From Psammoneis japonica (lineage: Eukaryota), in assembly GCA_008632985.1 (NCBI GenBank), contig QPGO01000040.1, positions 129,719 to 193,718 on the forward strand: DNA of 64,000 bases, in the 5' to 3' direction. Each line of letters opens with the position of its first letter. Within the stretch, counting starts at the first letter, position 1. Below are positions 1 through 64,000 of the stretch, piece after piece. The notes under the pieces were generated by a model that worked only from the letters and a program-made list of their open reading frames with translations, did no database searches and was not told the DNA's origin. The position numbers were made by a program, and so were the translations under genes.

Positions 1-624
1 TCCCCGACCTGTTCCCACCTTCGACGACGCCACTCAAAGACACGAACTGTTTCCGATCCTTCAGCAGTAACAAAATACTTTCCATTGCCCGACATGGCAA
101 CTTCAGGACTGTAATGTTCTCCTTCAATCATCTGACCCATTCGCTGCCAGTCCGACCTAAACGAACTCCATTGATATGCACGGAGGGGTTTGCTTCGTCC
201 AGACAATGAGAGGACCAAACGGTTGCCATCTCTCGACATTGCCACCTTAATACACACGTATAAGAAGATATGATGAGCAACGATCAGATAGCCAGGCATA
301 TACAAAGCAGATTAGCTTTCTTACCTGATGGAATCTTTTTCTTGAATCTAAAGATATATTTCGTCCCATTCGAACCCACTCTCCAATGTCGACATCAGTT
401 GAGCTCTGAGAAGCGGATGACAGTGATACATTGCCAAGGTGTCGTACGTGAGTGACATTGTTGCTTAGGGAGGTTGCTTCACTCGTAGCGAGACTAGTGT
501 TATGCTCCTCCTGGACAGAATCTTCCTTCGCTACTGGATCGATTTGAGCGTTTGCACCTTTGCAAGACAATGCAAACCACAGCAAGGATCCCAACGCCGC
601 GCACTCTAGAACATTGCGTGTCAT
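1..624 (-). CDS. Secreted FG-GAP-like/beta-propeller repeat protein, 5' part (runs off window start); intron 246-324
   Basis: Signal peptide MTRNVLECAALGSLLWFALSC. A GT..AG intron (gtaaga...ttaag) joins RFHQ to VAMSRDGNRLVLS..RAYQW..WQRMGQ..VAMSGNGKYFV..VRVFEW..WEQVG, the W.Q.G / VA.S.DG propeller repeat. Confidence 0.75.
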
Positions 625-1443
625 GATAGTCTGGTAGTCACGTTGAATAAAAAAGTTCCTTTGCTAACATGAAATGACAGTAAGCTAATCGTCAGATGCG
701 GCAAAGTACGAAAAGAGACAGTGCGTAGGTTCTGCTTACCGTACCTGATTTTTGCCGTCTCTTGACGAGTTGTGATCTCACTAGCTAGAAGTACTGAAAG
801 GGCGTATGTTAAGGCTCTTATGGAATGAGGCTTCCAGCGCTGTGTTACTCAGTTGATGTTATGGTTTCTCTATCTGATCTACCTACCGGAGCTACGTCTT
901 TTTGCGGATTCCGATTTGTGTGAAAGAAGAATCGTCATCAGTTAGTTAGGTCGGAGTTCGCGGGTCTTCGGTCATAAGTGAAATACATTACTTAGGGAGG
1001 AAAGACAGCTTCTCCCTAAATAATGTTCTACAAATAATGTCCGACGTAGAGTCGAATAATACTCTCGGAAACATTTATTGTGAATGTTCCTTTTCATTTT
1101 TTGCAATGACCGAGACGTGTCAACGCGAACTCTGTGTCTTCGATCCGCGAACGAATGCGGCGCATCACAAATTCACCCCACACGCAACAACACGGTACAA
1201 ACAGAAGAAGCGCGAGATAGATACAAGGGCAAACCATCACTGTTAACAGCGCTCGATAAAAAGTTCCCTTTTTAAGAGCGTTTGCTCGCACCTTTCTCAC
1301 AATTCTACAGAGCGAGCAGGCAGTCAAACCCAGACTCACAAGAAGAGGCAAAATTTGGCAACCTGCAAAGTGAACTGTTTTGCATCTTTCCGCTTCTAAC
1401 CACTCGCTTGAGCGTTTGTTGTCCAAATGACTATCAGATCATA

Positions 1444-2215
1444 ATGATGCACAGGACTCTAGATTGCACGGCATTGGGAACGTTTCTGCTGGCATGGCTT
1501 TGCACAGGCGCAAACGGACAAGGCGATCCAGTGGTGCTTGAAGATTCTGTCGGGATGAAGAAAGACACAAGTCTCGCTGAAAGCCACCACAATGCTCACA
1601 GAGGGAGGTTTGACATTGGAATGGCTTTGGCAACCAATGATCGCTCATGCGTGAGCGACCTTGCGGATGATGAATCACAAACCTCGTTGACAAAGGATTC
1701 GGCTGCTTTCGACATTGGAGAGTGGGTGCAAATGGGACGAAGCATCTCTGTGGACAAAAGAAAAAGGCACAAAATGGTGGCAATGTCCAGAGATGGCAAA
1801 CGTGTGGTCATTTCAGAGTCTGGGACATTTGAAAAAGGCGGCACTGTCCGTGCATGTCAACGGAACTCTGTGAAGTCGGATTGGAAACAAGTGGGCCAAA
1901 TCATTGCAGGAGACGAGCTCAGTCCGCTAGTGGCCATGTCGGGAAATGGAAAACATTTTGTTGCTGCCGCAGGCAGGGAAACAGTTCGTGTCTTTAAATG
2001 GCTTCAACAAAGGTGGGAGCAGGTTGGAGAAAGCATTCCAATGTGGGTGGGCACTGGCTGCAATAGAAGGTCCTTTGAGGCAGCAGCAATTTCGGATGAT
2101 GATGGTCAAACTGTTGCTGTTTCGCTCCTCGTGTGCCGTAGAGTCCCTGGACAAGTCAAAGCATTTGACTGGGGAGGATCAAGATGGAGCAGCCACCAGC
2201 AGCTTGCCGGCACCT
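1444..2215 (+). pseudogene. Truncated, TA-mutated inverted paralog of the 1-624 propeller gene
   Basis: Colinear with the 624 gene (DIGEWVQMGRSIS, VAMSRDGKR, VAMSGNGK, ETVRVFKW, WEQVG), with RAYQ->RACQ and GKYF->GKHF. Propeller-like sequence ends near 2200 and runs into TA-free DNA. Confidence 0.7.
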
Positions 2216-2817
2216 CTCTAGAGTGGCAGCTCCAGCTCTTTGCCAGAGAGAGTTTTGGCTTTCCTGCCAATTGTTTTCGGTTGTGTCACTGTCCAGCTGT
2301 CAATTGCAGTGCCCAGCATGCACAGTCAGGCCACAGCACTGGTGCAGCAGGGGCACCAATCCTGCTCTGAGCTGCCACTCTGAGCTGTCACTTGCATTCA
2401 TTCCATTTACAACAAAAACTTTGCCAGCTCATGTGCATGCTCAGCTTTTTTGTGCTCCATTCATCCAACCACACTTGCCTCTCTGATGAGTTCTGCAGCA
2501 CAAGAGCAGTTGCTGCTGATCAGCAAAGCCCACGGTCTGGCCCCGGCTGGTGGTGAAGCCATGCTCTGGCACCTTCCACCCTTTGTGGTGGTCTTTTCTC
2601 TTGACACTGCTCAAACATGCAGATGCAGGACCAAGCATTCTCAGTTCTGCGCTGACAGGTGCCCGGTCAAAATTGAGTGCATTTTTTTCTGTCTGCTTCT
2701 TTGACCGGGCAATTTTTTTGACAGCTCAGGAGGCAATGATGGCCACAAAGTCAATTGGCTGGCAGGTGTGACAAGAGCCAGAATCACTTTGAACACTCCA
2801 GATTGCAGCTGTGGAAA

Positions 2818-2935
2818 TGAAGGCTTTGTTCTCCTTGCAGCTGCCCTGTCATCCTCTTGCTGCTCTTTGTTCTTGCATCACTGCACAAAACTGTCCTTTT
2901 CATCTCAACCAACTGCAAAGTTGGCAAAGTGCCAC
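2818..2935 (+). repeat. Mutated copy of 4340-4456 (sequence upstream of the propeller gene at 4652)
   Basis: tgaaggctttgttctcc...catcactgcacaa...catctcaacc...gtgccac aligns with tgaaggcttcgttctcc...cattactgcacga...catctcaacc...gtgttac. Confidence 0.85.
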
Positions 2936-3060
2936 ATTGTCTTTGCTGCAAAGAGCACCTCAATTTTGTTTGTCCAGACAGCTGGGATGAAAAAACATTT
3001 GTCCATTGCAATGACTTTGATTGTGAGGTTCCATTTTTTGAATGAGCAGCAAATCTGTTC

Positions 3061-3900
3061 TTGAGGAAAGAGAAAGAGTTTGGTCAATCACAAAAGAGAA
3101 AAAAACAATCTCACATGTGCTGATCAAGCGACACATGTCAAGATGGAACTCTGGCTCCCATGTCTCATCAAGGGCACAAGACTGTGCAAAAGGAAAAGAG
3201 CAAGCTGCACAAACAGTTTGGACAGAACATTTTCAATGTGATGAAAATGGACAGTGACAATGATGGGCATTGTCTGAAAACATTGTGCGTTTTTCAACAA
3301 ATTCACAATCAAATCATTGAGAGTCAAAGCTGTGGAGAGCTCTTGAATCGGAAGATGATCATGAGCAGGGGGTGCAGCAGGAGAAGTTGGTGCAAGACAT
3401 TGTCTTGGCTGCAAAGGGTGCCATGGTTTTGTTTGCCTGAACAGCTTGGATGAACTTGCTTTTCTCCACCATCAGGCCACAACTTTGATTGCGAGGTTCT
3501 GTTTTTTTAGAGGACCTGGCAAATCTGCTCCCAACCCCAACCCTGACCTGACCCTTGGAAAAGGAAAGAGTTTTGTTTGTCTTGTCAAAAGAGGAAAACA
3601 ATCTCACATGTGCCGGTGACCAAGTGGGGCATTAAACTGGAGCTCCGATTCCTGTGTCTCATCAAGGGTGTGACCGCACAAAAGGAAAAGAGCAAGCCAG
3701 ACACAAACAGTTTGGATTGAACATTTTCAATGTGACAAGAATGGTCAGTGACCAAGATGAGCATCATCAGAAAATGTTGAGTGAGTGTCTTTCAACAAAC
3801 TCACAATCAAATCATTGTTGGAGATCAAAGCTGCCGAGAGGCTCTTTGTCAGAGGATCACGAGCAGGAAGAGAAGCAGGAGGAGTTGGCACAAGATGGTG
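3061..3900 (+). repeat. Diverged direct duplication (~340 bp: 3061-3400 and 3555-3900)
   Basis: Shared blocks acaatctcacatgtgc, gtctcatcaaggg, caaaaggaaaagagcaagc, cacaaacagtttgga, aacattttcaatgtga and tcacaatcaaatcattg. Confidence 0.85.
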
Positions 3901-4651
3901 AGAGGAGGAAAAAACAATGCTTCCCAAATCTGATTTAGATTGAGAGTTGTGTCAGCTGGCTGTTGGTCAGGGGTGTGTGCGATTGTGCTCAGCAGGGCAG
4001 GGGCACACAAAAAATGAACGAGAAAGTGAAGAAACCAGGAGGCAGTTCTCACGAGCACAAAAATCGTGATGCCTTTGTTTTTGAGTGCCAAAGTCACCAA
4101 GGCAAAGTGGGCAAACCTCTGGCTCTACCGGTGGAGGCAAGCTCCAGAAAGCAGGGGAAACAATGAAGTCGCAAGCAGCATTTTGATTTCTTGAAATTTG
4201 TTCGGTTACGTACGTAAATGTGGTTTCACCTTTTTCCCTCTCCCAAATTTCAAAATTTCAAATTTTCGCTAAAAATGCCGTCCGGCCGTCAATCAGTGCG
4301 ACACAAAAAGAAATGTTGGCCTTCGACCATGGCGCTCGCTGAAGGCTTCGTTCTCCCGGCAGCTGCCTCGTCGTCTCGCTGCTCTCTGTCTCTCTCGCAT
4401 TACTGCACGACTGTCCCATTCATCTCAACCAGACTGCGAAGTTGACAGAGTGTTACAAAAGTAAATGCACCTGCATAACGCGCGGAGAGAAAAAATGCGA
4501 TGGCTTATCCGCGTTCATCTTTATTCTTGCTTCAAGTTCAGCGAAACGTTCGATCCGCAACAATCTCAATCGTGTTGCCGCATCAACCTCTCTCTTATCC
4601 AGCAAGCGCAATGACAAAAAGAAGAAGAAGAAGAACAACTCATTGCTGCTT

Positions 4652-6403
4652 ATGACGTATGAAGACACGGGTGAAATGAATGCCCAAAACTCTACTACAT
4701 CCGACAGTGCAGAGGAAGATGCTGCTGGCGCCTTTGCCATTGGTCAAGGAGGACGAGTTGTGCGAAGAGGAAGGAACGCTGACAATGTTTCGCTCTTGTC
4801 GGGACTCGAAACCATAAGTTCTAATGATTCGCCTCCTCCAGAGGAGTCTGCTCGCACTGACAGTGGTGATGCTCCACTCGTCGTAGCTCAATTGGCAGAA
4901 GGAGCGGAGGATGTCGTAGCTCTTCAGGAACGAGTTGATCGTCTCGAAGCAGGAATTCACCAGGCACAAGTTGTAGAGGGGGTTCCTGCTGCTGATCATG
5001 GTGTACAGACGAACGAGCAAGCAAACGAAACAACACGAGTTGATGAGAATACTGAAGAGGAGCTTTTTTACAATCGTCTTCGCAAACGATTCGTTATTCT
5101 GGGCATTGTGGCGTTGGCAGCGATTGTTGGAATTGCAGTTGGTATATCTACTGGTGGCAGCGGCGACAGCACAGCTAATTCACCTCCACGCCCCACTCCA
5201 TCATCAGCTCCAACAACCAATCCTTCTGAAGGTTTGCCGCTAAATGGGACGTGGAATCCCGTTGGTGACGTCTTGCATGGAAATGATGCAGAAGATAATT
5301 TTGGCCATTCTGTCTCCCTGTCTCGTGATGGTGGTGTCATGGCCATTGGAGCGGATCAATGGCCCTCTTCTTCCAATCCCGGCTATGCTGTTGTGCAACG
5401 ATACAACCCAAATACCCAACAATGGACACAAATTGGCCAAGAATTGGGTGGACAAGCCATTGCAGACGGTTTTGGCACGTCCGTATCGTTAAATGGCGAC
5501 GGCAACATTCTTGCCATTGGAGCTAATCGGAATGGTGCGGATGCAGGTTACGTTCGGGTGTTTGAATACAACTCTGTTTCGGATCGTTGGGTCCAACTCG
5601 GTGGAGATATTCTTGGACAAGATGATTATGATTCATTTGGTTTTTCCGTGTCACTCTCGGACGCTGGAGATATACTTGCCGTGGGAGCGTGGGTTGTTGG
5701 ATTGGTTCGATTGTTTCAATACGATAACGGCACATCCTCCTGGAATCAACTTGGACAGACGCTGACTGGCGAAGCTAGTTTCGGTTATTCCGTTTCATTG
5801 AGTCGCTTGGGAACCATTGTTGGCATTGGAGCTTTATGGAATGATTCAGGTGGAAACAATTCTGGTCGAGTGTCTGCATATGAATACCATTCTGCATCGT
5901 CAACATGGGATCTGTTGGGCAGTCCAATCAACGGACGAGTTGTTGATGGTTATTTTGGAGCTTCTGTTTCACTTGGTGACACTGGATTAATCATTGCCGC
6001 TGGTGCTTTCGCAAGCGAAAGAGTTTTGGTTTACGCATACGACGGGTCGACATCTAAATGGAATCAACGTGGCCAAACTATAGTCACGCAACAGCCTGGT
6101 GATCTTTTTGGTATATCGGTGTCGCTGAGTGGCAATGGAAATGTTGTGGCTGCTGGAAGTCATTTGCATGACGTTAATGGATCGGTCGACGTGGGTCAAG
6201 TCCGAATCTTTCAATACGACACCACCGCAGACGAATGGAAACAAGTGGGTGATCGTTTAAATGGCGAGTCCATGGTTGATGAATTTGGATATTCCGTGTC
6301 CTTATCAACAGACGGAAGTGTCATTGGGGTCGGTGCTTATAACACGAATGTCAATGGCAGAAATTCTGGATCTGCATATGAATTCACGGTAAACAACATT
6401 TAG
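4652..6403 (+). CDS. Single-pass membrane protein with extracellular FG-GAP-like beta-propeller
   Basis: ATG at 4652 is in frame with the ORF. Acidic N-terminus, TM helix FVILGIVALAAIVGIAVGI, Pro/Thr linker, then ~7 repeats of FGxSVSLSxDGxxxAxGA...W.Q.G. Confidence 0.85.
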   Translation: MTYEDTGEMNAQNSTTSDSAEEDAAGAFAIGQGGRVVRRGRNADNVSLLSGLETISSNDSPPPEESARTDSGDAPLVVAQLAEGAEDVVALQERVDRLEAGIHQAQVVEGVPAADHGVQTNEQANETTRVDENTEEELFYNRLRKRFVILGIVALAAIVGIAVGISTGGSGDSTANSPPRPTPSSAPTTNPSEGLPLNGTWNPVGDVLHGNDAEDNFGHSVSLSRDGGVMAIGADQWPSSSNPGYAVVQRYNPNTQQWTQIGQELGGQAIADGFGTSVSLNGDGNILAIGANRNGADAGYVRVFEYNSVSDRWVQLGGDILGQDDYDSFGFSVSLSDAGDILAVGAWVVGLVRLFQYDNGTSSWNQLGQTLTGEASFGYSVSLSRLGTIVGIGALWNDSGGNNSGRVSAYEYHSASSTWDLLGSPINGRVVDGYFGASVSLGDTGLIIAAGAFASERVLVYAYDGSTSKWNQRGQTIVTQQPGDLFGISVSLSGNGNVVAAGSHLHDVNGSVDVGQVRIFQYDTTADEWKQVGDRLNGESMVDEFGYSVSLSTDGSVIGVGAYNTNVNGRNSGSAYEFTVNNI

Positions 6404-7090
6404 AAATGCAATTTTTTATTTCATCCTATTGCAATCATGCTGTGTTTGCAGTTCGTTCGATGAGTGGGTCGGTCGTGACGAAACTCTTCCAACGTCCTTG
6501 CGTTTCATTCAACGCCGAAAAGAGCAGCAGTTCTCTACTAGACGTCAGATATGTTCTGGATGATTCGAAGAATTATAGTTGCTACCGGAATAATCGAGGT
6601 GGGATATTCGATGAGTTGCAATGACCTCTTTTCAAAAGAAGTGGTAGAGACGTTGGACAGCCGTCACGGGTGCATGTGTGAGGATTATACGAGCAGACAA
6701 TTCTGGTAAAGATAGTGTTGTGTGTTTCAGAGTCTCCAATGTCTTGTACGGAAAGCAATATACAGTACTGCGTGTGTGGTGGGGAACAGCATCCCGTGTG
6801 AGCAAGGACCTTTACGTTGATTTATACTGTGCCGCGATCGATTGATTCAGATGAAATAAAATGGGGAGTTTGCATACAATCCTCTCTACTAGAGTAGCAT
6901 TGGGTTGCTAAAAATTCATGGATTGTATCGCGCGTCAAGAGGCCAAGTGAGTTTTGCGAGAGTGGCACGATGGAGTGGTCCAAGCGTGGCTGGGCCGCAA
7001 TACTCTCCACGTAAAGTTAGTTGGGACACAAGGCATATCAAAGATCCTTTACATTTACCACATCAGTAAAGAGTTATCCGCCAACCGCAA

Positions 7091-9140
7091 TCAAATCAGA
7101 TAAAATGGCGAGCTTGCATACACGGGCTCTTGACCATTGGGTGGGAAAATCTTAAATTCAGCAAGATAACAGCCAACTCCACCAAGCCTTGCCATGGGAT
7201 TCCGAACTTCATACATCCATCTGTTCTTCTTGACAAGTCGCATCTTGCCACCCGACAAGCCCGTGTCTTGGGCCTTGGCCTTGTTGCCGACAAACCTTGC
7301 AATGCGCGTCAACTCTGGCTCAAGTCCACCCTCTGCATCCGAGATCACGTTATTGTTGCAGTCCTTGACTCGAATCTTTAAACGTAGTTTCGAGTCTGTA
7401 CTCTTGGCGGCTATTCTCTTCAAATATGGCGGACAAGAAAAGCTGTATCTCGGTGAGGAACGAATCATCACTTGACCCATGGGTCTCGACCTTGTAACCT
7501 GCAACGGACACGAACCACAAGCATCACCGACGCCGTCCCCGTCACTGTCCGCCTGATCAGGGTTGGGAACCGAGGGGCAGTTATCAACATCATCCGGTAC
7601 CCCGTCGCCATCACTATCGGGATCTTCCTTCAACAACTCCAACACAAAAAAGCTCCGAATAAGCTTCCCTTCTTTTCTTATTCCATTGGCTGCCTCAAAG
7701 AACAGCTTTCCATCAATCGGTGTCAATCGTCTTATTTCCGAAGAATTGGGACCACGACGAATGTCCCTTATCATTTCAGTAGAGTTACTCAAGGGGTCGT
7801 GCACCCACAGCTCCCTTCCATGCACTGCATCATCCGCCGTAAAGAACAACATTCCATCCATGGGTGTCAATAGAAATGGATTCGAAGACCCTTCCCTGTA
7901 TCGGGTTTGGATATCTGCTACCATTTCCGTTGTGTTATGCACGGGATCATGCACCCAAAGCTCCCCCCCATGCCTTCCGTCTTCAGCGGCAAAGTATAGC
8001 TTTCCGTCCATTGGTGTCAAATAAGAAGGATTTGATCTCTGGTTACTACCACCGGGACGGATATCTTCTACCAATTTTGTTTCTTGACTAAGTGGATCAT
8101 GCATAAAAAGCTCTGTTCCTCGCTGTTTGTCCTCAGCACTAAAGTATAGCCTTCCATCCATGACTGTCAAACTCCGTGGATTCGAACCACCATAGCCTCC
8201 ACTGGGATGGATGTCCTTCACCATTTCTGTTGTTTGGCTCAACGGATCGTGCATCCAAAGCTCATGTCCATGCTTTTCATCCCTGGCATTGAAATACAAC
8301 TTTCCATCCATGGGTGTCAAGTAACGTGGACGCGAATCCTCACTACCGGGACTGATATCCATTACCACTTCCGTTGTTTGACTCAAAGGATCGTGCACCA
8401 AAAGCTCCTCTCCATACCTTCCATTCCTGGCTGTGAAAAAAAGCTTTCCATCCATGGGTGTCAAGTTTTCGGGATTCCAAAATCTTGCGCCTTTACTTTC
8501 AAGAAGCTTTACCGTTGATTTCTTCACGGGGTCGTGCATCCAAAGTTCACTTGCAGCTTGGAAATACAGCTTTCCATCCATTGGTGTCAAATATCGCGGA
8601 ATCGAAGATCTGCGACCGGGAGAGATATCCATCACCATTTCTGTTGTTTGTTTCAGTGGATCATGCATCCAAAGCTCAGATCCATGCTTTCCATCAGTAG
8701 CCACGAAATAGAGCTTTCCGTCCATGGGTGCGAAATCTGATGGAGCCGACGAATCGGTACTGGCCAGATATCCGTTACCATTTCCAGCGTCTGGCTCGAT
8801 AGATCGTACAGCCAAAGCTCCAGCCCATGCGTTCCGTCATTAGCATCAAAGTACAGTTTTCCATCCATCTCCACCACTTCGCGAACTGGATAAATGGCAT
8901 TGCTAACTAAAGTAATCTTGAAGGATGGTCGTTCTTGCACTAACCGACGGTGTGATTTGTTCTCGTAGTAATAAGTTTGGATTTCCCCGTCGACCTTCTC
9001 ATTTCGCAAAGAACGAGAAGACTTGTTGTTGTTGTTCTCCGTCGACGGAATTCCTCTCCAAGAAGACTTGTTGCAGTTGCTGCATGCTTACAGACACCAC
9101 CGATAAGAAAAAGACATGCCCAATAAGTCAGCCCGATCAT
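7091..9140 (-). CDS. Secreted ELWxxDGT-type repeat propeller protein with thrombospondin type-3 Ca-binding repeat; two apparent -1 frameshifts (~9055, ~8760)
   Basis: Signal peptide [15 protein letters not shown], about eight GxELWxHDP..TEMVxDIxPG..[13 protein letters not shown] repeats, and [34 protein letters not shown]. Three ORFs join if one G is added at each of two G runs. Confidence 0.8.
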
Positions 9141-9439
9141 ACTCTTGTTTCTTGTTGCGCTATTTTGTAACAAAGTTTCTTGTTGTGTGCAGAAAAACGG
9201 TTGGGAGTTGTAAGATCAAGATGATGGAATGAATGCTGTCGGTTTGTCACGACTTCATGGTCAGTGAGTCAAACAGACATTGTTATTGATCTCGTCCTTA
9301 AATGCTAATTGATACGGGCTTTCAATCTACTTAGGGTGTGTGTTTATTTAAGAGATCAGAGAATGACTTAACGAAAGATTGATTCTTATACAAAGCTGAT
9401 GATGTCATTGAATTTCATAAGATTGGGTTGCGACAAAAC

Positions 9440-11985
9440 AGCGATTGCAACTCCCAACTGGGAGGTCTGTAAGTGGTGCAGAAGAGAGAAATTAAGGGAA
9501 GACGATTGCAGTTGTCCATTCCAATTCTTTACTCTTGCATCCATTTATCACCCATTGTGTGGCCATCCACTGTCCACCATCCATTGTCTGTGGTCATCCT
9601 CCGCAACTCACAACCCCACATGTCACCGTCCATTGCCCCCGCCCCCGCCTTCAGCCACACACAGTCCATCATCAACTGTCCATTTCAAGCTTCAACAGCC
9701 TGAACATGTGAATGGAGTTTCTCATTTGCATTGAGCAAGATCGACTTGAGAAATTCCAACAGCACCGCCATGCCCCTCTCCTTCACAACCTTCGTGAACT
9801 CCGCTGCGTCTTGCTCCAACCTTGTGATGGACTGCCTTTGTGCACTTTCTAACAATTTTGTTAAAGACCTTTTCCTTCTGCATCTTGTGGTTTGTCTCAT
9901 CCTGTTCTGATCACAATGTTTCCCTCAGATTGCCTTGTCCTTCTCTGGCACGGTTGTGCCGATGATCATGGACACTCCAGCTCCTCCTGTTTGTGTTTTC
10001 CTGCTGCCTCAGAGGCATCAGCACCTGCACTTCTGGCCCAAACACTCTTCCAACACACTTGCTTGTTTTCCTCATGGTTTCCATGTTCTCATTGGCTTGT
10101 CAACCCAACTGGGAAATTGTGTCATTTTCACCCACTCCTTCAAATCTTTTGTGCTTCCACACCAAGTTGTGCCCTCCTTGCCCAAGTCAATGTCTCTCCC
10201 GGTCTGTCACAACTTCACCACCACACCCTTTTCAGCAGGCACCCTTGCAGCTTCCTCTCAGCAAAGCCCTCAAGAGACTGTTTTTTTGCCAGCCGCTCTT
10301 TCACCGGGGAGCAACAACTTCTCTTCCAGTCAATCCTTCAACTGGAGCAACAAAATCTGCAACAATTCTTGTCAGCTCAGCAAGCTTGAATGCCACAATT
10401 GCTCACACCAACCGATTCTTGGGTTCCTCTCCTCCTGAATCCCCAGCCTTCTCTTGGGTTCTTGTGACATCCCAGCCTTTTGCTTTTTAGCCTCTGCACC
10501 AGAACAGCTCAACAACATGGCAGCAGCATTGGCAACAGTGTTCCAAGAGATGCGTCATTGTGGTCCAAACATGTGGTGAGTTTTGGAGTTGGCAAGACTG
10601 ATGCAGTTTGGTCAGCAAGCTGCAAAGCTCCAACACAGGCTAAAAAGTGAGCACAAAACCACGTTCATGGAGAGCTTGTGAGTGCAAGTTCGCAACGTTG
10701 CCAACAGCAGTGACCAATGCTCTTTCACTGCAACATTGACTGTCTTCTCTCTGTCTTCCCAACAAAGATGCCTTGAACCTTGGCATTGCAACACCCAGGC
10801 TTTGTGTTCCAACAACTCTCATGTCTTTGCGTGTGTTTGTTTGCAGAGTTTTTGGCAATTGCAGTGTGGACCGCTTGATGACTTTTTGCTTGCATGCTTT
10901 GTCATTGTTTTGCAGCCCTTGGAGGACACCACAAGTCTGCTTTCTCCTCTCACAAGCTCTTCAGATGACTTGGTGGTGTCTTGATGTTGTTGTTGCATCT
11001 GCACTTGCTTGTGTTTTGATCATTTGTATTTTCATCTTCAGCCTTGCTCTTGTTGAAAAAAGATTTCTTCTGCTGCTGGCACAGCAAGAACAACACACAC
11101 ACACACACACACACACATTGTCATCACAAAAAAGCGTGCTGGGAGCTTGAGCTTGGCAATTGACCCCCTTGAAACTGAGCCCCCCCCCTTGATTGAGCAG
11201 CCCACCAAAAGGTGACTCTGCCTTCAATGAAAGGACAATTGATGAAAAGCACAAGCAAAACCAAAGTTGAGGTGCACCTGTTTCTGCCCCCCACAAAGTT
11301 TCTTGGCACACTCTCTTTTTTGAGAAGGAGACCCAGCACCCTGTTTTTGCACAGCACCAGCACAGCTGACCACATGTGTGTGAGCCATTTGATGCATTCA
11401 ATGTGTCATCTGAGAAAAACATGAGTTTCCTTTCATCCTCCAAGATCAACCTTTGATGATTTCCAACTTGGCTGCTTGTTTGGGCAAAAATCTTTTGGAG
11501 AGAAGCACAAGAGCTGCTGTTTCATCTGCGAAGCAACACAAAGAGGCCCTGCTGCTGGTGTGGAGCGGGGGAAGTCTCTCATCTCGGGGGGAAAACACAC
11601 ACATGTCAAGCCAGGAACTGGCAGGGCACACCAGTGTGAGTGGATGGGCAGCTGGAGGAAGGAGAGGATGCCATGAGGGAGAGTTGGCCAGAAAATCTCT
11701 CTGCAGCAAGAGCCAGTTTGGGGCACTGTCTCGACACACACAGCAAGAACAGCAGCAGCTCACACAAAATCTGCTGCAATGGTGTGGGGTGGTCCATTTG
11801 CCCATGTTTTGCCATGCTGGAAAACATCACCTAAATGACAAGAGATTGTAGAAAAAAAAAAGCCCCAAGAGCATTGCTTTTGTGTCATGTTGTGTGACCA
11901 CCTCACACACAACCACTGTCCAACCAAACATCCATCAAGAACCCACACACCCCACAGGAAGTGTGAGAAAGACAAACAGACACTT
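9440..11985. other. TpA/CpG-depleted degenerate block, probable repeat or TE remnant
   Basis: About ten TA in 2.5 kb by eye. No recognisable protein. Contains a (CA)n run at ~11093-11116. Confidence 0.7.
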
Positions 11986-12148
11986 TGCGTTGCCGCCGGC
12001 TGCGGCCGCGGCGGTGTTGGGTGTTGGAGTTGGATCACAATGACAAAGATAGATTTCACTTGTCGTGCACCTGATAGTTACTATCCGTTGCTTTGCTCTG
12101 AGAAGAACAACAAAAAAATGCCATTGACTAGGCGATAAAAACAAGTCC

Positions 12149-14419
12149 ATGACAGAAAGCGAGTCAACCAAACAACAAACTAACAATGATGATGTCTTTG
12201 TAACGACACCCACCATGACTCGATCCATGTGGTTGTATTGGATTCTTCCCCTCTTGATATTTGTTGTTGCAACTCGATATGGTTTGGTGGCTCCCGAAAC
12301 CAAAACTGTAGCAGCCAAGAGTGGTGGTAAGCATCATCCAAGTCAAAAAACTTCAGTAAAGCTCGACTTCAACAAACAAAAACAAGAGCAGAAAAACAAA
12401 AAGGCCAGAAACAACAACAACAAAAAACATACTACCAGCTCTGTTGACGAGAAAATCAAAAAGTATTCTCGTGGATATCAACAAGTTTGGAAGATTGTGA
12501 ATGAACGTCGTCAAAAGTACAATGTACCTCAGTTGAAACCGTTAAAGAAAAAGAAAAAGATTGAAAAGCGCAAACAGGCAAACGATGCTGCAGAAGCCCA
12601 ACGTCCTCTCCGAGACAACAACAGACTAGTACTACTCCAAAACAGCATGTGCGTTCCGATCCCAATCGAGCCGCAACCATGGAATTTATAGACAAGCAAC
12701 GTTCTGTGGTAAAGCAGGATCCTACCCATCTCGACAATATTATTGGATTGGCCGATGCCATGCGTCATGCCGATTTGACCTATCACGATGGTGGATCGCT
12801 TCAAATGGAAGCACTCGATCTCTATCAACAAGCCATTGATTTGGTACTCGAGCAAAAGCAACAACAAGAAGAAGTTTCAAGCGAAACTTCGTCTTCTGGT
12901 AGTATAAAGGACGAATTGTTTGTACCCATGCACGAAAAGTCCTTGGACGGTAAATTGTGTGCCTTGTACACGAATCGAGGTAAATTGCTCTTCATGGCCA
13001 ACATGTTTGAAAAGGCAGTCGAATCCTATAAGTTCGCCTTGCAATTGGAACCCTTGTATTTGGATGCACTTGGTGCCATGGGAACTTCTCTCCTCATTCT
13101 AGGACAATACGAGGAAGCGGGACAAGCCTTTTATACATTGTTGCAAAATGATTCGGATCGTATCTTTGTGGATGTCTTTACCGGATTGTCCAAAGTCTTG
13201 ACTGTCAAGGAGAGTGCTGTGCCGGGTGGATGGGATACCATGGTGACGCCTATACAAGAATTGATTCCATCCTTTATTCGAGACTTTGAAAACATCCAGA
13301 CAACAACAGCTACACAACAACAACAACAAAAGGTTGCCTTGGCGGATTCGTTGAATCGTTTGCATCATGCCATGTTTATCTATCATGATGTCAAGACCAA
13401 GAATACAAGCGAGGCATACAAGTACTTGTCAACGGGATACAAGTACAAAATGGCCGTCTTGCCGGAATGGAATGCCAGCTTTGAATCACAAAAAGTGTTG
13501 CAGACACAACAGATTTTTCGTGCCGGCTTTTGGCCACCCCACGTCGGGAGTGATACGCAAACACCCATTTTCATCATTGGATTTGTACGGAGTGGTTCGA
13601 CTCTTTGGAACGAGTGTTGGATGCTCATTCACTTATTGTAGGGACGGGAGAAGATTCCGTGTTTAATGGACGATTGGATGAAATACGCAACGACATTGTT
13701 CAAGCCAGCATGACGGGAGATGAAACTGCCATTCAAACGACGGTACAACGACACGCCGACGGTGTCGTCAAGGATATGCGAAAACGATGGCAAACACTGG
13801 AATCTCAAGTTCATCGTGAATCCAATGCTGACGACGACAAGAATGAAAAGCAACAACAATCACCACTACGATTTGCGGATAAAATGCTTACCAACTACAT
13901 GAATGTTGGTTTTTACACATGCTCTTTCCCAAGGCATTGATTTTACACGTGGCACGAAACCCCATGGATACAGTCTTTTCCGCCTACAAGCATGAATTTC
14001 CGTCGGGAACCTTGGATTACACATCGGATTATTCATCCTTGGCACAATTGTACAAGTCGTATCGAACAATCATGCAACATTGGGACGACGTTTTGCCCGG
14101 TCGTATTGTCCATGTCCGGTACGAAGACATGGTGCACGACATGCCCAACATGGCACGTGCTATAATCAAAAGCACGGGATTGCAATGGGAAGATGCCGTT
14201 TTGGACTTTTACAAGAAACGTCATGCCGTCAATACCCTGTCCACAACGCAAGTGCGAAAACAAGTTTACAAGGATAGTTTGAGTGCGTGGAAACGGTACG
14301 AAGAACCACTCCAACCGTTGGTGGAAATGCTGGGAGAGTATGCAACGTGGGATTTGAAAACGACACTGCCATCGTATAGTCCTCCTCCTCTTGAGGAGGA
14401 GGAAAAGGAGGAGTTGTAG
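12149..14419 (+). CDS. Membrane-anchored TPR + sulfotransferase (Sulfotransfer_3-type); three apparent frameshifts (~12600, ~13604, ~13912)
   Basis: N-terminal TM WLYWILPLLIFVV, TPR-like helices, PAPS loop FIIGFVRSGSTL-LERVLDAHS, DKMLTNY, ILHVARNPMDTVFS, VRYEDMV, and V.TLSTTQVRKQVY..S..WKRY. Confidence 0.85.
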
Positions 14420-14620
14420 TATTAGGAAGTAGTTTAGTAGAGTGGCAGTGCTAGAGAATGGAGTCTCCTGCTAAGTTAGCTACAGTAGAATATGATAGTA
14501 GAGCAAATAGTGTAGAGAGAGGATTTCTCCTGCTAAGGTAGCTCTACTTAGAGGCTAGAGCTACTAGAGCTACTCTCTAAAGTAGCTATAAGTAGAAGCA
14601 GTGGAGAGTGGATGGAGAGA
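14420..14620. repeat. CTAG/TAG/AGAG-rich low-complexity intergenic tract
   Basis: Examples include tagagctactagagctactctctaaagtagctataagtag and a duplicated tctcctgctaag.tagct. Confidence 0.6.
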
Positions 14621-15573
14621 GGGTTTGTTTCGATCACGAGGGCTACAACCTCGATCTCCATTTTTTTTATGCGAGCTCGTGCCTATCTCCGGGTTTCACA
14701 ATGTTGCAGAGTCATTTTGAGCCTACGTAGAAAACATACTACACGCTACAGCCATCCGTTGAAACCGGCACTCGGAAAATGACAGCACCGCAAAAAACGG
14801 CATCAACATACCGGTACACCCAACACCAACAACAAACACCTCTCCTTCTTTTTCTCCCATCAATTTTTGTTTCAACCATTCGGAGAACAAATCTCATGCG
14901 TCGTGGTGGAAACACACCCAGTAACGCAGTAGCAGGTAGTAGTGGAAGTCGATCAAGTCCACAACAAAAACAAGAATCAACACCAGTAGTACAGCAACAA
15001 ATAGAGTTGGAACAGCAAATGAGGTATGTTATTTTGTGTTACTCTAGTGTTTTATGTATGAATGCGCTGTATGCTCTACTATGATGCGCATCACTGGAAT
15101 TGTTCTTGACTTGATAAGCGTATCGAATCTATCTGTTGATTGTCATAAGTCACGGTATGGCTCGACATATGCGCATCAACACTAGCCTACCCTGCAGTAT
15201 GCAACTGAAGTGTGAATCTGTGTAAGAGTTGCAGCTATGCTCTTAGGACTAGCTCTCTCTCTCTGCCTCTACGTTAGCATAAGCTTACATGAGATCCATA
15301 CAGTAGGGTGTATGTTGTTTGATGACGCGTGTCAAATCACACACAACCGTCGTCGTCCGGTGCAGGAGAGTTGCACTTTTGTTCGTTTTGCAAAAGACCT
15401 GTAGGATCATACTGTTGTTGATACTGTGCCAATTTTTGTTCGCTTCACAAGGACCCTCGCACAAACACACACACACCAAAATCTTGCACTGCCTCGTTCA
15501 CTCATTATTTTTCTAAATTCAGACTCATTCTAACACACTACTTGCGCATTTCTCTCTATTCATCATCATCATC

Positions 15574-16805
15574 ATGGTGTGGGAACTCTTGTTTGGCTCC
15601 TCCTCTAGTCCAAAGAACGAAAAGTTGGAAAAGGGAGTTGAAGTGCCCATGGGAAATACAAGTACCTCCGGTGGCAGTGCAGGCAAATGAATAACTGGAT
15701 CGCCTCCAAGATGGAAAGCAATCCGGACTTTTTCAAACAAGCCATCAAGTTTGCCCTGTGCTTTTGTGGTCTTCAAGCATCCTACCTCACGTGGGGTTAT
15801 ATGCAAGAACTCATCATGACGACCGTCTTTGAACCGACACCGCACGTTCCGACTGGCCGCTTCCCATCGGCAGCCTTTTGTGTCTTTTCCAACCGTTTCC
15901 TTGCCGTCTTGGTGGCACTCGTGGCGGTCCGACTCAAGCACGGAGCGTTTTTTGCCAATAATCACGCTCCGCTCTTGGCCTTTACGCCCTGTGCCGTGTC
16001 CAACACAGTGAGCTCGTGGAGTCAGTACGCGTCTCTCAATTATGTATCCTTTCCGGTACAGACGGTATTCAAGAGTTCCAAAATCATTCCAGTCATGATT
16101 ATGGGAAAGATTCTCAAGGGAAACTCATACCCGTGTGGACAGTACATGGAAGCCTTGTTGATTACCGTCGGTGTCGCCATTTTTTCCGTCGCGTCCAAGT
16201 CGGGTGACAATACAAACAGCACCGAGCTTGTCGGATTGCTCTTTTTGTTCATGTACATTACCTTTGATTCCTTCACGTCCCAGTGGCAGGATAAGGTTTA
16301 CCAAAAGTACGGACGCGCCAATGTCGATCCCTACCAAATGATGTTGGGTGTCAACACATCGGCCATTTGCATCACAACGGCCGGTCTCATTATCACGGGT
16401 GACTTTCCCATTGTCTACGAATTCCTTCAAGCCAATCCGTCTGTCTTTTTCTACAATGTCGTAACGGCCATCACGTCAGCGTCGGGACAACTTTGTATCT
16501 TTTACACAATCAAGGAATTTGGTCCCGTCGTCTTTACTATCATTATGACGACGCGACAAATGTTTTCCATTGTCATTTCCAGCATTATCTTTGGACACCA
16601 GATATCCATGGTGGCCATGGTCGGTGCGACTTTGGTGTTTAGCGTCATTTTTTATCAAATTCGACGCAAGTATTTGGCGCGAAAGAGTGGTGGTGGTAAT
16701 CAAGTTGTCATGGTTCCCAAGAGTTCCAGTGTTGTGGAACATGAAGATAGTATCAAGCAACAGGAAATGCAACCCATGATGCAAAAGTCATCGCAGCAAC
16801 AGTAA
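15574..16805 (+). CDS. SLC35B2: PAPS transporter 1-like nucleotide-sugar transporter (UAA/SLC35B family); apparent -1 frameshift at ~15685; possible alternative first exon 14896-15023
   Basis: FCFCGLQASYLTWGYMQE, SSWSQYASLNYVSFPVQTVFKSSKIIPVMIMGK, FDSFTSQWQD and FTIIMTTRQMFSI match the PAPST1/slalom family motifs I recognise. Multiple TM helices. Confidence 0.85.
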
Positions 16806-17021
16806 AAGAGAGAAAGAAGCATTGTGTTTTGAGTGAATCAAAACTATATGCGATCGTACGTCAATACTCTAGAGAGTAGTTTTCAAGAAACCACGGTTCT
16901 GTGTCTTTAGTGTTTTGTAGGTAAGGTAGTACCAGTAGATAGATAGATTGCAGAAAGCGACGAGGTCCTTCTTTACGGCTGTCTTCTCTATTGTACCGTA
17001 GCAGAACGTGCTGTTTCTCAG

Positions 17022-17518
17022 TCCATTCATTATAATGAATTGGACTGATGGTGAGAGTGTTTGCACTGCAAAGATTTAACTACTTTTATATACTTCAATC
17101 AGTGTGAACGCAAGTCGCTCCAAACCATGCCATGCCGATTAGGAACATCTAAGTATAGTCAAGCTCTGGCTCTCTTGCTTAAGAGTGCGTAGGATAGAGG
17201 AGAGGATGAATGCCGAAATGGAGTTTGTAGGGTTCGAGAGCGAGAGTTAGACAAACCAAAGGATTGAGCTGTTTCTTACTGCTACCTACCACTCACTCCA
17301 TTTATTGTAAAATGAATTGGACGGATTGGGAGAATATTGACACTGTAAAGAGTAAACTAGTTTTATATTTGAGTATGAATGCAAATCGCCCAAAGTCATG
17401 CCATGACGATTAGGAACAACTAAGCACAGTCAAGATCAGGCTCTCTAGCTAAGGCTGAATGCCGAGATGAAGATTTATTTAGAGTTCGAGAGAGATTGTT
17501 TGACAAACAAGGATTGTC
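17022..17518 (+). repeat. Diverged tandem duplication (~17022-17250 and ~17297-17518)
   Basis: Shared aatgaattggac, catgccatg.cgattaggaaca.ctaag, ggctctct, tgaatgccga, gttcgagag and gacaaac..aaggattg. Confidence 0.85.
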
Positions 17519-18161
17519 TCGGACGGCTCTTGGTTTTACGCCCCTCAAACGTTGCTAGCTAGAGTACAACATGTTGGTCCGAGCTTAACAACCGAACGCC
17601 CTCAATACCGTGGAGGCATCAATTTCAATCCTGAGTTTGACAATGACCGCCGAGAGGAAAACACGACTTTTGTACTAATTCCTTATGTAGAAAGTTAGTA
17701 GGATACTATGCGGGACTATGAAGAGTCATAGTCATTAATTCTCCTTTATATCCATTTAAACAGCTTTACATAGTACTATAAATTATAAAGTTTTTCAGGT
17801 TGATAGTAAGTATGATTATTGTATTCAAGTATGAATCTAATAATGAGCATTTATATCATAGTTTGAACCGTGAAGAATTAACATAATAAACAGATTCTTT
17901 AGCTAACTATTTTGAATCCATCTATATGTCCCTTGCATATAAAGCTTCATGCATTTAGTAAGTTTAAACACACCGGCGAACCCTGGCATTCGTCCCAGTC
18001 ACGAAAAGGTGGTCACAAATCGAGGAAAGGAGCTAAAGACCGCACACACAAACGAGAAGAGCAAATAGCCTTTCCAACCTTGTGCAACACTTTGCAACAT
18101 CACAAACTACCACAGTAACCAAGCCTGTCCTACTTTCAATCGATTTGGATTAGAAGAGACA

Positions 18162-18963
18162 ATGCCGTCAACGAAAAGAGATACGAGGACATCTCGAGTG
18201 AACAGTCTCGGAGCTGCGTTGTACTATAACTGCGCCGTTCCAAACCATGATTTATCTTCCTATCAGACTGTATCACCGGATACATCTCCACAGAATCCCG
18301 GTGCCCATGCAACGCAACTGTCTTACGACTCCCGAGCTCTCATGAATTGCAATCCCGATAGTTTCTCGGTTGGTTTTAGCGAGCCACCACAGGCAACAAT
18401 GGCCGATGCTCTCAAGCCCGCAGTGGCATCTCCCTCGCCCAAGAGGAGAAAGAAACAGTCGCTGAGTGACAAGTCATGGGAGGCAACTTTTGAACGTTTA
18501 TTGGAGTACAAGCGTGTCAATGGAGATATGCTGGTCCCCTGGAGGTATCAGGCTGACCCCCAGCTTGGGAATTGGGTCAAGGAGCAGAGAAAAAAGAAGA
18601 AAAACGGCTCGTTGGCACCCGATCGGGAAGAACGCCTCGAGGCGGCTGGCTTTGTATGGCGTGTGCAGCAGAACCACCGTGTGGAGGCCTGGGAGGACGT
18701 GTTTCAACGTCTTGTTCAATACAAGGAAAAGGTAAAGCTTACGAATAGACGGCATGAAACGTGACTAAGAGGAATCGTGTGTGTTTGTTTCTAACTCATT
18801 CTCCTTGATCATCACTTTTTTCTAACAGCACGGCAACTGTATGGTACCAAGCAACTACAAGGATGATCCCAAATTGGGACGTTGGGTATCAATGCAGCGT
18901 TTTAGGCAAGAGAGTCTTTCCCAGGATCGTCGGGAAAAGCTAGAGTCGATTGGGTTTGTTTAA
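18162..18963 (+). CDS. Helicase-associated (HA) domain repeat protein; intron 18732-18828
   Basis: Two HA repeats: WEATFERLLEYKRVNGDMLVP..DPQLGNWVKEQR..LEAAGFVW and WEDVFQRLVQYKEK|HGNCMVP..DPKLGRWVSMQR..LESIGFV. Canonical gtaaag...ctaacag intron. Confidence 0.85.
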
Positions 18964-20339
18964 ATCAACATCCAAGACCCAGTGTCACGCGCATACACGA
19001 TTGATAGAATGGTCTGTCAATGTCGTCTATCCAAAAGAGGCTTTGACACCATCTTTGGCTCAATAGCTAATCTAATTTTTTAAAGAGAAGAACAGCAATG
19101 CACTAAATCGTAGTAAGAACTATTCAAAGCTTTCGCCCTTCGCCATGCTCTCTCTAGTAGCGAGTACCAGTTGTGTTGCGATGCTCCCTCAATTTTTTTC
19201 AATAGCCACATAGTAATTGGTCCCTTCTCTCTAGAGAGCTCTTAACCACACACCCAAGGTCACTTTGAACCAGATAGCGGAGCTGCACAATGCGCAGCGA
19301 ACGGGTTGTTAATTCCTCCCGCCTCGAGCAATCGAAGATTCATACAACATACTTATAATAACCTAGCTGCTACGAGTCAGGTAACCTTACTCCTATAAGA
19401 CATGAATGGAACTCTCCGTCTAAGGTTGTGCTGCTCTAGAGAGATCTTTGTACTCATTCCTCGAATGAGCAATGGAACGTCTAGTTTTGTTCATGCTGTC
19501 GCTCTCTAATAGCGGTTTGCGGGTTACGTTGCTTCTCTGTTGTTCTTTTTGAAAGCACGCACACTCAACTTGTTGCACCTAAATTTTCAATCCTTGCTTC
19601 TTGCACGACGCCGAACTAAGGCTAGAGGTCACCAGAACTCTATTAGAAAATGAAAGCATGGCAGCAGTAGTCTAGAAAGAGAGTGTTGTGCAACATGCAC
19701 CTCACACCTCAACATCGGATGTCGCTGACAAACTGACAAGTGACCTAATTGCAATCAACGTCACACTCACTCACCTCGCTCTCGATCGACGTCTCTCGAT
19801 CACTCATTGGCTTCCTTCAAATAAAGTCATATTCGTTTCTGAACCTTCAAAGCTTTTCCTAAGTCATCCATGAGCAACACTGCCCCCAAGACTGCCTTTC
19901 GCAAGGTACTCATATGTTTTGTGTACCCGACCATTTTTTAGGTTTGTCGCAATCTTGGAAGACAACAGAAATACTTAACGTAGTCAGCAGATCTACTTTA
20001 GATGATCAACTAAGTTTACTAATATTCATATTGACTATTCGAATTTGTCACGGGAACTACATATTGCCCTTTCCTTTTGTGTGCTTCTTTTTCCACGTCG
20101 GTGTCACGAATTGTTTTATTATGACAGTCTCAAAGACAGTTTTTCCCAAAAGCGCAATTTTTGACGATCACAACACGACACTATGGGTCTTGGAAGCTAT
20201 TGTGACGGTCTTGCCAGGGTCTTGTTGTCAAGTTTTGCACCTTCTTCTTGTAGACTTTAGCGACAAGGAGAATCGCCAAAGACATAAACGAACACCGATC
20301 AATAGAGTTCAGAGCACTCTTATTAGAGAATTGAGCAAC

Positions 20340-21287
20340 ATGAGTCCTTCGTTGATTTCTTTCTTGAAACGTTCTCCTCGTGAACACGCAAAAAAGAAGA
20401 GTGCACAAGAAGATCTAAAGTACGAGGACGCCACTTGTACGCTGAGTGATAGCTCCACGAGCTTCTCAATTCCGTCGACAATTTTTACAACACCGGACAG
20501 CACTAATCATCGTTCCACAGCCATGGACTTTTTTAGCGAGGAGGTGGTTCATGAGCAATGCCGGTATGGATACGGGATACCTATTCAAGAGCCAATGACT
20601 ATCTCTTCAACATTGGACCATACGTTTACGCAGGAAGACAGTGAAAACAGACACAGCCAACACCGAAACTTGAGCCCTCAGCCACTGTCGGAGTCATCGT
20701 TCCCGGCCTATTCAGGTGGAACCTTTGAAGAGGTAGAACGGCGAGGTCGGCGAGGTCAACCAGAGCTTCAGCTCCAAAGATGCATTCGGCAGACTGTCCT
20801 TCAAACACCGACCTCCTCTCTGTCAAGTGAAAGAACTCGAGCGGAAAAAAGAAGTGAGGGCTTTCGACAATCGAATATTTCAGTGCCGCAGCGTACTGCA
20901 ACTTGTAACTCGAACGCAGTTACATCAGACAAGTCTAAGAAGGAAAAGCAGTGGACACGTCACCCCATTCAAGTTTATCCAGGCTTGAAGCTGCCACTCC
21001 GGGGTAGCGAAGAAACGCTGGATGCTCTTCGGAGGGGATGTGTGACGCAAGTGTCTTGTTTGGAATGCACTCTCTACCTCTACTGCATTGACACCGCGCA
21101 GCATGTTTTGTGCCCTGAATGTCGTAGCATAAGTCCCAACCCGGAGTACAATGAGGGTGTCGGAGGCGTTGGATTAGGCTTTTCGAGCTATACTGCGAAC
21201 GATTTGTTGGAGACAACTGACAGCATGGATGACAATGGCAGCCAAGATGGCTCCTCCCAAGATTTGTATGTTCCGTCCATTGTGTAG
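20340..21287 (+). CDS. Uncharacterised Ser/Thr-rich protein with C-terminal Cys cluster (putative Zn-binding)
   Basis: Long ORF ending in PLRGSEET..CLEC..C..LCPECRSISP. The start codon is uncertain. A (CAG)n run follows. Confidence 0.65.
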   Translation: MSPSLISFLKRSPREHAKKKSAQEDLKYEDATCTLSDSSTSFSIPSTIFTTPDSTNHRSTAMDFFSEEVVHEQCRYGYGIPIQEPMTISSTLDHTFTQEDSENRHSQHRNLSPQPLSESSFPAYSGGTFEEVERRGRRGQPELQLQRCIRQTVLQTPTSSLSSERTRAEKRSEGFRQSNISVPQRTATCNSNAVTSDKSKKEKQWTRHPIQVYPGLKLPLRGSEETLDALRRGCVTQVSCLECTLYLYCIDTAQHVLCPECRSISPNPEYNEGVGGVGLGFSSYTANDLLETTDSMDDNGSQDGSSQDLYVPSIV

Positions 21288-21507
21288 CAGCAGCAGCAGC
21301 AGCAGCAGGGGCTCCATCGAACACAAAGGTGGACAGCTCGTAAGAGTAGAAAGATCCAAACAAGGCTCGCCCAAAGATCAAAGCTGGTCCCAACCGTCAA
21401 CTAAAAAGGAATGACATGACAGATACGTGGTACAAATATAAAGATTTTTGAAAATTAGAACAAATCATGTATGCATTCATAAAGGTTGTCGGAGCACTAT
21501 CCAAGAC

Positions 21508-24235
21508 TTAGAAACGGAATCGAGTTTCGTCGTCAGAACAGAATTCGCGACAATAGTCAGGGAGCTTCTTTTCCAACTTTTGCTTGCGGCTCCTGTCGTC
21601 CTCGTCAAGAGGTACATCAACGCTTGTTCCGCCTGGGCATTGAAGATCCAGGTGTAACTCAGGCTCGCTTACGATTTCCGCTGTAACAAGTCCACAATCA
21701 TCGCAGTACCACCACTTGTCTTTATCGGCTGCCCACGGAGGGAAGGGTACACACGAAAGCCACGTGCAGTCTGGGCACGGGGTAGTTGCACCATCACCCT
21801 CCAAGAGTACAATGAGAGTGATGACAATCGCAATGAGACTCACGATCAGGCCAAAGAAACGAACAACGATATGCTTTGTTCTTTTCAATATGCCCTCTGC
21901 CATGCCAAAGAAATCACTAGAAACCCGTTCCATGGTTGAAATGCCACAGAGAAAGCCGTAGACCATTCCACCCAAGTCTGAATGAAGGCGAGACGAGAAT
22001 AGAAAGGTGAGAAACGGCAAGCTCGAAAATACACAGGAGTTACGTATTTAGCCAAAGAGTCAAACGTACGCGTAAAGTTGTCAACATAGGGTGTAAGCCC
22101 AATGATGGAATTGAGAATAATGTCGAGGACGAGGAAAACCAGTACGAGAATGTGGTTGTGCTTCTTTCCGTTTTCCGTGACAAAATTATTGAAGAGGAGC
22201 TTCCAGTTACTTAGGATATCCGCCAAGCAAGCGCCAATCAGTCCAAATATTCCTCCACTTGCACCAACTGTAATGTGATCAGGGAGAAAAAGTGCACTCA
22301 AGATCGTTCCACCGACTGCGGGGACGGTGAAAACTATTGTCGTTGCAATGAAGCCATGACTTGTTTCAATGGCTGCTCCGACGAACCAAAGAGCAAGCAT
22401 GTTGACAAAGTAGTGGATTAGTCCTGCGTGAAGAATGATTGACGAGACTAGTCGCCAACTCTCATACTGATGAACAATCAAGTAAGAGCTTTTGGCTCCC
22501 ATACGTATGAGGGTTTCAGCGCTTGGACCAATCATGGGGTTCTGGTCGAAAGGCTCAACTTTCCAACCGTTGAGGCCAATGGACACAATGGTAGTGATTG
22601 TGCACACAAAGAGTATGAAATAAGTGAAAAACGGTCTATTGATTCCCTTTTTCTTGCTGGCTTCAAAATCTGCCCATGAAAGATATCTGCCAACAGAGGA
22701 GATAGATTGTGAGAGAGCGTCAACAACGACCAAAATGTTAACTAAGATTACCAACGTTTCACTTACGGTTCACCGTTAGATCGTCTCCATGCTGCATCCT
22801 CGGCCCATTCTACATCCACCCTAATTCCAGACAAGTGATCGTAGAGGCCGAGAATACCCCAAGGTCGTTCGTCTCCATACTTTCTGCGACGCTTTTCTTG
22901 TGCGTATTGAAAATCACGAATACGCCTGGCCAAGGCTGGGGCCATGAGTTTTTCGCCACCCCAATCTGCCGATAGCTTTCCAGCAAAGAGACGAAGCTGA
23001 GCAATATCCTCTTCAGACTGCACCATGTTGGGATGAATTTCGGACCCGGCGAGAAATGTTTCCAAAGCTGTTTCACCACTGGGTGCCGATCCGTGCTCTT
23101 CGTCATCGTGCTTGGAATCCATCATTTCACTATCATCGTCGTCTGTCGAGTCTGTTCCTCCCCCAAATGGAGCTACGTTGGGCGAAGCCCAAGGATCAAT
23201 TGGTGAAGGAGAAGGGGGTTCAGGAGCCACAAGAGATTTACCCAAAGGGGTAAAGTCATACCCATTACTGTTTGATCCAGCAGCGGGTGTAGCAACACCG
23301 TTTGGGGTTGCTACGACAGACGCATACCTGTCCGTGCCGACTTCCTCGGTTTCCGACGCGCTTTCCATAACGTCTAGGTTTCGTTGCGCCGCTGTCGTCC
23401 CGTTTGCAGACACACTAGCAAAGGAGGCATAATCAGGATTTCGTTCTGGAGGCGCTTCTGCTCGCAAGCGTTCCGATAAATCTTCTGCATCATCTCGCGT
23501 TGTCGCCGTTTCCCTATAAGAAATGTTTTGTTTACGACCCGAGCTTCTAGTAGGATGTGAAAGCTGCTTCGCCGTCGATTCGTTCAGGTCACTCTGAATT
23601 GCTGTTGGAATGACAATCACGGCATTGTTGAGAGAAGGATGACGACTCTCACGACGACTATTGGAACTTTTCGATCGATGTCTCGGTCGACTCGAACTTT
23701 TCGACCGACACCGCGGTTTGAAGTGATCCTCCATGTATATAACTCCACTTCTGGCTTCTTCTCTCCCGATTCGATTGGTATGACGAGGCTCGTAGGAACT
23801 GCGACTAAGACTCCTTTGCCTGCTTGAGCTTGACTGTCGGTCCGTTGACCTTGCCCTCGAGTTTTGACCCGTTTGGCTTTTGGAACGTCTGGACGGTTCA
23901 TAGCCACTGCTACCTATATGTCTAGAACTGCTTGACCTTCCTCTGGAAGTAGAATGTTCCGACGGTAGTCTGTTTCGAGAAGAACTCCTGGCACGTTCCG
24001 AGTTGTGCCCACGGGTTGGACCGCGACTCGTACTTCTCGATCGCCGAGACGAATAGTCTCTTGGACTACTATTACGCGGCTCTCTCGACTCACCAAGAAC
24101 AACCTCCTCAGATGCATCATAATATGTTTGCGATCGAGACGATGAACGATGATTTGCAAAAGACGTTGAATTTACATCGACATGATTGCCACCCGCAGAT
24201 AGGCGCCGAGGTGGTAGAGTTTTGTGGTTACTCAT
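21508..24235 (-). CDS. Rhomboid-family intramembrane serine protease with long Ser/Arg-rich N-terminus; introns 22687-22766 and 21978-22069
   Basis: NPMIGPSAETLIRMGA, WRL..IILHAGLIHYFVNM, catalytic GASG, and DNFT-H-LGG formed across a splice. Cys-rich C-terminus. Confidence 0.9.
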
Positions 24236-24693
24236 TGCCTTCCGATTGAACTTTGGTACTCCTCGAAACAAGCGATAACAAGAGTGTCAAGGTCAAGAGA
24301 GAGGGTCGTGTGAAAAGCAATGGTTCACCTTTTGGATTCTCATGTTGTGCGGTATTTATTCGTTGATTTTGTGACTAGCGATAGCTCCGTAGAAGGGATA
24401 CCAGTATATCGCGTAGAAATACGAAACGATCATCGTTCTGTTTTTTCGATAGATTGTAGAATGATGACGTGCCTTTATTTAACAACACACATGAAACAAT
24501 ATATATTATGCAGCTTTTAATCCTTTTAATGATCAAAGATTTCCTGCGTCAGCGCTTCAAGTTCTACGGAGATTTTGTACCAGGGCCTACGTACACAATT
24601 GACACCACTTTTTGAGGGGTTCACTTTTTTCAGAAACACAACATCCCTCATTGTTTGCGTTGCTGACACTTTTCAATTCTGTGAAAGAACATC

Positions 24694-25153
24694 ATGAGGA
24701 ACATTGCCGTTGCTACGACACTCTTGCTTGCCCTCTTCTTGGGAGTGGCTACCGCCTTTTTCCGTCCTGCGAGTCCCTATCAGGTGCCCGAAAACCCCGT
24801 CTTGTCTGGACATGCTGCTGAGGAGAAGACGACCAAGAACCTCATGGACAACCCGGATGTGGTGGAGGACAAGAACATTCATCCGGCTCGCAAGTGTGGC
24901 TTCTGCATGGGAGTAAGTGACTGTGTAATATTGTTATATTGTTGCTGTAGGCCCTAGAGTCCTTGGTGAAGGAAGAAGAATTGCTCAGAATACTGTTCTT
25001 GTCGCTGCTTGCTGCGTGATTTGTTTCTAGATTTCTTCAGTTTTTGATATGTTCCTCTTTATACTCTCTCACCCCTTTCTAATTATATTTACCAATCTCT
25101 TCCATTTTTAACAGTGAGCCGGGCAGACAAATTGTCCCGTCAGTGGCTTGTAG
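24694..25153 (+). CDS. Small signal-peptide protein with CGFC (CxxC); exon 2 begins with in-frame TGA (stop at 25117, or Sec readthrough to TAG 25151-25153)
   Basis: MRNIAVATTLLLALFLGVATAFF...HPARKCGFCMG|gtaagt (intron 24913-25114, branch ctaat, acceptor taacag)|TGA GCC GGG... Confidence 0.7.
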
Positions 25154-25473
25154 GCCGCTGACGATCAATTTGTCGCCATCGTCGGATGGGACAGAACGGA
25201 ATCCGTACCGGAAGTGCATAGTGTAGCATTTCTTTCCGGTGCAAGTGGGTTTTGGACTGTTCTGCATCCGACGGAAAAAACTTTGTCATTTTTTGTTTTG
25301 ATTTGGAGACATTGTCAAGCTCTGCGCAAAAACGAGGCCCTTGTTGGTCTTGTATGATTGCCAGAGTTTTGTTCGCTGTTGACAAGGAGGAGCGAAAAAG
25401 AGTGTATTTGTAATTAGTTGGAACTACTCTTGGTAAAGGACAAGAAGGCACCTTGGTTGTCGTCAAGATTTTG

Positions 25474-25542
25474 TTACATGCCAGAATGACGCTTTGGATC
25501 TTCCCCAAGGATGGGAACCAAACGCTGATATGGATTGTGTAC
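25474..25542 (+). promoter_or_regulatory. Candidate eukaryotic SECIS element
   Basis: AUGAC core at 25486, ~12-bp helix gctttggatctt/gggaaccaaacgc, 3' UGAU at 25526, lower helix tacat..cca/tgg..tgtgta. The apical loop ccccaaggat lacks a canonical leading AA. Confidence 0.45.
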
Positions 25543-25924
25543 GCTTGACAGCGACTAGTGTGCCTTGTTCTTTCAAGACGTGTCCCCACAAGAAATAATT
25601 GGAAGAGAGGGCTTCATAGTGCCTGGCATTTCTGTGTGCCGCTTGCGTGTGGCGCAAGAAAGCGCTTCTTTGCAGTGTGGTTGGGCGGTTTCTTTTCTCG
25701 TAGTAGATGCAGAATGTAAGGTGTTATAGAGTCGGAGAGTTGCTCTTTCTGTTGCACTGTGCGCCCCAGTTGGAAGCCGCAATATAGTAGCGTGTTGCTG
25801 CTTGCGCACTGTGAGTGATAACCCAGTACATGGCACGGGATACTGTATGTTGCAAGACCCTTTTCTTTACTCTCTAGCTAGAGAGCAGCCGCACTCTATC
25901 CAGCAGCCGACAGCTTCCTCTTAC

Positions 25925-27840
25925 TTCAGAGTTTTTATTTTGGTCCTCCTTTCACAAAACTGTCCCTTGAGGTGGCACCTGATTGCTTTCACAGTGCACC
26001 AGTGCCCGAGTTTGTGGAATGAGAGAACAGGTGCCATTGCCAAACTGGCAAACCCACATTGGAGCCTGATCAAGAGTTTCTTAGCCAGCGCTGCTTGCCC
26101 ATGTGTGAAGACCAGCAATGTGCTGATCTCCAGCAATTTCAACTTGGACAAAAACCATTTGGTTTCAAGCAGGTGGACCAAACAACAAGTGCCATCATGC
26201 TGACACTCACGACTGTCCTGACAATGTCTGACACCAGAGTGCAGCAGTCCAACGATGTCTCAACAGCCCCATTGTGGCAAAGCTCATTGAATTGAAAACA
26301 CTTCCAAGAAGCACTGGCTGCACGTGTGACAGTGACAGTGAGTCTTTTGTTGAGTTCTGTGTTTGCATGATGGCTGACCTTGACTGCCCAGTTGGTGGGA
26401 CATGCAAATGTCCAGAGAAAAAGGTGCTCGATGTGTTTGATCAGGATGAACAAGCTGTCTTCAAGCCTTTTTTGTTGAGCAGCAAATCTTGGTCAGGGCC
26501 CAATGGAGAAAGGACCCTGTTGCCAAAAGATGATGGAGGCAGAGCAGTGCCACCAACTTTCCAGTGGTGGTGCCATGGTGAGGTGTGGGGCTTGGACATG
26601 ACAGTGCAGAATTTCTGCAGAGATCATTCTTGCCAGGATCAGAGCTGCCCAACCCCCCAAGCTTTTCTCCAAGCAGATGATGCTGAAGCCGCCAAAGTGG
26701 TGTGCAGCCAATCTGGCACCAAGCTGTTGTTGACTGGCAGCCCACTCTTGAAGGAGTCAGAGCATGGAGCAAACAACAAAGAAGGCTCTGCTCTGGAGCT
26801 GCAGCCACACAGGGGTGTCTCCAGCTGGAAGATTGCTGTGTGATTGTGTTTGAAGGGACGAGCCACACACCCAGGGTGCATTTTCTGTCCCCCATTTGAC
26901 CACTCCTGCAGCCATGACAGAAATCTGACAGCCTCACAAGCAGCAAGTGGACCTGTGAATTCTGGGTTGGTGATGCACACAGAGCAAGGAGAGCAGATCA
27001 GCAAGATTGAACACACACACACCAAGAGGGACATCTGGGTCCGTGCGCCATTGTTGTTTTGGCAAGCTGTCCATTTGCCAGGGCAGAGAATGACTTTTGT
27101 TGAGGAAAATGAGGGGCCACATTGGATGGTGCCAGAAGAGCATGGTGCAACAGCGTGCAACGTGCTGCCCATTTGATGCCAAATGCCAAACTGTGATGTG
27201 AGAGCTCTGGCTGATGTGGCTGTGATCACGAAACATTCAGCAAGCTCATGTGAAAAAAATGCCATGCATTGGAGGAAAAAAGGACAAGTTCACAGAGATG
27301 TCTGAAGCAAGTGATGCACCTGTTGAGGAGACAATCCAAAAAGTGAAAGAGGGTTGGACAGGAGAAGCAAAAAAAGGGCTGAGAGACAAGTGCCGAGTGG
27401 GTGCAACTCAACCGACCCCGCCAAGCACAAAAAATGCCACACAGTGAATGGCTCCAAAGCCGATGGTCAGATTGACCCACCCACATTGCTTGCTTGCTTG
27501 ACAATGAACTGCGACAACTTCATCAATGAAGAGACCTTGCTCCAGATGGTGGGTTGCAAAATGGGGCGGGGGGGCGCGACAGAGTGACAAGAGCTGCACT
27601 CCAAAATGCTGCTCAGAATCATGGAGGCCACAGCAATGTGAGCATGACATTTCATGATGTGAAACTGTGCCAGAAGCATGCAAAATGAATGCATTGTTTG
27701 TGCGGTGTGTTTCAACAACACAGACAATTGCATCAAATTGATGAGAGGGCATCATTTCCTGTGATGACGCAGGAGCACCATCAATCTGAAATGGGCGGGG
27801 GTCGTGCGGGGCCTGGGGCACAAGTCACGTTCAGTGCTGT
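25925..27840 (+). mobile_element. Degenerate DDE-type DNA transposase remnant, heavily TA/CG-mutated
   Basis: Fragments QDEQAVFK..KSWSGPNGERTLLPKDDG, SPLL..EHGANNKEG, LQLEDC and FDHSCSHDR resemble a Tc1/IS630-like eukaryotic transposase family from memory. About one TA in 1.9 kb. Confidence 0.55.
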
Positions 27841-28081
27841 TAGATGATGGACAAGGGTTGTTTGTGGGCATGATGTGGTTGCAAGTCGCAATCGAGTAGT
27901 CAGTCGTCGGTCTTAGTCGATCGACTCTTCATCATTTCGTTGTCTCCGGTCCGGGCCGCACGACCTGCCAGTACAAAGTACAAACTGATGTCGAGTTCTT
28001 CGCTCTAATTTACCACCTCATCGCCTCACACTCAACGCACACAAAGAAAATGCAGAATAAACAGAACATGCCTTGCTGGCC

Positions 28082-30491
28082 ATGATGAGATGGACGGCTC
28101 CAGCCGCAACTGCAGCAAGAAGGCAAGTCTACTCTACTGCACAACCACAACAACTCGACAATGAAAAACATGTTTCGCAGTTTGATTTATATTCGCAGCC
28201 TCTCTGTGAAAAAGAGACGAAACGCAGCAACAAATTTTCTCTCGTCCTCCGAAACAACTTCTTTGCCCCGTACTTTGGTCTGTTGAAAGTGACGGCACAG
28301 GTTTTGACAGGTGCTATTGTTTTAGCAGCTATTGTCTATCTGTTGAGTCCCCATCCATGGCGTGTTGGTGGAATTGTCGTGGCCACCTTGCTGAATGTTC
28401 ATGATGGAAAGTCCTATGTGCACGCGTTGAGAAATCCCCTCTATCGCGATTTACAACAGGGTGTTTTTTACAATGATGTTTCGGCCAATTCCGACAAGAG
28501 TGTGCAATTACTAGTATCGACTACTATACTGTATCCAAAGAAATCCATAACGGTATCGTGGGAGGGATCTGTCTTTGACGAGGATGTCATAATCATGTTG
28601 TGTGGAAATGAAACTTCCACTCTGGACCACGTTATCGACCCGTCACTCATTCTCGAAGCGGCCACGATTCGTCAAGCCAAGACGACCAGTCTTCAAAACA
28701 AATTATATGATGACAATACCGAATCACAAAACACCAATCCTGATGACGACGAGAATAATTCATGGTACATTTCCAATTTTCCCGTACTACGACATGATCA
28801 ATGTCGATTCTTATTGTATCGCAACCACTACAAACGAAAACTTTATCCTCTTGCATCATCCAATCTCGTTGTGCTGCAAAATCACAAACAAACACCCGTG
28901 GGTGTGCACTTGGCCTATACCAATGATCCAACCAGCATGGTGGTGCACTTTACAACGGGACTCCTAGACAATACACAACCCGTGGTGGCTTACTATCCAT
29001 CGAATGATAATAATGATGGAGACTACAACTATGTCAATGGCGGAACGACAACTACGTACGATGCGGATAATCTTTGTCGTCCACCCGCCAACCGATTGGC
29101 ACCCGGACACTTTTCACATCCGGGCGCCATGCATGCCGTGACCATGACGGACTTGACCGCCGGCTATACCTATCAATACCGTGTGGGATTGCAAGATTTG
29201 GAGAATGATGAAAGCATCCTTGTTTGGTCAGATACATTTGAATTCACCGCGGCATTAGAACCGGGCGACACGACGCCTTTTTCCTATCTTGTCTATGCCG
29301 ATCAGGGATGTCCCCATGAGGGTGGTTGGAGTCTGGCACGAAACTGGATGGAGGGTTTGTTGCAACGCAGTAGTACTAGTCAAGAATCATCCCTACAAAT
29401 TGTGGCGCTACATCACTTTGGTGATTTGAGTTATGCCATGGGTGCATCGCATCAATGGGATGCGTGGTTGGATACCATGGAACTTGTAGCTGCGAAATGG
29501 CCACTCATGATTGCCATTGGTAATCATGAATACGATTACACGTCTGTAGCAGACAATGCCGACTTTCAAGATCCATCGGGATGGGATTATACCATGAGCG
29601 GTGGTGGTAGTTATAGTCCAGCGTGGGGGAACTTTCGTGATGATAGCAGTGAGTAAAAGACAGTTCTTCATTCTTGTTTTTATTCCCCTGATGATATCAT
29701 TCTCATTTCCAAAATTCCACTTTACGTTGCTCCAACGACGCAAGAGGGCGAATGCGGCGTACCCACCGCTTCGAGATTTACCATGCCAGCCTCGGACAGT
29801 GAAGCCAATGGTCTCTTTTGGTATTCTCACGAGTACGGCTTGGTACACACAACTGTCTTGTCGGCGGAACACAACATGTCGGTGGGATCACCACAATACG
29901 AATGGTTAGCACAAGACTTGGCAAATGTCGATCGCTCCACGACACCTTGGTTGGTGCTGGAAATGCACCGTCCCTTGTACGAGTCGGAAACGTACTTTAG
30001 TGACAATGTCGTTTCCATTGCCATGCGTGGCAAGATTGAAGATTTGCTTTTCGAAAACAAGGTGGATCTCTTGCTGTCGGGTCATTATCACGCCTATCTA
30101 CGTACCTGCCAAGGACTGTACAAGAGCCAATGCGGAGTTGCCGGGGCACCCATGCACATTACCGTCGGGACTGCTGGGGTGGGGTTGGACAATGCAGCCT
30201 TGTATTTCAACAATTGGACGGCAAAGGTACGTGCTAAGAGAATGATTGTGCCATTGTCTTGCTAGTTGGATAGAAGATTTTCAAATAGCGCATACGCGTA
30301 ACCAATCACCTTGTTCCTTTACATGCCTTGCATTTGACTTACAGTTTATCAACACTGAGTTTGGTTTTGGTAGAATAACGGTCCACAATTCAACAGCAAT
30401 GCACTTTGAGTTTATTCGTGCTGGGGGTGTGGACGAAGAAGGAGCGGGTGAGACGCTGGATGAGGTTTGGTTGGTCCGCGATCGAGAGTAG
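28082..30491 (+). CDS. Purple acid phosphatase-family metallophosphoesterase; introns 29649-29744 and 30227-30344
   Basis: Metal motifs ADQG, GDLSYA, GNHEYD, MHRPLY and GHYHAY. DS-K-GECGVP forms across a splice. FN3-like N-domain and N-terminal TM. Confidence 0.9.
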
Positions 30492-30865
30492 TGCGGTAGC
30501 TTTCTACCCGAGTAGAACCTTTCAGTACAAGATTAATGTATTCCAAACAAGCAGTGTCAGGACCAGGCGACGTTACTGAGTGTCTGGTGTGAAGAAAGAG
30601 AGTTGCCGAGAAGATGCTTTCACTTGAGTTGCTTTGTCTGAACACAAGAAGTCCTCAGAATAGCAGTGAGCCATGATTTTGGGTTTGTCGATAATCTTTG
30701 CTAGAAAGTGAGGACGGCATGGCGCGACTGGGCCCAGGACAGTACCGTGACGGAACTTAATGAGCTGTTCTTCCTTGAAAATTATTAGTAAATGCCTCGG
30801 GGCACGACTGGGAGAGCTGGAATATCCTTTCCTCGCAAGAGAAGAGCTTCCGTCAAAGGCATGAA

Positions 30866-32697
30866 CTATTTTAAACTTTTACGTAACCTGTCAAGAAGGC
30901 CCTGCGTTTCATTGACAATGGCAACAATCGTGTCTTGATCCTCGGCCGTCATTTGCTTCGACCGAACTTTCTTTTCGATTTGACTTGTAAGTGCATTCAA
31001 TTGTTTTTTGGCCATTTCAAAGCTCTTTAACGTCAGAGGCTGTTTCGTGACGCACGTTTTTGCCAGTCGAGCCTTTCGAACCACGTTCCAGGGTTTTTTC
31101 AAAGTGGGTATTTCGCGAATGGCAAAAATGATTCTGTTCAGACGCTTTCGGACCTTATTCACAGTTTTCAACTGGTCGGGGATCACCTTGGCTTTGGTAA
31201 TTGTCACAGTTGCGCACTCTCGGACCGTTGGGCGGTGGTCAAACTTGACAGTAATGCATGCCATCACGGTAGTAGGTAGCCGGGAAATGTCACTGCATGT
31301 AAGGCGCGGGCGCAAGACTTTCTTCTTGTTGAATCTGCACATTTCATTGTTGATCGTCCACAGATATCTCCCCGCAGCAGTGCTGTTTACTTCCTTTAGA
31401 TAAATCGGCTCGTTGAGCTTCCCACTGTAAGGCCCACCCACATTGACGGTCGCTTCTGGCGACGGAAGACACTTGAGCGTCGGGTAGCTTCCCGGTTCCA
31501 ACGTCCAAATATCAGCGTCCCAACTCATCATGGGCTCGTTGCTGTGATTCTGGAAATGACGTGGTTCCGCCACCATGCTTATATTAGTTGGTCCTACCTC
31601 AACTACGAAGGGGCTATCATACATCCTCGGGGTCACCAAGTGCAGGACTCGCCACGGCGTAGTTGTTAAGGAAGGAATAGCTGCGTTCCGGTCTCAAGCT
31701 ACCAATCAAGCCACCCAAGTATGGCCCAGCGAATGTTCCAGCCGCAAAGGTATTCTCAACGGTACTGACATGACAAGCACAGCTTGTTCCCAATAATCCG
31801 ACGAGCCCTCCCACCTCGTCAAAATCAGATGAATCTTTTCTAATTGGCTTCCACTTTACCTCGCTCTGCGTAGCTAGACTATTCCGAATCTGTCCTTTTC
31901 TTCCGACAAGACCGCCGAGCGGGCCATCACATTCCGCAGAGCCGCCAGCTGCACAACTATTCTCAACCGTCGCGAAGCCCGCGCCAAGCAAGCCTCCACA
32001 AGAACGGTCGACCGTGACTTCTACACGACTCGCGCTGTACCTGTTGACGTGCCCTTCGGTCAAAAATCCAATTAAACCGCCGACATACAAGGCACCTGCT
32101 GCGGTTCCGTCCATGGCATGGCAGCATGAGCAGTGAACGCCCTCTACAAATCCAATGAGTGCACCAACACTGCTGTCGGCACTGCCAACAGATGCATTTC
32201 TGACGACAACATTTTCAACGACCACCCAAGTGTCTCGCCTGAAAAAGAATCTCGCAAAACCCCCTCCCATCCTCAGCCACAGAAAAGTCATCAAGCACAA
32301 GATCCTTGACCGTGGCAGTCCAAAACTTGCTGCTCTGAATGCGATGAACGAGTCCTGCGAATCTAAAGCTGTCTTCAATGTGCAAATCTCGAGCAGCATG
32401 CCCGCTCCCATTGAAAGATCCTGCAAATGGACTTTTCAAGCCTGTTGGCACAAAGTTGTCATGTGGATCAGCCTGAAGATCCTTTGTCAATGTGCAATGC
32501 AAGTCAATTCCGTTTGCTTCGATGCTCTTCAGATCTTGGCAAGTGGAAATTTCGCGCGGGTGGTTTTCCATTTTTCCGCAACCGTGCACGAATTCTGAGG
32601 TTGCTGGTTGTGTCAAAGCATTCACAAACAGAATGCCAACAATTGTGTTGCCAGCGCAGCTCTTGGGCTTCTTCATCCTTGCAATGTTTGGTTTCAT
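30866..32697 (-). pseudogene. GLUG-motif repeat secreted protein with C-terminal PKD-like domain; frameshifted, 5' half TA-mutated
   Basis: ISTCQDLKSI..LTKDL..F.P.G...PFAGSFNGSGH..DL, repeated VGGLVG/LGGLIG, and VNVGGPYSG..YLW. Split over three frames. Confidence 0.65.
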
Positions 32698-32749
32698 GTG
32701 TGCGTGTCTCTCTCTCTTTCTCCATTTCTTCTCCATTTCTTCTCTCTCT

Positions 32750-34850
32750 TGTCATTTTTTTTGTGTGAATTTGTGCGTGAGAACGCAGTCACATGATCAA
32801 CAGTTTCGGTTGAAATCCACAGCTCTCTTCAGCAGCAGTTTTCATGACAGTCTTGCAAGTTTGCTGAGTTGAGGCTGCATTTCACACCAAGTGAAAACAA
32901 GGCAAACACACTGGTGACAAAGAACGAGAAGCCGGTTGGAACTCACGACAAGGAGACAGTGTCAAAATTGCCATGGACACAAGAAAACAATGAAGTGCCA
33001 CATCGCACCCAGTTGTGTCAATTGTGAATGCAGACAGTCAGCGGGTTTCAAAAATGACACTCACCAGGTCTTTTCAGCGTGTGACAGCACGACACATGAT
33101 GTGATGGATGGCACTCTGATTCTTGTTTCATCATTTTTCTGGGTTCAATCATGTTGATTGCACTGCTTCTGCTGCACAGAGAATGTTGTGCAGTTGGTTG
33201 ATGAGCGTTTGTGAGCTCATTGCCTGCAAGACATTTTTGCTCAATGCAGCAAATCACATGGAAGAAATCGGGGCAACAAAGAGACACTTGACAAATGAAA
33301 CATTTGTTGGGGCAATGCTGGCAAAGCAGGTGCAGTGCAAGCACTGCTGTGCTGGTGGTGTGCAAAACCCACAGCAATTTGAAACTGCTGGGAAGAGCAA
33401 TGCCGTCATGTGCTGCACAAAAGAAGTGTGCAGTGCAAGACACTGCATCCCCATTCCACTGTGGCAGAGCTGTTTGCAGGGCAACAATTAAAAAAAAGAT
33501 GGTGGTGGCAATGGGGTGAAGCATCTCTTGGAGAGGCAAAGTGACCATTGGGTCCTTTGCCTGTCTTGCACCTGAACCCGCCACTGGTGGAGATGGCTTT
33601 TTTTCTCAGAGGATCATCAAAAATGAATGTTTGAAATTTTGGAAGGTGGGCCAGGGCATCAAATGATGCTCTGCATTCCAAGAGCACTCTTTTTGCATGC
33701 TTGGGTGGCACAAGCTTGGAAATTTGGGTGCTGCCAACCAATGCGGGCATGCTGCAGAGTGAGGGTTTTGTGTTCTCTCTTGACAGACACCTCATTGTCC
33801 TTCAAATGTGTTCTTGGGCTGAGTGGCACTTTGCCCTCTCTCTTGGAGCACAGCTCTTGAGGGCAGATGTCAGGCTTGCTGCTCTTGAAATTGCCCCAAA
33901 AAGCAGATCATCATGACCCACTGTCACATGGCTGATGCTGTCATTTTCTTGCCATCCTTTTGCCAAGTGAGTGCAGGCAGTGCGGCAGCCACATTGAAGG
34001 CCAACTCGCCGCACACTGTCACACTGCAGTGAGTTTGGGTGTGCATGAGTTTGGGCACATGTGCGCACTCACCCATCTTGACAACCTCAATCTGCGGTGC
34101 CCCAGCTGGTTTCCAGCCAACCAGCCTCACTCACCATGCAGCAGCTGATGAAAGATCTCTGAGCTCATGTCTTTGCTCCATGTTTGAAGAACAGAAACAT
34201 GAGGGCTGACATGCGCCGATTTGAGCAAAGTTGTTGCATGTCTTTTTCAAGCTGTGCAGAACTGAGCAAGCTCCTTGACAAAAAGAGGCAATGTGATGTT
34301 GCTGCCTCTGTGGGAAGCGACACTGAGAAGGGACAGTTGTTGGACATCGTGCTTCTCAAAGAGTGATGGAGTGTGCTTGTCTCCTTGGCTTGAGATGGGG
34401 ATTCAACAACAAGGCTGAAACAAGGAAGTTTGGCAGTTGAGTGAACACCACATGCTGGCACTTGTCAAACAGCAACCTCCAAGCCAACCAGTCAATCCCG
34501 AATCCCACAAACTGGAGCCTGAGTGAAAAGCTTGGGCATGCCTGAGTGTCCCTTCAACCCAGAACCATGGAAAGGCCAGAGTGTCAAGCACTGAGCACTT
34601 GCTGCTTGACAAAGTGACATCAGAAGAACTTTGCAGCAGTTGTGCTGACACAACCAGCCCCCCAACCCACCCACCCACACCCACACACACACAAGGCAAA
34701 TGCAGTCCGTCACATTGCAACAGCTCAAACAAGTGAAAAGCTCTGCTCAAGACCCAAAGCCGGTGGATCGAGATTTCTAGTTTTTGGAAACCGGCACTTT
34801 CCATGGACCACTTGCCTCAGTGGCAGCACAAAAATGACTCTCAACTAGAC
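32750..34850. mobile_element. TA-depleted degenerate block, possibly a PIF/Harbinger-like remnant
   Basis: Near-total TA loss. Weak fragments AGFKN..QVFSAC....MDGTLI and RRFEQSCCMSFSSCAELSKLL. The family call is tentative. Confidence 0.35.
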
Positions 34851-35043
34851 TCGTAGAAAAAAAGGATGCGCCTTTGTCCTTTCTAGCACGACCATTACAC
34901 GAGAAAGCCAGAAAACTCTGGCCCTCCTTGCATGGCCGTGATCGTTGCACGAGATGACGATTGTGGATAGTAGTGTCCTAGCTATGCTATTTGCTCATGG
35001 TAGTCTAATACATAGTGCATCAAAATGACGGTTTGAAAAATCT

Positions 35044-38000
35044 CTAGCTGTCTTCGTATCGAATAAACAGTCTAGCCCCGTTCCCAGATTGGTGTGTCCT
35101 TACTCTTCGCGTTGACGGTGAGCCCTTGTTTGTCAGGATAAACTTGATCGCATTTCCATTCGAGTATTCGTCTTTGTTGACAATTTCTTGTACAATCGAT
35201 GTCACATCGCCAATTGTGTTGTATTGATTAACTTTCCATGGGGGCAAGTCATTCACCACTACGGTGGCTGCCGTCTTTTCTGCATATTTTAACTCGAATT
35301 CTTCATTTGTGAACGGAGGGGAATCGGCAACGTCTTCACCTTGTATTATACCTGAGATGTCTGCTTTCATGGAGGCTCTGCGAGTACCGAAAAACTCAAG
35401 GCGAGCTTCCAAAACTCTGGCACCAGAAGGGACGGGGACTTGTCGAAATCGATACGCATACCTGGGAAGGCCGGGCGTCCACAGTAGATGCGTTTTCGAC
35501 GTTGGCCGAATTGCACCGCTACTAGTTTCGACACAGTCATCACGATTGTCTGTTATTTCTAGCCAGGTCTCCTTTTCTTGGATCGTCTGCTTGCTCTTCT
35601 TTAAGCTTCCTCCATCTTTGTATTTCACCCGAAGTATTGGGCCCTTTCCTTGTTCTGGTGTCAAAATCCGACGTCCTGATGTGCCAGCATCTCCCATTAG
35701 AAAGATTTCGATAGAATTCCCTTGATTGTACTCGGTTTGTCCAACAACCTCTTGTAAAACTGGGGTAACGTCAACCAGTTGCTCATACCGACCTGGCTTC
35801 CAAGCAGGTATCCCTGGGCCAACGTCCGATACAGCCTGTGTTTTGGGAGCTTTAGTAATGAAATTAGATGCTCTCTTGATGCGAGAAGCATCGCCCACAG
35901 CATGACCGACAGCTTGGCCGTACATGGCACGTTTCAGGAATTTCAATTTATCAATAGGATGAACGAGTAGCACAGCTGATTCAATTTCAACGCCGTTGGG
36001 GATGCTTGAATCAGCACTTGATTCGAAGCGAAAGCCCAGCATATTCCAGTTTGGTCCAAACAAAGTTTCAACGTCAGATACTGTACGTACGGTGCCGTCA
36101 TCTCGTTCACGATACACATTTTGAGTGGAAGATATCGAAAGTTCCACCGTTTTCGAAGCAACTTGAGCCACCGAAGCAGCAATAGTCTTTGGGCCTTCTT
36201 GGATGCCGTCCGTTGCGCTACTTGGCAATGAAGGACATGAAGGCGTCTCGGTGCCATCTTCCAAATATATCAAGACTTCGGCGGTGTCAGGAGGGCCATA
36301 CTTTTGACTGCATACATCAATGACGAGAACAGTGTCTTTACCATCCCAGTCATCGAAGCGAAATGCATTGTCTCGTTCAGATAGACCCGCCAATAGCCAA
36401 CTTTGTCCACTGGGCCCTTGCTGTTGCACGACAGTGACATCGTCGGCATTCATGGTGACCTGCGAGTTTATCCCTTTCTTACGGTTATATATGAGAAAGA
36501 GATCAGGTGATGCACTTGACGGTATTCGGACAACGACATTTTGACTTCCGTCGTCCTTGATGGATCCTGAAACGTAGTCGTCGACGCCAACGAGTTCTCC
36601 CATCCAAGACCCCTTTGTAGGATCGATATCGACTTGAGCGTCCTCGTACCAGCCCAAGTAATAACTTTTTGCGCCATTGAAGCACATTCTTGGAGCATCG
36701 TCTTCGTACACGTGTGCTCCCATCATACAAGTCCCATCATCATAGGACAGAGTCCCTTTGCCAGAATGTCTGCGTAAAGAATAGTATGTGAGACAGCGAT
36801 TTGAAGAGAGTATAAGGTCACCCATCGACAATAACTCACTTATTGCCGAGCATGTGTCCAATCTCATGCATAAGAACCAGTAAGTTACTGCTGAACTGAT
36901 TTAAAAAGACAGAATGTCTTGAATGGAGATATGTGTAGGCGGCCGCACCAGAAAAGTTGACAGTGTCGGGCAATATAAACATGACAAAGGTCCACTGATC
37001 CAGAGGGCCGAGACTTTCAGGTGCCAATCTAAGCACCCAGTTTTCAACAACCGAACTTGATTGAAATCTTAACTCTGCAGGGATTTGCAATTCTACCACA
37101 CCGTTGACGATATTCTCCCCGTCCGCTGGTATGAAATCCAGTTTACCGCCAGAGCATGCCTTGTACTGGGATTTCTGTGAGCAATGAAAGCAACCGATTA
37201 GGATTGCCGGTGAGTGTAATTTAGAATGAATGAAACGGTGGCGATTTTTTTCGCATGATCACTTACAAGATTGTGTTCGTCGTCAACGGTACCGAATATG
37301 TCATCCGACAGTTGGGTGGCAGTACTCTCCGGTCTGTTTCCGAATATGTCAGACACCCGAATTACGAGCAAAGTGTGATTGCCTTCCGGTAAGATTTCCG
37401 TTCTTCTTCTCTGACGGAATCCCTCTTCACCTCTAGGCGCATCCGATAGTGCAAGAGTCGATCCCCGGGGAATTCGAAAGATATCAGTGGTTAGCACGTC
37501 AAAGTTGGGATCTTCGGATCCTTCGTCGTATGTAATAGATAGAATCGTTTCTCCACTCTTAATTTTGTTTTCATGGCGGGCATAGAAATTCGGAGATATG
37601 CCCTTTAGAGTCAAAATTGCATTGTCAAAGTCGTGAAACTCGCATTGCCATTCATGTCGTTCCTCTTCACCCTCGGCAGGTTCGAAACCTGGGGCAAAGA
37701 GGTAAATGGCCTCCATCAATACGCATTTCAACGTCTTTTTTACTGGTGGTACAGAATCTGCAGTTGCCATGATCGCAACTTTATCTGATTTCAAATGGTC
37801 AGGCATTGGTTCCTCCGGAGCATGAATTGGAAGCATTTCTTGTTCCGAGCTGTTGTCGGGTATAACGTCCGGTGGAGCTAGTATTGGCATTTTCTGGTTC
37901 TGCATGTATTCTGGGAGTGGGTCTGATGGAGCTGAATTGGTGCCTGTCGCACCATCAACAAGGGGATCGGCGGGGGGCATCACAGCCATTTCTTTTCGCC

Positions 38001-38252
38001 TCAGAAACTCTTTATGACCACGCCGTTGACGATTTCTTCTTTCGTTATACATGCCATTAACGTTCTGAACAGAGTAGAGAGGGCGTGAACATTACGAGCA
38101 ATGTAAGTGGGCACCGTGGTCGTAGAGTCAGACCACAACGAGTACAGAGATTTCTAGCAACTCACTTTTTTGTCCTCTGCACCAATCACAAATCCCCATT
38201 GCGATGATGCGGTTGTAAATGCAACCACTGCCAGCGAGAACAGCAATCTCAT
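35044..38252 (-). CDS. Secreted M11 (gametolysin-like) metzincin protease A with two C-terminal repeat modules; multi-exon
   Basis: Signal MRLLFSLAVVAF, SQYKACSGGKL, HEIGHMLGNK-HSG across a splice, Met-turn DGTCMMG, CFNGAKSY.LGWY. Confidence 0.85.
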
Positions 38253-38654
38253 GGTGATTCGGTCTAGGAAGTGATTATTGATGACTAGTTCTCTTGATGC
38301 TGTAATTGTTTGCAGCCATCAGCAAGCGAAGGAGTTGTAATGACCCCCGTCAAACACATTTGCCCCTCAGGCCTGAGGGCTAAATGTTGAGCGACAAAAT
38401 GTATCAAAATGTCTTCTCATGAGGCATTTCTGGTAGAAATAAGGGGGCATAGAACGTCAATGCCTTTTTGAAACAAGTAGGGACTGTAGAGTAGAGAACT
38501 GACAAATGACTGCAGCTTCGCTGATATGCCCCATTTCAACGGGACTAGAGAGAGAGTATCGTACAGTACCGTACCGTAGGAACGAAAAGTCGAAAAGTCA
38601 CATCAGTGACCGAGTCGCCTTTTAGTCTAAGTAGTCAATCAATCCGTCCCCGTC

Positions 38655-38770
38655 CTGCTCTATCTCTCTACTCTCTCTATTCTCTAGTAGAGAAAGAGAG
38701 AGAGAGAGAGAGAGGGCCCTACTCTCTACTTTAAGTAGAGAGAGAGAGGGCCCTATTCTAGCTAGTATAA
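38655..38770. repeat. CT/AG palindromic microsatellite-like tract
   Basis: ctctctattctctagtagagaaagagag(ag)n and gggccctactctctactttaagtagagagagagagggccc. Confidence 0.75.
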
Positions 38771-38990
38771 TTCTGTACGTTGCTAGCCATTAGAAAGTAC
38801 GCGCGCCAACGATGGATGGGGTCGAGAATTCTTTGTGGGGTACCAGCCATAGCTAGCTAACTATTCATAGTCATTCCCACGGGTCTTTTGTATCCCGATC
38901 GCCACATTCACATTTTGGACTATCCATATCTGGAACCAACAGGATGACATGGCACTTGCTACGTGAAATAAGATTATGTTAACAACAATT

Positions 38991-41900
38991 TTAGATTCTA
39001 TATCGCACAAAGAGTCGAGGGGGGCGCGAACTATCAGGGTCGTCGAAAGTTCGAACTCTTCTTCCAGATTCAGTTCCATCATTCATCAGTATTATCTTCA
39101 TTGCATTCCCATATGCGTAATCAGGAAGATCAACAAGCTCTTGTATTATTGGAGAAATGTCACCCACGCTGTTGTATTCATTCACTTGCCAAGTTGGAAG
39201 ATTTTCAATCCTCACAACAGCATTGGTTTTCCCCACATCTCGCAATTGAAAGGTTTCGTATTGAAAAGGAGGAGAATTTCCCGTTTTTTCTCCTTGAATT
39301 GTACCTACGACATTTCTGTCCAAGGAAGTACTACTCTTGCCTTCAAGTTCAAGGCGGGCTTCCAGAATCGTCGCGCCCTGAGGAATGGGTACGTTCACAA
39401 ATCTATAGGCTTGTCTCTCATGAGTGTCCGCAAACAGAACATGTGTTCTTCCTCCAGTTCCGATTGAGCCCCCTGTGTTTTCCTTGTAGTCGTCTTTGGA
39501 ATCAGTAACGAACACTTCAATCTCTTGTGGTGGAGCTGGCAGATTATCCGTACCTGGTATGTACGATACGATGATTCTAGTGTTGAAGCCACTTTCTGTG
39601 GTGAGAATCTTGCGAACACCGCCATTGTTGTCCCCGACAAGGAAGATTTCGATAGGATTCCCTTCGTTGTAATCATTACGATTTACGATCTCTTGTATAA
39701 TAGGCGAAACATCGACCAGTTCTTCGTCCTCTAGTCTGTGCCAAGGAGGTAAGTTTGGATCAATTGTTACTTTCGCCGCGGTTTTTGCAGCATTGGTAAT
39801 ATAGTGAGCATCTCCCGTGTATGTCTGAGGATCTCCAGTGGCGTGCCCAACTGCATAACCGGACAACTGGCTGTCAAAGAACCGGTCATCATCAAAGGGA
39901 CGGACATAGATCTTTGCCGAAAGAATTTGAGCGCCACGAGGAATAAGACCAATTCCAGCTGGTTCAAACCAGTAGCCATGCAAGTACCAGTTAGATCCGA
40001 ACATGTTGTGTACTGCTTGAGAGTTTTTCATGGCACCATTTTCTTTCTCTCGGTAGTCGCCGGCTTCTGATTTGATTTCCAGCCCTGCTTTTTTAGATCC
40101 TATAGAAGATTCGGGTGTGAGTTGCATGTCTTTGACTTCGAGCGCGGTTGAGATACAAATTCCTACCTTGAACGTGCCCTGGACAAAAGAGCCTATTGGC
40201 CTCGTCATCAAGATAAACCATTGTACGGGCGAAATCAGGAGGTCCTAGAACTCTCTCGCATACCTCGACCACAAGGTCAACGCCATTATGAAAATTGGGG
40301 TATCTGAACGGAAGGGTTTTCTCGGAGATTCCCGCGAGCAACCAACTTTGATCACTTGGACCATCCTGCTCAACTATCGTCACAAGGTTTTCTTTGTCTT
40401 GAACTTGTGAGTTGATTCCTTTCTTGCGATTGAACATGACGTACAGGTCGTTGGAAGTTTGGGAGACAATCCTGAGAATCACAGCTTGATTGGGAGAGGT
40501 TTGACCATTAACATAGTCGTCAATCCCGACGATCTTCCCTTCCGCGGACGATATAGTAGGATCAAGGGCAACTGCTCGGTCAGCGTACCAGCCAAAGTTC
40601 CAAGATTTCGCAGCGTTGAAGCACATCCGCGGAGCATCATCTTCGTAAAGATGAGATCCCATCATGCAAGTTCGGTCATCATAGAAATAGTCTCCTTTTC
40701 CCGAGTGCCTATTGAAAAGTTAAGTAATGCGAAAGAGCACAGACGATGTGTTAGGATTCAAACTATAGGAAAGCATGGCAAAAGATTGCATAACGAATGC
40801 TTACCGATTGCCCATGTTGTGCCCTATGAGTGCAATGAAAACAAAAAGTTCTGTTAGAAGGCCACCGATACAAACGTGGAGCAAGATAGGCAGCAACTCT
40901 GACGTACCAACTTCGTGCATGAGTACAAGTAAATTAGAGCTGTACTGATCATTGTAAACCGAGTGATGAGCACCAACGTAGGTATAAGCCGCAGCACCTT
41001 GGAAGTCCACCGTGCCGGGAAAAATGTACATGACAAGGCCCCACTGATCAAGTGGTCCCACCACGGTGGGTGCGAATTCTGTAACCTTGTTTTCTGCGAC
41101 GGTGCTTGGTAGCTGAGCAAGAGACTCAGGAAGTTGGATCTCAACTACACCACGATCGATATTAGGTCCCGAGCCTGGAACGAAGTCAAGCTTACCACCA
41201 GAACAAGCAAGATACTGGGAACGCTGTTTCCGAGCGAACGACGAAAGACATTAGAATGGAAAACCGACAGAGCTACTGTTCTAAATACCTAAACTTACCA
41301 GATTGTGCGGATCGTCGTGGTACCCAAAGATATCACCCCTTAGATCAAAAGCCGTCCTAGTCGGAGCAGTTCCGTTCACATCAGTGACTCGTATCACCAA
41401 AATGGTGTGATTTCCTTCCGTAGCCACAGAGGTTCTGCGGTGACGAAAGGCAGCGGCGGATTCTGTTCTGGTACGGAGCTTGATGCCAGCACCTTTAGGA
41501 ATGTAAACGTCTTGTGGGGTATTCACACCGCCGGCCCTATCAGTTGGATAAGTGATGGTAAGAAGCGTCTTGCCACTTTCAATGTGTCGCTTAAGCTTTG
41601 GAAAGAAGTCATTAGGCAGACCGTGTAAGCTTTTAATTGCGTGATCTTCGTCCAAGAATTCACAGCGCCATTCTCCTCGCTCTCTTTCTTCTTCAGGTTG
41701 GTGATCTTCTTTGAATAAGTAAATCGCTTCCACCAGAATGCACGAAATGGATTTCACGTCGTCGTCAATGCTTCCTTCTTCGCGGTCTTCCTTCTCGTGA
41801 GAAAGCTGATGAATAGTTATCTCCTCAAACTTCTGAAAGAGAAAGTAAACAGAGAGGACATAAGAAAAACTCTTTTACAAGGTCATTTACGATCAACGTC

Positions 41901-42045
41901 TGCCGCCTGTATGAGACAAATCGATCAATACACCTGACTCTCGCGTCTTTTCCCTACTCACTCCGTCAGCAAGTTCAGCAGTGGTAGCTTCGATGTCCCA
42001 CGGTGAAAAAAGAGCTGCTATTGTAATCAAAAGGAAGAAGTTCAT
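38991..42045 (-). CDS. Secreted M11 protease B with two C-terminal modules; multi-exon (includes intron 40100-40166)
   Basis: Signal MNFFLLITIAALF, HEV|GHNMGN|RHSG, DRTCMMGSH, CFNAAKSWNFGWY. Confidence 0.85.
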
Positions 42046-42572
42046 GGTTGCACACTGGTTAATGCGGCAACGCACTCGATGCTTGGTGCTTGGTGCAATG
42101 AGAGGATTTATTTGTTGCGCTCGCTCGAAAACGTGACAAGAGAGGCACACACCGGGCATAAACATCAAAGTGTTTCGTCTGAAATGTCGTTTCTGGAGTC
42201 ATAAATTTAGATATTGTGATTAGTACTTGGCTAGGTAGAAACGACAAAGATTTACATGATCGTCAACAATTACAATGACTCTTCAAAAACCGTGTTTGCA
42301 TGACCTGTAATGACTTCTCCTCGTACCCAAGTTTAGATGGACGGACTGACTCGAACCAACCCCGCTCGATGACTATGACCCCTCGCTTGATCCATGTCGG
42401 AAGTAGGGGACTTCCGACTCAAGATGACCCAGTCTAGTCTTCCGACTGTGACCGGTCAAACTTCGGTCTTCGCTTCTCTCACTTTTCCAGCTTTGTTGGA
42501 ACAGGAACCCTGATCAACGTGACTGGATCACACAAGCTCGGAAAAGCATTGTTCTTTTTAGTCTCTCTCATC

Positions 42573-45040
42573 ATGTCGGATTTCTTCATCTCGGGTGTCT
42601 CGGATGATGCGTTCGTTGATTTGGCTCATCAGCTGGAGTCTGATGTTGTCTCACCACTCTCGTCGAGCTCTCCGGTGGCTCCCTCTCCTCAGGCTCGCCC
42701 TTCTGGGGCTGCACGACAGGGGGGGTCACGGGGGCTTAAATCCCCAAGGCGCAAGTGAGGACATTTTGGGGGGTTGCAGTCATCCCCAATCGGACATTGA
42801 CAGGGCGGAGTCACCCAGGGGAAGTCATTTCCCACCCTCCAGGAACTCACGTTTTGGAAGGAGACGCATCCAGCCCGTTTCAGAGGGAAGCTCGCTTGAC
42901 TCGGGTGGGTTTCTTTGGGCGGGATTCAGTGGGTGATGTCGGGGGCATGCTCGAGGTGGAGGAGGAAGGCACGTCTTCTTCGTCCTCGCATGTGTCTCGT
43001 TGTCGAATCACCTGGCTGGAGACAACTGGAGCACCTCGGTGCTTGGGGGTCAAGGGCGGAGGAGCCACCTTCTGCCTCAAGAAGGCAAGCGAGTGCAATG
43101 TGAAGAACAAGGGCGGAAGGACAAACATCCCGGCAGTGGGGATGACAGCGATTCTCAAGTCCCCGGATGCGGGGTTTTGTCAACCCACCCCAGACGGAGG
43201 GAGCATGTCTGGCGAGGTGTCAGTTAAGTGGGAATCGGAGTCAGGTGCCCTGGCTGGGTGGCGGCAAAAGTTTTTGTTTCTGGGCAACGGTGAGCCCTTT
43301 TTTACCAAGGACGAGGTGGAACCTGCTCCAAAGGAGTGTGAAAAGGCGGCCGATTTCAAGACACCGGCTCGCAAGCAGTGGCCAGAAACCACCTTGCCTC
43401 ACGAAGATGCCGTCCTGGAGAGATTCATCCCGCATGAAAAACAAATGCTCTCCACACCGGCACAATTCCTGGTGGCAAACAAGAGTCCATCCGCTTTGGC
43501 TCGGGTGGTGCAATCAACCGAGGATGGATTGAGGCAAGCCGGGGAGGCACCAGCCGAACCAGGTGACAAAGCTGGGAAGTGTTTCCATGCTGCGGAGTCC
43601 ATGGTTGACGTTCTCAGCTGAAAACTGGATCAACTCAACGCGTCTCTCGGCACTCCGACCCAGGGATTTGACGAGGCTCTCCTTGCCCCCATGCTTTGGG
43701 GCACCCTGGCGAACGTTGCATCTCAGGAAACAGGAACCCAATCCACGGACCTGCTGGACCACATCACACAAGTGGAAACGGGGTGGAGAAACCAATCCAA
43801 CAATCTCGTGAGAATGTTCAACGAGAGGTTTCAAGGGATGCAAGATTGGATGGGATCCACGGCCAGTTGCATGGATCTGGAAAACCTGAAAAGAAACATG
43901 CTTTGGGTTTGCACCCAGTTGACCTCAAAGGTCAGGTCGTTAGAGTCTCAGGGAGCTGTGGGGTTCGCACCACCAGGTGTGCCATGTGACCAAGGTTCCG
44001 TGGATGCACGCCTCACTCGACTGGATCGGGCGGCAAGAGTGAGCCACGCACAAAATCGGACAAATCAGCTGTCAAGTTCTTGGGGTTGGTGCATCGTCCT
44101 GCAAGGAGTGCCAGGCTTGGATGACACAACATTTCCCTTCGAGGGCGCATGGATGTTTAACCGACATTGTCTTGCTCTTGGATCGGATCAAAGGAATTGA
44201 GCCAATGGCCCTGCATCACTTTTTATCTCAGTGGGCCAAGCGTGTGAGCATGAACATTGCGACCAAGGAAGATGCGCGAACTTTGGCAGGCTTCCAATGC
44301 CGCATGCCTCGGATTTTTGACTCGGGATCTGCAAAGTCGGCTCAGACCTTGGGGTTGTGCATCCCTCCCACTTGGACAGGGTCGAGACTTACGAACATTG
44401 GTCGTCTGGGAACGTGGGGACGAAGCACTTCATTGAGGGGAAGATCGCCTCGATGGAAAATGATGTCATGGAGGACATCAACCAATGCATTAGACCGGGC
44501 ATGTTTGAGAGCCAGGCAGTGTGGGATGCTTTGTCTAAATTGGTGGCTTTCCTGCTGGCACTGACTCAGTTTGTCGACTCAACTTGTGCTTCCCTCGCTG
44601 ATCTGAGCAAGTTCTTGAAGAAGCAAGCATGGTCCTTGACCTCCAAATTGATGCATCGCATCTTTGAGGACATTCACAAGGCGCGTTCGGGGGCATTTGC
44701 CTCCATTTCAGGCACGGACCCAGACGCAGTGTGCAGCAAAATTTTGTGGGCGGTGTTTCGAACCCAGGATGTTGTGGCCGAGTGCACGTCCATGGGGTTC
44801 GCCGATCACCCCTCGATGGCATTGGAATGTGTCAAGTTTCTCGTGACTTGTTCCGCTTTCAAAGTGGTTGCGGACTTGCAATCCATGGTTCTGACGTTGA
44901 CGGAGAAAGCCAAAAACGCTGGCTCTGAGGCAAAATCAGCCCAGGCTCATGGGGATGCGGCTCACGTGGAACTGGGAAAATTGCGGACGGAGGTGAAGGA
45001 CTTGACTCGCCGTCTGAAAGCTCTTGAGAACAAGAAGTGA
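42573..45040 (+). pseudogene. Retroelement ORF1 (gag-like), fragmented
   Basis: Cys-containing N-terminal region, then KKQAWSLT..RIFEDI..ARSG..ILWAVFRTQDV..FADHPS..ECVKFL and a C-terminal coiled coil. Confidence 0.55.
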
Positions 45041-45049
45041 AGCTCGTGG

Positions 45050-48000
45050 GGAATGGAGAAACTGCGGGAGGGTCCGGTCTCGATTGACAGGCCCACCAAC
45101 CCAAGGCATGTCATGCAGGGCCGCAAAGCCTTCTCATTTCAAGGAGCTTGTTTGGTTCTTGCTTCCGGTCCCCCAATTTGGCTTTCATCTTGTGCCACTG
45201 TTCTGACATCACTTGCACTTCCCACTGGAGTCCCCTGTCAGTGGAGATGTTCCAAAGCCAGTTGGGTGCCTCCTTGGCATGGGTCTCTTGGTCTGGTGTG
45301 GGACACCTCGCTGCCCAGGTTAATCTTGTGTTTGTGTCGGGCCCACCCTCATTCCTCGAATCTGCTGTGCATGTCATCTGCTCTGCACCCTTGATTGTGA
45401 TCCCCGTGGGAAAAATTTCGAGACGCAGCCTCCTTGGACTGCGCCAGTTCCAGCGTCGGGATGTTGCACATGCAGTGGCAGGTGGCGTTGCTTCCTTCCG
45501 CACAACACTGTTCTGGGGCAAGGGGTGCCCGCTCCGGTCTTTGACGGAGGCCTGCTGTCGGTCCATCATCGGGCATGTCATTGATTGCAAGCTTCCCGGG
45601 CCGCCATCGCCCCAACACCCCCATGATGATTTTTGCACGGAGGCTGACCATCTTGATCCTCAGTTCTTGAACCGACCGGTCGTGTGCCCATCTCATTGGT
45701 CTGTGACAGGTTGGGTCTCCCGCGCTCTCTCTGTGGATGAAACATTGGCAGCCTGGGATTTCCTTTTGCATTTCTGCATGCCTCAGGTGCACCGGGCCTT
45801 CGAGCGGGGTTTTTCGCTTGTCCCGTTGAACCTCCTCACCCTGTTTGTGGAAGCGTTCATTGACAATGCCCCCCAGGACTCGTCGCAGCCTGGGCATGTG
45901 GTTGGCGGGGACACTGTGCCTGAAGTTCCGGTTCATGGGGCTGGAACTTGGCCACCTGCCCTTCGGCGGCATTTGCCACACACTTGGATCAACATGTCCC
46001 TCACAACTGCGAAGGCCGCTGAGGGCGATGCAGCGGCGCCTTCATTTCGTTTGTGGGACAAGCTGATTGCTCTGCTTTTCCCGGTCTTTGGAAAGGTTTT
46101 ACCTGCCCTTCGGGACTTGACCCATTGATGGTGGTGGAGGCGGACTCTTCGGTCCTTTCTGTCACACCTGCACTGGGTGCATGGCCCGACATGGGGCGCC
46201 ATGTTGGCCACACAACGTCGGCGTTTTGGGGATGCTACAGGGCGTCTTCAGGGGGGGGGTTGTCGCCACCCTCCACTCCCATCTTTGCCACTTGACGCAC
46301 ACCTTGGGGCAGACGTGTTGACACAAGTGTTGGCCAGCACATGGCAGAACTGGGGCCGAGGTTTGTCCCTTCTATTTTGGTGATGGCCCACTCCAGAGCA
46401 GCGGGTTTGCGCTCGGGATGGGATCCAGATTTTTGTTGACGGTCCCCTCCCTCGCAATCGTCGCCGCCAGCGAATACGGTGTTCAGAACATGAGATCCTC
46501 AGGATGGCGGACAAGACACAGAAAGTCCGAGACCAAGGATGCATCTGTCATGGCAGGGTGATCAGCTTAACAGACTATTTCTGGGTCCCAAAGACCGTCC
46601 GAGTGGAGCCCCAGAATGGACGGTTGGTGGAAATCGTCGAGGATGTGTGGATGGTTTACAATGGGACTTCTTCCAGATTAAATGATGCCTTGTGGGCACC
46701 CTCCTTTTTCTTGCCCACCCGTTTCGGTTCTGGGCTGCATGACCCATTCTACGTTCTCGGTGGACCTTGATCTTGGCAATGTGTTCTTGAATTTTTTCAT
46801 GGATCCCAACATCCGGCCCTGTGCGGGATTGACTTAACCCCGCTCAAGCCGTGTCTCCCGTCGCCGGAGCCGATCTCGGGGGGTCCACTCTGGTTCGAAC
46901 GATGGAACCGCTTGTTTGTGGGGATGCATCCCAGCCCTTGCTTGGCGGTTTGGGCATTCCATTGGGCCGATGAGATTGCCCGAGGCGATCCACAATGATC
47001 TTTGACATTGTGGGGTGTGACAAGCTTGTCCTAAACTTGCCGAGTGACCCAAATTTCCAGATGGAAAACCCATTTGTCATGAAGTGCAATTCACGTTGGA
47101 AGGAAATTGCTGGGGACATCAAAACATTTGCAGACGACTTGCGAGGAATGGGGGCGAGCGAGGAATCCGCATGGCAAGTGGCTCACCAAATGGCCTCACG
47201 GTTGCAGCATCTTGGTCTGCAGAAAGCGGCCCGGAAGGCACGCCCCCCTTCTCAAGTTGAACCAGAGCTTGGGCAGGCGCCATCTTCAGAGTTATTGACA
47301 GGGACGTCACTCAGTCTGTGGCTCAGGCTAAATGGGATAAAGCCAAGGTCATCATTGCCGATTTGCTTGGTTTCCATGCAAATTGGCCTGATGGCTTTCT
47401 CCCCAGTTTTGACTTCAAGGATCTAGAGCGGAAACAGGGTTTTCTGGCACACCTTGCGATGACTCACTCTTTCCCAACACCATTCTTGAAAGGCATCCAC
47501 TTGACCCTTGACTCATGGTGGCCAAATCGAAAAGAGGACGGTTGGGCGATGACAGGAAAGGAGTTCGTGAATTGGATTCATTGTCTCGCTGAGAAGCGGG
47601 GCCTAGACCCATCAGAGGTTGCAGAGGGGCTAAGGGATCAGCCGCCACCTCTGCAGGTCACAGCAGTCCCTCATCTGTTCATGGACTTGACAGCTGTGTC
47701 CCGCATTGTGGAGTCTCCTGCCCCCACTGTGGTGATCATCAGGTTGTCAAAAATCGTCTCAGTCCTCTACGGTTTTGGTGATGCATCCGGAAAAGGGCTC
47801 GGCACGTCCCTGGAAGCATCGGACGGAACAATTGTCTTTCGGATCAGTGTGTGGGGCGATGACGAACTGGGAAACTCTTCGAATTGGAAGGAATTGTCCA
47901 ATGCGGTCGATGCCATCCAGGAACTTGGAGAGGAGGGCAAATTGACTGGCATGTGCTTGTTCTTTTTTACAGACAACTCGGTTGCTGAATTGGCTTGGCA

Positions 48001-48679
48001 CAAGGGCACCTCTTCCAGCCCCCTCCTGCTTGAGCAAGTCATTCGGTTAAAATCTTTAGAGGCCAAGCATGGGATTGGGCTGTGTCTCACACACGTCTCG
48101 GGAGGTCGGATGACAGCTCAGGGTACGGACGGAGTCTCTAGGGGAGTCTTGTCTGAAGGGGTTATGAACGGAGCCAAGATGTCATCATTCGTGCCCCTTC
48201 ATCTTGGAGCCACTGCTCGGTCTCCCACTCTTTTTGCGTGGGTTCAATCTTGGGCTGGTGCCCCGCCTCCGGAGCTGCTGACCCCCTTGGAGTGGTGTCA
48301 GAAGGGACATGACATTGCGGGGGGGAGTTGCCCAGACCACGAGGCAATCGAAATGCCCCAGTTCAAGTCAGGCACTTGGGTTTGGGCCCCGCCTCCAGCT
48401 GCGGCAAGGGCGGCTCTGGAAGAGCTCCACATCACTGGGATCAAACGCCAGACATCATTTCACACATTCATCTGCCCACGCTTGATGACGCCGGAGTGGC
48501 AGAAGCAGTTGTACAAGGCGGCAGATCTTGTGTTCACCATTCCGGCTGGAGCAAGACCTTTCTGGCCAGGTGACATGTTTGAGCCATTGCCAATCGGCCT
48601 TCTTTTTCCGTTCATTTCCTGCAGCCCTTGGCAGCTTCGGGGAACCACAAAAATGCATGCTGTGGACCGGTCCTTGTGA
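45050..48679 (+). pseudogene. Retroelement RT + RNase H (DIRS-like), fragmented
   Basis: FWVPK..MVYNGTSSRLNDALWAP.F, TFADDLR (YxDD-like), LQHLGLQKAARK, YGFGDASG, SSNWKEL, FTDN, HVSG.RM.AQGTDGVSRG, WAPPPAAA. Confidence 0.8.
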
Positions 48680-50191
48680 CGAGTGTGGCCGGACACTGCG
48701 GTGGACGAAAGGCACATTCTGCACAAATTTTGTGCACAATGCAGGAATCTGGCCGGCATGTCGGAGAAAGCATTGTGTCCAGGGTGCCACACTTTGAGAG
48801 AAAGCATGACATTCCATCTGGGAGGGACCCTGTCGGACGACCCTCAAAACAACGATGCTCAAACTCTCGGGGCTGACCGCCCTTGGTTGGACAATGATGT
48901 GTGGTGTCGGAAGCCACAGGACAAAAACAAATTCATGCGGGCTCACGCAGGAGACCATCTTGTGGTGGCGTTTGCTGAGTGCGACTCCTGTGTCTTTCAC
49001 AAGCTGCACCAGAGGGAACCCGTGCCATCATCACCTAGAGACAAGGTTGCCCCAGCTTGCATCCGACGGGTGATCCTGGATGCCTTTTGGAGCAGGGAAT
49101 CTACAATGGTTGAGGCGAGTGCGGCAAGAGTTGGCCGGGGCCTAACCTCATCCAAGCGTTTGGGCCTGATGGGCCCTCACCTGGAACCAGGTCTGCTCCC
49201 GCCCATGATCACTGTGGGTGCGAGGTCACGATGCAGATCGTCTTGGCATCGACGGCTGCAGGGAAACACTCGCAGTCGTGCACTCAGTTTGATGCGATGG
49301 GAAATTGCGCACTGCGCGCTCCAATCAGGTGCGTGCTTCTGCCCAGGCTAATTCATGTGCTTCAGCGTTGGGCGACTTGGAAGGAAAACAGCATCTCAGA
49401 TGTGTGAGGACCACGTGCCTCGCTGTGGTTCCAACATTTTATGACCGGGTGCAAGAGATGGATGGGCCAAGACTGGAGGCCCGACAGGGCAATGTCAGTG
49501 GACGTCATGCAACACCTCTTGCCTCGGGTCGAAGAGAAGGCTCTTTGAGCCCCAGGAGAGGCAGACAGATTCATGTGCCTTCCTGCAGATTGCACTTTGC
49601 GGCGAGCTACGTCTTGTCCCTGCGGGGCCCAGAAGGTTTGCTCATGGACTTGGGTGCAATGGCAAAGCATCCACCAAGACACACTGAGCATGTTGCAGTC
49701 CCCCTTTTGGGGCGAGTGAAGGGAGAACATGGGGAGTGGCAGCACCTCCTCCCAAGTGTCAATGTGACCAGCTCAGGGACCAACCTTCAATTTTGGGTGG
49801 AGACAGCAGTTTCGTTACACTGGGTCATCGGCGAACGCGCGGACCAGCCATGTCGGATGTGGACGGTCAAGTCTTGTCTACGAAAAAGCTTGGCACTTTC
49901 CTGCATGAAGTTCTGGGAGACATCTGTGATGATCACCCAAGCTTGTTTGCAGCAGACATCACCTCTCTTGCTGACACACAGGACAAATGTGATGTGAGCC
50001 GGTCATTCAGGAGGGGATCTGACTCTTGTGCCATTGCTCAAAAGGTGTCGGAAGATGACATTGATGTCGTCAACCATTGGAAAAAGAAGGAGAGGTTGGG
50101 GGCGGCTCGACCCACCCACAAAATGTGGCAACACCATGCCGACATCACCCTTCTTTTGCCCTCTTTCCTGCATTGCACCAAGGCCATGTGA
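48640..50191 (+). pseudogene. Retroelement tyrosine recombinase, fragmented
   Basis: IRRVILDAFWSRE, LSLRGPEGL, PLLGRVKGE, SRSFRRGS, and IDVVNHW..MWQHHA, where the probable catalytic Tyr reads His. Confidence 0.7.
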
Positions 50192-51092
50192 CTCGGGATG
50201 ATCGCAAGCCCTTGGTGACATCAGCCCCCCGGAGAGCAGCCCTCTATCTTCCTGCTCTCTGGATCGCCATTTTTGGTGGCCACTGCCCAGGATTCTCATC
50301 GGGGGGGGGGGGGGGGGGGGGCAGAGCTCGACCCATCTCAGCCAGCCTCGGGAGTCAATGAGACAAGGTCAAAGACAACTGAGTGGCACAAGACGTTCGA
50401 CGGCTTCAGTTTTCGTGCAGGAAAACTTGGTCTGGCGCATCTTCGTTCGAGGTGGCCATTTGCTCTCTAGTCTGCACCCAACGTCGCGAAATGCCAAAGG
50501 GGACAACACTGGAGTTTGGTCCTCGAAAATGCCCGAGGTGCCAGCACTGCATCGGTTTTTCGGAAGAGCCCCTGTTCTGCTGCAGGACCCTGCGGAGGGT
50601 TTGGATTTTCCCGTCCCCCTTGTGCGGAGCAGAGCTCATGCCGAAAGCTTTACTCCACGAGTCTCCCAAGTGTCCTGATGAATTGTTACTTCTTAGTGGT
50701 TCTTGACTAGGATCATCCGAGAGCTAGTCCGAAGCGGCGGTTCGCAGAGTCTATACTCGGATCCTTCCTGCTGTTATAAATAAATAAAGCACCAGTCATT
50801 CTGAGATACAATTTTGGTCATTTTTTGGCCAGTTCCTTCATCGTCGAATCGAAAGAGACGGAGAGCGCACGACCACAGACTTCCCACAGACAGGCGAGCA
50901 ACAATTGGTTCCTTGCTTCGTTCTCGGTACAGTAGTCTACGTAGTAGACAATGTTGCTCAAAACGTTTTCATTTCTAGCTACCTTTCGCACGCTGTACCT
51001 AGAAATCTAGTTGACTAAGAGCTAGAGCGGTCTACAGGAGAGCAAGGTCAATTCAAAGTTAAAATTCATTCCCGTTAGATTTTCTTACTCAT

Positions 51093-54025
51093 CTACCGTT
51101 TTCGATATCTAACAATCAAACGCGCACTTCCATTTGGGTCTGAGTCATATGTGACTACTCGTTTTGCGCTGGTTGTATTCTTGTTATTCAAGAAGATCTT
51201 GATAGCGTTGCCTTTGGCATAATTGTTTCTGTCAACAATTTCCTGTAAGACTGGCGATACGTCTGCAATCAAACTGTACTCGTTCTCAGTAAATACCGGA
51301 AGGCCGTTGAAGTGTACCCTTGCTTGAGTCTTTGCAGCTTCCGTTATTCTCCATTGACCGAATTCAAAGGGTGGGGAATCGCCAACGTCTTCTCCGTTTA
51401 TGAAACCTTTTACACTTGAGTCAGGGGGTGATCCTGTCTTGGCCATCATCTCTAGTCGAGCTTGTAGAATCTCAGCACCTTTTGGTACCTGGGAGTTCTG
51501 GAACCGGTACGCCTGCTTGTCATGGGCGTACGAAAATATCAGGTGCGAATTCGAAAAAGCGCCAACAGGCCCATCGCTTGATTCCCTGTAGTCATCCAAT
51601 GCTTCCTTGACAGACAGTTCGACAGTTGGTGCTCTGTGCAAGTCTGCCAGGGCCTGGGCCTCGCTTGAAAGGGTGTAAGTCACTCGGAGCTTGCATTGTA
51701 CGTTGTCGTTCATTGTCTTGATCTTGCGGCTTGCACCAACTTGCTGCCCATTACCTATCAAGAAAATCTCGATAGGATTTTGTTGGACATAATCTGGGCG
51801 ATTCACAATCTCTTGTACAATTGGAGCGACATCAACAAGCTCCGTTTCATGTCCGGACTTCCAAGCCGGGGGATTTCGGTCAATCACAACAGTCTCGGCA
51901 GTTTTGGGGGCTTGTGATATCAAATAATCATCCTCGCTATACCCTGGCGCATACCCAATGTCGTGGCCAACCGCATATCCATTCATTGATTGGCCAAGAG
52001 ATGCCGAGTCTCCTGTAGGGGTGACAAGCAGTGAGGCTGTCACAATGTCTGCCAATGCTGGAAGGCCCCAAGTATTACCCGCTTCGAATCGAAATGCTTG
52101 CTTATTCCAGTTGGGTTCGAATAAATGGTGAACAGGTGCACCCCTGGTCATAACTCCGTTGTCTTTCTGGCGGTACTCGTCAGAGCCAGTCTCAATGACT
52201 AGATTCACAGAATAAGTCCCTGGGGATGGGGGTGGCGGAGATGGGGGAGGAGGGGCATTTGAATCATCTTGAGGGCACGACAAGTTATGTGCACCATCGT
52301 CCAGGTAAATTATAACCCTTGCGTAGTCGGGAGAGCCGTACACACGCTTGCACACCCTGATTACCAAATCGTAGGCCCCTCCATTCCAGTTTTCGTATAT
52401 ATAAGGATCTGTGTGCTCAGAAATGGCTTCAAGTAGCCAGCTTTGCTCACTACGACCATCTTGTTCCACGACAGTGACCATGTTGGGATGTGCTTGGACT
52501 TCGTTGTTGACGCCTTCTTTGCGATTGTACAAGAGGAATAGGTCCGCAGCGTTTGTAGACCTAAGCCTTACGACCACAGCAGCATCGCTTTCACTTGGAA
52601 TTTCGTCGTTGAGATAATCGTCTATGCCAACGAGATGGCCGTCCCATGACTTGGTGTATGGGTGGAACGTGGCATGGCGGTCTGAATACCACCCAAAGTG
52701 CCACGATTTGGCCCCGTTGAAGCACATTCGGGGAGCCTCGTCTTCATAAAGGTGCGCCCCCATCATACAGGTATTGTCCCCATACGAGGAGCCCCCCTCG
52801 CCTGAGTGCCTATGAAGGAAGTTATGCCCAACTTCGTGCATCTGCACAAGCAACCGATCACTGAATCGATCGAGATAGACCGAGTGGTGGGCTCCAACAT
52901 ATGTGTAGGCGGCTGCGCCATTGAAGTTGACGGCGCCAGGCAAAATGTACAACACAAGATCCCATTGATCCAAATCTCCATACTCCGTTGTAGCCGTAAC
53001 TGTCACCCAGTTTTCGACGATAGTGGCGGCTTGATCTTCAACACCTCGAGGAACTGTTATCTCCATCACGCCGTTGACGATGCCTGTTCCACTGGCAGGG
53101 ACAAAGGTCAACTTCCCTCCAGAACATGCGGCGTACTGAGAATTCTGCATCAGTGCAAACATGACAAGAATAAATTTAGTGATTTGTGAAATGGAAGAAT
53201 GCGATCACGTGATTAGAACCGAAGCCACTTACAAGGTTGAATTTATCGTTTGGCCCTCCAAAGATGTCTTCCCTGAGCTGATTAGCTGAACGAGTTGGTT
53301 CCAAACCCTCAGAATCAGTTACTCGAATAATCAGTGTTGAATGAGCCCCCTCGTTCCTGATTGCCATCCTTCGATGGCGGAACGCTTCGCCATCGTCGAA
53401 GATATTTTGGAATGTGTAGTTTGTCCCCGGTGGCATTGCCCACACGTCATTTCGAGGAGGCTTCTCACCGGCAGTGGGTGGTGCAAAGACTTCTACGGGG
53501 ACACCACCGCCATAGTCTTCAAAAGAAAAACTCAGCTCTGTAGCACCACTTTGAATTTGATCTTTGTGCTTCTTAAAAAACTTCCTTGGCAGGCCTTGTA
53601 TTTTCCGGATGACGTTTTTTTCGTCTATGAATTCACACGTCCATTCCTCCCTGTCGCGTTTCGGGGACCACTTTGCTGTTGGAATATATAAAAAGAGACG
53701 TTCCAAAAGAATACACCTGACAACCCTCGTAGTAGCAGTGTCTCTTTCAAAAGCGTCGATGTCGCTATCCACAGGTTCATCGCCGACAGCAGCATTCTGA
53801 AAAAGCAGCAAAGAGAGCAAGGGCAAGTGAGTGCGGCTTTAGTTTGTTTCCTTTCGGTACCATTTCCATTTCGCGGTCTGCATCTCATTCATTTGATAAG
53901 AAGGTTTTGTTTAACGCCACCCAACAGACTTATCCACGTACACTAGTCGGCTCTTCTGCTCGGACCAATTGCCATTGCCGACAACAGACTAGTACCACAG
54001 CGGCTAGCAAAGTTGACAGTCTCAT
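51093..54025 (-). CDS. Secreted M11 protease C with Pro-rich linker and two C-terminal modules
   Basis: Signal MRLSTLLAAVVLV, uninterrupted HEVGHNFLHRHSG, DNTCMMG, CFNGAKSWHFGWY. Confidence 0.9.
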
Positions 54026-54519
54026 GGTTGTTGATGTTGATTTGCTGACACTGTAGAAGTATGTTGGTTCGTTTTCAGTCAAAGCACGGGGATTGCACAC
54101 TGTTTTTGACAACGTCCCGTCCCCTCAAGAACGATAATTGTTATGTTTTCAAAAAAGAAGAACAGAATGGTGCGGCTTCAGCCGTTCGATTCTAGTCATA
54201 AAGACATTTTATAAATATCAATAGCCTTATGCGACACATTACTTAACATAACGGATCAAGAGGCAATGATCAACACATAATAAAGAGTGGAATTGAATAC
54301 AGAAAAAAATGGACAATTCCTTACCCCTCAGTCCTATTTAAATAATCTATTGCCCATCACGCACACGGTATCAAATCTTTTAAGTCTTGTTTATGACAGA
54401 TTTTTAACAAGGACATTCTATGGACATTCTCGCAAGGAAAAGGCCGGAAAGCCGTTATAGTCAGACAAAAAGAAACATCAATCGGCTCGACGCTCAACTC
54501 CCTATTACTCCCTCTCTTA

Positions 54520-54720
54520 CCTGTACTCTAGCTAGTAGAGCTACTAGCTCTATTAGTAGCTAGAGTAGAGAGTGCTGTAGCTAGTAGAGAGGGTCCTACG
54601 GTAGCTAAAGTACAGTAGAGCTATCGGCACTGTGCTTGTACCAGTAGAGCTACCGGCACTGACTGGAGGGCTACGGCATGTAGTCGTAGCTATCTACTCT
54701 TTTATGTAGCTGGTCGTAGA
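54520..54720. repeat. CTAG/TAG-rich low-complexity tract
   Basis: ctctagctagtagagctactagctctattagtagctagagtagagag and a duplicated cagtagagcta.cggcactg. Confidence 0.65.
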
Positions 54721-55041
54721 GGGAGGAGTTAACGATTTCAAAATCCCAGAGAGCGCGCAAAATTCACCAGCCCCTGAAGCTACGCTTACGCAATGCCAGA
54801 AGACTAAAGGTCAATGTGCTTTTATACTTTAGAGACAGGATACTAACCACAGCAATTCTTTTCGGGACCGATCTTCATTAGGAGGCGAAACCTTGATATC
54901 TGTTCAGCATTAACGTATCAGTAGAATATGCAGTGTTACAACACCATTCAGCATTGCAGAAGTACTCTGTGTGTTATTCATTCATTAATCACAAGAGAGT
55001 AAGCTTATTTTTATGTGACCTGCCAGCTGAGAGGATCCTCT

Positions 55042-58000
55042 CTATCGTTGAAAGCGAACTACTAACTTTGCCCCTTCGCCAGATTCGTAGGTTTTTATTT
55101 TGCGGTAGGCTGATAATCTGTCGCCGGAGAGGAACAACTTGATTGCATTGCCTTCTTTGTATTGGTCGTGATTGATGATTTCTTGCAGCACGGGCGTAAC
55201 ATCTCCAAGGCTATTGTATTGATTCGTGGTCCATGGAGAAAGGTTCGTTAATCTCACGGTCGCGTTCGTCCTGAGTGCCTTGGATATTTGATACGGTCGC
55301 GGCTTTAGAGGTTTTGCATACCCTGAGTTCTCGCCTTGAACAGTCACTGACAGTTTCTGATTAGAATTCTTCCTGCCTTTAGGCACGACCTCGAACCTCG
55401 CTTCAAGAATGGTGGCTCCGTGAGGAATTGCAACATTTCGAAAGCGGTAGGCCTGAAGCTCATGCCCACGAGCAAACAATCGATGTGTTTCTTGAGTATA
55501 ATCTGAAGCTCCACCGTATCCTTCAACAAAGTCATCTTCAGCGTGCGAGACAACCATTTCGGCTTCAAACCATTTTCTAACATAAGCGGTACACGTTGTC
55601 GACCCCTTGGCACCAAACTTGTCTTTTACTTTGAGCGTAACCTTGTATTGTCCAGGTCTCTTGTACTTGTGAAAAACAAGAGGCGATGAAGTTTTCCGTT
55701 GCTCACTGTCACCAAAATCCCAGTGATAAGAGGAAATTGCGCCTCTGGACTCGGTGGCGTTGAACGCGAGCACATTTGAGACATGCAATTCTTCAATTGG
55801 ACACTCCAGTATAGCTTTCGGTTTGACCTTTGGGCTAACAAGGACAACAGACACCGCTTGGGCCGTTTCTCCATCTCCCGTCTTTACGGTGAGTTTAATG
55901 TTGAAAACCCCGGCTCTATCATATACATGCATGACTCGAGCCTTGTCACTCGTTGTCATTTTGTTGCCGTCTCCGAAGTCCCAAAGGTATTGGATAACCG
56001 GACCTTGCACCATGCCTACCAATTCAACAAGCATCCCTTGTGTTGCGATTATTTCTGGCTCTAACTTCACCCTTGGCGCAAGTGAATAGTCCACTCGCAG
56101 CAGCGGTGAGTTACCACTTTTCAGTGTTTGCACGGACCGAGAGCTTGTCGTGCTATTCCCAACGAGGAACACTGTAATTGCATTTCCCTCGCTGTAGTCG
56201 CTGCGATCTACAATCTCCTGGACAATTGGAGCGACATCAAGAAGCTTTTGAAATCCAGCTTTCCATGGCTTGAGCATCGTGCTGATAGAAACTTTGGCAT
56301 CAGTTTTCGGTGCACGGGAAATTAAGAATTTTTTCCCTGTTTGATAGCCCGCAGAATTACCGTGAGCTTCTCCAACAGCGTACCCCAAAATCGGAGCTGA
56401 CGAATCAACACTTGACTCCGTCGGATAAACCAAGATATCGGCCGAGATGATCACCGCCCTGGGGGGGATTGAATTTCTCTTATTCGACCTAAACCGCAGC
56501 GCGTGCCTCTTTTGATCATCACCAAATAGTTCAAGCTCGGAGTCTCCTCGACTTACTTTGCCGCCGGTCTTTTCTCTGTAGAAATCTATTCCGGAGGATG
56601 TCGATAGCTGAACCGTTGTGGGTAATTTAGGCACTGCATTTGGGATAATGTCATTGGTACGGGTAGGGCAATCAAGATTACCAACGCCATTGTCAAGAAA
56701 GACAAGGACGTTAGCGTAATCTGGAGACCCTCTCACACGTCTACAAACTTTGACGACAAGGTCAGAATTGCCTCTGTTCCATCTACTGTATCTGTACTCT
56801 TCCGTTCGCTCCGTTACAGCCCCCAGCAACCAGCTCTTGGAAGCTGATGAATTCTGTTCTACCACAGTAACTGTGTTGCCTTTCTCCGTTACCTCGTCAT
56901 TTATACCCTTTTTTCTGTTGTACATGAGATACAACACCGAAGACGTCGAGGATTTAATTTGAACTACAACTGCGAATTCGTCATTCCATCGTTTGTTCTT
57001 CTTTACATAGTCATCGACGCCTACAAGCTTTCCGTTCCAAGATTTCACGACGGGATCCACAGTGACGTGCCTATCAGAATACCATCCAAACTCCCATGAC
57101 TTCGCTCCGTTGAAGCACATTTGAGGTCTATCATCTTGATAAACATGCGCTCCCATCATACATGTCCCGTCTCCATATTGGTCATTTCCTTCTCCACTGT
57201 GGTACAAGTTAAGGTTATGTCCTATTTTCAAAGAAACGACGAGGGTAGAAAAAACCATTAGCAAGTAAGCAGGTTGAGGGAAAAGAAGAGCCTGCAATAA
57301 TCTTACCCATCTCATGCATAAGAACCAGCAGGTTGGATATTCGGTAGTCGTAATACATTGAGAGATACCAGTTGTAATAAGCAAACCCAACATATGTGTC
57401 GTCTACACTCTTTGGAAACACAAGCATGATATGTCTGTATTGCTTCAAATCGCCAACGACTCTAGGAGCTTCGGCGATAACCCAATTTTGAACAACGAAA
57501 AAGCTTTGATCGACAACTGAATACGGAATCTTTACTTCGGCAACTCCGTCCCTAATCTTTTTGCCCTTTGCCGGTGCAAAATCGAGCTTGCCTCCGGAGC
57601 ATTTCAAATAACCAGATCTCTGTGCAGGATAAGCGGGAACAAGAAGAGAGAGAATGAGTGAGATAGAGCAGCCAAGGACCTCGATATCAGATATAATCAA
57701 CCACTTACCAGTGTGAACATGTCACCGCTGGTACCAAAAATGTCGTCCGAAATCTCCGCTGCTGTCTTCGATGGAGCTTCACCATTGACGTCAATGACTC
57801 GGATGGCAAGAACGTCGCTTTGACCACTAGTTTGTACAAGCGACCGCGACCTGGTGTTTGTGATTTCAGCTCTGTCTCCAGGCTTTGATGGTGAGCTTAG
57901 CTCTAATTTGGAATCCGGCGGGACGCGCATTGCGAACGGTTTTGGAAGTGCGTGGCCCTTAACACTCTCTGGATTGTATGATATTGTCAGCACGGTCTCC

Positions 58001-58415
58001 GCACTTGCTATGTTGTCCTGATTTGTTTCGAAGTATTCTTTAGGAACTCCTTCTAAAGCAACCATTTCATCAGGATTTTCTTTAAAGACACAGAAAAATT
58101 GTGTTTCTTCCTTCCCGTCTTTGCGGAGAGCTCCAGCTTCGACGAGGAGGCATGATATTGATTCCTCTATGGAACCATTCTCCAAAATCTGGCGTTGACG
58201 ACTATGGCCTCCGTTTCTGATTTGGTTGCGTAAGTGATACTGTTGTTAACATCAGCAAAAACCGGGATTGTAACATTGTCAGTCAACATTACTTCATTTC
58301 CGATTCAAAGCAACATCATGTCATCAGCACTCACTCTTTGTTCAGTACCCACCGAAGCCGTTGCAAGTAACATGTGCGCCGTTAGAAAGGCCGCGCTTAA
58401 GAAAAAACACGCCAT
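55042..58415 (-). CDS. Secreted M11 protease D: module-PKD-PKD-module tail
   Basis: Signal MACFFLSAAFLTA, HEM|GHNLNLYHSG, DGTCMMG, and two YxWDFGD PKD motifs. Confidence 0.85.
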
Positions 58416-58906
58416 TGTCATAACTATAATCTTGGCTCTAGCATTATTTGAGCTTCTGTTTTGACAACGAGGGGAACAAACGAGTTAGCGTTTGCCCTTA
58501 GCTCCGGTTTATTTTTCGAGAACAGAAAAAGTGGTCGGCATTTGTCCATACCCAGTATCTTTCACGTTGAATCCAACGGGACGGACATTCTGACTTGCGG
58601 GCTTATGTAATATTTCAATTTTGGCATGTCTCACCTTCCATAATGTTTCTGAATCAAATATGAGAAATGACTCGTTATTTTTTTGTACTACATGACGTAT
58701 GACTATTGCTCCACAAATGCCTCCTCGTGAGTGGCACTTCCTCTTCTATCTCCCCTGCTGGTCCTCTCTTCTCTTTTCTCGTGTTCTGGTTTGTTAAGAC
58801 CAGTTTAGGTTTTAGGTTTTAGCTATGCCACACAAGCTACCCAAGCGATTAACTAATAATATATGGCAATAAACATTGTTATTCAAAGGCTTATGGCTTT
58901 GAATTC

Positions 58907-61397
58907 CTATGATTCTGCATCGGAAGTGTATCTTATGATCAGTTTTGCGGGGTATCCAGACTCAAATGTTTTAACAACACGGATAGAGGGAGATTTGTTG
59001 TTGCTCAGGATGAGCGTCAATGCAGACTTTGCCTTGTAGTCGGCTCGATTCACGATTTCCTGCACAACAGGGGCCACATCAGCAATTAAGTTGTATGAAT
59101 CTCGCTTCCACTTTGGAAGGTTGGCGACATTTACCGCCGCGTCCGTCTTCTCTGTATTTTTCAAAAAATTTTGGGTTACTGAAGGTATCATTGAGTTTCC
59201 GGTAGCCTGAGCCTGCACAATTCCGGAAATACTCTTTTTGCAAAATTTAGTAAGGTTGGTGGACATCATTTCGAGTCGTGCCTCGAGAATCTCTGCGCCG
59301 TTTGGAACGGGCACCTGTCGAAACCTGTATGCTTGTCGCTCAAATTTACGATGCCACAACTTGTGTAGCTTGTGCTTTCTTGATACCTTCCCTGTTGCTG
59401 TTTCAGTAGAGTCATCTCTTAAGTTGCTTACAAACAGTTCAACAGTCTTTTCATCTCCTGGTGGAGGTCGGACACCGCCACCAAAATCTGTCGGCAGATC
59501 AGGCGGTGGCTTGGCGGCAACTGTGGGAGCAGGAGTAGGAGGCATCGTCGGCGGCCTTGTCGGTGCCTGAGTTGGCACGGGCGTAGGAGCCTTGGTGGGA
59601 GTTTCGGTCGGAGCACTTGTGACAAGCGGAGGCGCTTTCACTGTGGAATTCGAAGCTGTTATTGTATCTGGGGAAGAGCAATCCAACGTGTTACTGCCGT
59701 CGTCAACGTAAACTAGCACAGTAGCAGTTTCTGGACTTCCACTGTTCAAATTGCAAGCCTGGACAACAAGATCATTCGGCCCTTCGTCCCAGTTCCGACG
59801 CCTATAAGGACCTGAAGAAGAGTTAAGTCCTGCCAGCAATATCGATTCCGATTGCCGTGTTCTTTGCTGAACGACTGTGACCATGTTGGCAAATTCAGTT
59901 ACTTCAGAGTTGACCCCCACTTTGTTGTTGAACATGAGGTACAAAGGAGACGATGAGCTTGTCTTCGTAGATGGTACGATTCGTGCGATCACATATTGAA
60001 ATGGATTTGTGATTTTGTCATTGACATAGTCGTCAATTCCAACAAGCCGTCCTTTCCAGGAACCAGTGGAAATATCAATGGTAATGTGTCGGTCTTCGTA
60101 CCAGCCAAAAAACCAGCTCTTTGCTCCATTGAAGCACATTTGTGGTGCTTCATCGTTGTATATGTGCGATCCCATCATGCATGTCCCATCCCCATATGCT
60201 GAGAGGGCCCCGTTCGTGAGCTGACCACTATGATACATGTTGAGATTATGTCCTGTCCAAAGAGCTGGGCGGTTAGTGCATAGAATATCTGGTAAAGTAT
60301 AGAACGTGGAAACGAGATCTTACCAATTTCATGCATGAGAACCAGGAGTTCGGATACATGCTTATCTCGAAAATGAGAAATGATCCAGTTGTAGTAAGCA
60401 TAGCCAAGATACGTTCTCGAAACACTGGGTGGATGCACAAACATGACCAAGTCCCAGGTTTCAATCGGTTCACCAACAACTCTGTGGAGCTCCGGGAGGG
60501 CCCAATCCTCTATCGTGAAGAACGTTTGGCCTTGTACAATGAAAGGAATATCAACATCTACAACTCCGTCGACAATATTATTCCCCTCAGCAGGTTGGAA
60601 GTCTAGTTTACCTCCAGAACATGCCATATATTGAGATTTCTGTGCAGTCAGAGTTAGATATGGGAGTGAGTTTCGACATGCAACATACAGCGATCAGCCA
60701 TCGTGATAGAACTTACAAGATTGTGTTTGTCGGTGCTTGTTCCAAAAACATCATCCGAAATCTGCGCTGCGGATGCTGTTGGTGAGTCCCCAAGCTGGTC
60801 TATGATTCGTACAACAAGTACTGTTTTGGTACCCACGGTGGGGACTAATTTGTCACCGCTCTCTTGCAGCGCTGAAATACTTCCCTTCAGATGAAGGACA
60901 GCGTCCAATGGGATCACAAACACGTCGAGATGAGAAGAATACACGCTCTCTGTTGCGTTATACGAGATTGTCAAAGTTGTTTTGCCACTTCTGATTTTTT
61001 TCTCGTGTTTGTCAAAGAAGCCCGCAGGAAGACCCTCCAAAGACTTTGCCATCCCTCCGTTGGTATCATCGTTGAATACACACCGCCAAAATGTCGTCTC
61101 GGCGGGAGGATTGAGCAGGCTTTCAGGATCAGAATAGAGCGCGGCGCCTTCGACGAGACGACACGTGTCTGAAATTAGATACGTCGGGGCCTCACCAACA
61201 TTTCGACGAATGAACCGAGTCGATTCCTGGAGTAAATAGGAGATTTCAGGAGAGTGTGAGGATGAGGCTCGTTGTCTTTGCAATGTTGTCATTCATCATC
61301 AGCGGAAAGACAGAATACGTACGCTATTGAATTCGTTCTCTGCTCTTGTTGAGAACAGCACAAAGGGTAGGGTCGCTATTGGTGTCAGAACCCTCAT
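58907..61397 (-). CDS. Secreted M11 protease E: Thr/Pro-rich linker plus one module
   Basis: HEI|GHNLNMYHSG, DGTCMMG, (APT..PT)n mucin-like linker. Confidence 0.85.
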
Positions 61398-61790
61398 GGC
61401 CGTGTATCCATTCCAATTGTTGACCAGATGAAATAATGTTTGAATCCAATAAGCCTGCTCTCGTAGCGGTATTGATGGGTCACAAAGTGGTTGTGCCTCC
61501 AGTTTGGTGACAGAAATGAAATATTATGAGGGGAAAAAGAAGGCCCATCAGATTTGCGGCATTGCACAATGTCTCTCCGATTAAAGGGCTTATATTCACA
61601 ATACCCTCCAAGTGAGTGACATTGCCTCTGATTTCAAATGTCCCAAATGGGGCGTAAATGATCGACGAAAAAGTCATTTCGAATGCCTCAAGATCATGAA
61701 ACATCGATCATGATGAAACATATACGGATCACAACTCATAACCCAGATGACGAGAAAAGCACCGTTCTCTAAATCGCATACGACCACTTG

Positions 61791-61890
61791 CCTCTCTCTC
61801 TCTAGAGTAGAGAGAGCTACTCTACTCTACAGTAGCTCTAGAGAGAGTAGAGTACAGAGTACATTTTCTATTTTCTAGAGAGTAGAGGCA
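61791..61890. repeat. CT/AG/CTAG palindromic tract
   Basis: ctctctctctctagagtagagagagctactctactctacagtagctctagagagagtagag. Confidence 0.7.
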
Positions 61891-62231
61891 CATTGAGAAT
61901 GGTGCTTAGAGATTCTGCCCCTGTTGTCTTGGCTTTAAGAGACATTAACATCCTGGATTCATCCGATAATGGCAATCGGCGTCGTTGCCGGTGGGAACAA
62001 TGCAATAGCTACTGACAACTGCATCTTGCAGCAGAGTACGTCAACTCACATCCTGGCTCAGTGGCATGTTATTCATCGACGAGAAAGGCAGAGGTGTCTG
62101 GGCTAGTCTAGTTCGGTTTGCCGTACGCTCCTGGCTGAGAGAAATGAATGGCCTGGTAATATACCACCTCTTTGCTTGGGAAATAGCACAAGGCTAATTC
62201 TTCAAGTGAAGCTAATGTGACTGAAGCACTC

Positions 62232-64000
62232 CTATTGTGACACGGGGCGATAGCGGATAATCAGCTTTGCGCCAGCTCCTGAGTCTGCGGTTTCAACCAC
62301 TCGAAACGGAGATTGTATGGATCCATCACTTATCAAAAAAAGTTTGATTGCATTCCCGGCTTTGTATCTTCGTCGATTTACAATTTCCTGAACAATGGGG
62401 GCAACGTTTCCAACAGCACTGTATTTGTTTGCTGTCCACTGTGGCATCTTGCGGATAGTAACCTTTGCTTGGGTTTTACGGGCCTTGACCATTTGGTTTG
62501 GAACCGTACTATACGGTGACGCATTGTCAACAGCTTCGCCTCGGATGATCCCGGTGATTGAATTTCCCGCTTTAGAATTGTCGGCGCTCTTCATTTCTAG
62601 TCGTGCCTCAACAATCTCGGCTCCTTGGGGAATAGGTACGCTTCGAAACCTGTAAACATGCCTTCTGTGTTCCTTTGACCACAGCTCATGTTGTTTGGCG
62701 TTGTGTTTAACTTTTCCATCAGTGCTTTCGACGTAGTCATCGAACGAGCTTTTCACTTCAAGCTCGACTTGATTCAGTTCATTGCTGTCGACAATAGTTG
62801 CGGTGGCTATACCAGCATCCTTCTCCCCATTAGAGGACCGTACCGTCAGTCTCACTCGGTATGAACCCGTGCTTCGATACGAATGAGTTATCGTTGGAAA
62901 CTCGGAGGACATTCTTGTGCCATCACCGAATTCCCATGTGTATCTAGTGATTGGTCCACGCGACCGTCCTGCGTCAAACAGTATGGGACTTGCAATTAAC
63001 GATGTGTACCCGTCTCCGGGATCAGCGATGGGGGTGAGCGAATACGTTACACTGAGTCGCGGGCCTTTTTGCTCGTTGTCGAAGGTATAGAAAGCTCGGT
63101 GTCCACGATTGTTCTGACCAATGAGGAACAGCTGAATGGCGTTTCCATCCTCGTAATCTTCTCGCCGAATAATCTCCTCCAGAACAGGAGCAACGTCCAC
63201 TAATTTCTGATATTTTCCTCTACTCCAAGTTTTCATCGCTGGATTGATAGCAACTTGGGCATCGGTCTTCCTAGCATTGGTGATCTGCTTATCCACAGCA
63301 GCGTAGCTTTTTGCATTCCCGACGTCATTACCGACTATGTACCCCGAAAGCACCCCGGTCCTGTCGCTGTCGTCATCAGAAGGGTAAACCCACATTGCGG
63401 CGGATTTGATGACTGCCCCCGCCGGCAAACCCGTCTTTCCGGGAGAGAATCGATATGCGAACTTGTTCCAATTCTGTGTCGCAAAAACTCGATGCTTTGT
63501 TGCTCTATTGTATGTTTGGCCGTTCCGATCTTCTCTATAGTCATCATCGACAGAGGTGACACGTAACGCCGTTTTGGAAACTACTTCTGAATCAATGGGA
63601 GGAGGAGGATTGGTCCAATCGCCATTCCTCCGTGTGCCGCATTGTGCAGTGTTTCTGCCGTTGTCAACATATACCGAAACTCTTACGTAGTCCGGATTTC
63701 CAAACACACGTTCACACACTTGCACTACCAAATCGTATTGGTCACCGTTCCAATTCCTGTACCGAAAGGAATCGTCATTTTCTTTAAGTCCTCCAAGAAG
63801 CCAGGACTGTGCGGTCGGGCCATTCTGAGAGACGATTGTCACTTGGTCAGACTTATCCAGTACACCACCGTTTCTACCTTCCTTGCGGTTGTACATGAGG
63901 TAGAGAGAAGTAGTAGATGAAGCGATTTCAGCCACCACATATTGGTTGCTGCTTTTGATTTGATGATTCAAGTAATCGTCAAATCCAACAAGCTGTAACT
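62232..64000 (-). CDS. M11 protease paralog F, 3' part (module-PKD-module); 5' end beyond window
   Basis: LVGFDDY..LYLMYNRKEG..QSWLLGG..VQVCERVFG matches paralogs A-E. YTWEFGDG PKD motif. Confidence 0.8.
   Translation of the reverse strand, partial: LQLVGFDDYLNHQIKSSNQYVVAEIASSTTSLYLMYNRKEGRNGGVLDKSDQVTIVSQNGPTAQSWLLGGLKENDDSFRYRNWNGDQYDLVVQVCERVFGNPDYVRVSVYVDNGRNTAQCGTRRNGDWTNPPPPIDSEVVSKTALRVTSVDDDYREDRNGQTYNRATKHRVFATQNWNKFAYRFSPGKTGLPAGAVIKSAAMWVYPSDDDSDRTGVLSGYIVGNDVGNAKSYAAVDKQITNARKTDAQVAINPAMKTWSRGKYQKLVDVAPVLEEIIRREDYEDGNAIQLFLIGQNNRGHRAFYTFDNEQKGPRLSVTYSLTPIADPGDGYTSLIASPILFDAGRSRGPITRYTWEFGDGTRMSSEFPTITHSYRSTGSYRVRLTVRSSNGEKDAGIATATIVDSNELNQVELEVKSSFDDYVESTDGKVKHNAKQHELWSKEHRRHVYRFRSVPIPQGAEIVEARLEMKSADNSKAGNSITGIIRGEAVDNASPYSTVPNQMVKARKTQAKVTIRKMPQWTANKYSAVGNVAPIVQEIVNRRRYKAGNAIKLFLISDGSIQSPFRVVETADSGAGAKLIIRYRPVSQ

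Follow-up and report, generated by a model that had tools for sequence, protein, structure and literature searches.

TA-depleted blocks in the window

Five blocks of the window, by which we mean the whole 64 000-nucleotide stretch of DNA analysed from the diatom Psammoneis japonica, are nearly devoid of the dinucleotide TA. The blocks and the features in or beside them are as follows.

Block 1, 1461-4126: 9 TA observed, 121 expected
Block 1a, 1461-2100 (+): TA depleted, CpG normal; inside an ORF at 1402-2367
1-640 (-): unmutated counterpart of block 1a, with normal TA and one intron at about 246-321
Block 1b, 2101-4126: TA and CpG both depleted
2934-3399 and 3397-3897: tandem duplicate in block 1b
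2818-2936: part of block 1b, a copy of 4340-4457
Block 2, 9547-12050: 7 TA observed, 114 expected
Block 3, 26083-27841: 0 TA observed, 80 expected
Block 4, 32146-34778: 2 TA observed, 120 expected
Block 5, 42560-50651 (+): three-ORF retroelement (gag-like, reverse transcriptase/RNase H, probable tyrosine recombinase), full-length but frameshifted, GC 55%; 45 TA observed, 368 expected
46384-47423 (+): reverse transcriptase core, broken up into four or more reading frames
47261-48676 (+): C-terminal part of the reverse transcriptase with the RNase H domain, a 472-codon open frame
48680-50188 (+): remnant of the third ORF, probably a DIRS-type tyrosine recombinase, in several frames

Altogether, 63 TA are present in the blocks where about 800 are expected, as counted within the 64-kb window. 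Expected numbers are block length multiplied by the TA frequency outside the blocks (0.0455), and both 500-bp bins and exact block edges were used. The binomial P of the deficit ranges from 3e-36 to 4e-104 per block, and the observed/expected ratio (o/e) of TA is only 0–0.11. TA-free runs extend up to 1759 bp inside the blocks, which is the entire length of block 3, compared with a maximum of 159 bp outside them. The edges are sharp, TA density being back to normal within about 100–150 bp. A sequence-only reading of this DNA had described the same five blocks with coordinates that are right to about 100 bp apart from the start of block 1, which lies at 1461 and not at 2225. The sliding-window analysis of TpA and CpG o/e which it suggested, carried out over the window in 500-bp bins, confirmed the TA blocks and also revealed CpG depletion.

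The missing TA is replaced one for one by TG and CA. The o/e of these dinucleotides is 1.3–2.0 in the blocks and 1.14–1.19 outside, G+C is elevated, and in blocks 1–4 the TA deficit is matched by the TG+CA surplus relative to the rest of the window. The YpR sum (TA+CG+TG+CA) is 0.224–0.245 in the blocks and 0.239 outside. As TG+CA rises by what TA loses and the sum is constant, only transitions are involved. This supports the earlier proposal that TA was lost through A:T to G:C transitions at TpA on either strand, in discrete and apparently non-genic domains, with the direction of change in blocks 2–4 read from composition alone. The footprint fits a change of A to G after T, or of T to C before A, and blocks 1b–4 carry CpG decay in addition.

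The blocks had been taken for remnants of mobile elements in the main. This holds for the retroelement of block 5, whereas blocks 2–4 have no recognisable content; blocks 1b–4 gave no match in Pfam and none to the block 5 element family.

Retroelement, gene duplicate and the two versions of block 4

Block 5 is a degenerate retroelement with reverse transcriptase and RNase H. Fragments of the reverse transcriptase core match 32–76 of 80 related loci, and the open frame at 47261-48676 has 602 homologues. A structural model of this frame (pLDDT 87.8) has the CaMV reverse transcriptase as its best match by Foldseek (E 2.4e-6) and also matches RNase H1 chains (TM by target 0.6–0.69). Neighbouring Atlas clusters of the reverse transcriptase carry RVT_1 on 87–99% of their members; a Pfam search of the reverse transcriptase/RNase H region gave no hit. 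The third-ORF remnant matches 56–72 of the 80 loci. For the third ORF of one relative (L004), the Atlas lead is a neighbourhood of clusters in which 18% and 29% of members carry Phage_integrase and 78% carry ALOG; the third ORF has no Pfam match and no PDB sequence match. On this lead, it is probably a tyrosine recombinase of the DIRS type. Terminal repeats of at least 25 nt, inverted or split direct, are absent from 42000-51500 and may have been wiped out by the hypermutation.

All 80 environmental relatives of block 5 that were retrieved have normal TA (o/e 0.38–0.84), so the family is not intrinsically TA-poor. On the sense strand, the frequencies of TA, TG, CA and CG are 0.0056, 0.0899, 0.0812 and 0.0471 in block 5 (sum 0.2237), while the means of the 75 related loci of at least 3 kb are 0.0447, 0.0755, 0.0601 and 0.0445 (sum 0.2247). 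The loss of TA (0.039) thus equals the gain of TG+CA (0.036). The effect is also seen at the protein level. Among 548 family-conserved columns, 16 are tyrosines, of which block 5 keeps two (the others read Cys in five cases, His in four and Phe in five); at the remaining columns 413 of 532 residues are kept (Fisher P 1e-7). The 133 changed columns include 19 that fit TA to TG/CA and 22 that fit CG to TG/CA, besides 13 with other transitions, 36 with transversions and 43 requiring at least two steps. Replacement of conserved Tyr by Cys or His had been pointed out before, and the motifs cited do lie at family tyrosine columns. The family consensus carries FVDD and QYLG, where block 5 reads LQHLG (Tyr at 55 of about 76 loci); Tyr is found at 14 of 23 loci for ECVKFL, and at 15 of 28 for LHCTKAM, with Phe at the other 13.

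The ORF at 1402-2367 lies head-to-head with its paralogue, the gene at 1-640(-), and has no intron. Ten of the 19 TA of the normal copy are CA or TG in the block 1a copy and only two are kept, compared with 41–67% for the other dinucleotides. RAYQ and GKYF of the normal copy, encoded at 1-245(-), read RACQ and GKHF in the block copy. In block 1b, CA/TG swaps account for 15 of the 46 adjacent double differences within the tandem duplicate; the controls, three pairs of paralogues, show 39 swaps among 1064 (P 5e-10). Transitions and transversions in the duplicate number 86 and 29. Such swaps could in principle stem from a CG as well as a TA ancestor, and had this duplicate belonged to a mobile element, its mutations could predate integration.

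Block 4 was compared with contigs from run X1 (about 55-fold word depth). These reproduce the TA-free block, have the same word depth in it as in its flanks, and extend into the adjoining genes. Eighteen positions differ between the window and the X1 contigs over the 2633 bp of block 4, and four over 8706 bp of flanks (rate ratio 15, P 1e-8). Four of the 18 are CA/TG swaps, where about 0.09 would be expected from double hits at CpG, and none restores a TA. No second copy of block 4 with at least 80% likeness was found among the X1 contigs, which provide one contig per place. In the comparison of copies, summed over roughly 2240 differing places, the transitions are symmetric (A>G 392, T>C 430, C>T 404, G>A 355) and transversions number 69–101 each, totals which carry no sequence context. 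The swaps at the same dinucleotide, in the block 1b duplicate and between the block 4 versions, point to independent in-place hits on one ancestral step.

It is very unlikely that the pattern is an assembly or base-calling artefact, in which a modified base in silent chromatin makes TA (and CG) read as TG or CA. Domains of this type are likely carriers of modified bases, the sequencing platform behind the window is not on record, and X1, whose library type is not on record either, may derive from the sample of the assembly and is not independent proof against an artefact at the read level. The absence of restored TA in X1, however, speaks against misreading, as do the ordinary divergence of the tandem duplicate and the paralogue pair on top of TA loss, and the frameshifts and other decay of block 5. 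In addition, the equivalent signature in the alga Bigelowiella natans was called from Illumina reads of mutation accumulation (MA) lines (bioRxiv 10.64898/2026.01.13.699255).

Sequence context of surviving TA and CpG decay

The few surviving TA are biased in context. YTAR makes up 37 of 68 in the blocks and 375 of 2115 outside (P 3e-11). After symmetrisation for strand, TAC/TAT survive 3–7 times worse than TAA/TAG; in blocks 1–4, the frequency relative to outside is 0.07–0.08 for TAG/TAA and 0.01–0.02 for TAC/TAT. In block 5, Y precedes 41 of 45 survivors, while R follows in 23 of 45, which is not significant. As the context in block 5 is governed by the 5' neighbour only, a T-A-Y rule needs an added strand bias to fit. 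Trinucleotides on the product side are too noisy to bear out the rule.

Error-prone repair synthesis of the Pol eta type (WA to WG) in heterochromatin, a candidate of the sequence-only reading, is highly improbable. Of the two WA motifs, TA is affected but the other is not depleted: the o/e of AA/TT is 1.22–1.27 in the blocks and 1.11–1.13 outside (1.22–1.25 and 1.11 for AA alone). AG/CT is not enriched, and near-complete conversion is not expected from repair patches. A further candidate was decay of modified adenine; the o/e of AT, which is 0.98 in block 5, 0.77 in blocks 1–4 and 0.92 outside, gives no indication of it at ApT, where eukaryotes usually carry the modification.

Alternatively, thymine might be the target, if an enzyme of the TET/JBP type oxidised T at TpA to 5-hydroxymethyl- or 5-formyl-uracil in silent chromatin and mispairing with G led to T to C changes. 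TA being self-complementary, T to C before A is indistinguishable from A to G after T, and the context is equally readable as R-T-A sensitive and Y-T-A resistant. In dinoflagellate DNA, hydroxymethyluracil is found preferentially at TpA and TpC. No result obtained here favours such a modification in diatoms, however, and the B. natans authors favour adenine deamination, as a proposal (bioRxiv 10.64898/2026.01.13.699255). We consider this explanation improbable, though less so than an artefact.

Editing before integration is unlikely but the strongest of these competitors. Adenines of retroelement RNA or cDNA would be deaminated during retrotransposition, by an adenine counterpart of APOBEC3 or by ADAR-like editing of double-stranded RNA, and copies would land already TA-free. 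In support, contig depth is raised over the same span in which the block 5 retroelement is TA-free, and the context in block 5 is strand-biased; block 1a, like a retrocopy, is missing the parent gene's intron; and block edges are sharp. On the other hand, single contigs connect block 4, as one locus, with the genes on either side, and its CA/TG swaps require hits after insertion. Both strands are struck, and B. natans shows the same signature in resident single-copy DNA (bioRxiv 10.64898/2026.01.13.699255). Animal deaminases (APOBEC3 on cDNA, ADAR on double-stranded RNA) likewise cripple retroelements by enzyme-driven, context-specific transitions, but APOBEC3 alters C and not A. ADAR favours U before the edited A, which fits the 5' T, and G after it (5'-UAG; PMC10661471), whereas TAG and TAA survive best here; moreover, it acts on RNA, and at least some hits here apparently fell in resident DNA. 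ADAR-type hyperediting is thus disfavoured. Together, the YTAR survivors and undepleted AA argue against the preferences of both Pol eta and ADAR-like enzymes.

CpG depletion, absent from the sequence-only reading, was observed in block 1 from about position 2100 onward and in blocks 2–4. The o/e of CpG is 0.23–0.32 in these four blocks (0.23, 0.24 and 0.32 in blocks 2, 3 and 4), about 70% of CpG being gone. CpG is retained in block 5, which shows no net depletion relative to its family, and in the initial 0.6 kb of block 1. As these two are TA-poor all the same, TA decay is independent of CpG decay. Diatom transposons carry 5-methylcytosine through DNMT5-dependent methylation (PMC9998398). 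Its decay accounts for the loss of CpG to TpG/CpA in blocks 1b–4, and methylation probably marks the same silent domains, but it is unable to remove TA.

Related systems and a candidate mechanism

As stated previously, neither fungal RIP nor 5-methylcytosine deamination explains the TA loss. RIP is likewise a transition hypermutation which disables mobile DNA and leaves skewed dinucleotides in bounded blocks. It changes C to T, mainly at CpA, and so creates TpA; the blocks here have the opposite, TpA being down and G+C up. RIP also needs duplicated sequence and strikes both copies. The designation 'repeat-targeted' or 'RIP-like' finds no support in the data, since gene copy 1-640 retains TA when its partner at 1461-2030, only 74% alike, has lost it, and since block 4 has no partner at the likeness searched among the X1 contigs. 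RIP was rejected on these grounds.

TpA hypermutation has been described once before, for integrated viral DNA of B. natans in a preprint by Mettrop et al. (bioRxiv 10.64898/2026.01.13.699255), and the diatom signature matches it; it is not new in kind. Two viral inserts gained 231 de novo mutations in the MA lines; 230 of these were A>G or T>C, and the GC-biased ones were all on TpA. Marks of this type of hypermutation are a domain mutation rate orders of magnitude above that of the genome, arising in resident DNA, and targets of foreign origin such as viruses or transposons. The genome has 124 TpA-poor, CpA+TpG-rich clusters, defined as consecutive 1-kb windows with a TpA rho of at most 0.43 and a CpA+TpG rho of at least 1.52 (same preprint). 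All blocks here fall below the TpA cut-off. The mean o/e of TG and CA is 1.6–1.9 in blocks 1–4; it is 1.39 in block 5, below 1.52 because its G+C has risen.

According to the available text of the preprint, both cases share A:T to G:C changes confined to TpA, which yield TpG or CpA depending on the strand, as well as bounded domains with raised SNP density, reverse transcriptase sequences among the targets, and the possibility of a single-copy target. The host is a diatom (stramenopile) here and a chlorarachniophyte (rhizarian) there. We see a historical footprint, in a retroelement with a probable tyrosine recombinase, a host-gene duplicate and anonymous DNA, whereas live mutations in giant-virus and virophage inserts were seen in B. 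natans, where the TA o/e of the NCLDV region is 0.45. CpG decay co-occurs in four blocks here and survivors have a YTAR bias; that text does not contain 'CpG' and gives no wider context. Our literature searches found no report of TpA hypermutation in diatoms.

Our best guess for the agent is a DNA adenine deaminase. To our knowledge, TadA/ADAT2 is the only family which deaminates adenine in polynucleotides and is able to act on DNA. Its natural site, A34, follows the conserved U33. In the bacterial TadA substrate A34 precedes C (5'-ACG), and evolved TadA is used in adenine base editors (PMC10661471). A target A after U and before C fits T-A-Y. Amphioxus BjADAT2, the one ADAT2 shown to edit DNA, differs in preferring GAA for A (and TCG for C), and E. 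coli TadA in its wild-type form leaves DNA unmutated (PMC10354150).

We consider it likely, though not certain, that the whole pattern reflects in-place, TpA-specific hypermutation of certain domains, probably by a TadA/ADAT2-like deaminase. The enzyme would be directed to silent chromatin, here a retroelement with a probable tyrosine recombinase, a gene duplicate lacking the intron and the three anonymous stretches outside genes, and would deaminate adenine in DNA with a preference for 5'-T-A-Y-3'. A:T would become G:C, and TA would become TG or CA according to the strand struck, until conversion was nearly complete up to the domain edge. Methylated cytosine would be lost in parallel, so that older blocks would also lose CpG, to the same TG/CA products.

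The one earlier report of TpA-specific A:T to G:C hypermutation is the 2026 preprint on a single rhizarian alga. With a saturated footprint in a diatom, two major lineages of the SAR supergroup now show the process, which speaks for a defence that is old or arose more than once and not for a curiosity of one strain; it may be widespread. The diatom case separates the TpA process from CpG decay although both share domains, extends the targets beyond viral inserts to a retroelement and a duplicated host gene, and offers a resistant motif, YTAR, which narrows the search for the enzyme. In practice, TA-free blocks lack TAA and TAG stops and thus give long false ORFs in every frame, which mislead gene callers. 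CRISPR tools, methylome maps and chromatin maps exist for diatoms, so that enzyme and targeting are directly testable. A natural TA-specific DNA adenine deaminase would be of interest to base-editing work. More tentatively, and as a reading less likely than not, diatoms and chlorarachniophytes may share an old, chromatin-guided defence derived from TadA/ADAT2, a DNA adenine deaminase acting at 5'-T-A-Y which would permanently alter mobile or foreign DNA where it lies silenced, beside cytosine methylation. If true, this would be a second, independent eukaryotic 'mutate-the-invader' system besides fungal RIP and the animal APOBECs, and one open to genetic dissection in diatoms.

TA depletion in five blocks of the window

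Dinucleotide counts in 500-bp bins across the window revealed five stretches in which TA is nearly gone and TG and CA are increased.

TA counts in the five depleted blocks. Expected values are based on the TA frequency outside the blocks (0.0455).
Block 1: 1461-4126, 9 TA observed, 121 expected
Block 2: 9547-12050, 7 TA observed, 114 expected
Block 3: 26083-27841, 0 TA observed, 80 expected
Block 4: 32146-34778, 2 TA observed, 120 expected
Block 5: 42560-50651, 45 TA observed, 368 expected

The binomial P for the deficit ranges from 3e-36 to 4e-104. The longest run without TA measures 159 bp outside the blocks and up to 1759 bp inside, and TA density is back to normal within ~100-150 bp at the block edges. 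These counts within exact limits confirm the loss of TA noticed in the sequence-only reading, which left a parallel loss of CpG unmentioned: the observed/expected ratio (o/e) of CpG is low (0.23-0.32) in blocks 2-4 and in block 1 from ~2100 onward, the first 0.6 kb of block 1 having normal CpG counts. Together, TA, CG, TG and CA have a frequency of 0.224-0.245 within the blocks, compared with 0.239 elsewhere in the window, so that the composition has been redistributed by transitions only. As TAA and TAG cannot be formed without TA, every block has long open frames in each of the six reading frames; such false frames are a trap for gene callers.

The first part of block 1 (B1a, 1461-2100) is located within ORF 1402-2367(+), an intron-less paralogue arranged head-to-head with the gene at 1-640(-). 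This ORF is without the ~75-bp intron of its neighbour, yet forms a single open frame of 322 codons. The remainder (B1b, 2101-4126) contains a tandem duplicate, together with a sequence copied from the 5' region of the gene that follows. No recognisable content was found in blocks 2-4 by Pfam searches or by comparison with the retroelement family of block 5, and a purine/pyrimidine-coded self-comparison for repeats between blocks gave nothing above the null score of 50 except the known pairs.

Several features were observed around the blocks. At least six diverged paralogues are clustered on the (-) strand, at 35044-41757 and 51093-63998; the pairs aligned share 53-57% DNA identity, and some members contain gametolysin-type M11 peptidase and PKD domains. 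ORF 7091-8815(-) has a match to thrombospondin type 3 repeats, with internal repeats at 7592-8915 (period ~145-150 bp). Two tandem copies of a ~250-bp repeat (17017-17516, 70% identity) are located in A+T-rich intergenic DNA with normal to high TA.

We compared the window with contigs of sequencing runs. Runs X1, X2 and X3 are from one sample, maybe the one behind the window, and their library type is not on record. Contigs of X2, listed as 'DNA?', omit segments of 67-192 bp inside the genes at 35035-38064 and 39009-41223, as spliced transcripts would; if X2 is RNA, these are small introns. Blocks 4 and 5 are not covered by X2, which says nothing about their expression.

The retroelement of block 5

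Block 5 is a decayed copy of a so far uncatalogued retroelement, as judged from homologues, colinearity in shifted frames, motifs, model matches and Atlas neighbours. For its 472-codon frame at 47261-48676, 602 homologues were found (E<=1e-3), with 40-55% identity among the 120 listed; they include proteins of Fragilaria crotonensis and Cylindrotheca, and many are from contigs of 2-9 kb. Stretches encoding a relative were found for 318 of the 593 metagenome matches. Two of 80 related metagenome loci that were fetched have three intact ORFs of ~780, 1328 and 530-580 codons. The family is a large one of three-ORF retroelements, about 8-9 kb in length. Block 5 is colinear with this family over 42740-50188, in several shifted frames, and the family consensus contains the motifs FVDD and QYLG.

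An AlphaFold model of the 472-codon frame (pLDDT 87.8) matches the reverse transcriptase of cauliflower mosaic virus (E 2.4e-6) and RNase H1 structures (TM by target 0.6-0.69). In the ESM Atlas, a relative falls among RVT_1 clusters, and the third ORF lies close to clusters that carry Phage_integrase and ALOG domains, which is a lead only. The element is probably of the tyrosine-recombinase (DIRS) kind, and with its relatives it seems to form a DIRS-like diatom family not yet catalogued. Pfam revealed nothing above the curated cut-off in any block or relative (24 long ORFs, all 82 ORFs >=70 aa of blocks 1-4, 44 of the 71 ORFs >=70 aa of block 5, and six intact ORFs of relatives). A PDB sequence search with the ORFs of two relatives gave no match, a protein search for close copies none above 60% identity, a scan of viral contigs no relatives, and a search for terminal repeats in block 5 none.

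On block 5, 896 pieces of X1 contigs with >=80% likeness pile up, which indicates that diverged sister copies exist; the summed word depth of 280-1560, against ~55 in the flanks, is not a copy number.

Direction and sequence context of the change

The core proposal of the sequence-only reading, a change of A:T to G:C at TpA on either strand of silent DNA, is well supported. Five lines of evidence on the direction of change agree. On the sense strand, the 75 related loci of at least 3 kb have mean frequencies of 0.0447 (TA), 0.0445 (CG), 0.0755 (TG) and 0.0601 (CA), in sum 0.2247; the values for block 5 are 0.0056, 0.0471, 0.0899 and 0.0812, in sum 0.2237. The TA deficit (-0.039) thus equals the surplus of TG+CA (+0.036), and there is no net CpG depletion relative to the related loci. 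TA o/e is 0.38-0.84 in all 80 related loci, although the search favours well-conserved copies; a low TA content is therefore no intrinsic trait of the family.

The same change is seen at the codon level. Across 548 columns conserved in the 80 loci, block 5 retains only two of the 16 Tyr columns (Cys in five, His in four, Phe in five) but 413 of the 532 others (P 1e-7). This supersedes two smaller tests on 120 homologous proteins, which were weak with one and then 10 conserved Tyr columns. The motifs LQHLG, ECVKFL and LHCTKAM, suspected of hiding lost tyrosines, all fall on Tyr columns in the family alignment. Among the 133 changed columns, 19 fit TA to TG/CA, 22 CG to TG/CA, 13 other transitions and 36 transversions, and 43 require more than one step. 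T precedes three of three Met to Val and two of four Ile to Val changes, so that the TA lies across a codon boundary.

In the paralogue pair, where the normal gene has RAYQ and GKYF at the places of RACQ and GKHF in the B1a copy, 10 of the 19 TA of the normal copy are CA/TG in the block copy and two are TA; other dinucleotides are retained to 41-67%. The tandem duplicate in B1b has a transition:transversion ratio of 86:29, and CA<->TG swaps make up 15 of its 46 adjacent double differences, compared with 39 of 1064 in three ordinary paralogue pairs, pooled as controls (P 5e-10). The pairs 7647/7791 (self-aligned) and 17017/17292 (no swaps among three double differences) were left out of the controls. 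Such a swap is the picture expected when one ancestral TA (or CG) has been resolved twice, each time independently.

Swaps were also found between the window and X1. TA-free block 4 is confirmed by X1 contigs at ~55-fold word depth, although this read set is not fully independent. At least 18 positions differ in 2633 bp of block 4 (the count for 32496-32910 being a minimum) but the flanks have only four in 8706 bp, a 15-fold difference in rate (P 1e-8). The 18 positions break down into six single changes between CpG and TpG/CpA, four CA<->TG swaps, a further transition and a change of three bases; TA is involved in none of those listed. As the single-hit CpG rate predicts only ~0.09 discordant double hits, the four swaps point to a saturating process at former TA sites, one that was still active once the two versions had parted.

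For block 5, 18 of ~2200 places differing between window and contigs were listed. In nine, the window has TG/CA and all other contigs CG; in three (42927, 48183 and 49926) the window has TG/CA and the others TA; at 43303 the window has TA and the others CA, and at 45443 CG and the others CA; the remaining four are other changes. The block totals (A>G 392, T>C 430, C>T 404, G>A 355; transversions 69-101 each) show an excess of transitions with no direction visible.

The surviving TA sites reveal a context preference. YTAR accounts for 37 of 68 survivors, compared with 375 of 2115 TA outside the blocks (P 3e-11). After strand symmetrisation, TAA/TAG remain at 7-8% of the outside frequency in blocks 1-4 and 17-22% in block 5, TAC/TAT at 1-2% and 5-8%. 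Read as adenine chemistry, A in 5'-T-A-Y would be hit faster than in 5'-T-A-R, and a site would resist only when both strands read TAR. In block 5, where TA loss is less advanced, the effect is one-sided: a sense-strand pyrimidine precedes TA in 41 of 45 survivors (family expectation 0.54, P 1e-7), while the following base is without effect (purine in 23 of 45); ATA/GTA survive at 2-3%, CTA/TTA at 19-23%. In this block, the adenine on the antisense strand may thus be hit first; the product-side checks, trinucleotide gains and base composition, are within the family scatter and too noisy to confirm it.

Error-prone repair of the Pol eta type (WA to WG), one of the agents initially considered, is excluded because AA/TT is not depleted (o/e 1.22-1.27 in the blocks, 1.11-1.13 outside). 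AT o/e is unchanged in block 5 (0.98 versus 0.92). Oxidation of the thymine at TpA, instead of deamination of the adenine, cannot be told apart by sequence alone. For adenine deamination, tRNA offers a relevant context, as its position 33 is a conserved U. The natural site of TadA is 5'-ACG at tRNA position 34 (PMC10661471); with this U in front, a DNA deaminase derived from TadA/ADAT2, the best candidate, would fit T-A-Y. So far one DNA-active ADAT2 has been characterised, and it prefers GAA for adenine (PMC10354150). ADARs prefer 5'-UAG (PMC10661471), and such a preference was rejected since this context is among the surviving sites.

Targeting, CpG decay and precedent

Targeting of repeats in the manner of RIP, as originally suggested, does not hold: the paralogue pair has one untouched member, and block 4 is without a partner of >=80% likeness in X1. 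There, each place in block 4 is covered by a single contig, depth is the same as in the flanks, and the contigs run on into the neighbouring genes. The targeting logic thus differs from that of fungal RIP. In Bigelowiella natans, the main target of hypermutation is reported to be single-copy as well (bioRxiv 10.64898/2026.01.13.699255).

That four blocks show both TA loss and CpG decay is compatible with a domain defined by silent, cytosine-methylated chromatin; transposon methylation in diatoms is reported to proceed via DNMT5 (PMC9998398). Block 5 and B1a have lost TA without net CpG loss, which indicates that TA loss either outpaces the decay of methyl-cytosine or proceeds independently.

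The remaining CpG of blocks 1-4 (pooled) shows a neighbour effect, WCG being more depleted than SCG: TCG/CGA and ACG/CGT are at ~25%, CCG/CGG and GCG/CGC at 42-49% of the outside frequency. Amphioxus ADAT2 (BjADAT2) prefers TCG for cytosine deamination (PMC10354150), and the neighbour effect is reminiscent of this; it could also reflect a methylation preference. A single dual A/C deaminase for both losses was set aside because of the TA loss without net CpG loss in block 5 and B1a.

A process of this kind has been reported for B. natans in a preprint (bioRxiv 10.64898/2026.01.13.699255). Of 231 mutations that arose in two viral inserts in mutation-accumulation lines, 230 were A>G or T>C, the GC-biased mutations were all on TpA, and rates were ~1000-fold above the rest of the genome. 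The genome contains 124 TpA-poor, CpA+TpG-rich clusters, and an ADAT2 homologue was proposed as the agent. The terms 'diatom', 'CpG' and 'trinucleotide' are absent from that text. The window is diatom nuclear DNA, not Bigelowiella, since the best named relatives of the complete UAA-family transporter ORF at 15687-16805 are in diatoms (Seminavis, Nitzschia, Epithemia, Coscinodiscus and others; 72-81% identity). Within the literature collection searched, no description of the TpA-loss signature in diatoms was found, and PMC9258296 proved irrelevant. The process is thus not new in kind; the host lineage is new for one that has been reported only once, and the diatom case adds detail on its targets, its sequence context and its relation to CpG decay.

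Follow-up and report, generated by a model that had tools for sequence, protein, structure and literature searches.

Why should a retroelement have lost nearly all its TA dinucleotides while keeping many of its CGs? The question is raised by an element in a 64,000-nucleotide stretch of the Psammoneis japonica genome (hereafter, the window). Within 42570-50650, where a preliminary description made from the letters alone had reported few TAs and many CGs, the counts hold: we found 45 TA and 381 CG, with observed/expected ratios (O/E) of 0.11 and 0.62, compared with 0.62 and 0.92 in the remainder of the window. Four other TA-poor blocks of the window have TA O/E of 0.01-0.05 and CG O/E of 0.17-0.27. 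A genome search with one TA-erased block retrieved no second copy. The persistence of CG in the element is real in the sense that CG is far above that of the other blocks, but it is not intact at O/E 0.62 and is still decaying: 125 CGs kept by the nearest sibling copy have been lost in the window copy, and 220 are common to both. Its CG richness relative to the other blocks is best read as a consequence of the element's youth and not of a different process. The DNA flanking the element is normal already in the first 250 bp, and the TA mutation affects only foreign or repeat DNA and spares host genes, as in the process known from the alga Bigelowiella natans (see below).

The element (42317..50765, forward strand) is an Ngaro-type, that is, split-direct-repeat, retrotransposon copy of the diatom with the organization A1-ORFs-B and a TA-erased interior. 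It lacks the A2-B2 tail of its siblings and of the Ngaro layout (A1-ORFs-B1A2B2) given in the accessible part of PMC8547959, with which it has in common the split direct repeats and the order of gag-like, RT-RH, and YR-like genes, although its YR has no Pfam match. Repeat A1 (42317..42560, forward), found again in siblings as the internal A2, precedes the 3' part of ORF1 (44324..45016, forward), which is gag-like by position and matches ORF1 of the relative L065 at 28% (E 2e-28). ORF2 (45310..48805, forward), RT/RNase H-like and fragmented by stops and frameshifts, contains DD and GDASG/TDNS motifs that we take to be those of reverse transcriptase and RNase H, and its homologues match RVT_1 at E 7e-4 to 0.13, under the Pfam cut-off. 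ORF3 (48627..50188, forward), also fragmented, is tyrosine-recombinase-like by position and by an RRG...Y motif spotted by eye; it matches L065 (E 5e-84), a Tyr-Tyr of which reads His-His in the window copy. Pfam searches matched ORF3 neither in the window copy nor in L065, and 0 of the 9 frames of the element in the window. Repeat B (50323..50765, forward) is present twice (B1/B2) in siblings. Both split direct repeats occur in 9 of the 11 near siblings, only B in L032, and neither convincingly in L031.

The direction of the change was read from an alignment of the window copy with these 11 siblings (family 1). Among its columns, 137 hold TA, TG, and CA without CG, 282 hold CG, TG, and CA without TA, and 7 hold all four; TA and CG share no column among the five young copies. 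Transitions are nearly exclusive (other states at TA columns, 4/755) and the two products equal, with 629 TG to 575 CA in family 1 and 325 to 338 in a second family. A sense-strand excess of these products in family 1 (1.23, p 0.012) was not replicated in family 2 (0.99, p 0.88). Opposite the tyrosines of L065, the 12 copies have His 133 times, Cys 118 times, and Tyr 39 times among 544, whereas 12 metagenome relatives have Tyr 188 times among 461 (p 2e-38). No metagenome relative is TA-poor (0/80; O/E median 0.65, minimum 0.46, against 0.15 for the window copy). TA is the ancestral state, and it changes to TG or CA on both strands.

Young copies that have both lost TA at a site carry the same product in 879 of 1656 cases (53%), including sister pairs just 0.5% apart, and copies of family 2 in 433 of 868; CG losses shared by sister pairs have the same product in 32/33, 32/34, 34/37, and 30/36 cases. 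As judged from these alignments, TA loss is independent in each copy and post-insertion, and about nine tenths of the TA steps of the window element appear to have become TG or CA since its insertion. The preliminary description had also proposed that TA loss is distinct from, or faster than, CpG decay. Both were borne out, the former by the column counts and by a different edge profile, the latter by losses that, far from being equal, are 11-16 times higher for TA in the youngest copies of family 1 (5.5-7.7 times in family 2). Young copies have kept TA at 43-88 of 255 sites and CG at 491-518 of 568-577, with other private changes at 0.16-0.44%. Expressed per site, TA loss (1.1-1.8) exceeds other private change (0.002-0.004) several hundred-fold, a ratio that is not a per-generation rate. 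For family 2 a four-copy subset was used and L046 and L047 were omitted from every mutation analysis, because the six-copy fit mixes subfamilies just 70% alike and thereby inflates pair concordances. Contigs of the sequencing run X1 differ from the window copy by loss of 3/45 TA and 11/381 CG, which is not significant (p 0.18; from 40 of 92 listed differences); runs X2 and X3 cover almost nothing of the stretch.

TA loss follows a marked flanking-base rule. Retention in family 1 is 10% for RTAY, 22% for RTAR, 30% for YTAY, and 46% for YTAR, and the order is identical in family 2 (0.02, 0.18, 0.22, and 0.36). The main determinant is the base 3' of the A, with relative rates of 3.4 for T, 3.1 for C, 1.9 for G, and 1 for A (likelihood-ratio test, LRT, 146, 3 df); loss is faster where A precedes TA and slowest within TTTA/TAAA runs, and, from effects at -2/-3 and +1/+2, the flanks partly influence the two strands simultaneously. 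The preference for TAY/RTA announced from the window copy is therefore upheld, chiefly through the base 3' of A. Its 45 survivors comprise 22 YTAR, 19 YTAY, 3 RTAY, and 1 RTAR, the rare RTAY ones being exactly those named earlier (46475, 48124, and 48512), and the bias remains after composition correction (p 7e-7), against host TA contexts (p 2e-10), and against the contexts of 353 sites inferred to have once been TA (p 5e-4). Outside TA, a faint leak likewise prefers AY (RAY 22/727, RAR 7/1001, p 2e-4), AA sites are nearly untouched (AAA 1/232, AAG 0/240), and TA is mutated about 100-fold above RAY. The mutated base is, on this pattern, the A of TAY or equivalently the T of RTA, since A to G in TAY and T to C in RTA look alike in sequence.

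TA loss also stops short of the element's ends. That both termini retain TA, as had been described, is not true of the interval 42570-50650, whose first and last TAs lie at 42737 and 50468, but it does apply to the true ends at 42317 and 50765. The left edge (42317..42440) has kept 5/5 TAs, at 7, 17, 57, 87, and 118 bp from the end, and at the right edge (50650..50765) all aligned TAs are kept within 80 bp and some up to about 115 bp. The split repeats (16 copies, 30 repeat pairs) tell position from sequence: within 200 bp of an end, sites where the outer repeat keeps a TA lost from the inner one outnumber the opposite by 76:3 beside normal DNA and stand at 15:16 beside TA-erased DNA (p 3e-8), so terminal retention is positional. 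The protected margin measures about 80-130 bp from the border with normal DNA. CG shows a weaker edge effect (21:6), and the TA and CG processes are thus not fully independent in space. That direction, products, post-insertion independence, rates, context, and edge effect jointly hold as described seems to us very probable from the comparison of copies.

These features probably reflect a mutator of the host that acts only in silenced repeat domains and changes A:T to G:C at TpA, dispersed in time and with CpG decay alongside. A copy would insert and be silenced, and a host activity limited to the silenced repeat domain would convert A:T to G:C at TpA steps of the chromosomal DNA, attacking both strands at single sites over many cell divisions and halting about 80-130 bp before the border with normal DNA. 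The slower CpG decay would run as a separate parallel clock, hence young copies that are TA-poor but CG-rich and old blocks without either. Codons, Tyr among others, would disappear and elements would be left dead, which suggests a genome defence resembling repeat-induced point mutation (RIP) with the opposite base pair. We infer the targeting by silent chromatin, the defence role, and the chemistry from sequence patterns; for the last, we lean slightly towards a deaminase, anchored to repeat chromatin, that converts A to hypoxanthine. Both the engineered TadA and the parent enzyme favour TA/TAC, and ABE7.10 prefers TA over GA just ~3-4-fold with a slight 3' effect, according to the available part of PMC8065034; the stricter preference seen here, ~100-fold for TA over RAY, fits a reader of the palindrome in double-stranded DNA. 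Genome profile searches yielded no distinctive candidate enzyme. The deaminases look housekeeping-type (9 PF00383 matches and two editase-domain genes): an ADAT2-like gene (L056) is present but universal, and the ADAR-like gene (C79, 344.2-345.9 kb) is widespread in diatoms, yet TA erasure occurs in 0/80 metagenome relatives, which counts against it. As a tentative and somewhat less secure extension, this could be, in diatoms of this lineage, a natural DNA adenine-editing defence whose enzyme, anchored to chromatin, recognizes TpA in silent DNA that is double-stranded (with A-A-T-A*-Y as its approximate optimum and A/T tracts poor), is kept out of roughly one nucleosome length at borders, and erases the Tyr codons of all silenced repeats, forming with B. 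natans an A:T counterpart of RIP common to SAR or evolved twice.

Alternatively, a methyltransferase-type base-flipping enzyme (e.g., of an expanded DNMT4/RID-like family) or another writer might mark T or A in repeat TpA, the modified base then mispairing to give T to C. The very strict palindromic specificity and the flanks acting partly on both strands together agree with such a writer, as do 27 PF00145 matches in the genome. Three of these are DNMT1/4-like genes, intact and single-copy, and an upstream chromodomain-like motif was recognized by eye in one of them. We nevertheless consider it unlikely, as we know of no C5-methyltransferase acting on T or A. Tet_JBP and MT-A70 searches gave zero matches, but the controls were silent too, so that absence is not established. 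The DNMT4 of diatoms, a relative of fungal RID, has no known function, and in the accessible part of PMC9998398 it appears in no non-diatom transcriptome of the set, and B. natans has the signature all the same. Error-prone patch repair (Pol eta type, WA motif), set off by T:G mismatches from methyl-CpG deamination, is a poor candidate. Slightly fewer TAs are retained at up to 30 bp from a lost CG than elsewhere (206/872 against 1274/4668, p 0.024, for site pairs that are not independent), and both processes fade at edges; but CG and TA products show no strand coupling (p 0.27), TA sites are not strand-coordinated, and per-site TA loss is ~10-fold above that of its supposed CG trigger. Pol eta WA mutagenesis hits AA nearly like TA, produces many transversions, and is clustered. 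The element departs from this signature, with AA nearly untouched and transversions at ~1% or less.

Episodic, processive bursts sweeping tracts and leaving clusters of survivors, a form of the action in tracts that the preliminary description proposed, are likewise improbable. Taken singly, neither of the two clusters named there (9 and 12 TA) reaches significance (scan p 0.39 and 0.10-0.11), and only their merger, 46200..48170, stands out, with 23/45 surviving TAs (p about 0.005, the best of four window sizes tried; scans at 650/870/1000 bp and a 1-kb-bin test, p 0.38, were negative in the window copy). Overdispersion at p<0.05 affects 2/12 copies, L040 (p 0.002) and L039 (p 0.045), and is lacking in the other 10, whereas copy-specific clustering of adjacent survivors gave p 0.16 and 0.09 under two nulls; regional patchiness is weak and kb-scale. 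Hits are also uneven among B. natans lines, as far as the available part of its preprint goes (bioRxiv 10.64898/2026.01.13.699255). Action in tracts, however, is not supported by neighbouring mutated sites, which share their product in 50-53% of cases in family 1 (p 0.10-0.45) and 48% in family 2, without strand coordination at 25/50/100 bp, although superimposed bursts could wipe out coordination in near-saturated copies. Editing of element RNA or cDNA by an ADAR-like enzyme during retrotransposition, for which the editase-domain gene and the slight sense-strand excess of one family might speak, is highly improbable: products are equal, split-repeat copies differ according to their chromosomal neighbours (an edge effect that already contradicts it), between the window insertion and an allelic or strain version of it, TA sites differ both ways, and duplicated methyltransferase genes are TA-mutated too. 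It is just as improbable that no mutator exists and that TA is intrinsically avoided, made from CA in RIP-like polarity, or lost by assembly artefact. The assembly does seem to carry homopolymer errors in the element, but relatives are TA-normal, TA and CG almost never share a column, conserved Tyr reads His or Cys, and X1 contigs, ~99% alike, are equally TA-poor, a match that excludes only a platform artefact because X1 may be the source sample.

To our knowledge, known repeat-directed mutation acts nearly always on cytosine. In the RIP of ascomycetes, RID/DNMT4 drives C to T changes at CpA that yield TpA, in strand-coordinated runs, triggered by homology before meiosis. The host mutator favoured here would resemble it in making transitions at specific dinucleotides, within repeats alone, that kill elements once they have inserted and involve the same three dinucleotides (partly from the available text of PMC9998398). 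The direction is the reverse, as A:T is the target and the ancestral TA is consumed, not made; strand-coordinated runs are not seen, although saturation may hide them. Methyl-CpG decay of diatom transposons (DNMT5; PMC9998398, same portion) has the same targets and TG/CA products and is the slower clock in the element, but it has another substrate, is ~10-fold slower, and shows a weaker edge effect. The closest known process is the TpA-specific hypermutation of integrated NCLDV/virophage DNA in B. natans, described in one preprint for what is so far one unrelated alga (bioRxiv 10.64898/2026.01.13.699255); its available part proposes a deaminase as the enzyme and gives 231 de novo mutations and a de novo rate ~1000x background in mutation accumulation (MA) lines. 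As there, we observe A:T to G:C transitions restricted to TpA, with both products TpG and CpA, in foreign or silent nuclear regions. Unlike there, the host is a diatom (stramenopile) and not a chlorarachniophyte, the target is a retrotransposon family near saturation (65-90% lost), and the process is inferred from copies instead of measured de novo. The flank rule, the rate relative to CpG decay, and the edge protection have no counterpart in that preprint, in whose whole text the words diatom, CpG, flanking, and context occur 0 times. A literature search of titles and abstract beginnings, mostly outside subscription journals, returned no diatom report of TpA hypermutation.

Removal of most TpA from transposons ~10x faster than CpG decay would amount to a second genome defence, one that raises GC. 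It hints at a natural enzyme that edits adenine in DNA, which would be of interest to base editing. The locus offers a quantitative flank fingerprint and a two-clock dating of diatom repeats, and its split repeats are a built-in control indicating that the target may be a domain of the chromosome whose margin spans 80-130 bp. In such genomes, the process would distort repeat dating, annotation (Tyr to His/Cys), and GC content.

The retrotransposon copy extends from 42317 to 50765 in the window, and all three of its ORFs align to one intact metagenome relative. Among named proteins, the best homologues of ORF2 come from diatoms; the reverse transcriptase scores under the Pfam cut-off, and the element ORFs gave no Pfam match to a recombinase. 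A search of its own genome yielded 31 matches, including 11 long siblings (80–89% identical), all of which were fetched together with 9 more distant matches. The siblings share the split-repeat layout A1-ORFs-B1-A2-B2 given for Ngaro (PMC8547959), from which the window copy differs in lacking A2B2. One sibling (L036) carries a third A repeat directly after B2 (9367–9501), which suggests a tandem or circle-derived insertion. The A repeat region is much more numerous than the full element, since the depth of sequencing run X1 is ~1400 at 42468–42834 vs 57 in the flanks.

The erasure of TA in this element is a real feature. Positions 42570–50650 (8081 bp) contain 45 TA and 381 CG, with observed/expected (O/E) ratios of 0.11 and 0.62 (0.62 and 0.92 in the remaining window), and TG/CA O/E is elevated, at 1.39. 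The preliminary description had set the element apart from other blocks as poor in TA and rich in CG; the scarcity of TA stands, but CG is only partly kept, and four other window blocks are depleted in both TA (O/E 0.01–0.05) and CG (0.17–0.27). The window copy keeps TA at 37 of 353 inferred sites and CG at 320 of 675, a TA:CG rate ratio of 3 that is lowered by saturation and subfamily differences.

In the 12-copy alignment of its family (family 1), 137 columns hold TA/TG/CA without CG, 282 hold CG/TG/CA without TA and 7 hold all four, which bears out the proposal that TA loss is distinct from CpG decay. The ancestral state was probably TA, since TA arising from CG by two changes should be found mostly in columns that also contain CG, and it rarely is. 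At positions where the relative has Tyr, the 12 copies encode His (133), Cys (118) or Tyr (39) among 544 cases; 12 metagenome relatives have Tyr in 188 of 461. None of the best 80 of 412 metagenome relatives, a set favouring intact copies, is TA-poor (median TA O/E 0.65). Only 4 of 755 states at TA sites are other than transition states, so the changes are transitions.

Among the five closest copies (91–96% mutual identity), pairs that had both lost a TA show the same product in 879 of 1656 cases, which is chance level, whereas products of CG losses common to sister pairs agree nearly always. The alignment therefore suggests that transposing parents had intact TA, lost in each copy after insertion. 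These young copies keep TA at 43–88 of 255 sites and CG at 491–518 of 568–577, with 0.16–0.44% change at other sites. TA loss thus outpaces CpG decay, as anticipated, and the two are far from equal in this sibling comparison: the ratio is 11–16 (7–11 when subclades are ignored in counting) and, in four copies of a second retrotransposon family (family 2), 5.5–7.7, with TA product concordance of 433/868. Since TA is lost several-fold faster than CG in sibling copies, the persistence of CG reflects the youth of the element, TA saturating first and CG later.

Surviving TA are unevenly distributed among contexts (YTAR 22, YTAY 19, RTAY 3, RTAR 1 of the 45), and the suspected rarity of RTAY holds after correction for composition (p = 7e-7), as well as against host TA contexts (2e-10) and the contexts of the 353 inferred former sites (5e-4). 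Retention is lowest at RTAY in both families, in agreement with the predicted TAY/RTA preference (RTAY 0.10, RTAR 0.22, YTAY 0.30 and YTAR 0.46 in the young five; 0.02, 0.18, 0.22 and 0.36 in family 2). At asymmetric sites, the A with a 3' pyrimidine changes more often (YTAY 220 TG : 123 CA vs RTAR 54 : 63, p = 7e-4; family 2, p = 0.08). A competing-risk fit on 239 sites gave relative rates of A 1, G 1.9, C 3.1 and T 3.4 at +1; A 1 and others ~2.2 at +2; A 1 and others ~0.5 at −2; and T 0.4 at −3. Non-TA A->G singletons, at ~1% of the TA rate, also favour a 3' pyrimidine (22/727 vs 7/1001).

Action in tracts was upheld only as mild kilobase-scale patchiness: two of the 12 copies are regionally overdispersed at p < 0.05. 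Neither survivor cluster proposed in the window copy (~46200–46850 and ~47300–48170) is individually significant, but a merged 2-kb zone holds 23 of the 45 survivors (p ~0.005). Strand coordination was not detected: adjacent mutated sites share their product in 50–53% of cases in family 1 (permutation p 0.10–0.45) and 48% in family 2, and lost CG show no strand coupling with nearby lost TA (p = 0.27). A sense-strand excess of 1.23 in family 1 is absent from family 2. These patterns fit a distributive, repeated action with such patchiness.

The split repeats place one sequence both at the end and inside (30 pairs, 16 copies). In 110 cases only the terminal copy retains TA, and in 40 cases only the inner one does (76:62 for CG). 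Within 200 bp of the end, terminal:inner TA is 76:3 beside normal-TA flanks vs 15:16 beside TA-erased flanks (p = 3e-8; CG 21:6 vs 13:21), with flanks classed by a threshold of 12 TA per 500 bp that we chose. Since terminal repeats are spared beside normal flanks, unlike beside erased ones, protection is set by position and neighbour, not by sequence. As noted from the sequence, both termini of the window copy, which adjoins normal DNA, retain TA (7–118 bp from the left end, 11–78 bp from the right); most sites kept at its right end are lost in siblings with an internal B. The erasure does not extend into host flanks.

The process is chromosomal, post-insertion, both-strand, TpA-specific in its transitions and bounded by domain edges. 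Silent chromatin would be its address, genome defence its role and adenine deamination its chemistry; TadA-type enzymes are described as preferring TAC (PMC8065034). ABE7.10 is less strict for TpA than the diatom process, and because of this the main rival to deamination is still an enzyme that writes a mutagenic mark on double-stranded DNA. Candidate genes, as leads only, are ADAT2-like and other small deaminases, DNMT4/RID-like genes and two editase-domain genes. The second of the latter (L191, C79, 344.2–345.9 kb; PF02137) is ADAR-like, and its homologues, widespread in diatoms, have no dsRNA-binding domain listed. The erasure belongs to a barely known kind of process: the same signature arises de novo in Bigelowiella natans viral insertions at ~1000-fold background, in a preprint that hints at transposons (bioRxiv 10.64898/2026.01.13.699255) and whose full text, by term search, contains no diatoms, CpG or flanking context. 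Our search of titles and abstract openings found no diatom report of TpA erasure.

X1 contigs cross both junctions, over mostly flanking sequence, without a difference in 1387 bp at one and with a single difference in 1308 bp at the other, and match the element interior at ~99%. The 40 listed of 92 differences comprise 26 of CG type, 6 of TA type (3 in either direction) and 6 others, the remaining 2 together forming one TG/CA site. We take this to be the same insertion in a different allele or strain, where TA loss and CG decay both go on and TA is nearly exhausted. As X1 may itself be the source sample, it argues against a platform artefact only. X1 contigs have one extra base at 46823, 47261, 49204, 49298, 49410, 49580, 49824 and 50614, several close to apparent frameshifts; errors of assembly may account for some breaks in the window copy.

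The erasure also reaches duplicated or captured host-type genes: those of a multicopy DNMT1/4-like methyltransferase family (L179, L180, L181, L185 and L188, on contigs C301, C297 and C28) sit in TA-erased DNA (TA O/E 0.03–0.11), whereas single-copy paralogues (L175, L176, L182) have normal TA. The multicopy genes are 91–96% alike and differ mainly at CG- and TG/CA-type sites. The TA- and CG-erased block at 32200–34700 had no second copy in the genome search; erasure may occur without a present-day partner, or copies may have diverged too far. Tandem peptidase M11-like paralogues (60–75% alike, TA normal) flank the element at 35000–62600. A degenerate long inverted repeat (1–2030; arms 1–184 and 1847–2030 plus inner pairs, 74–85%) adjoins the first TA-erased block, and a 494-bp tandem duplication (3144–3817) lies within TA-erased block B1.
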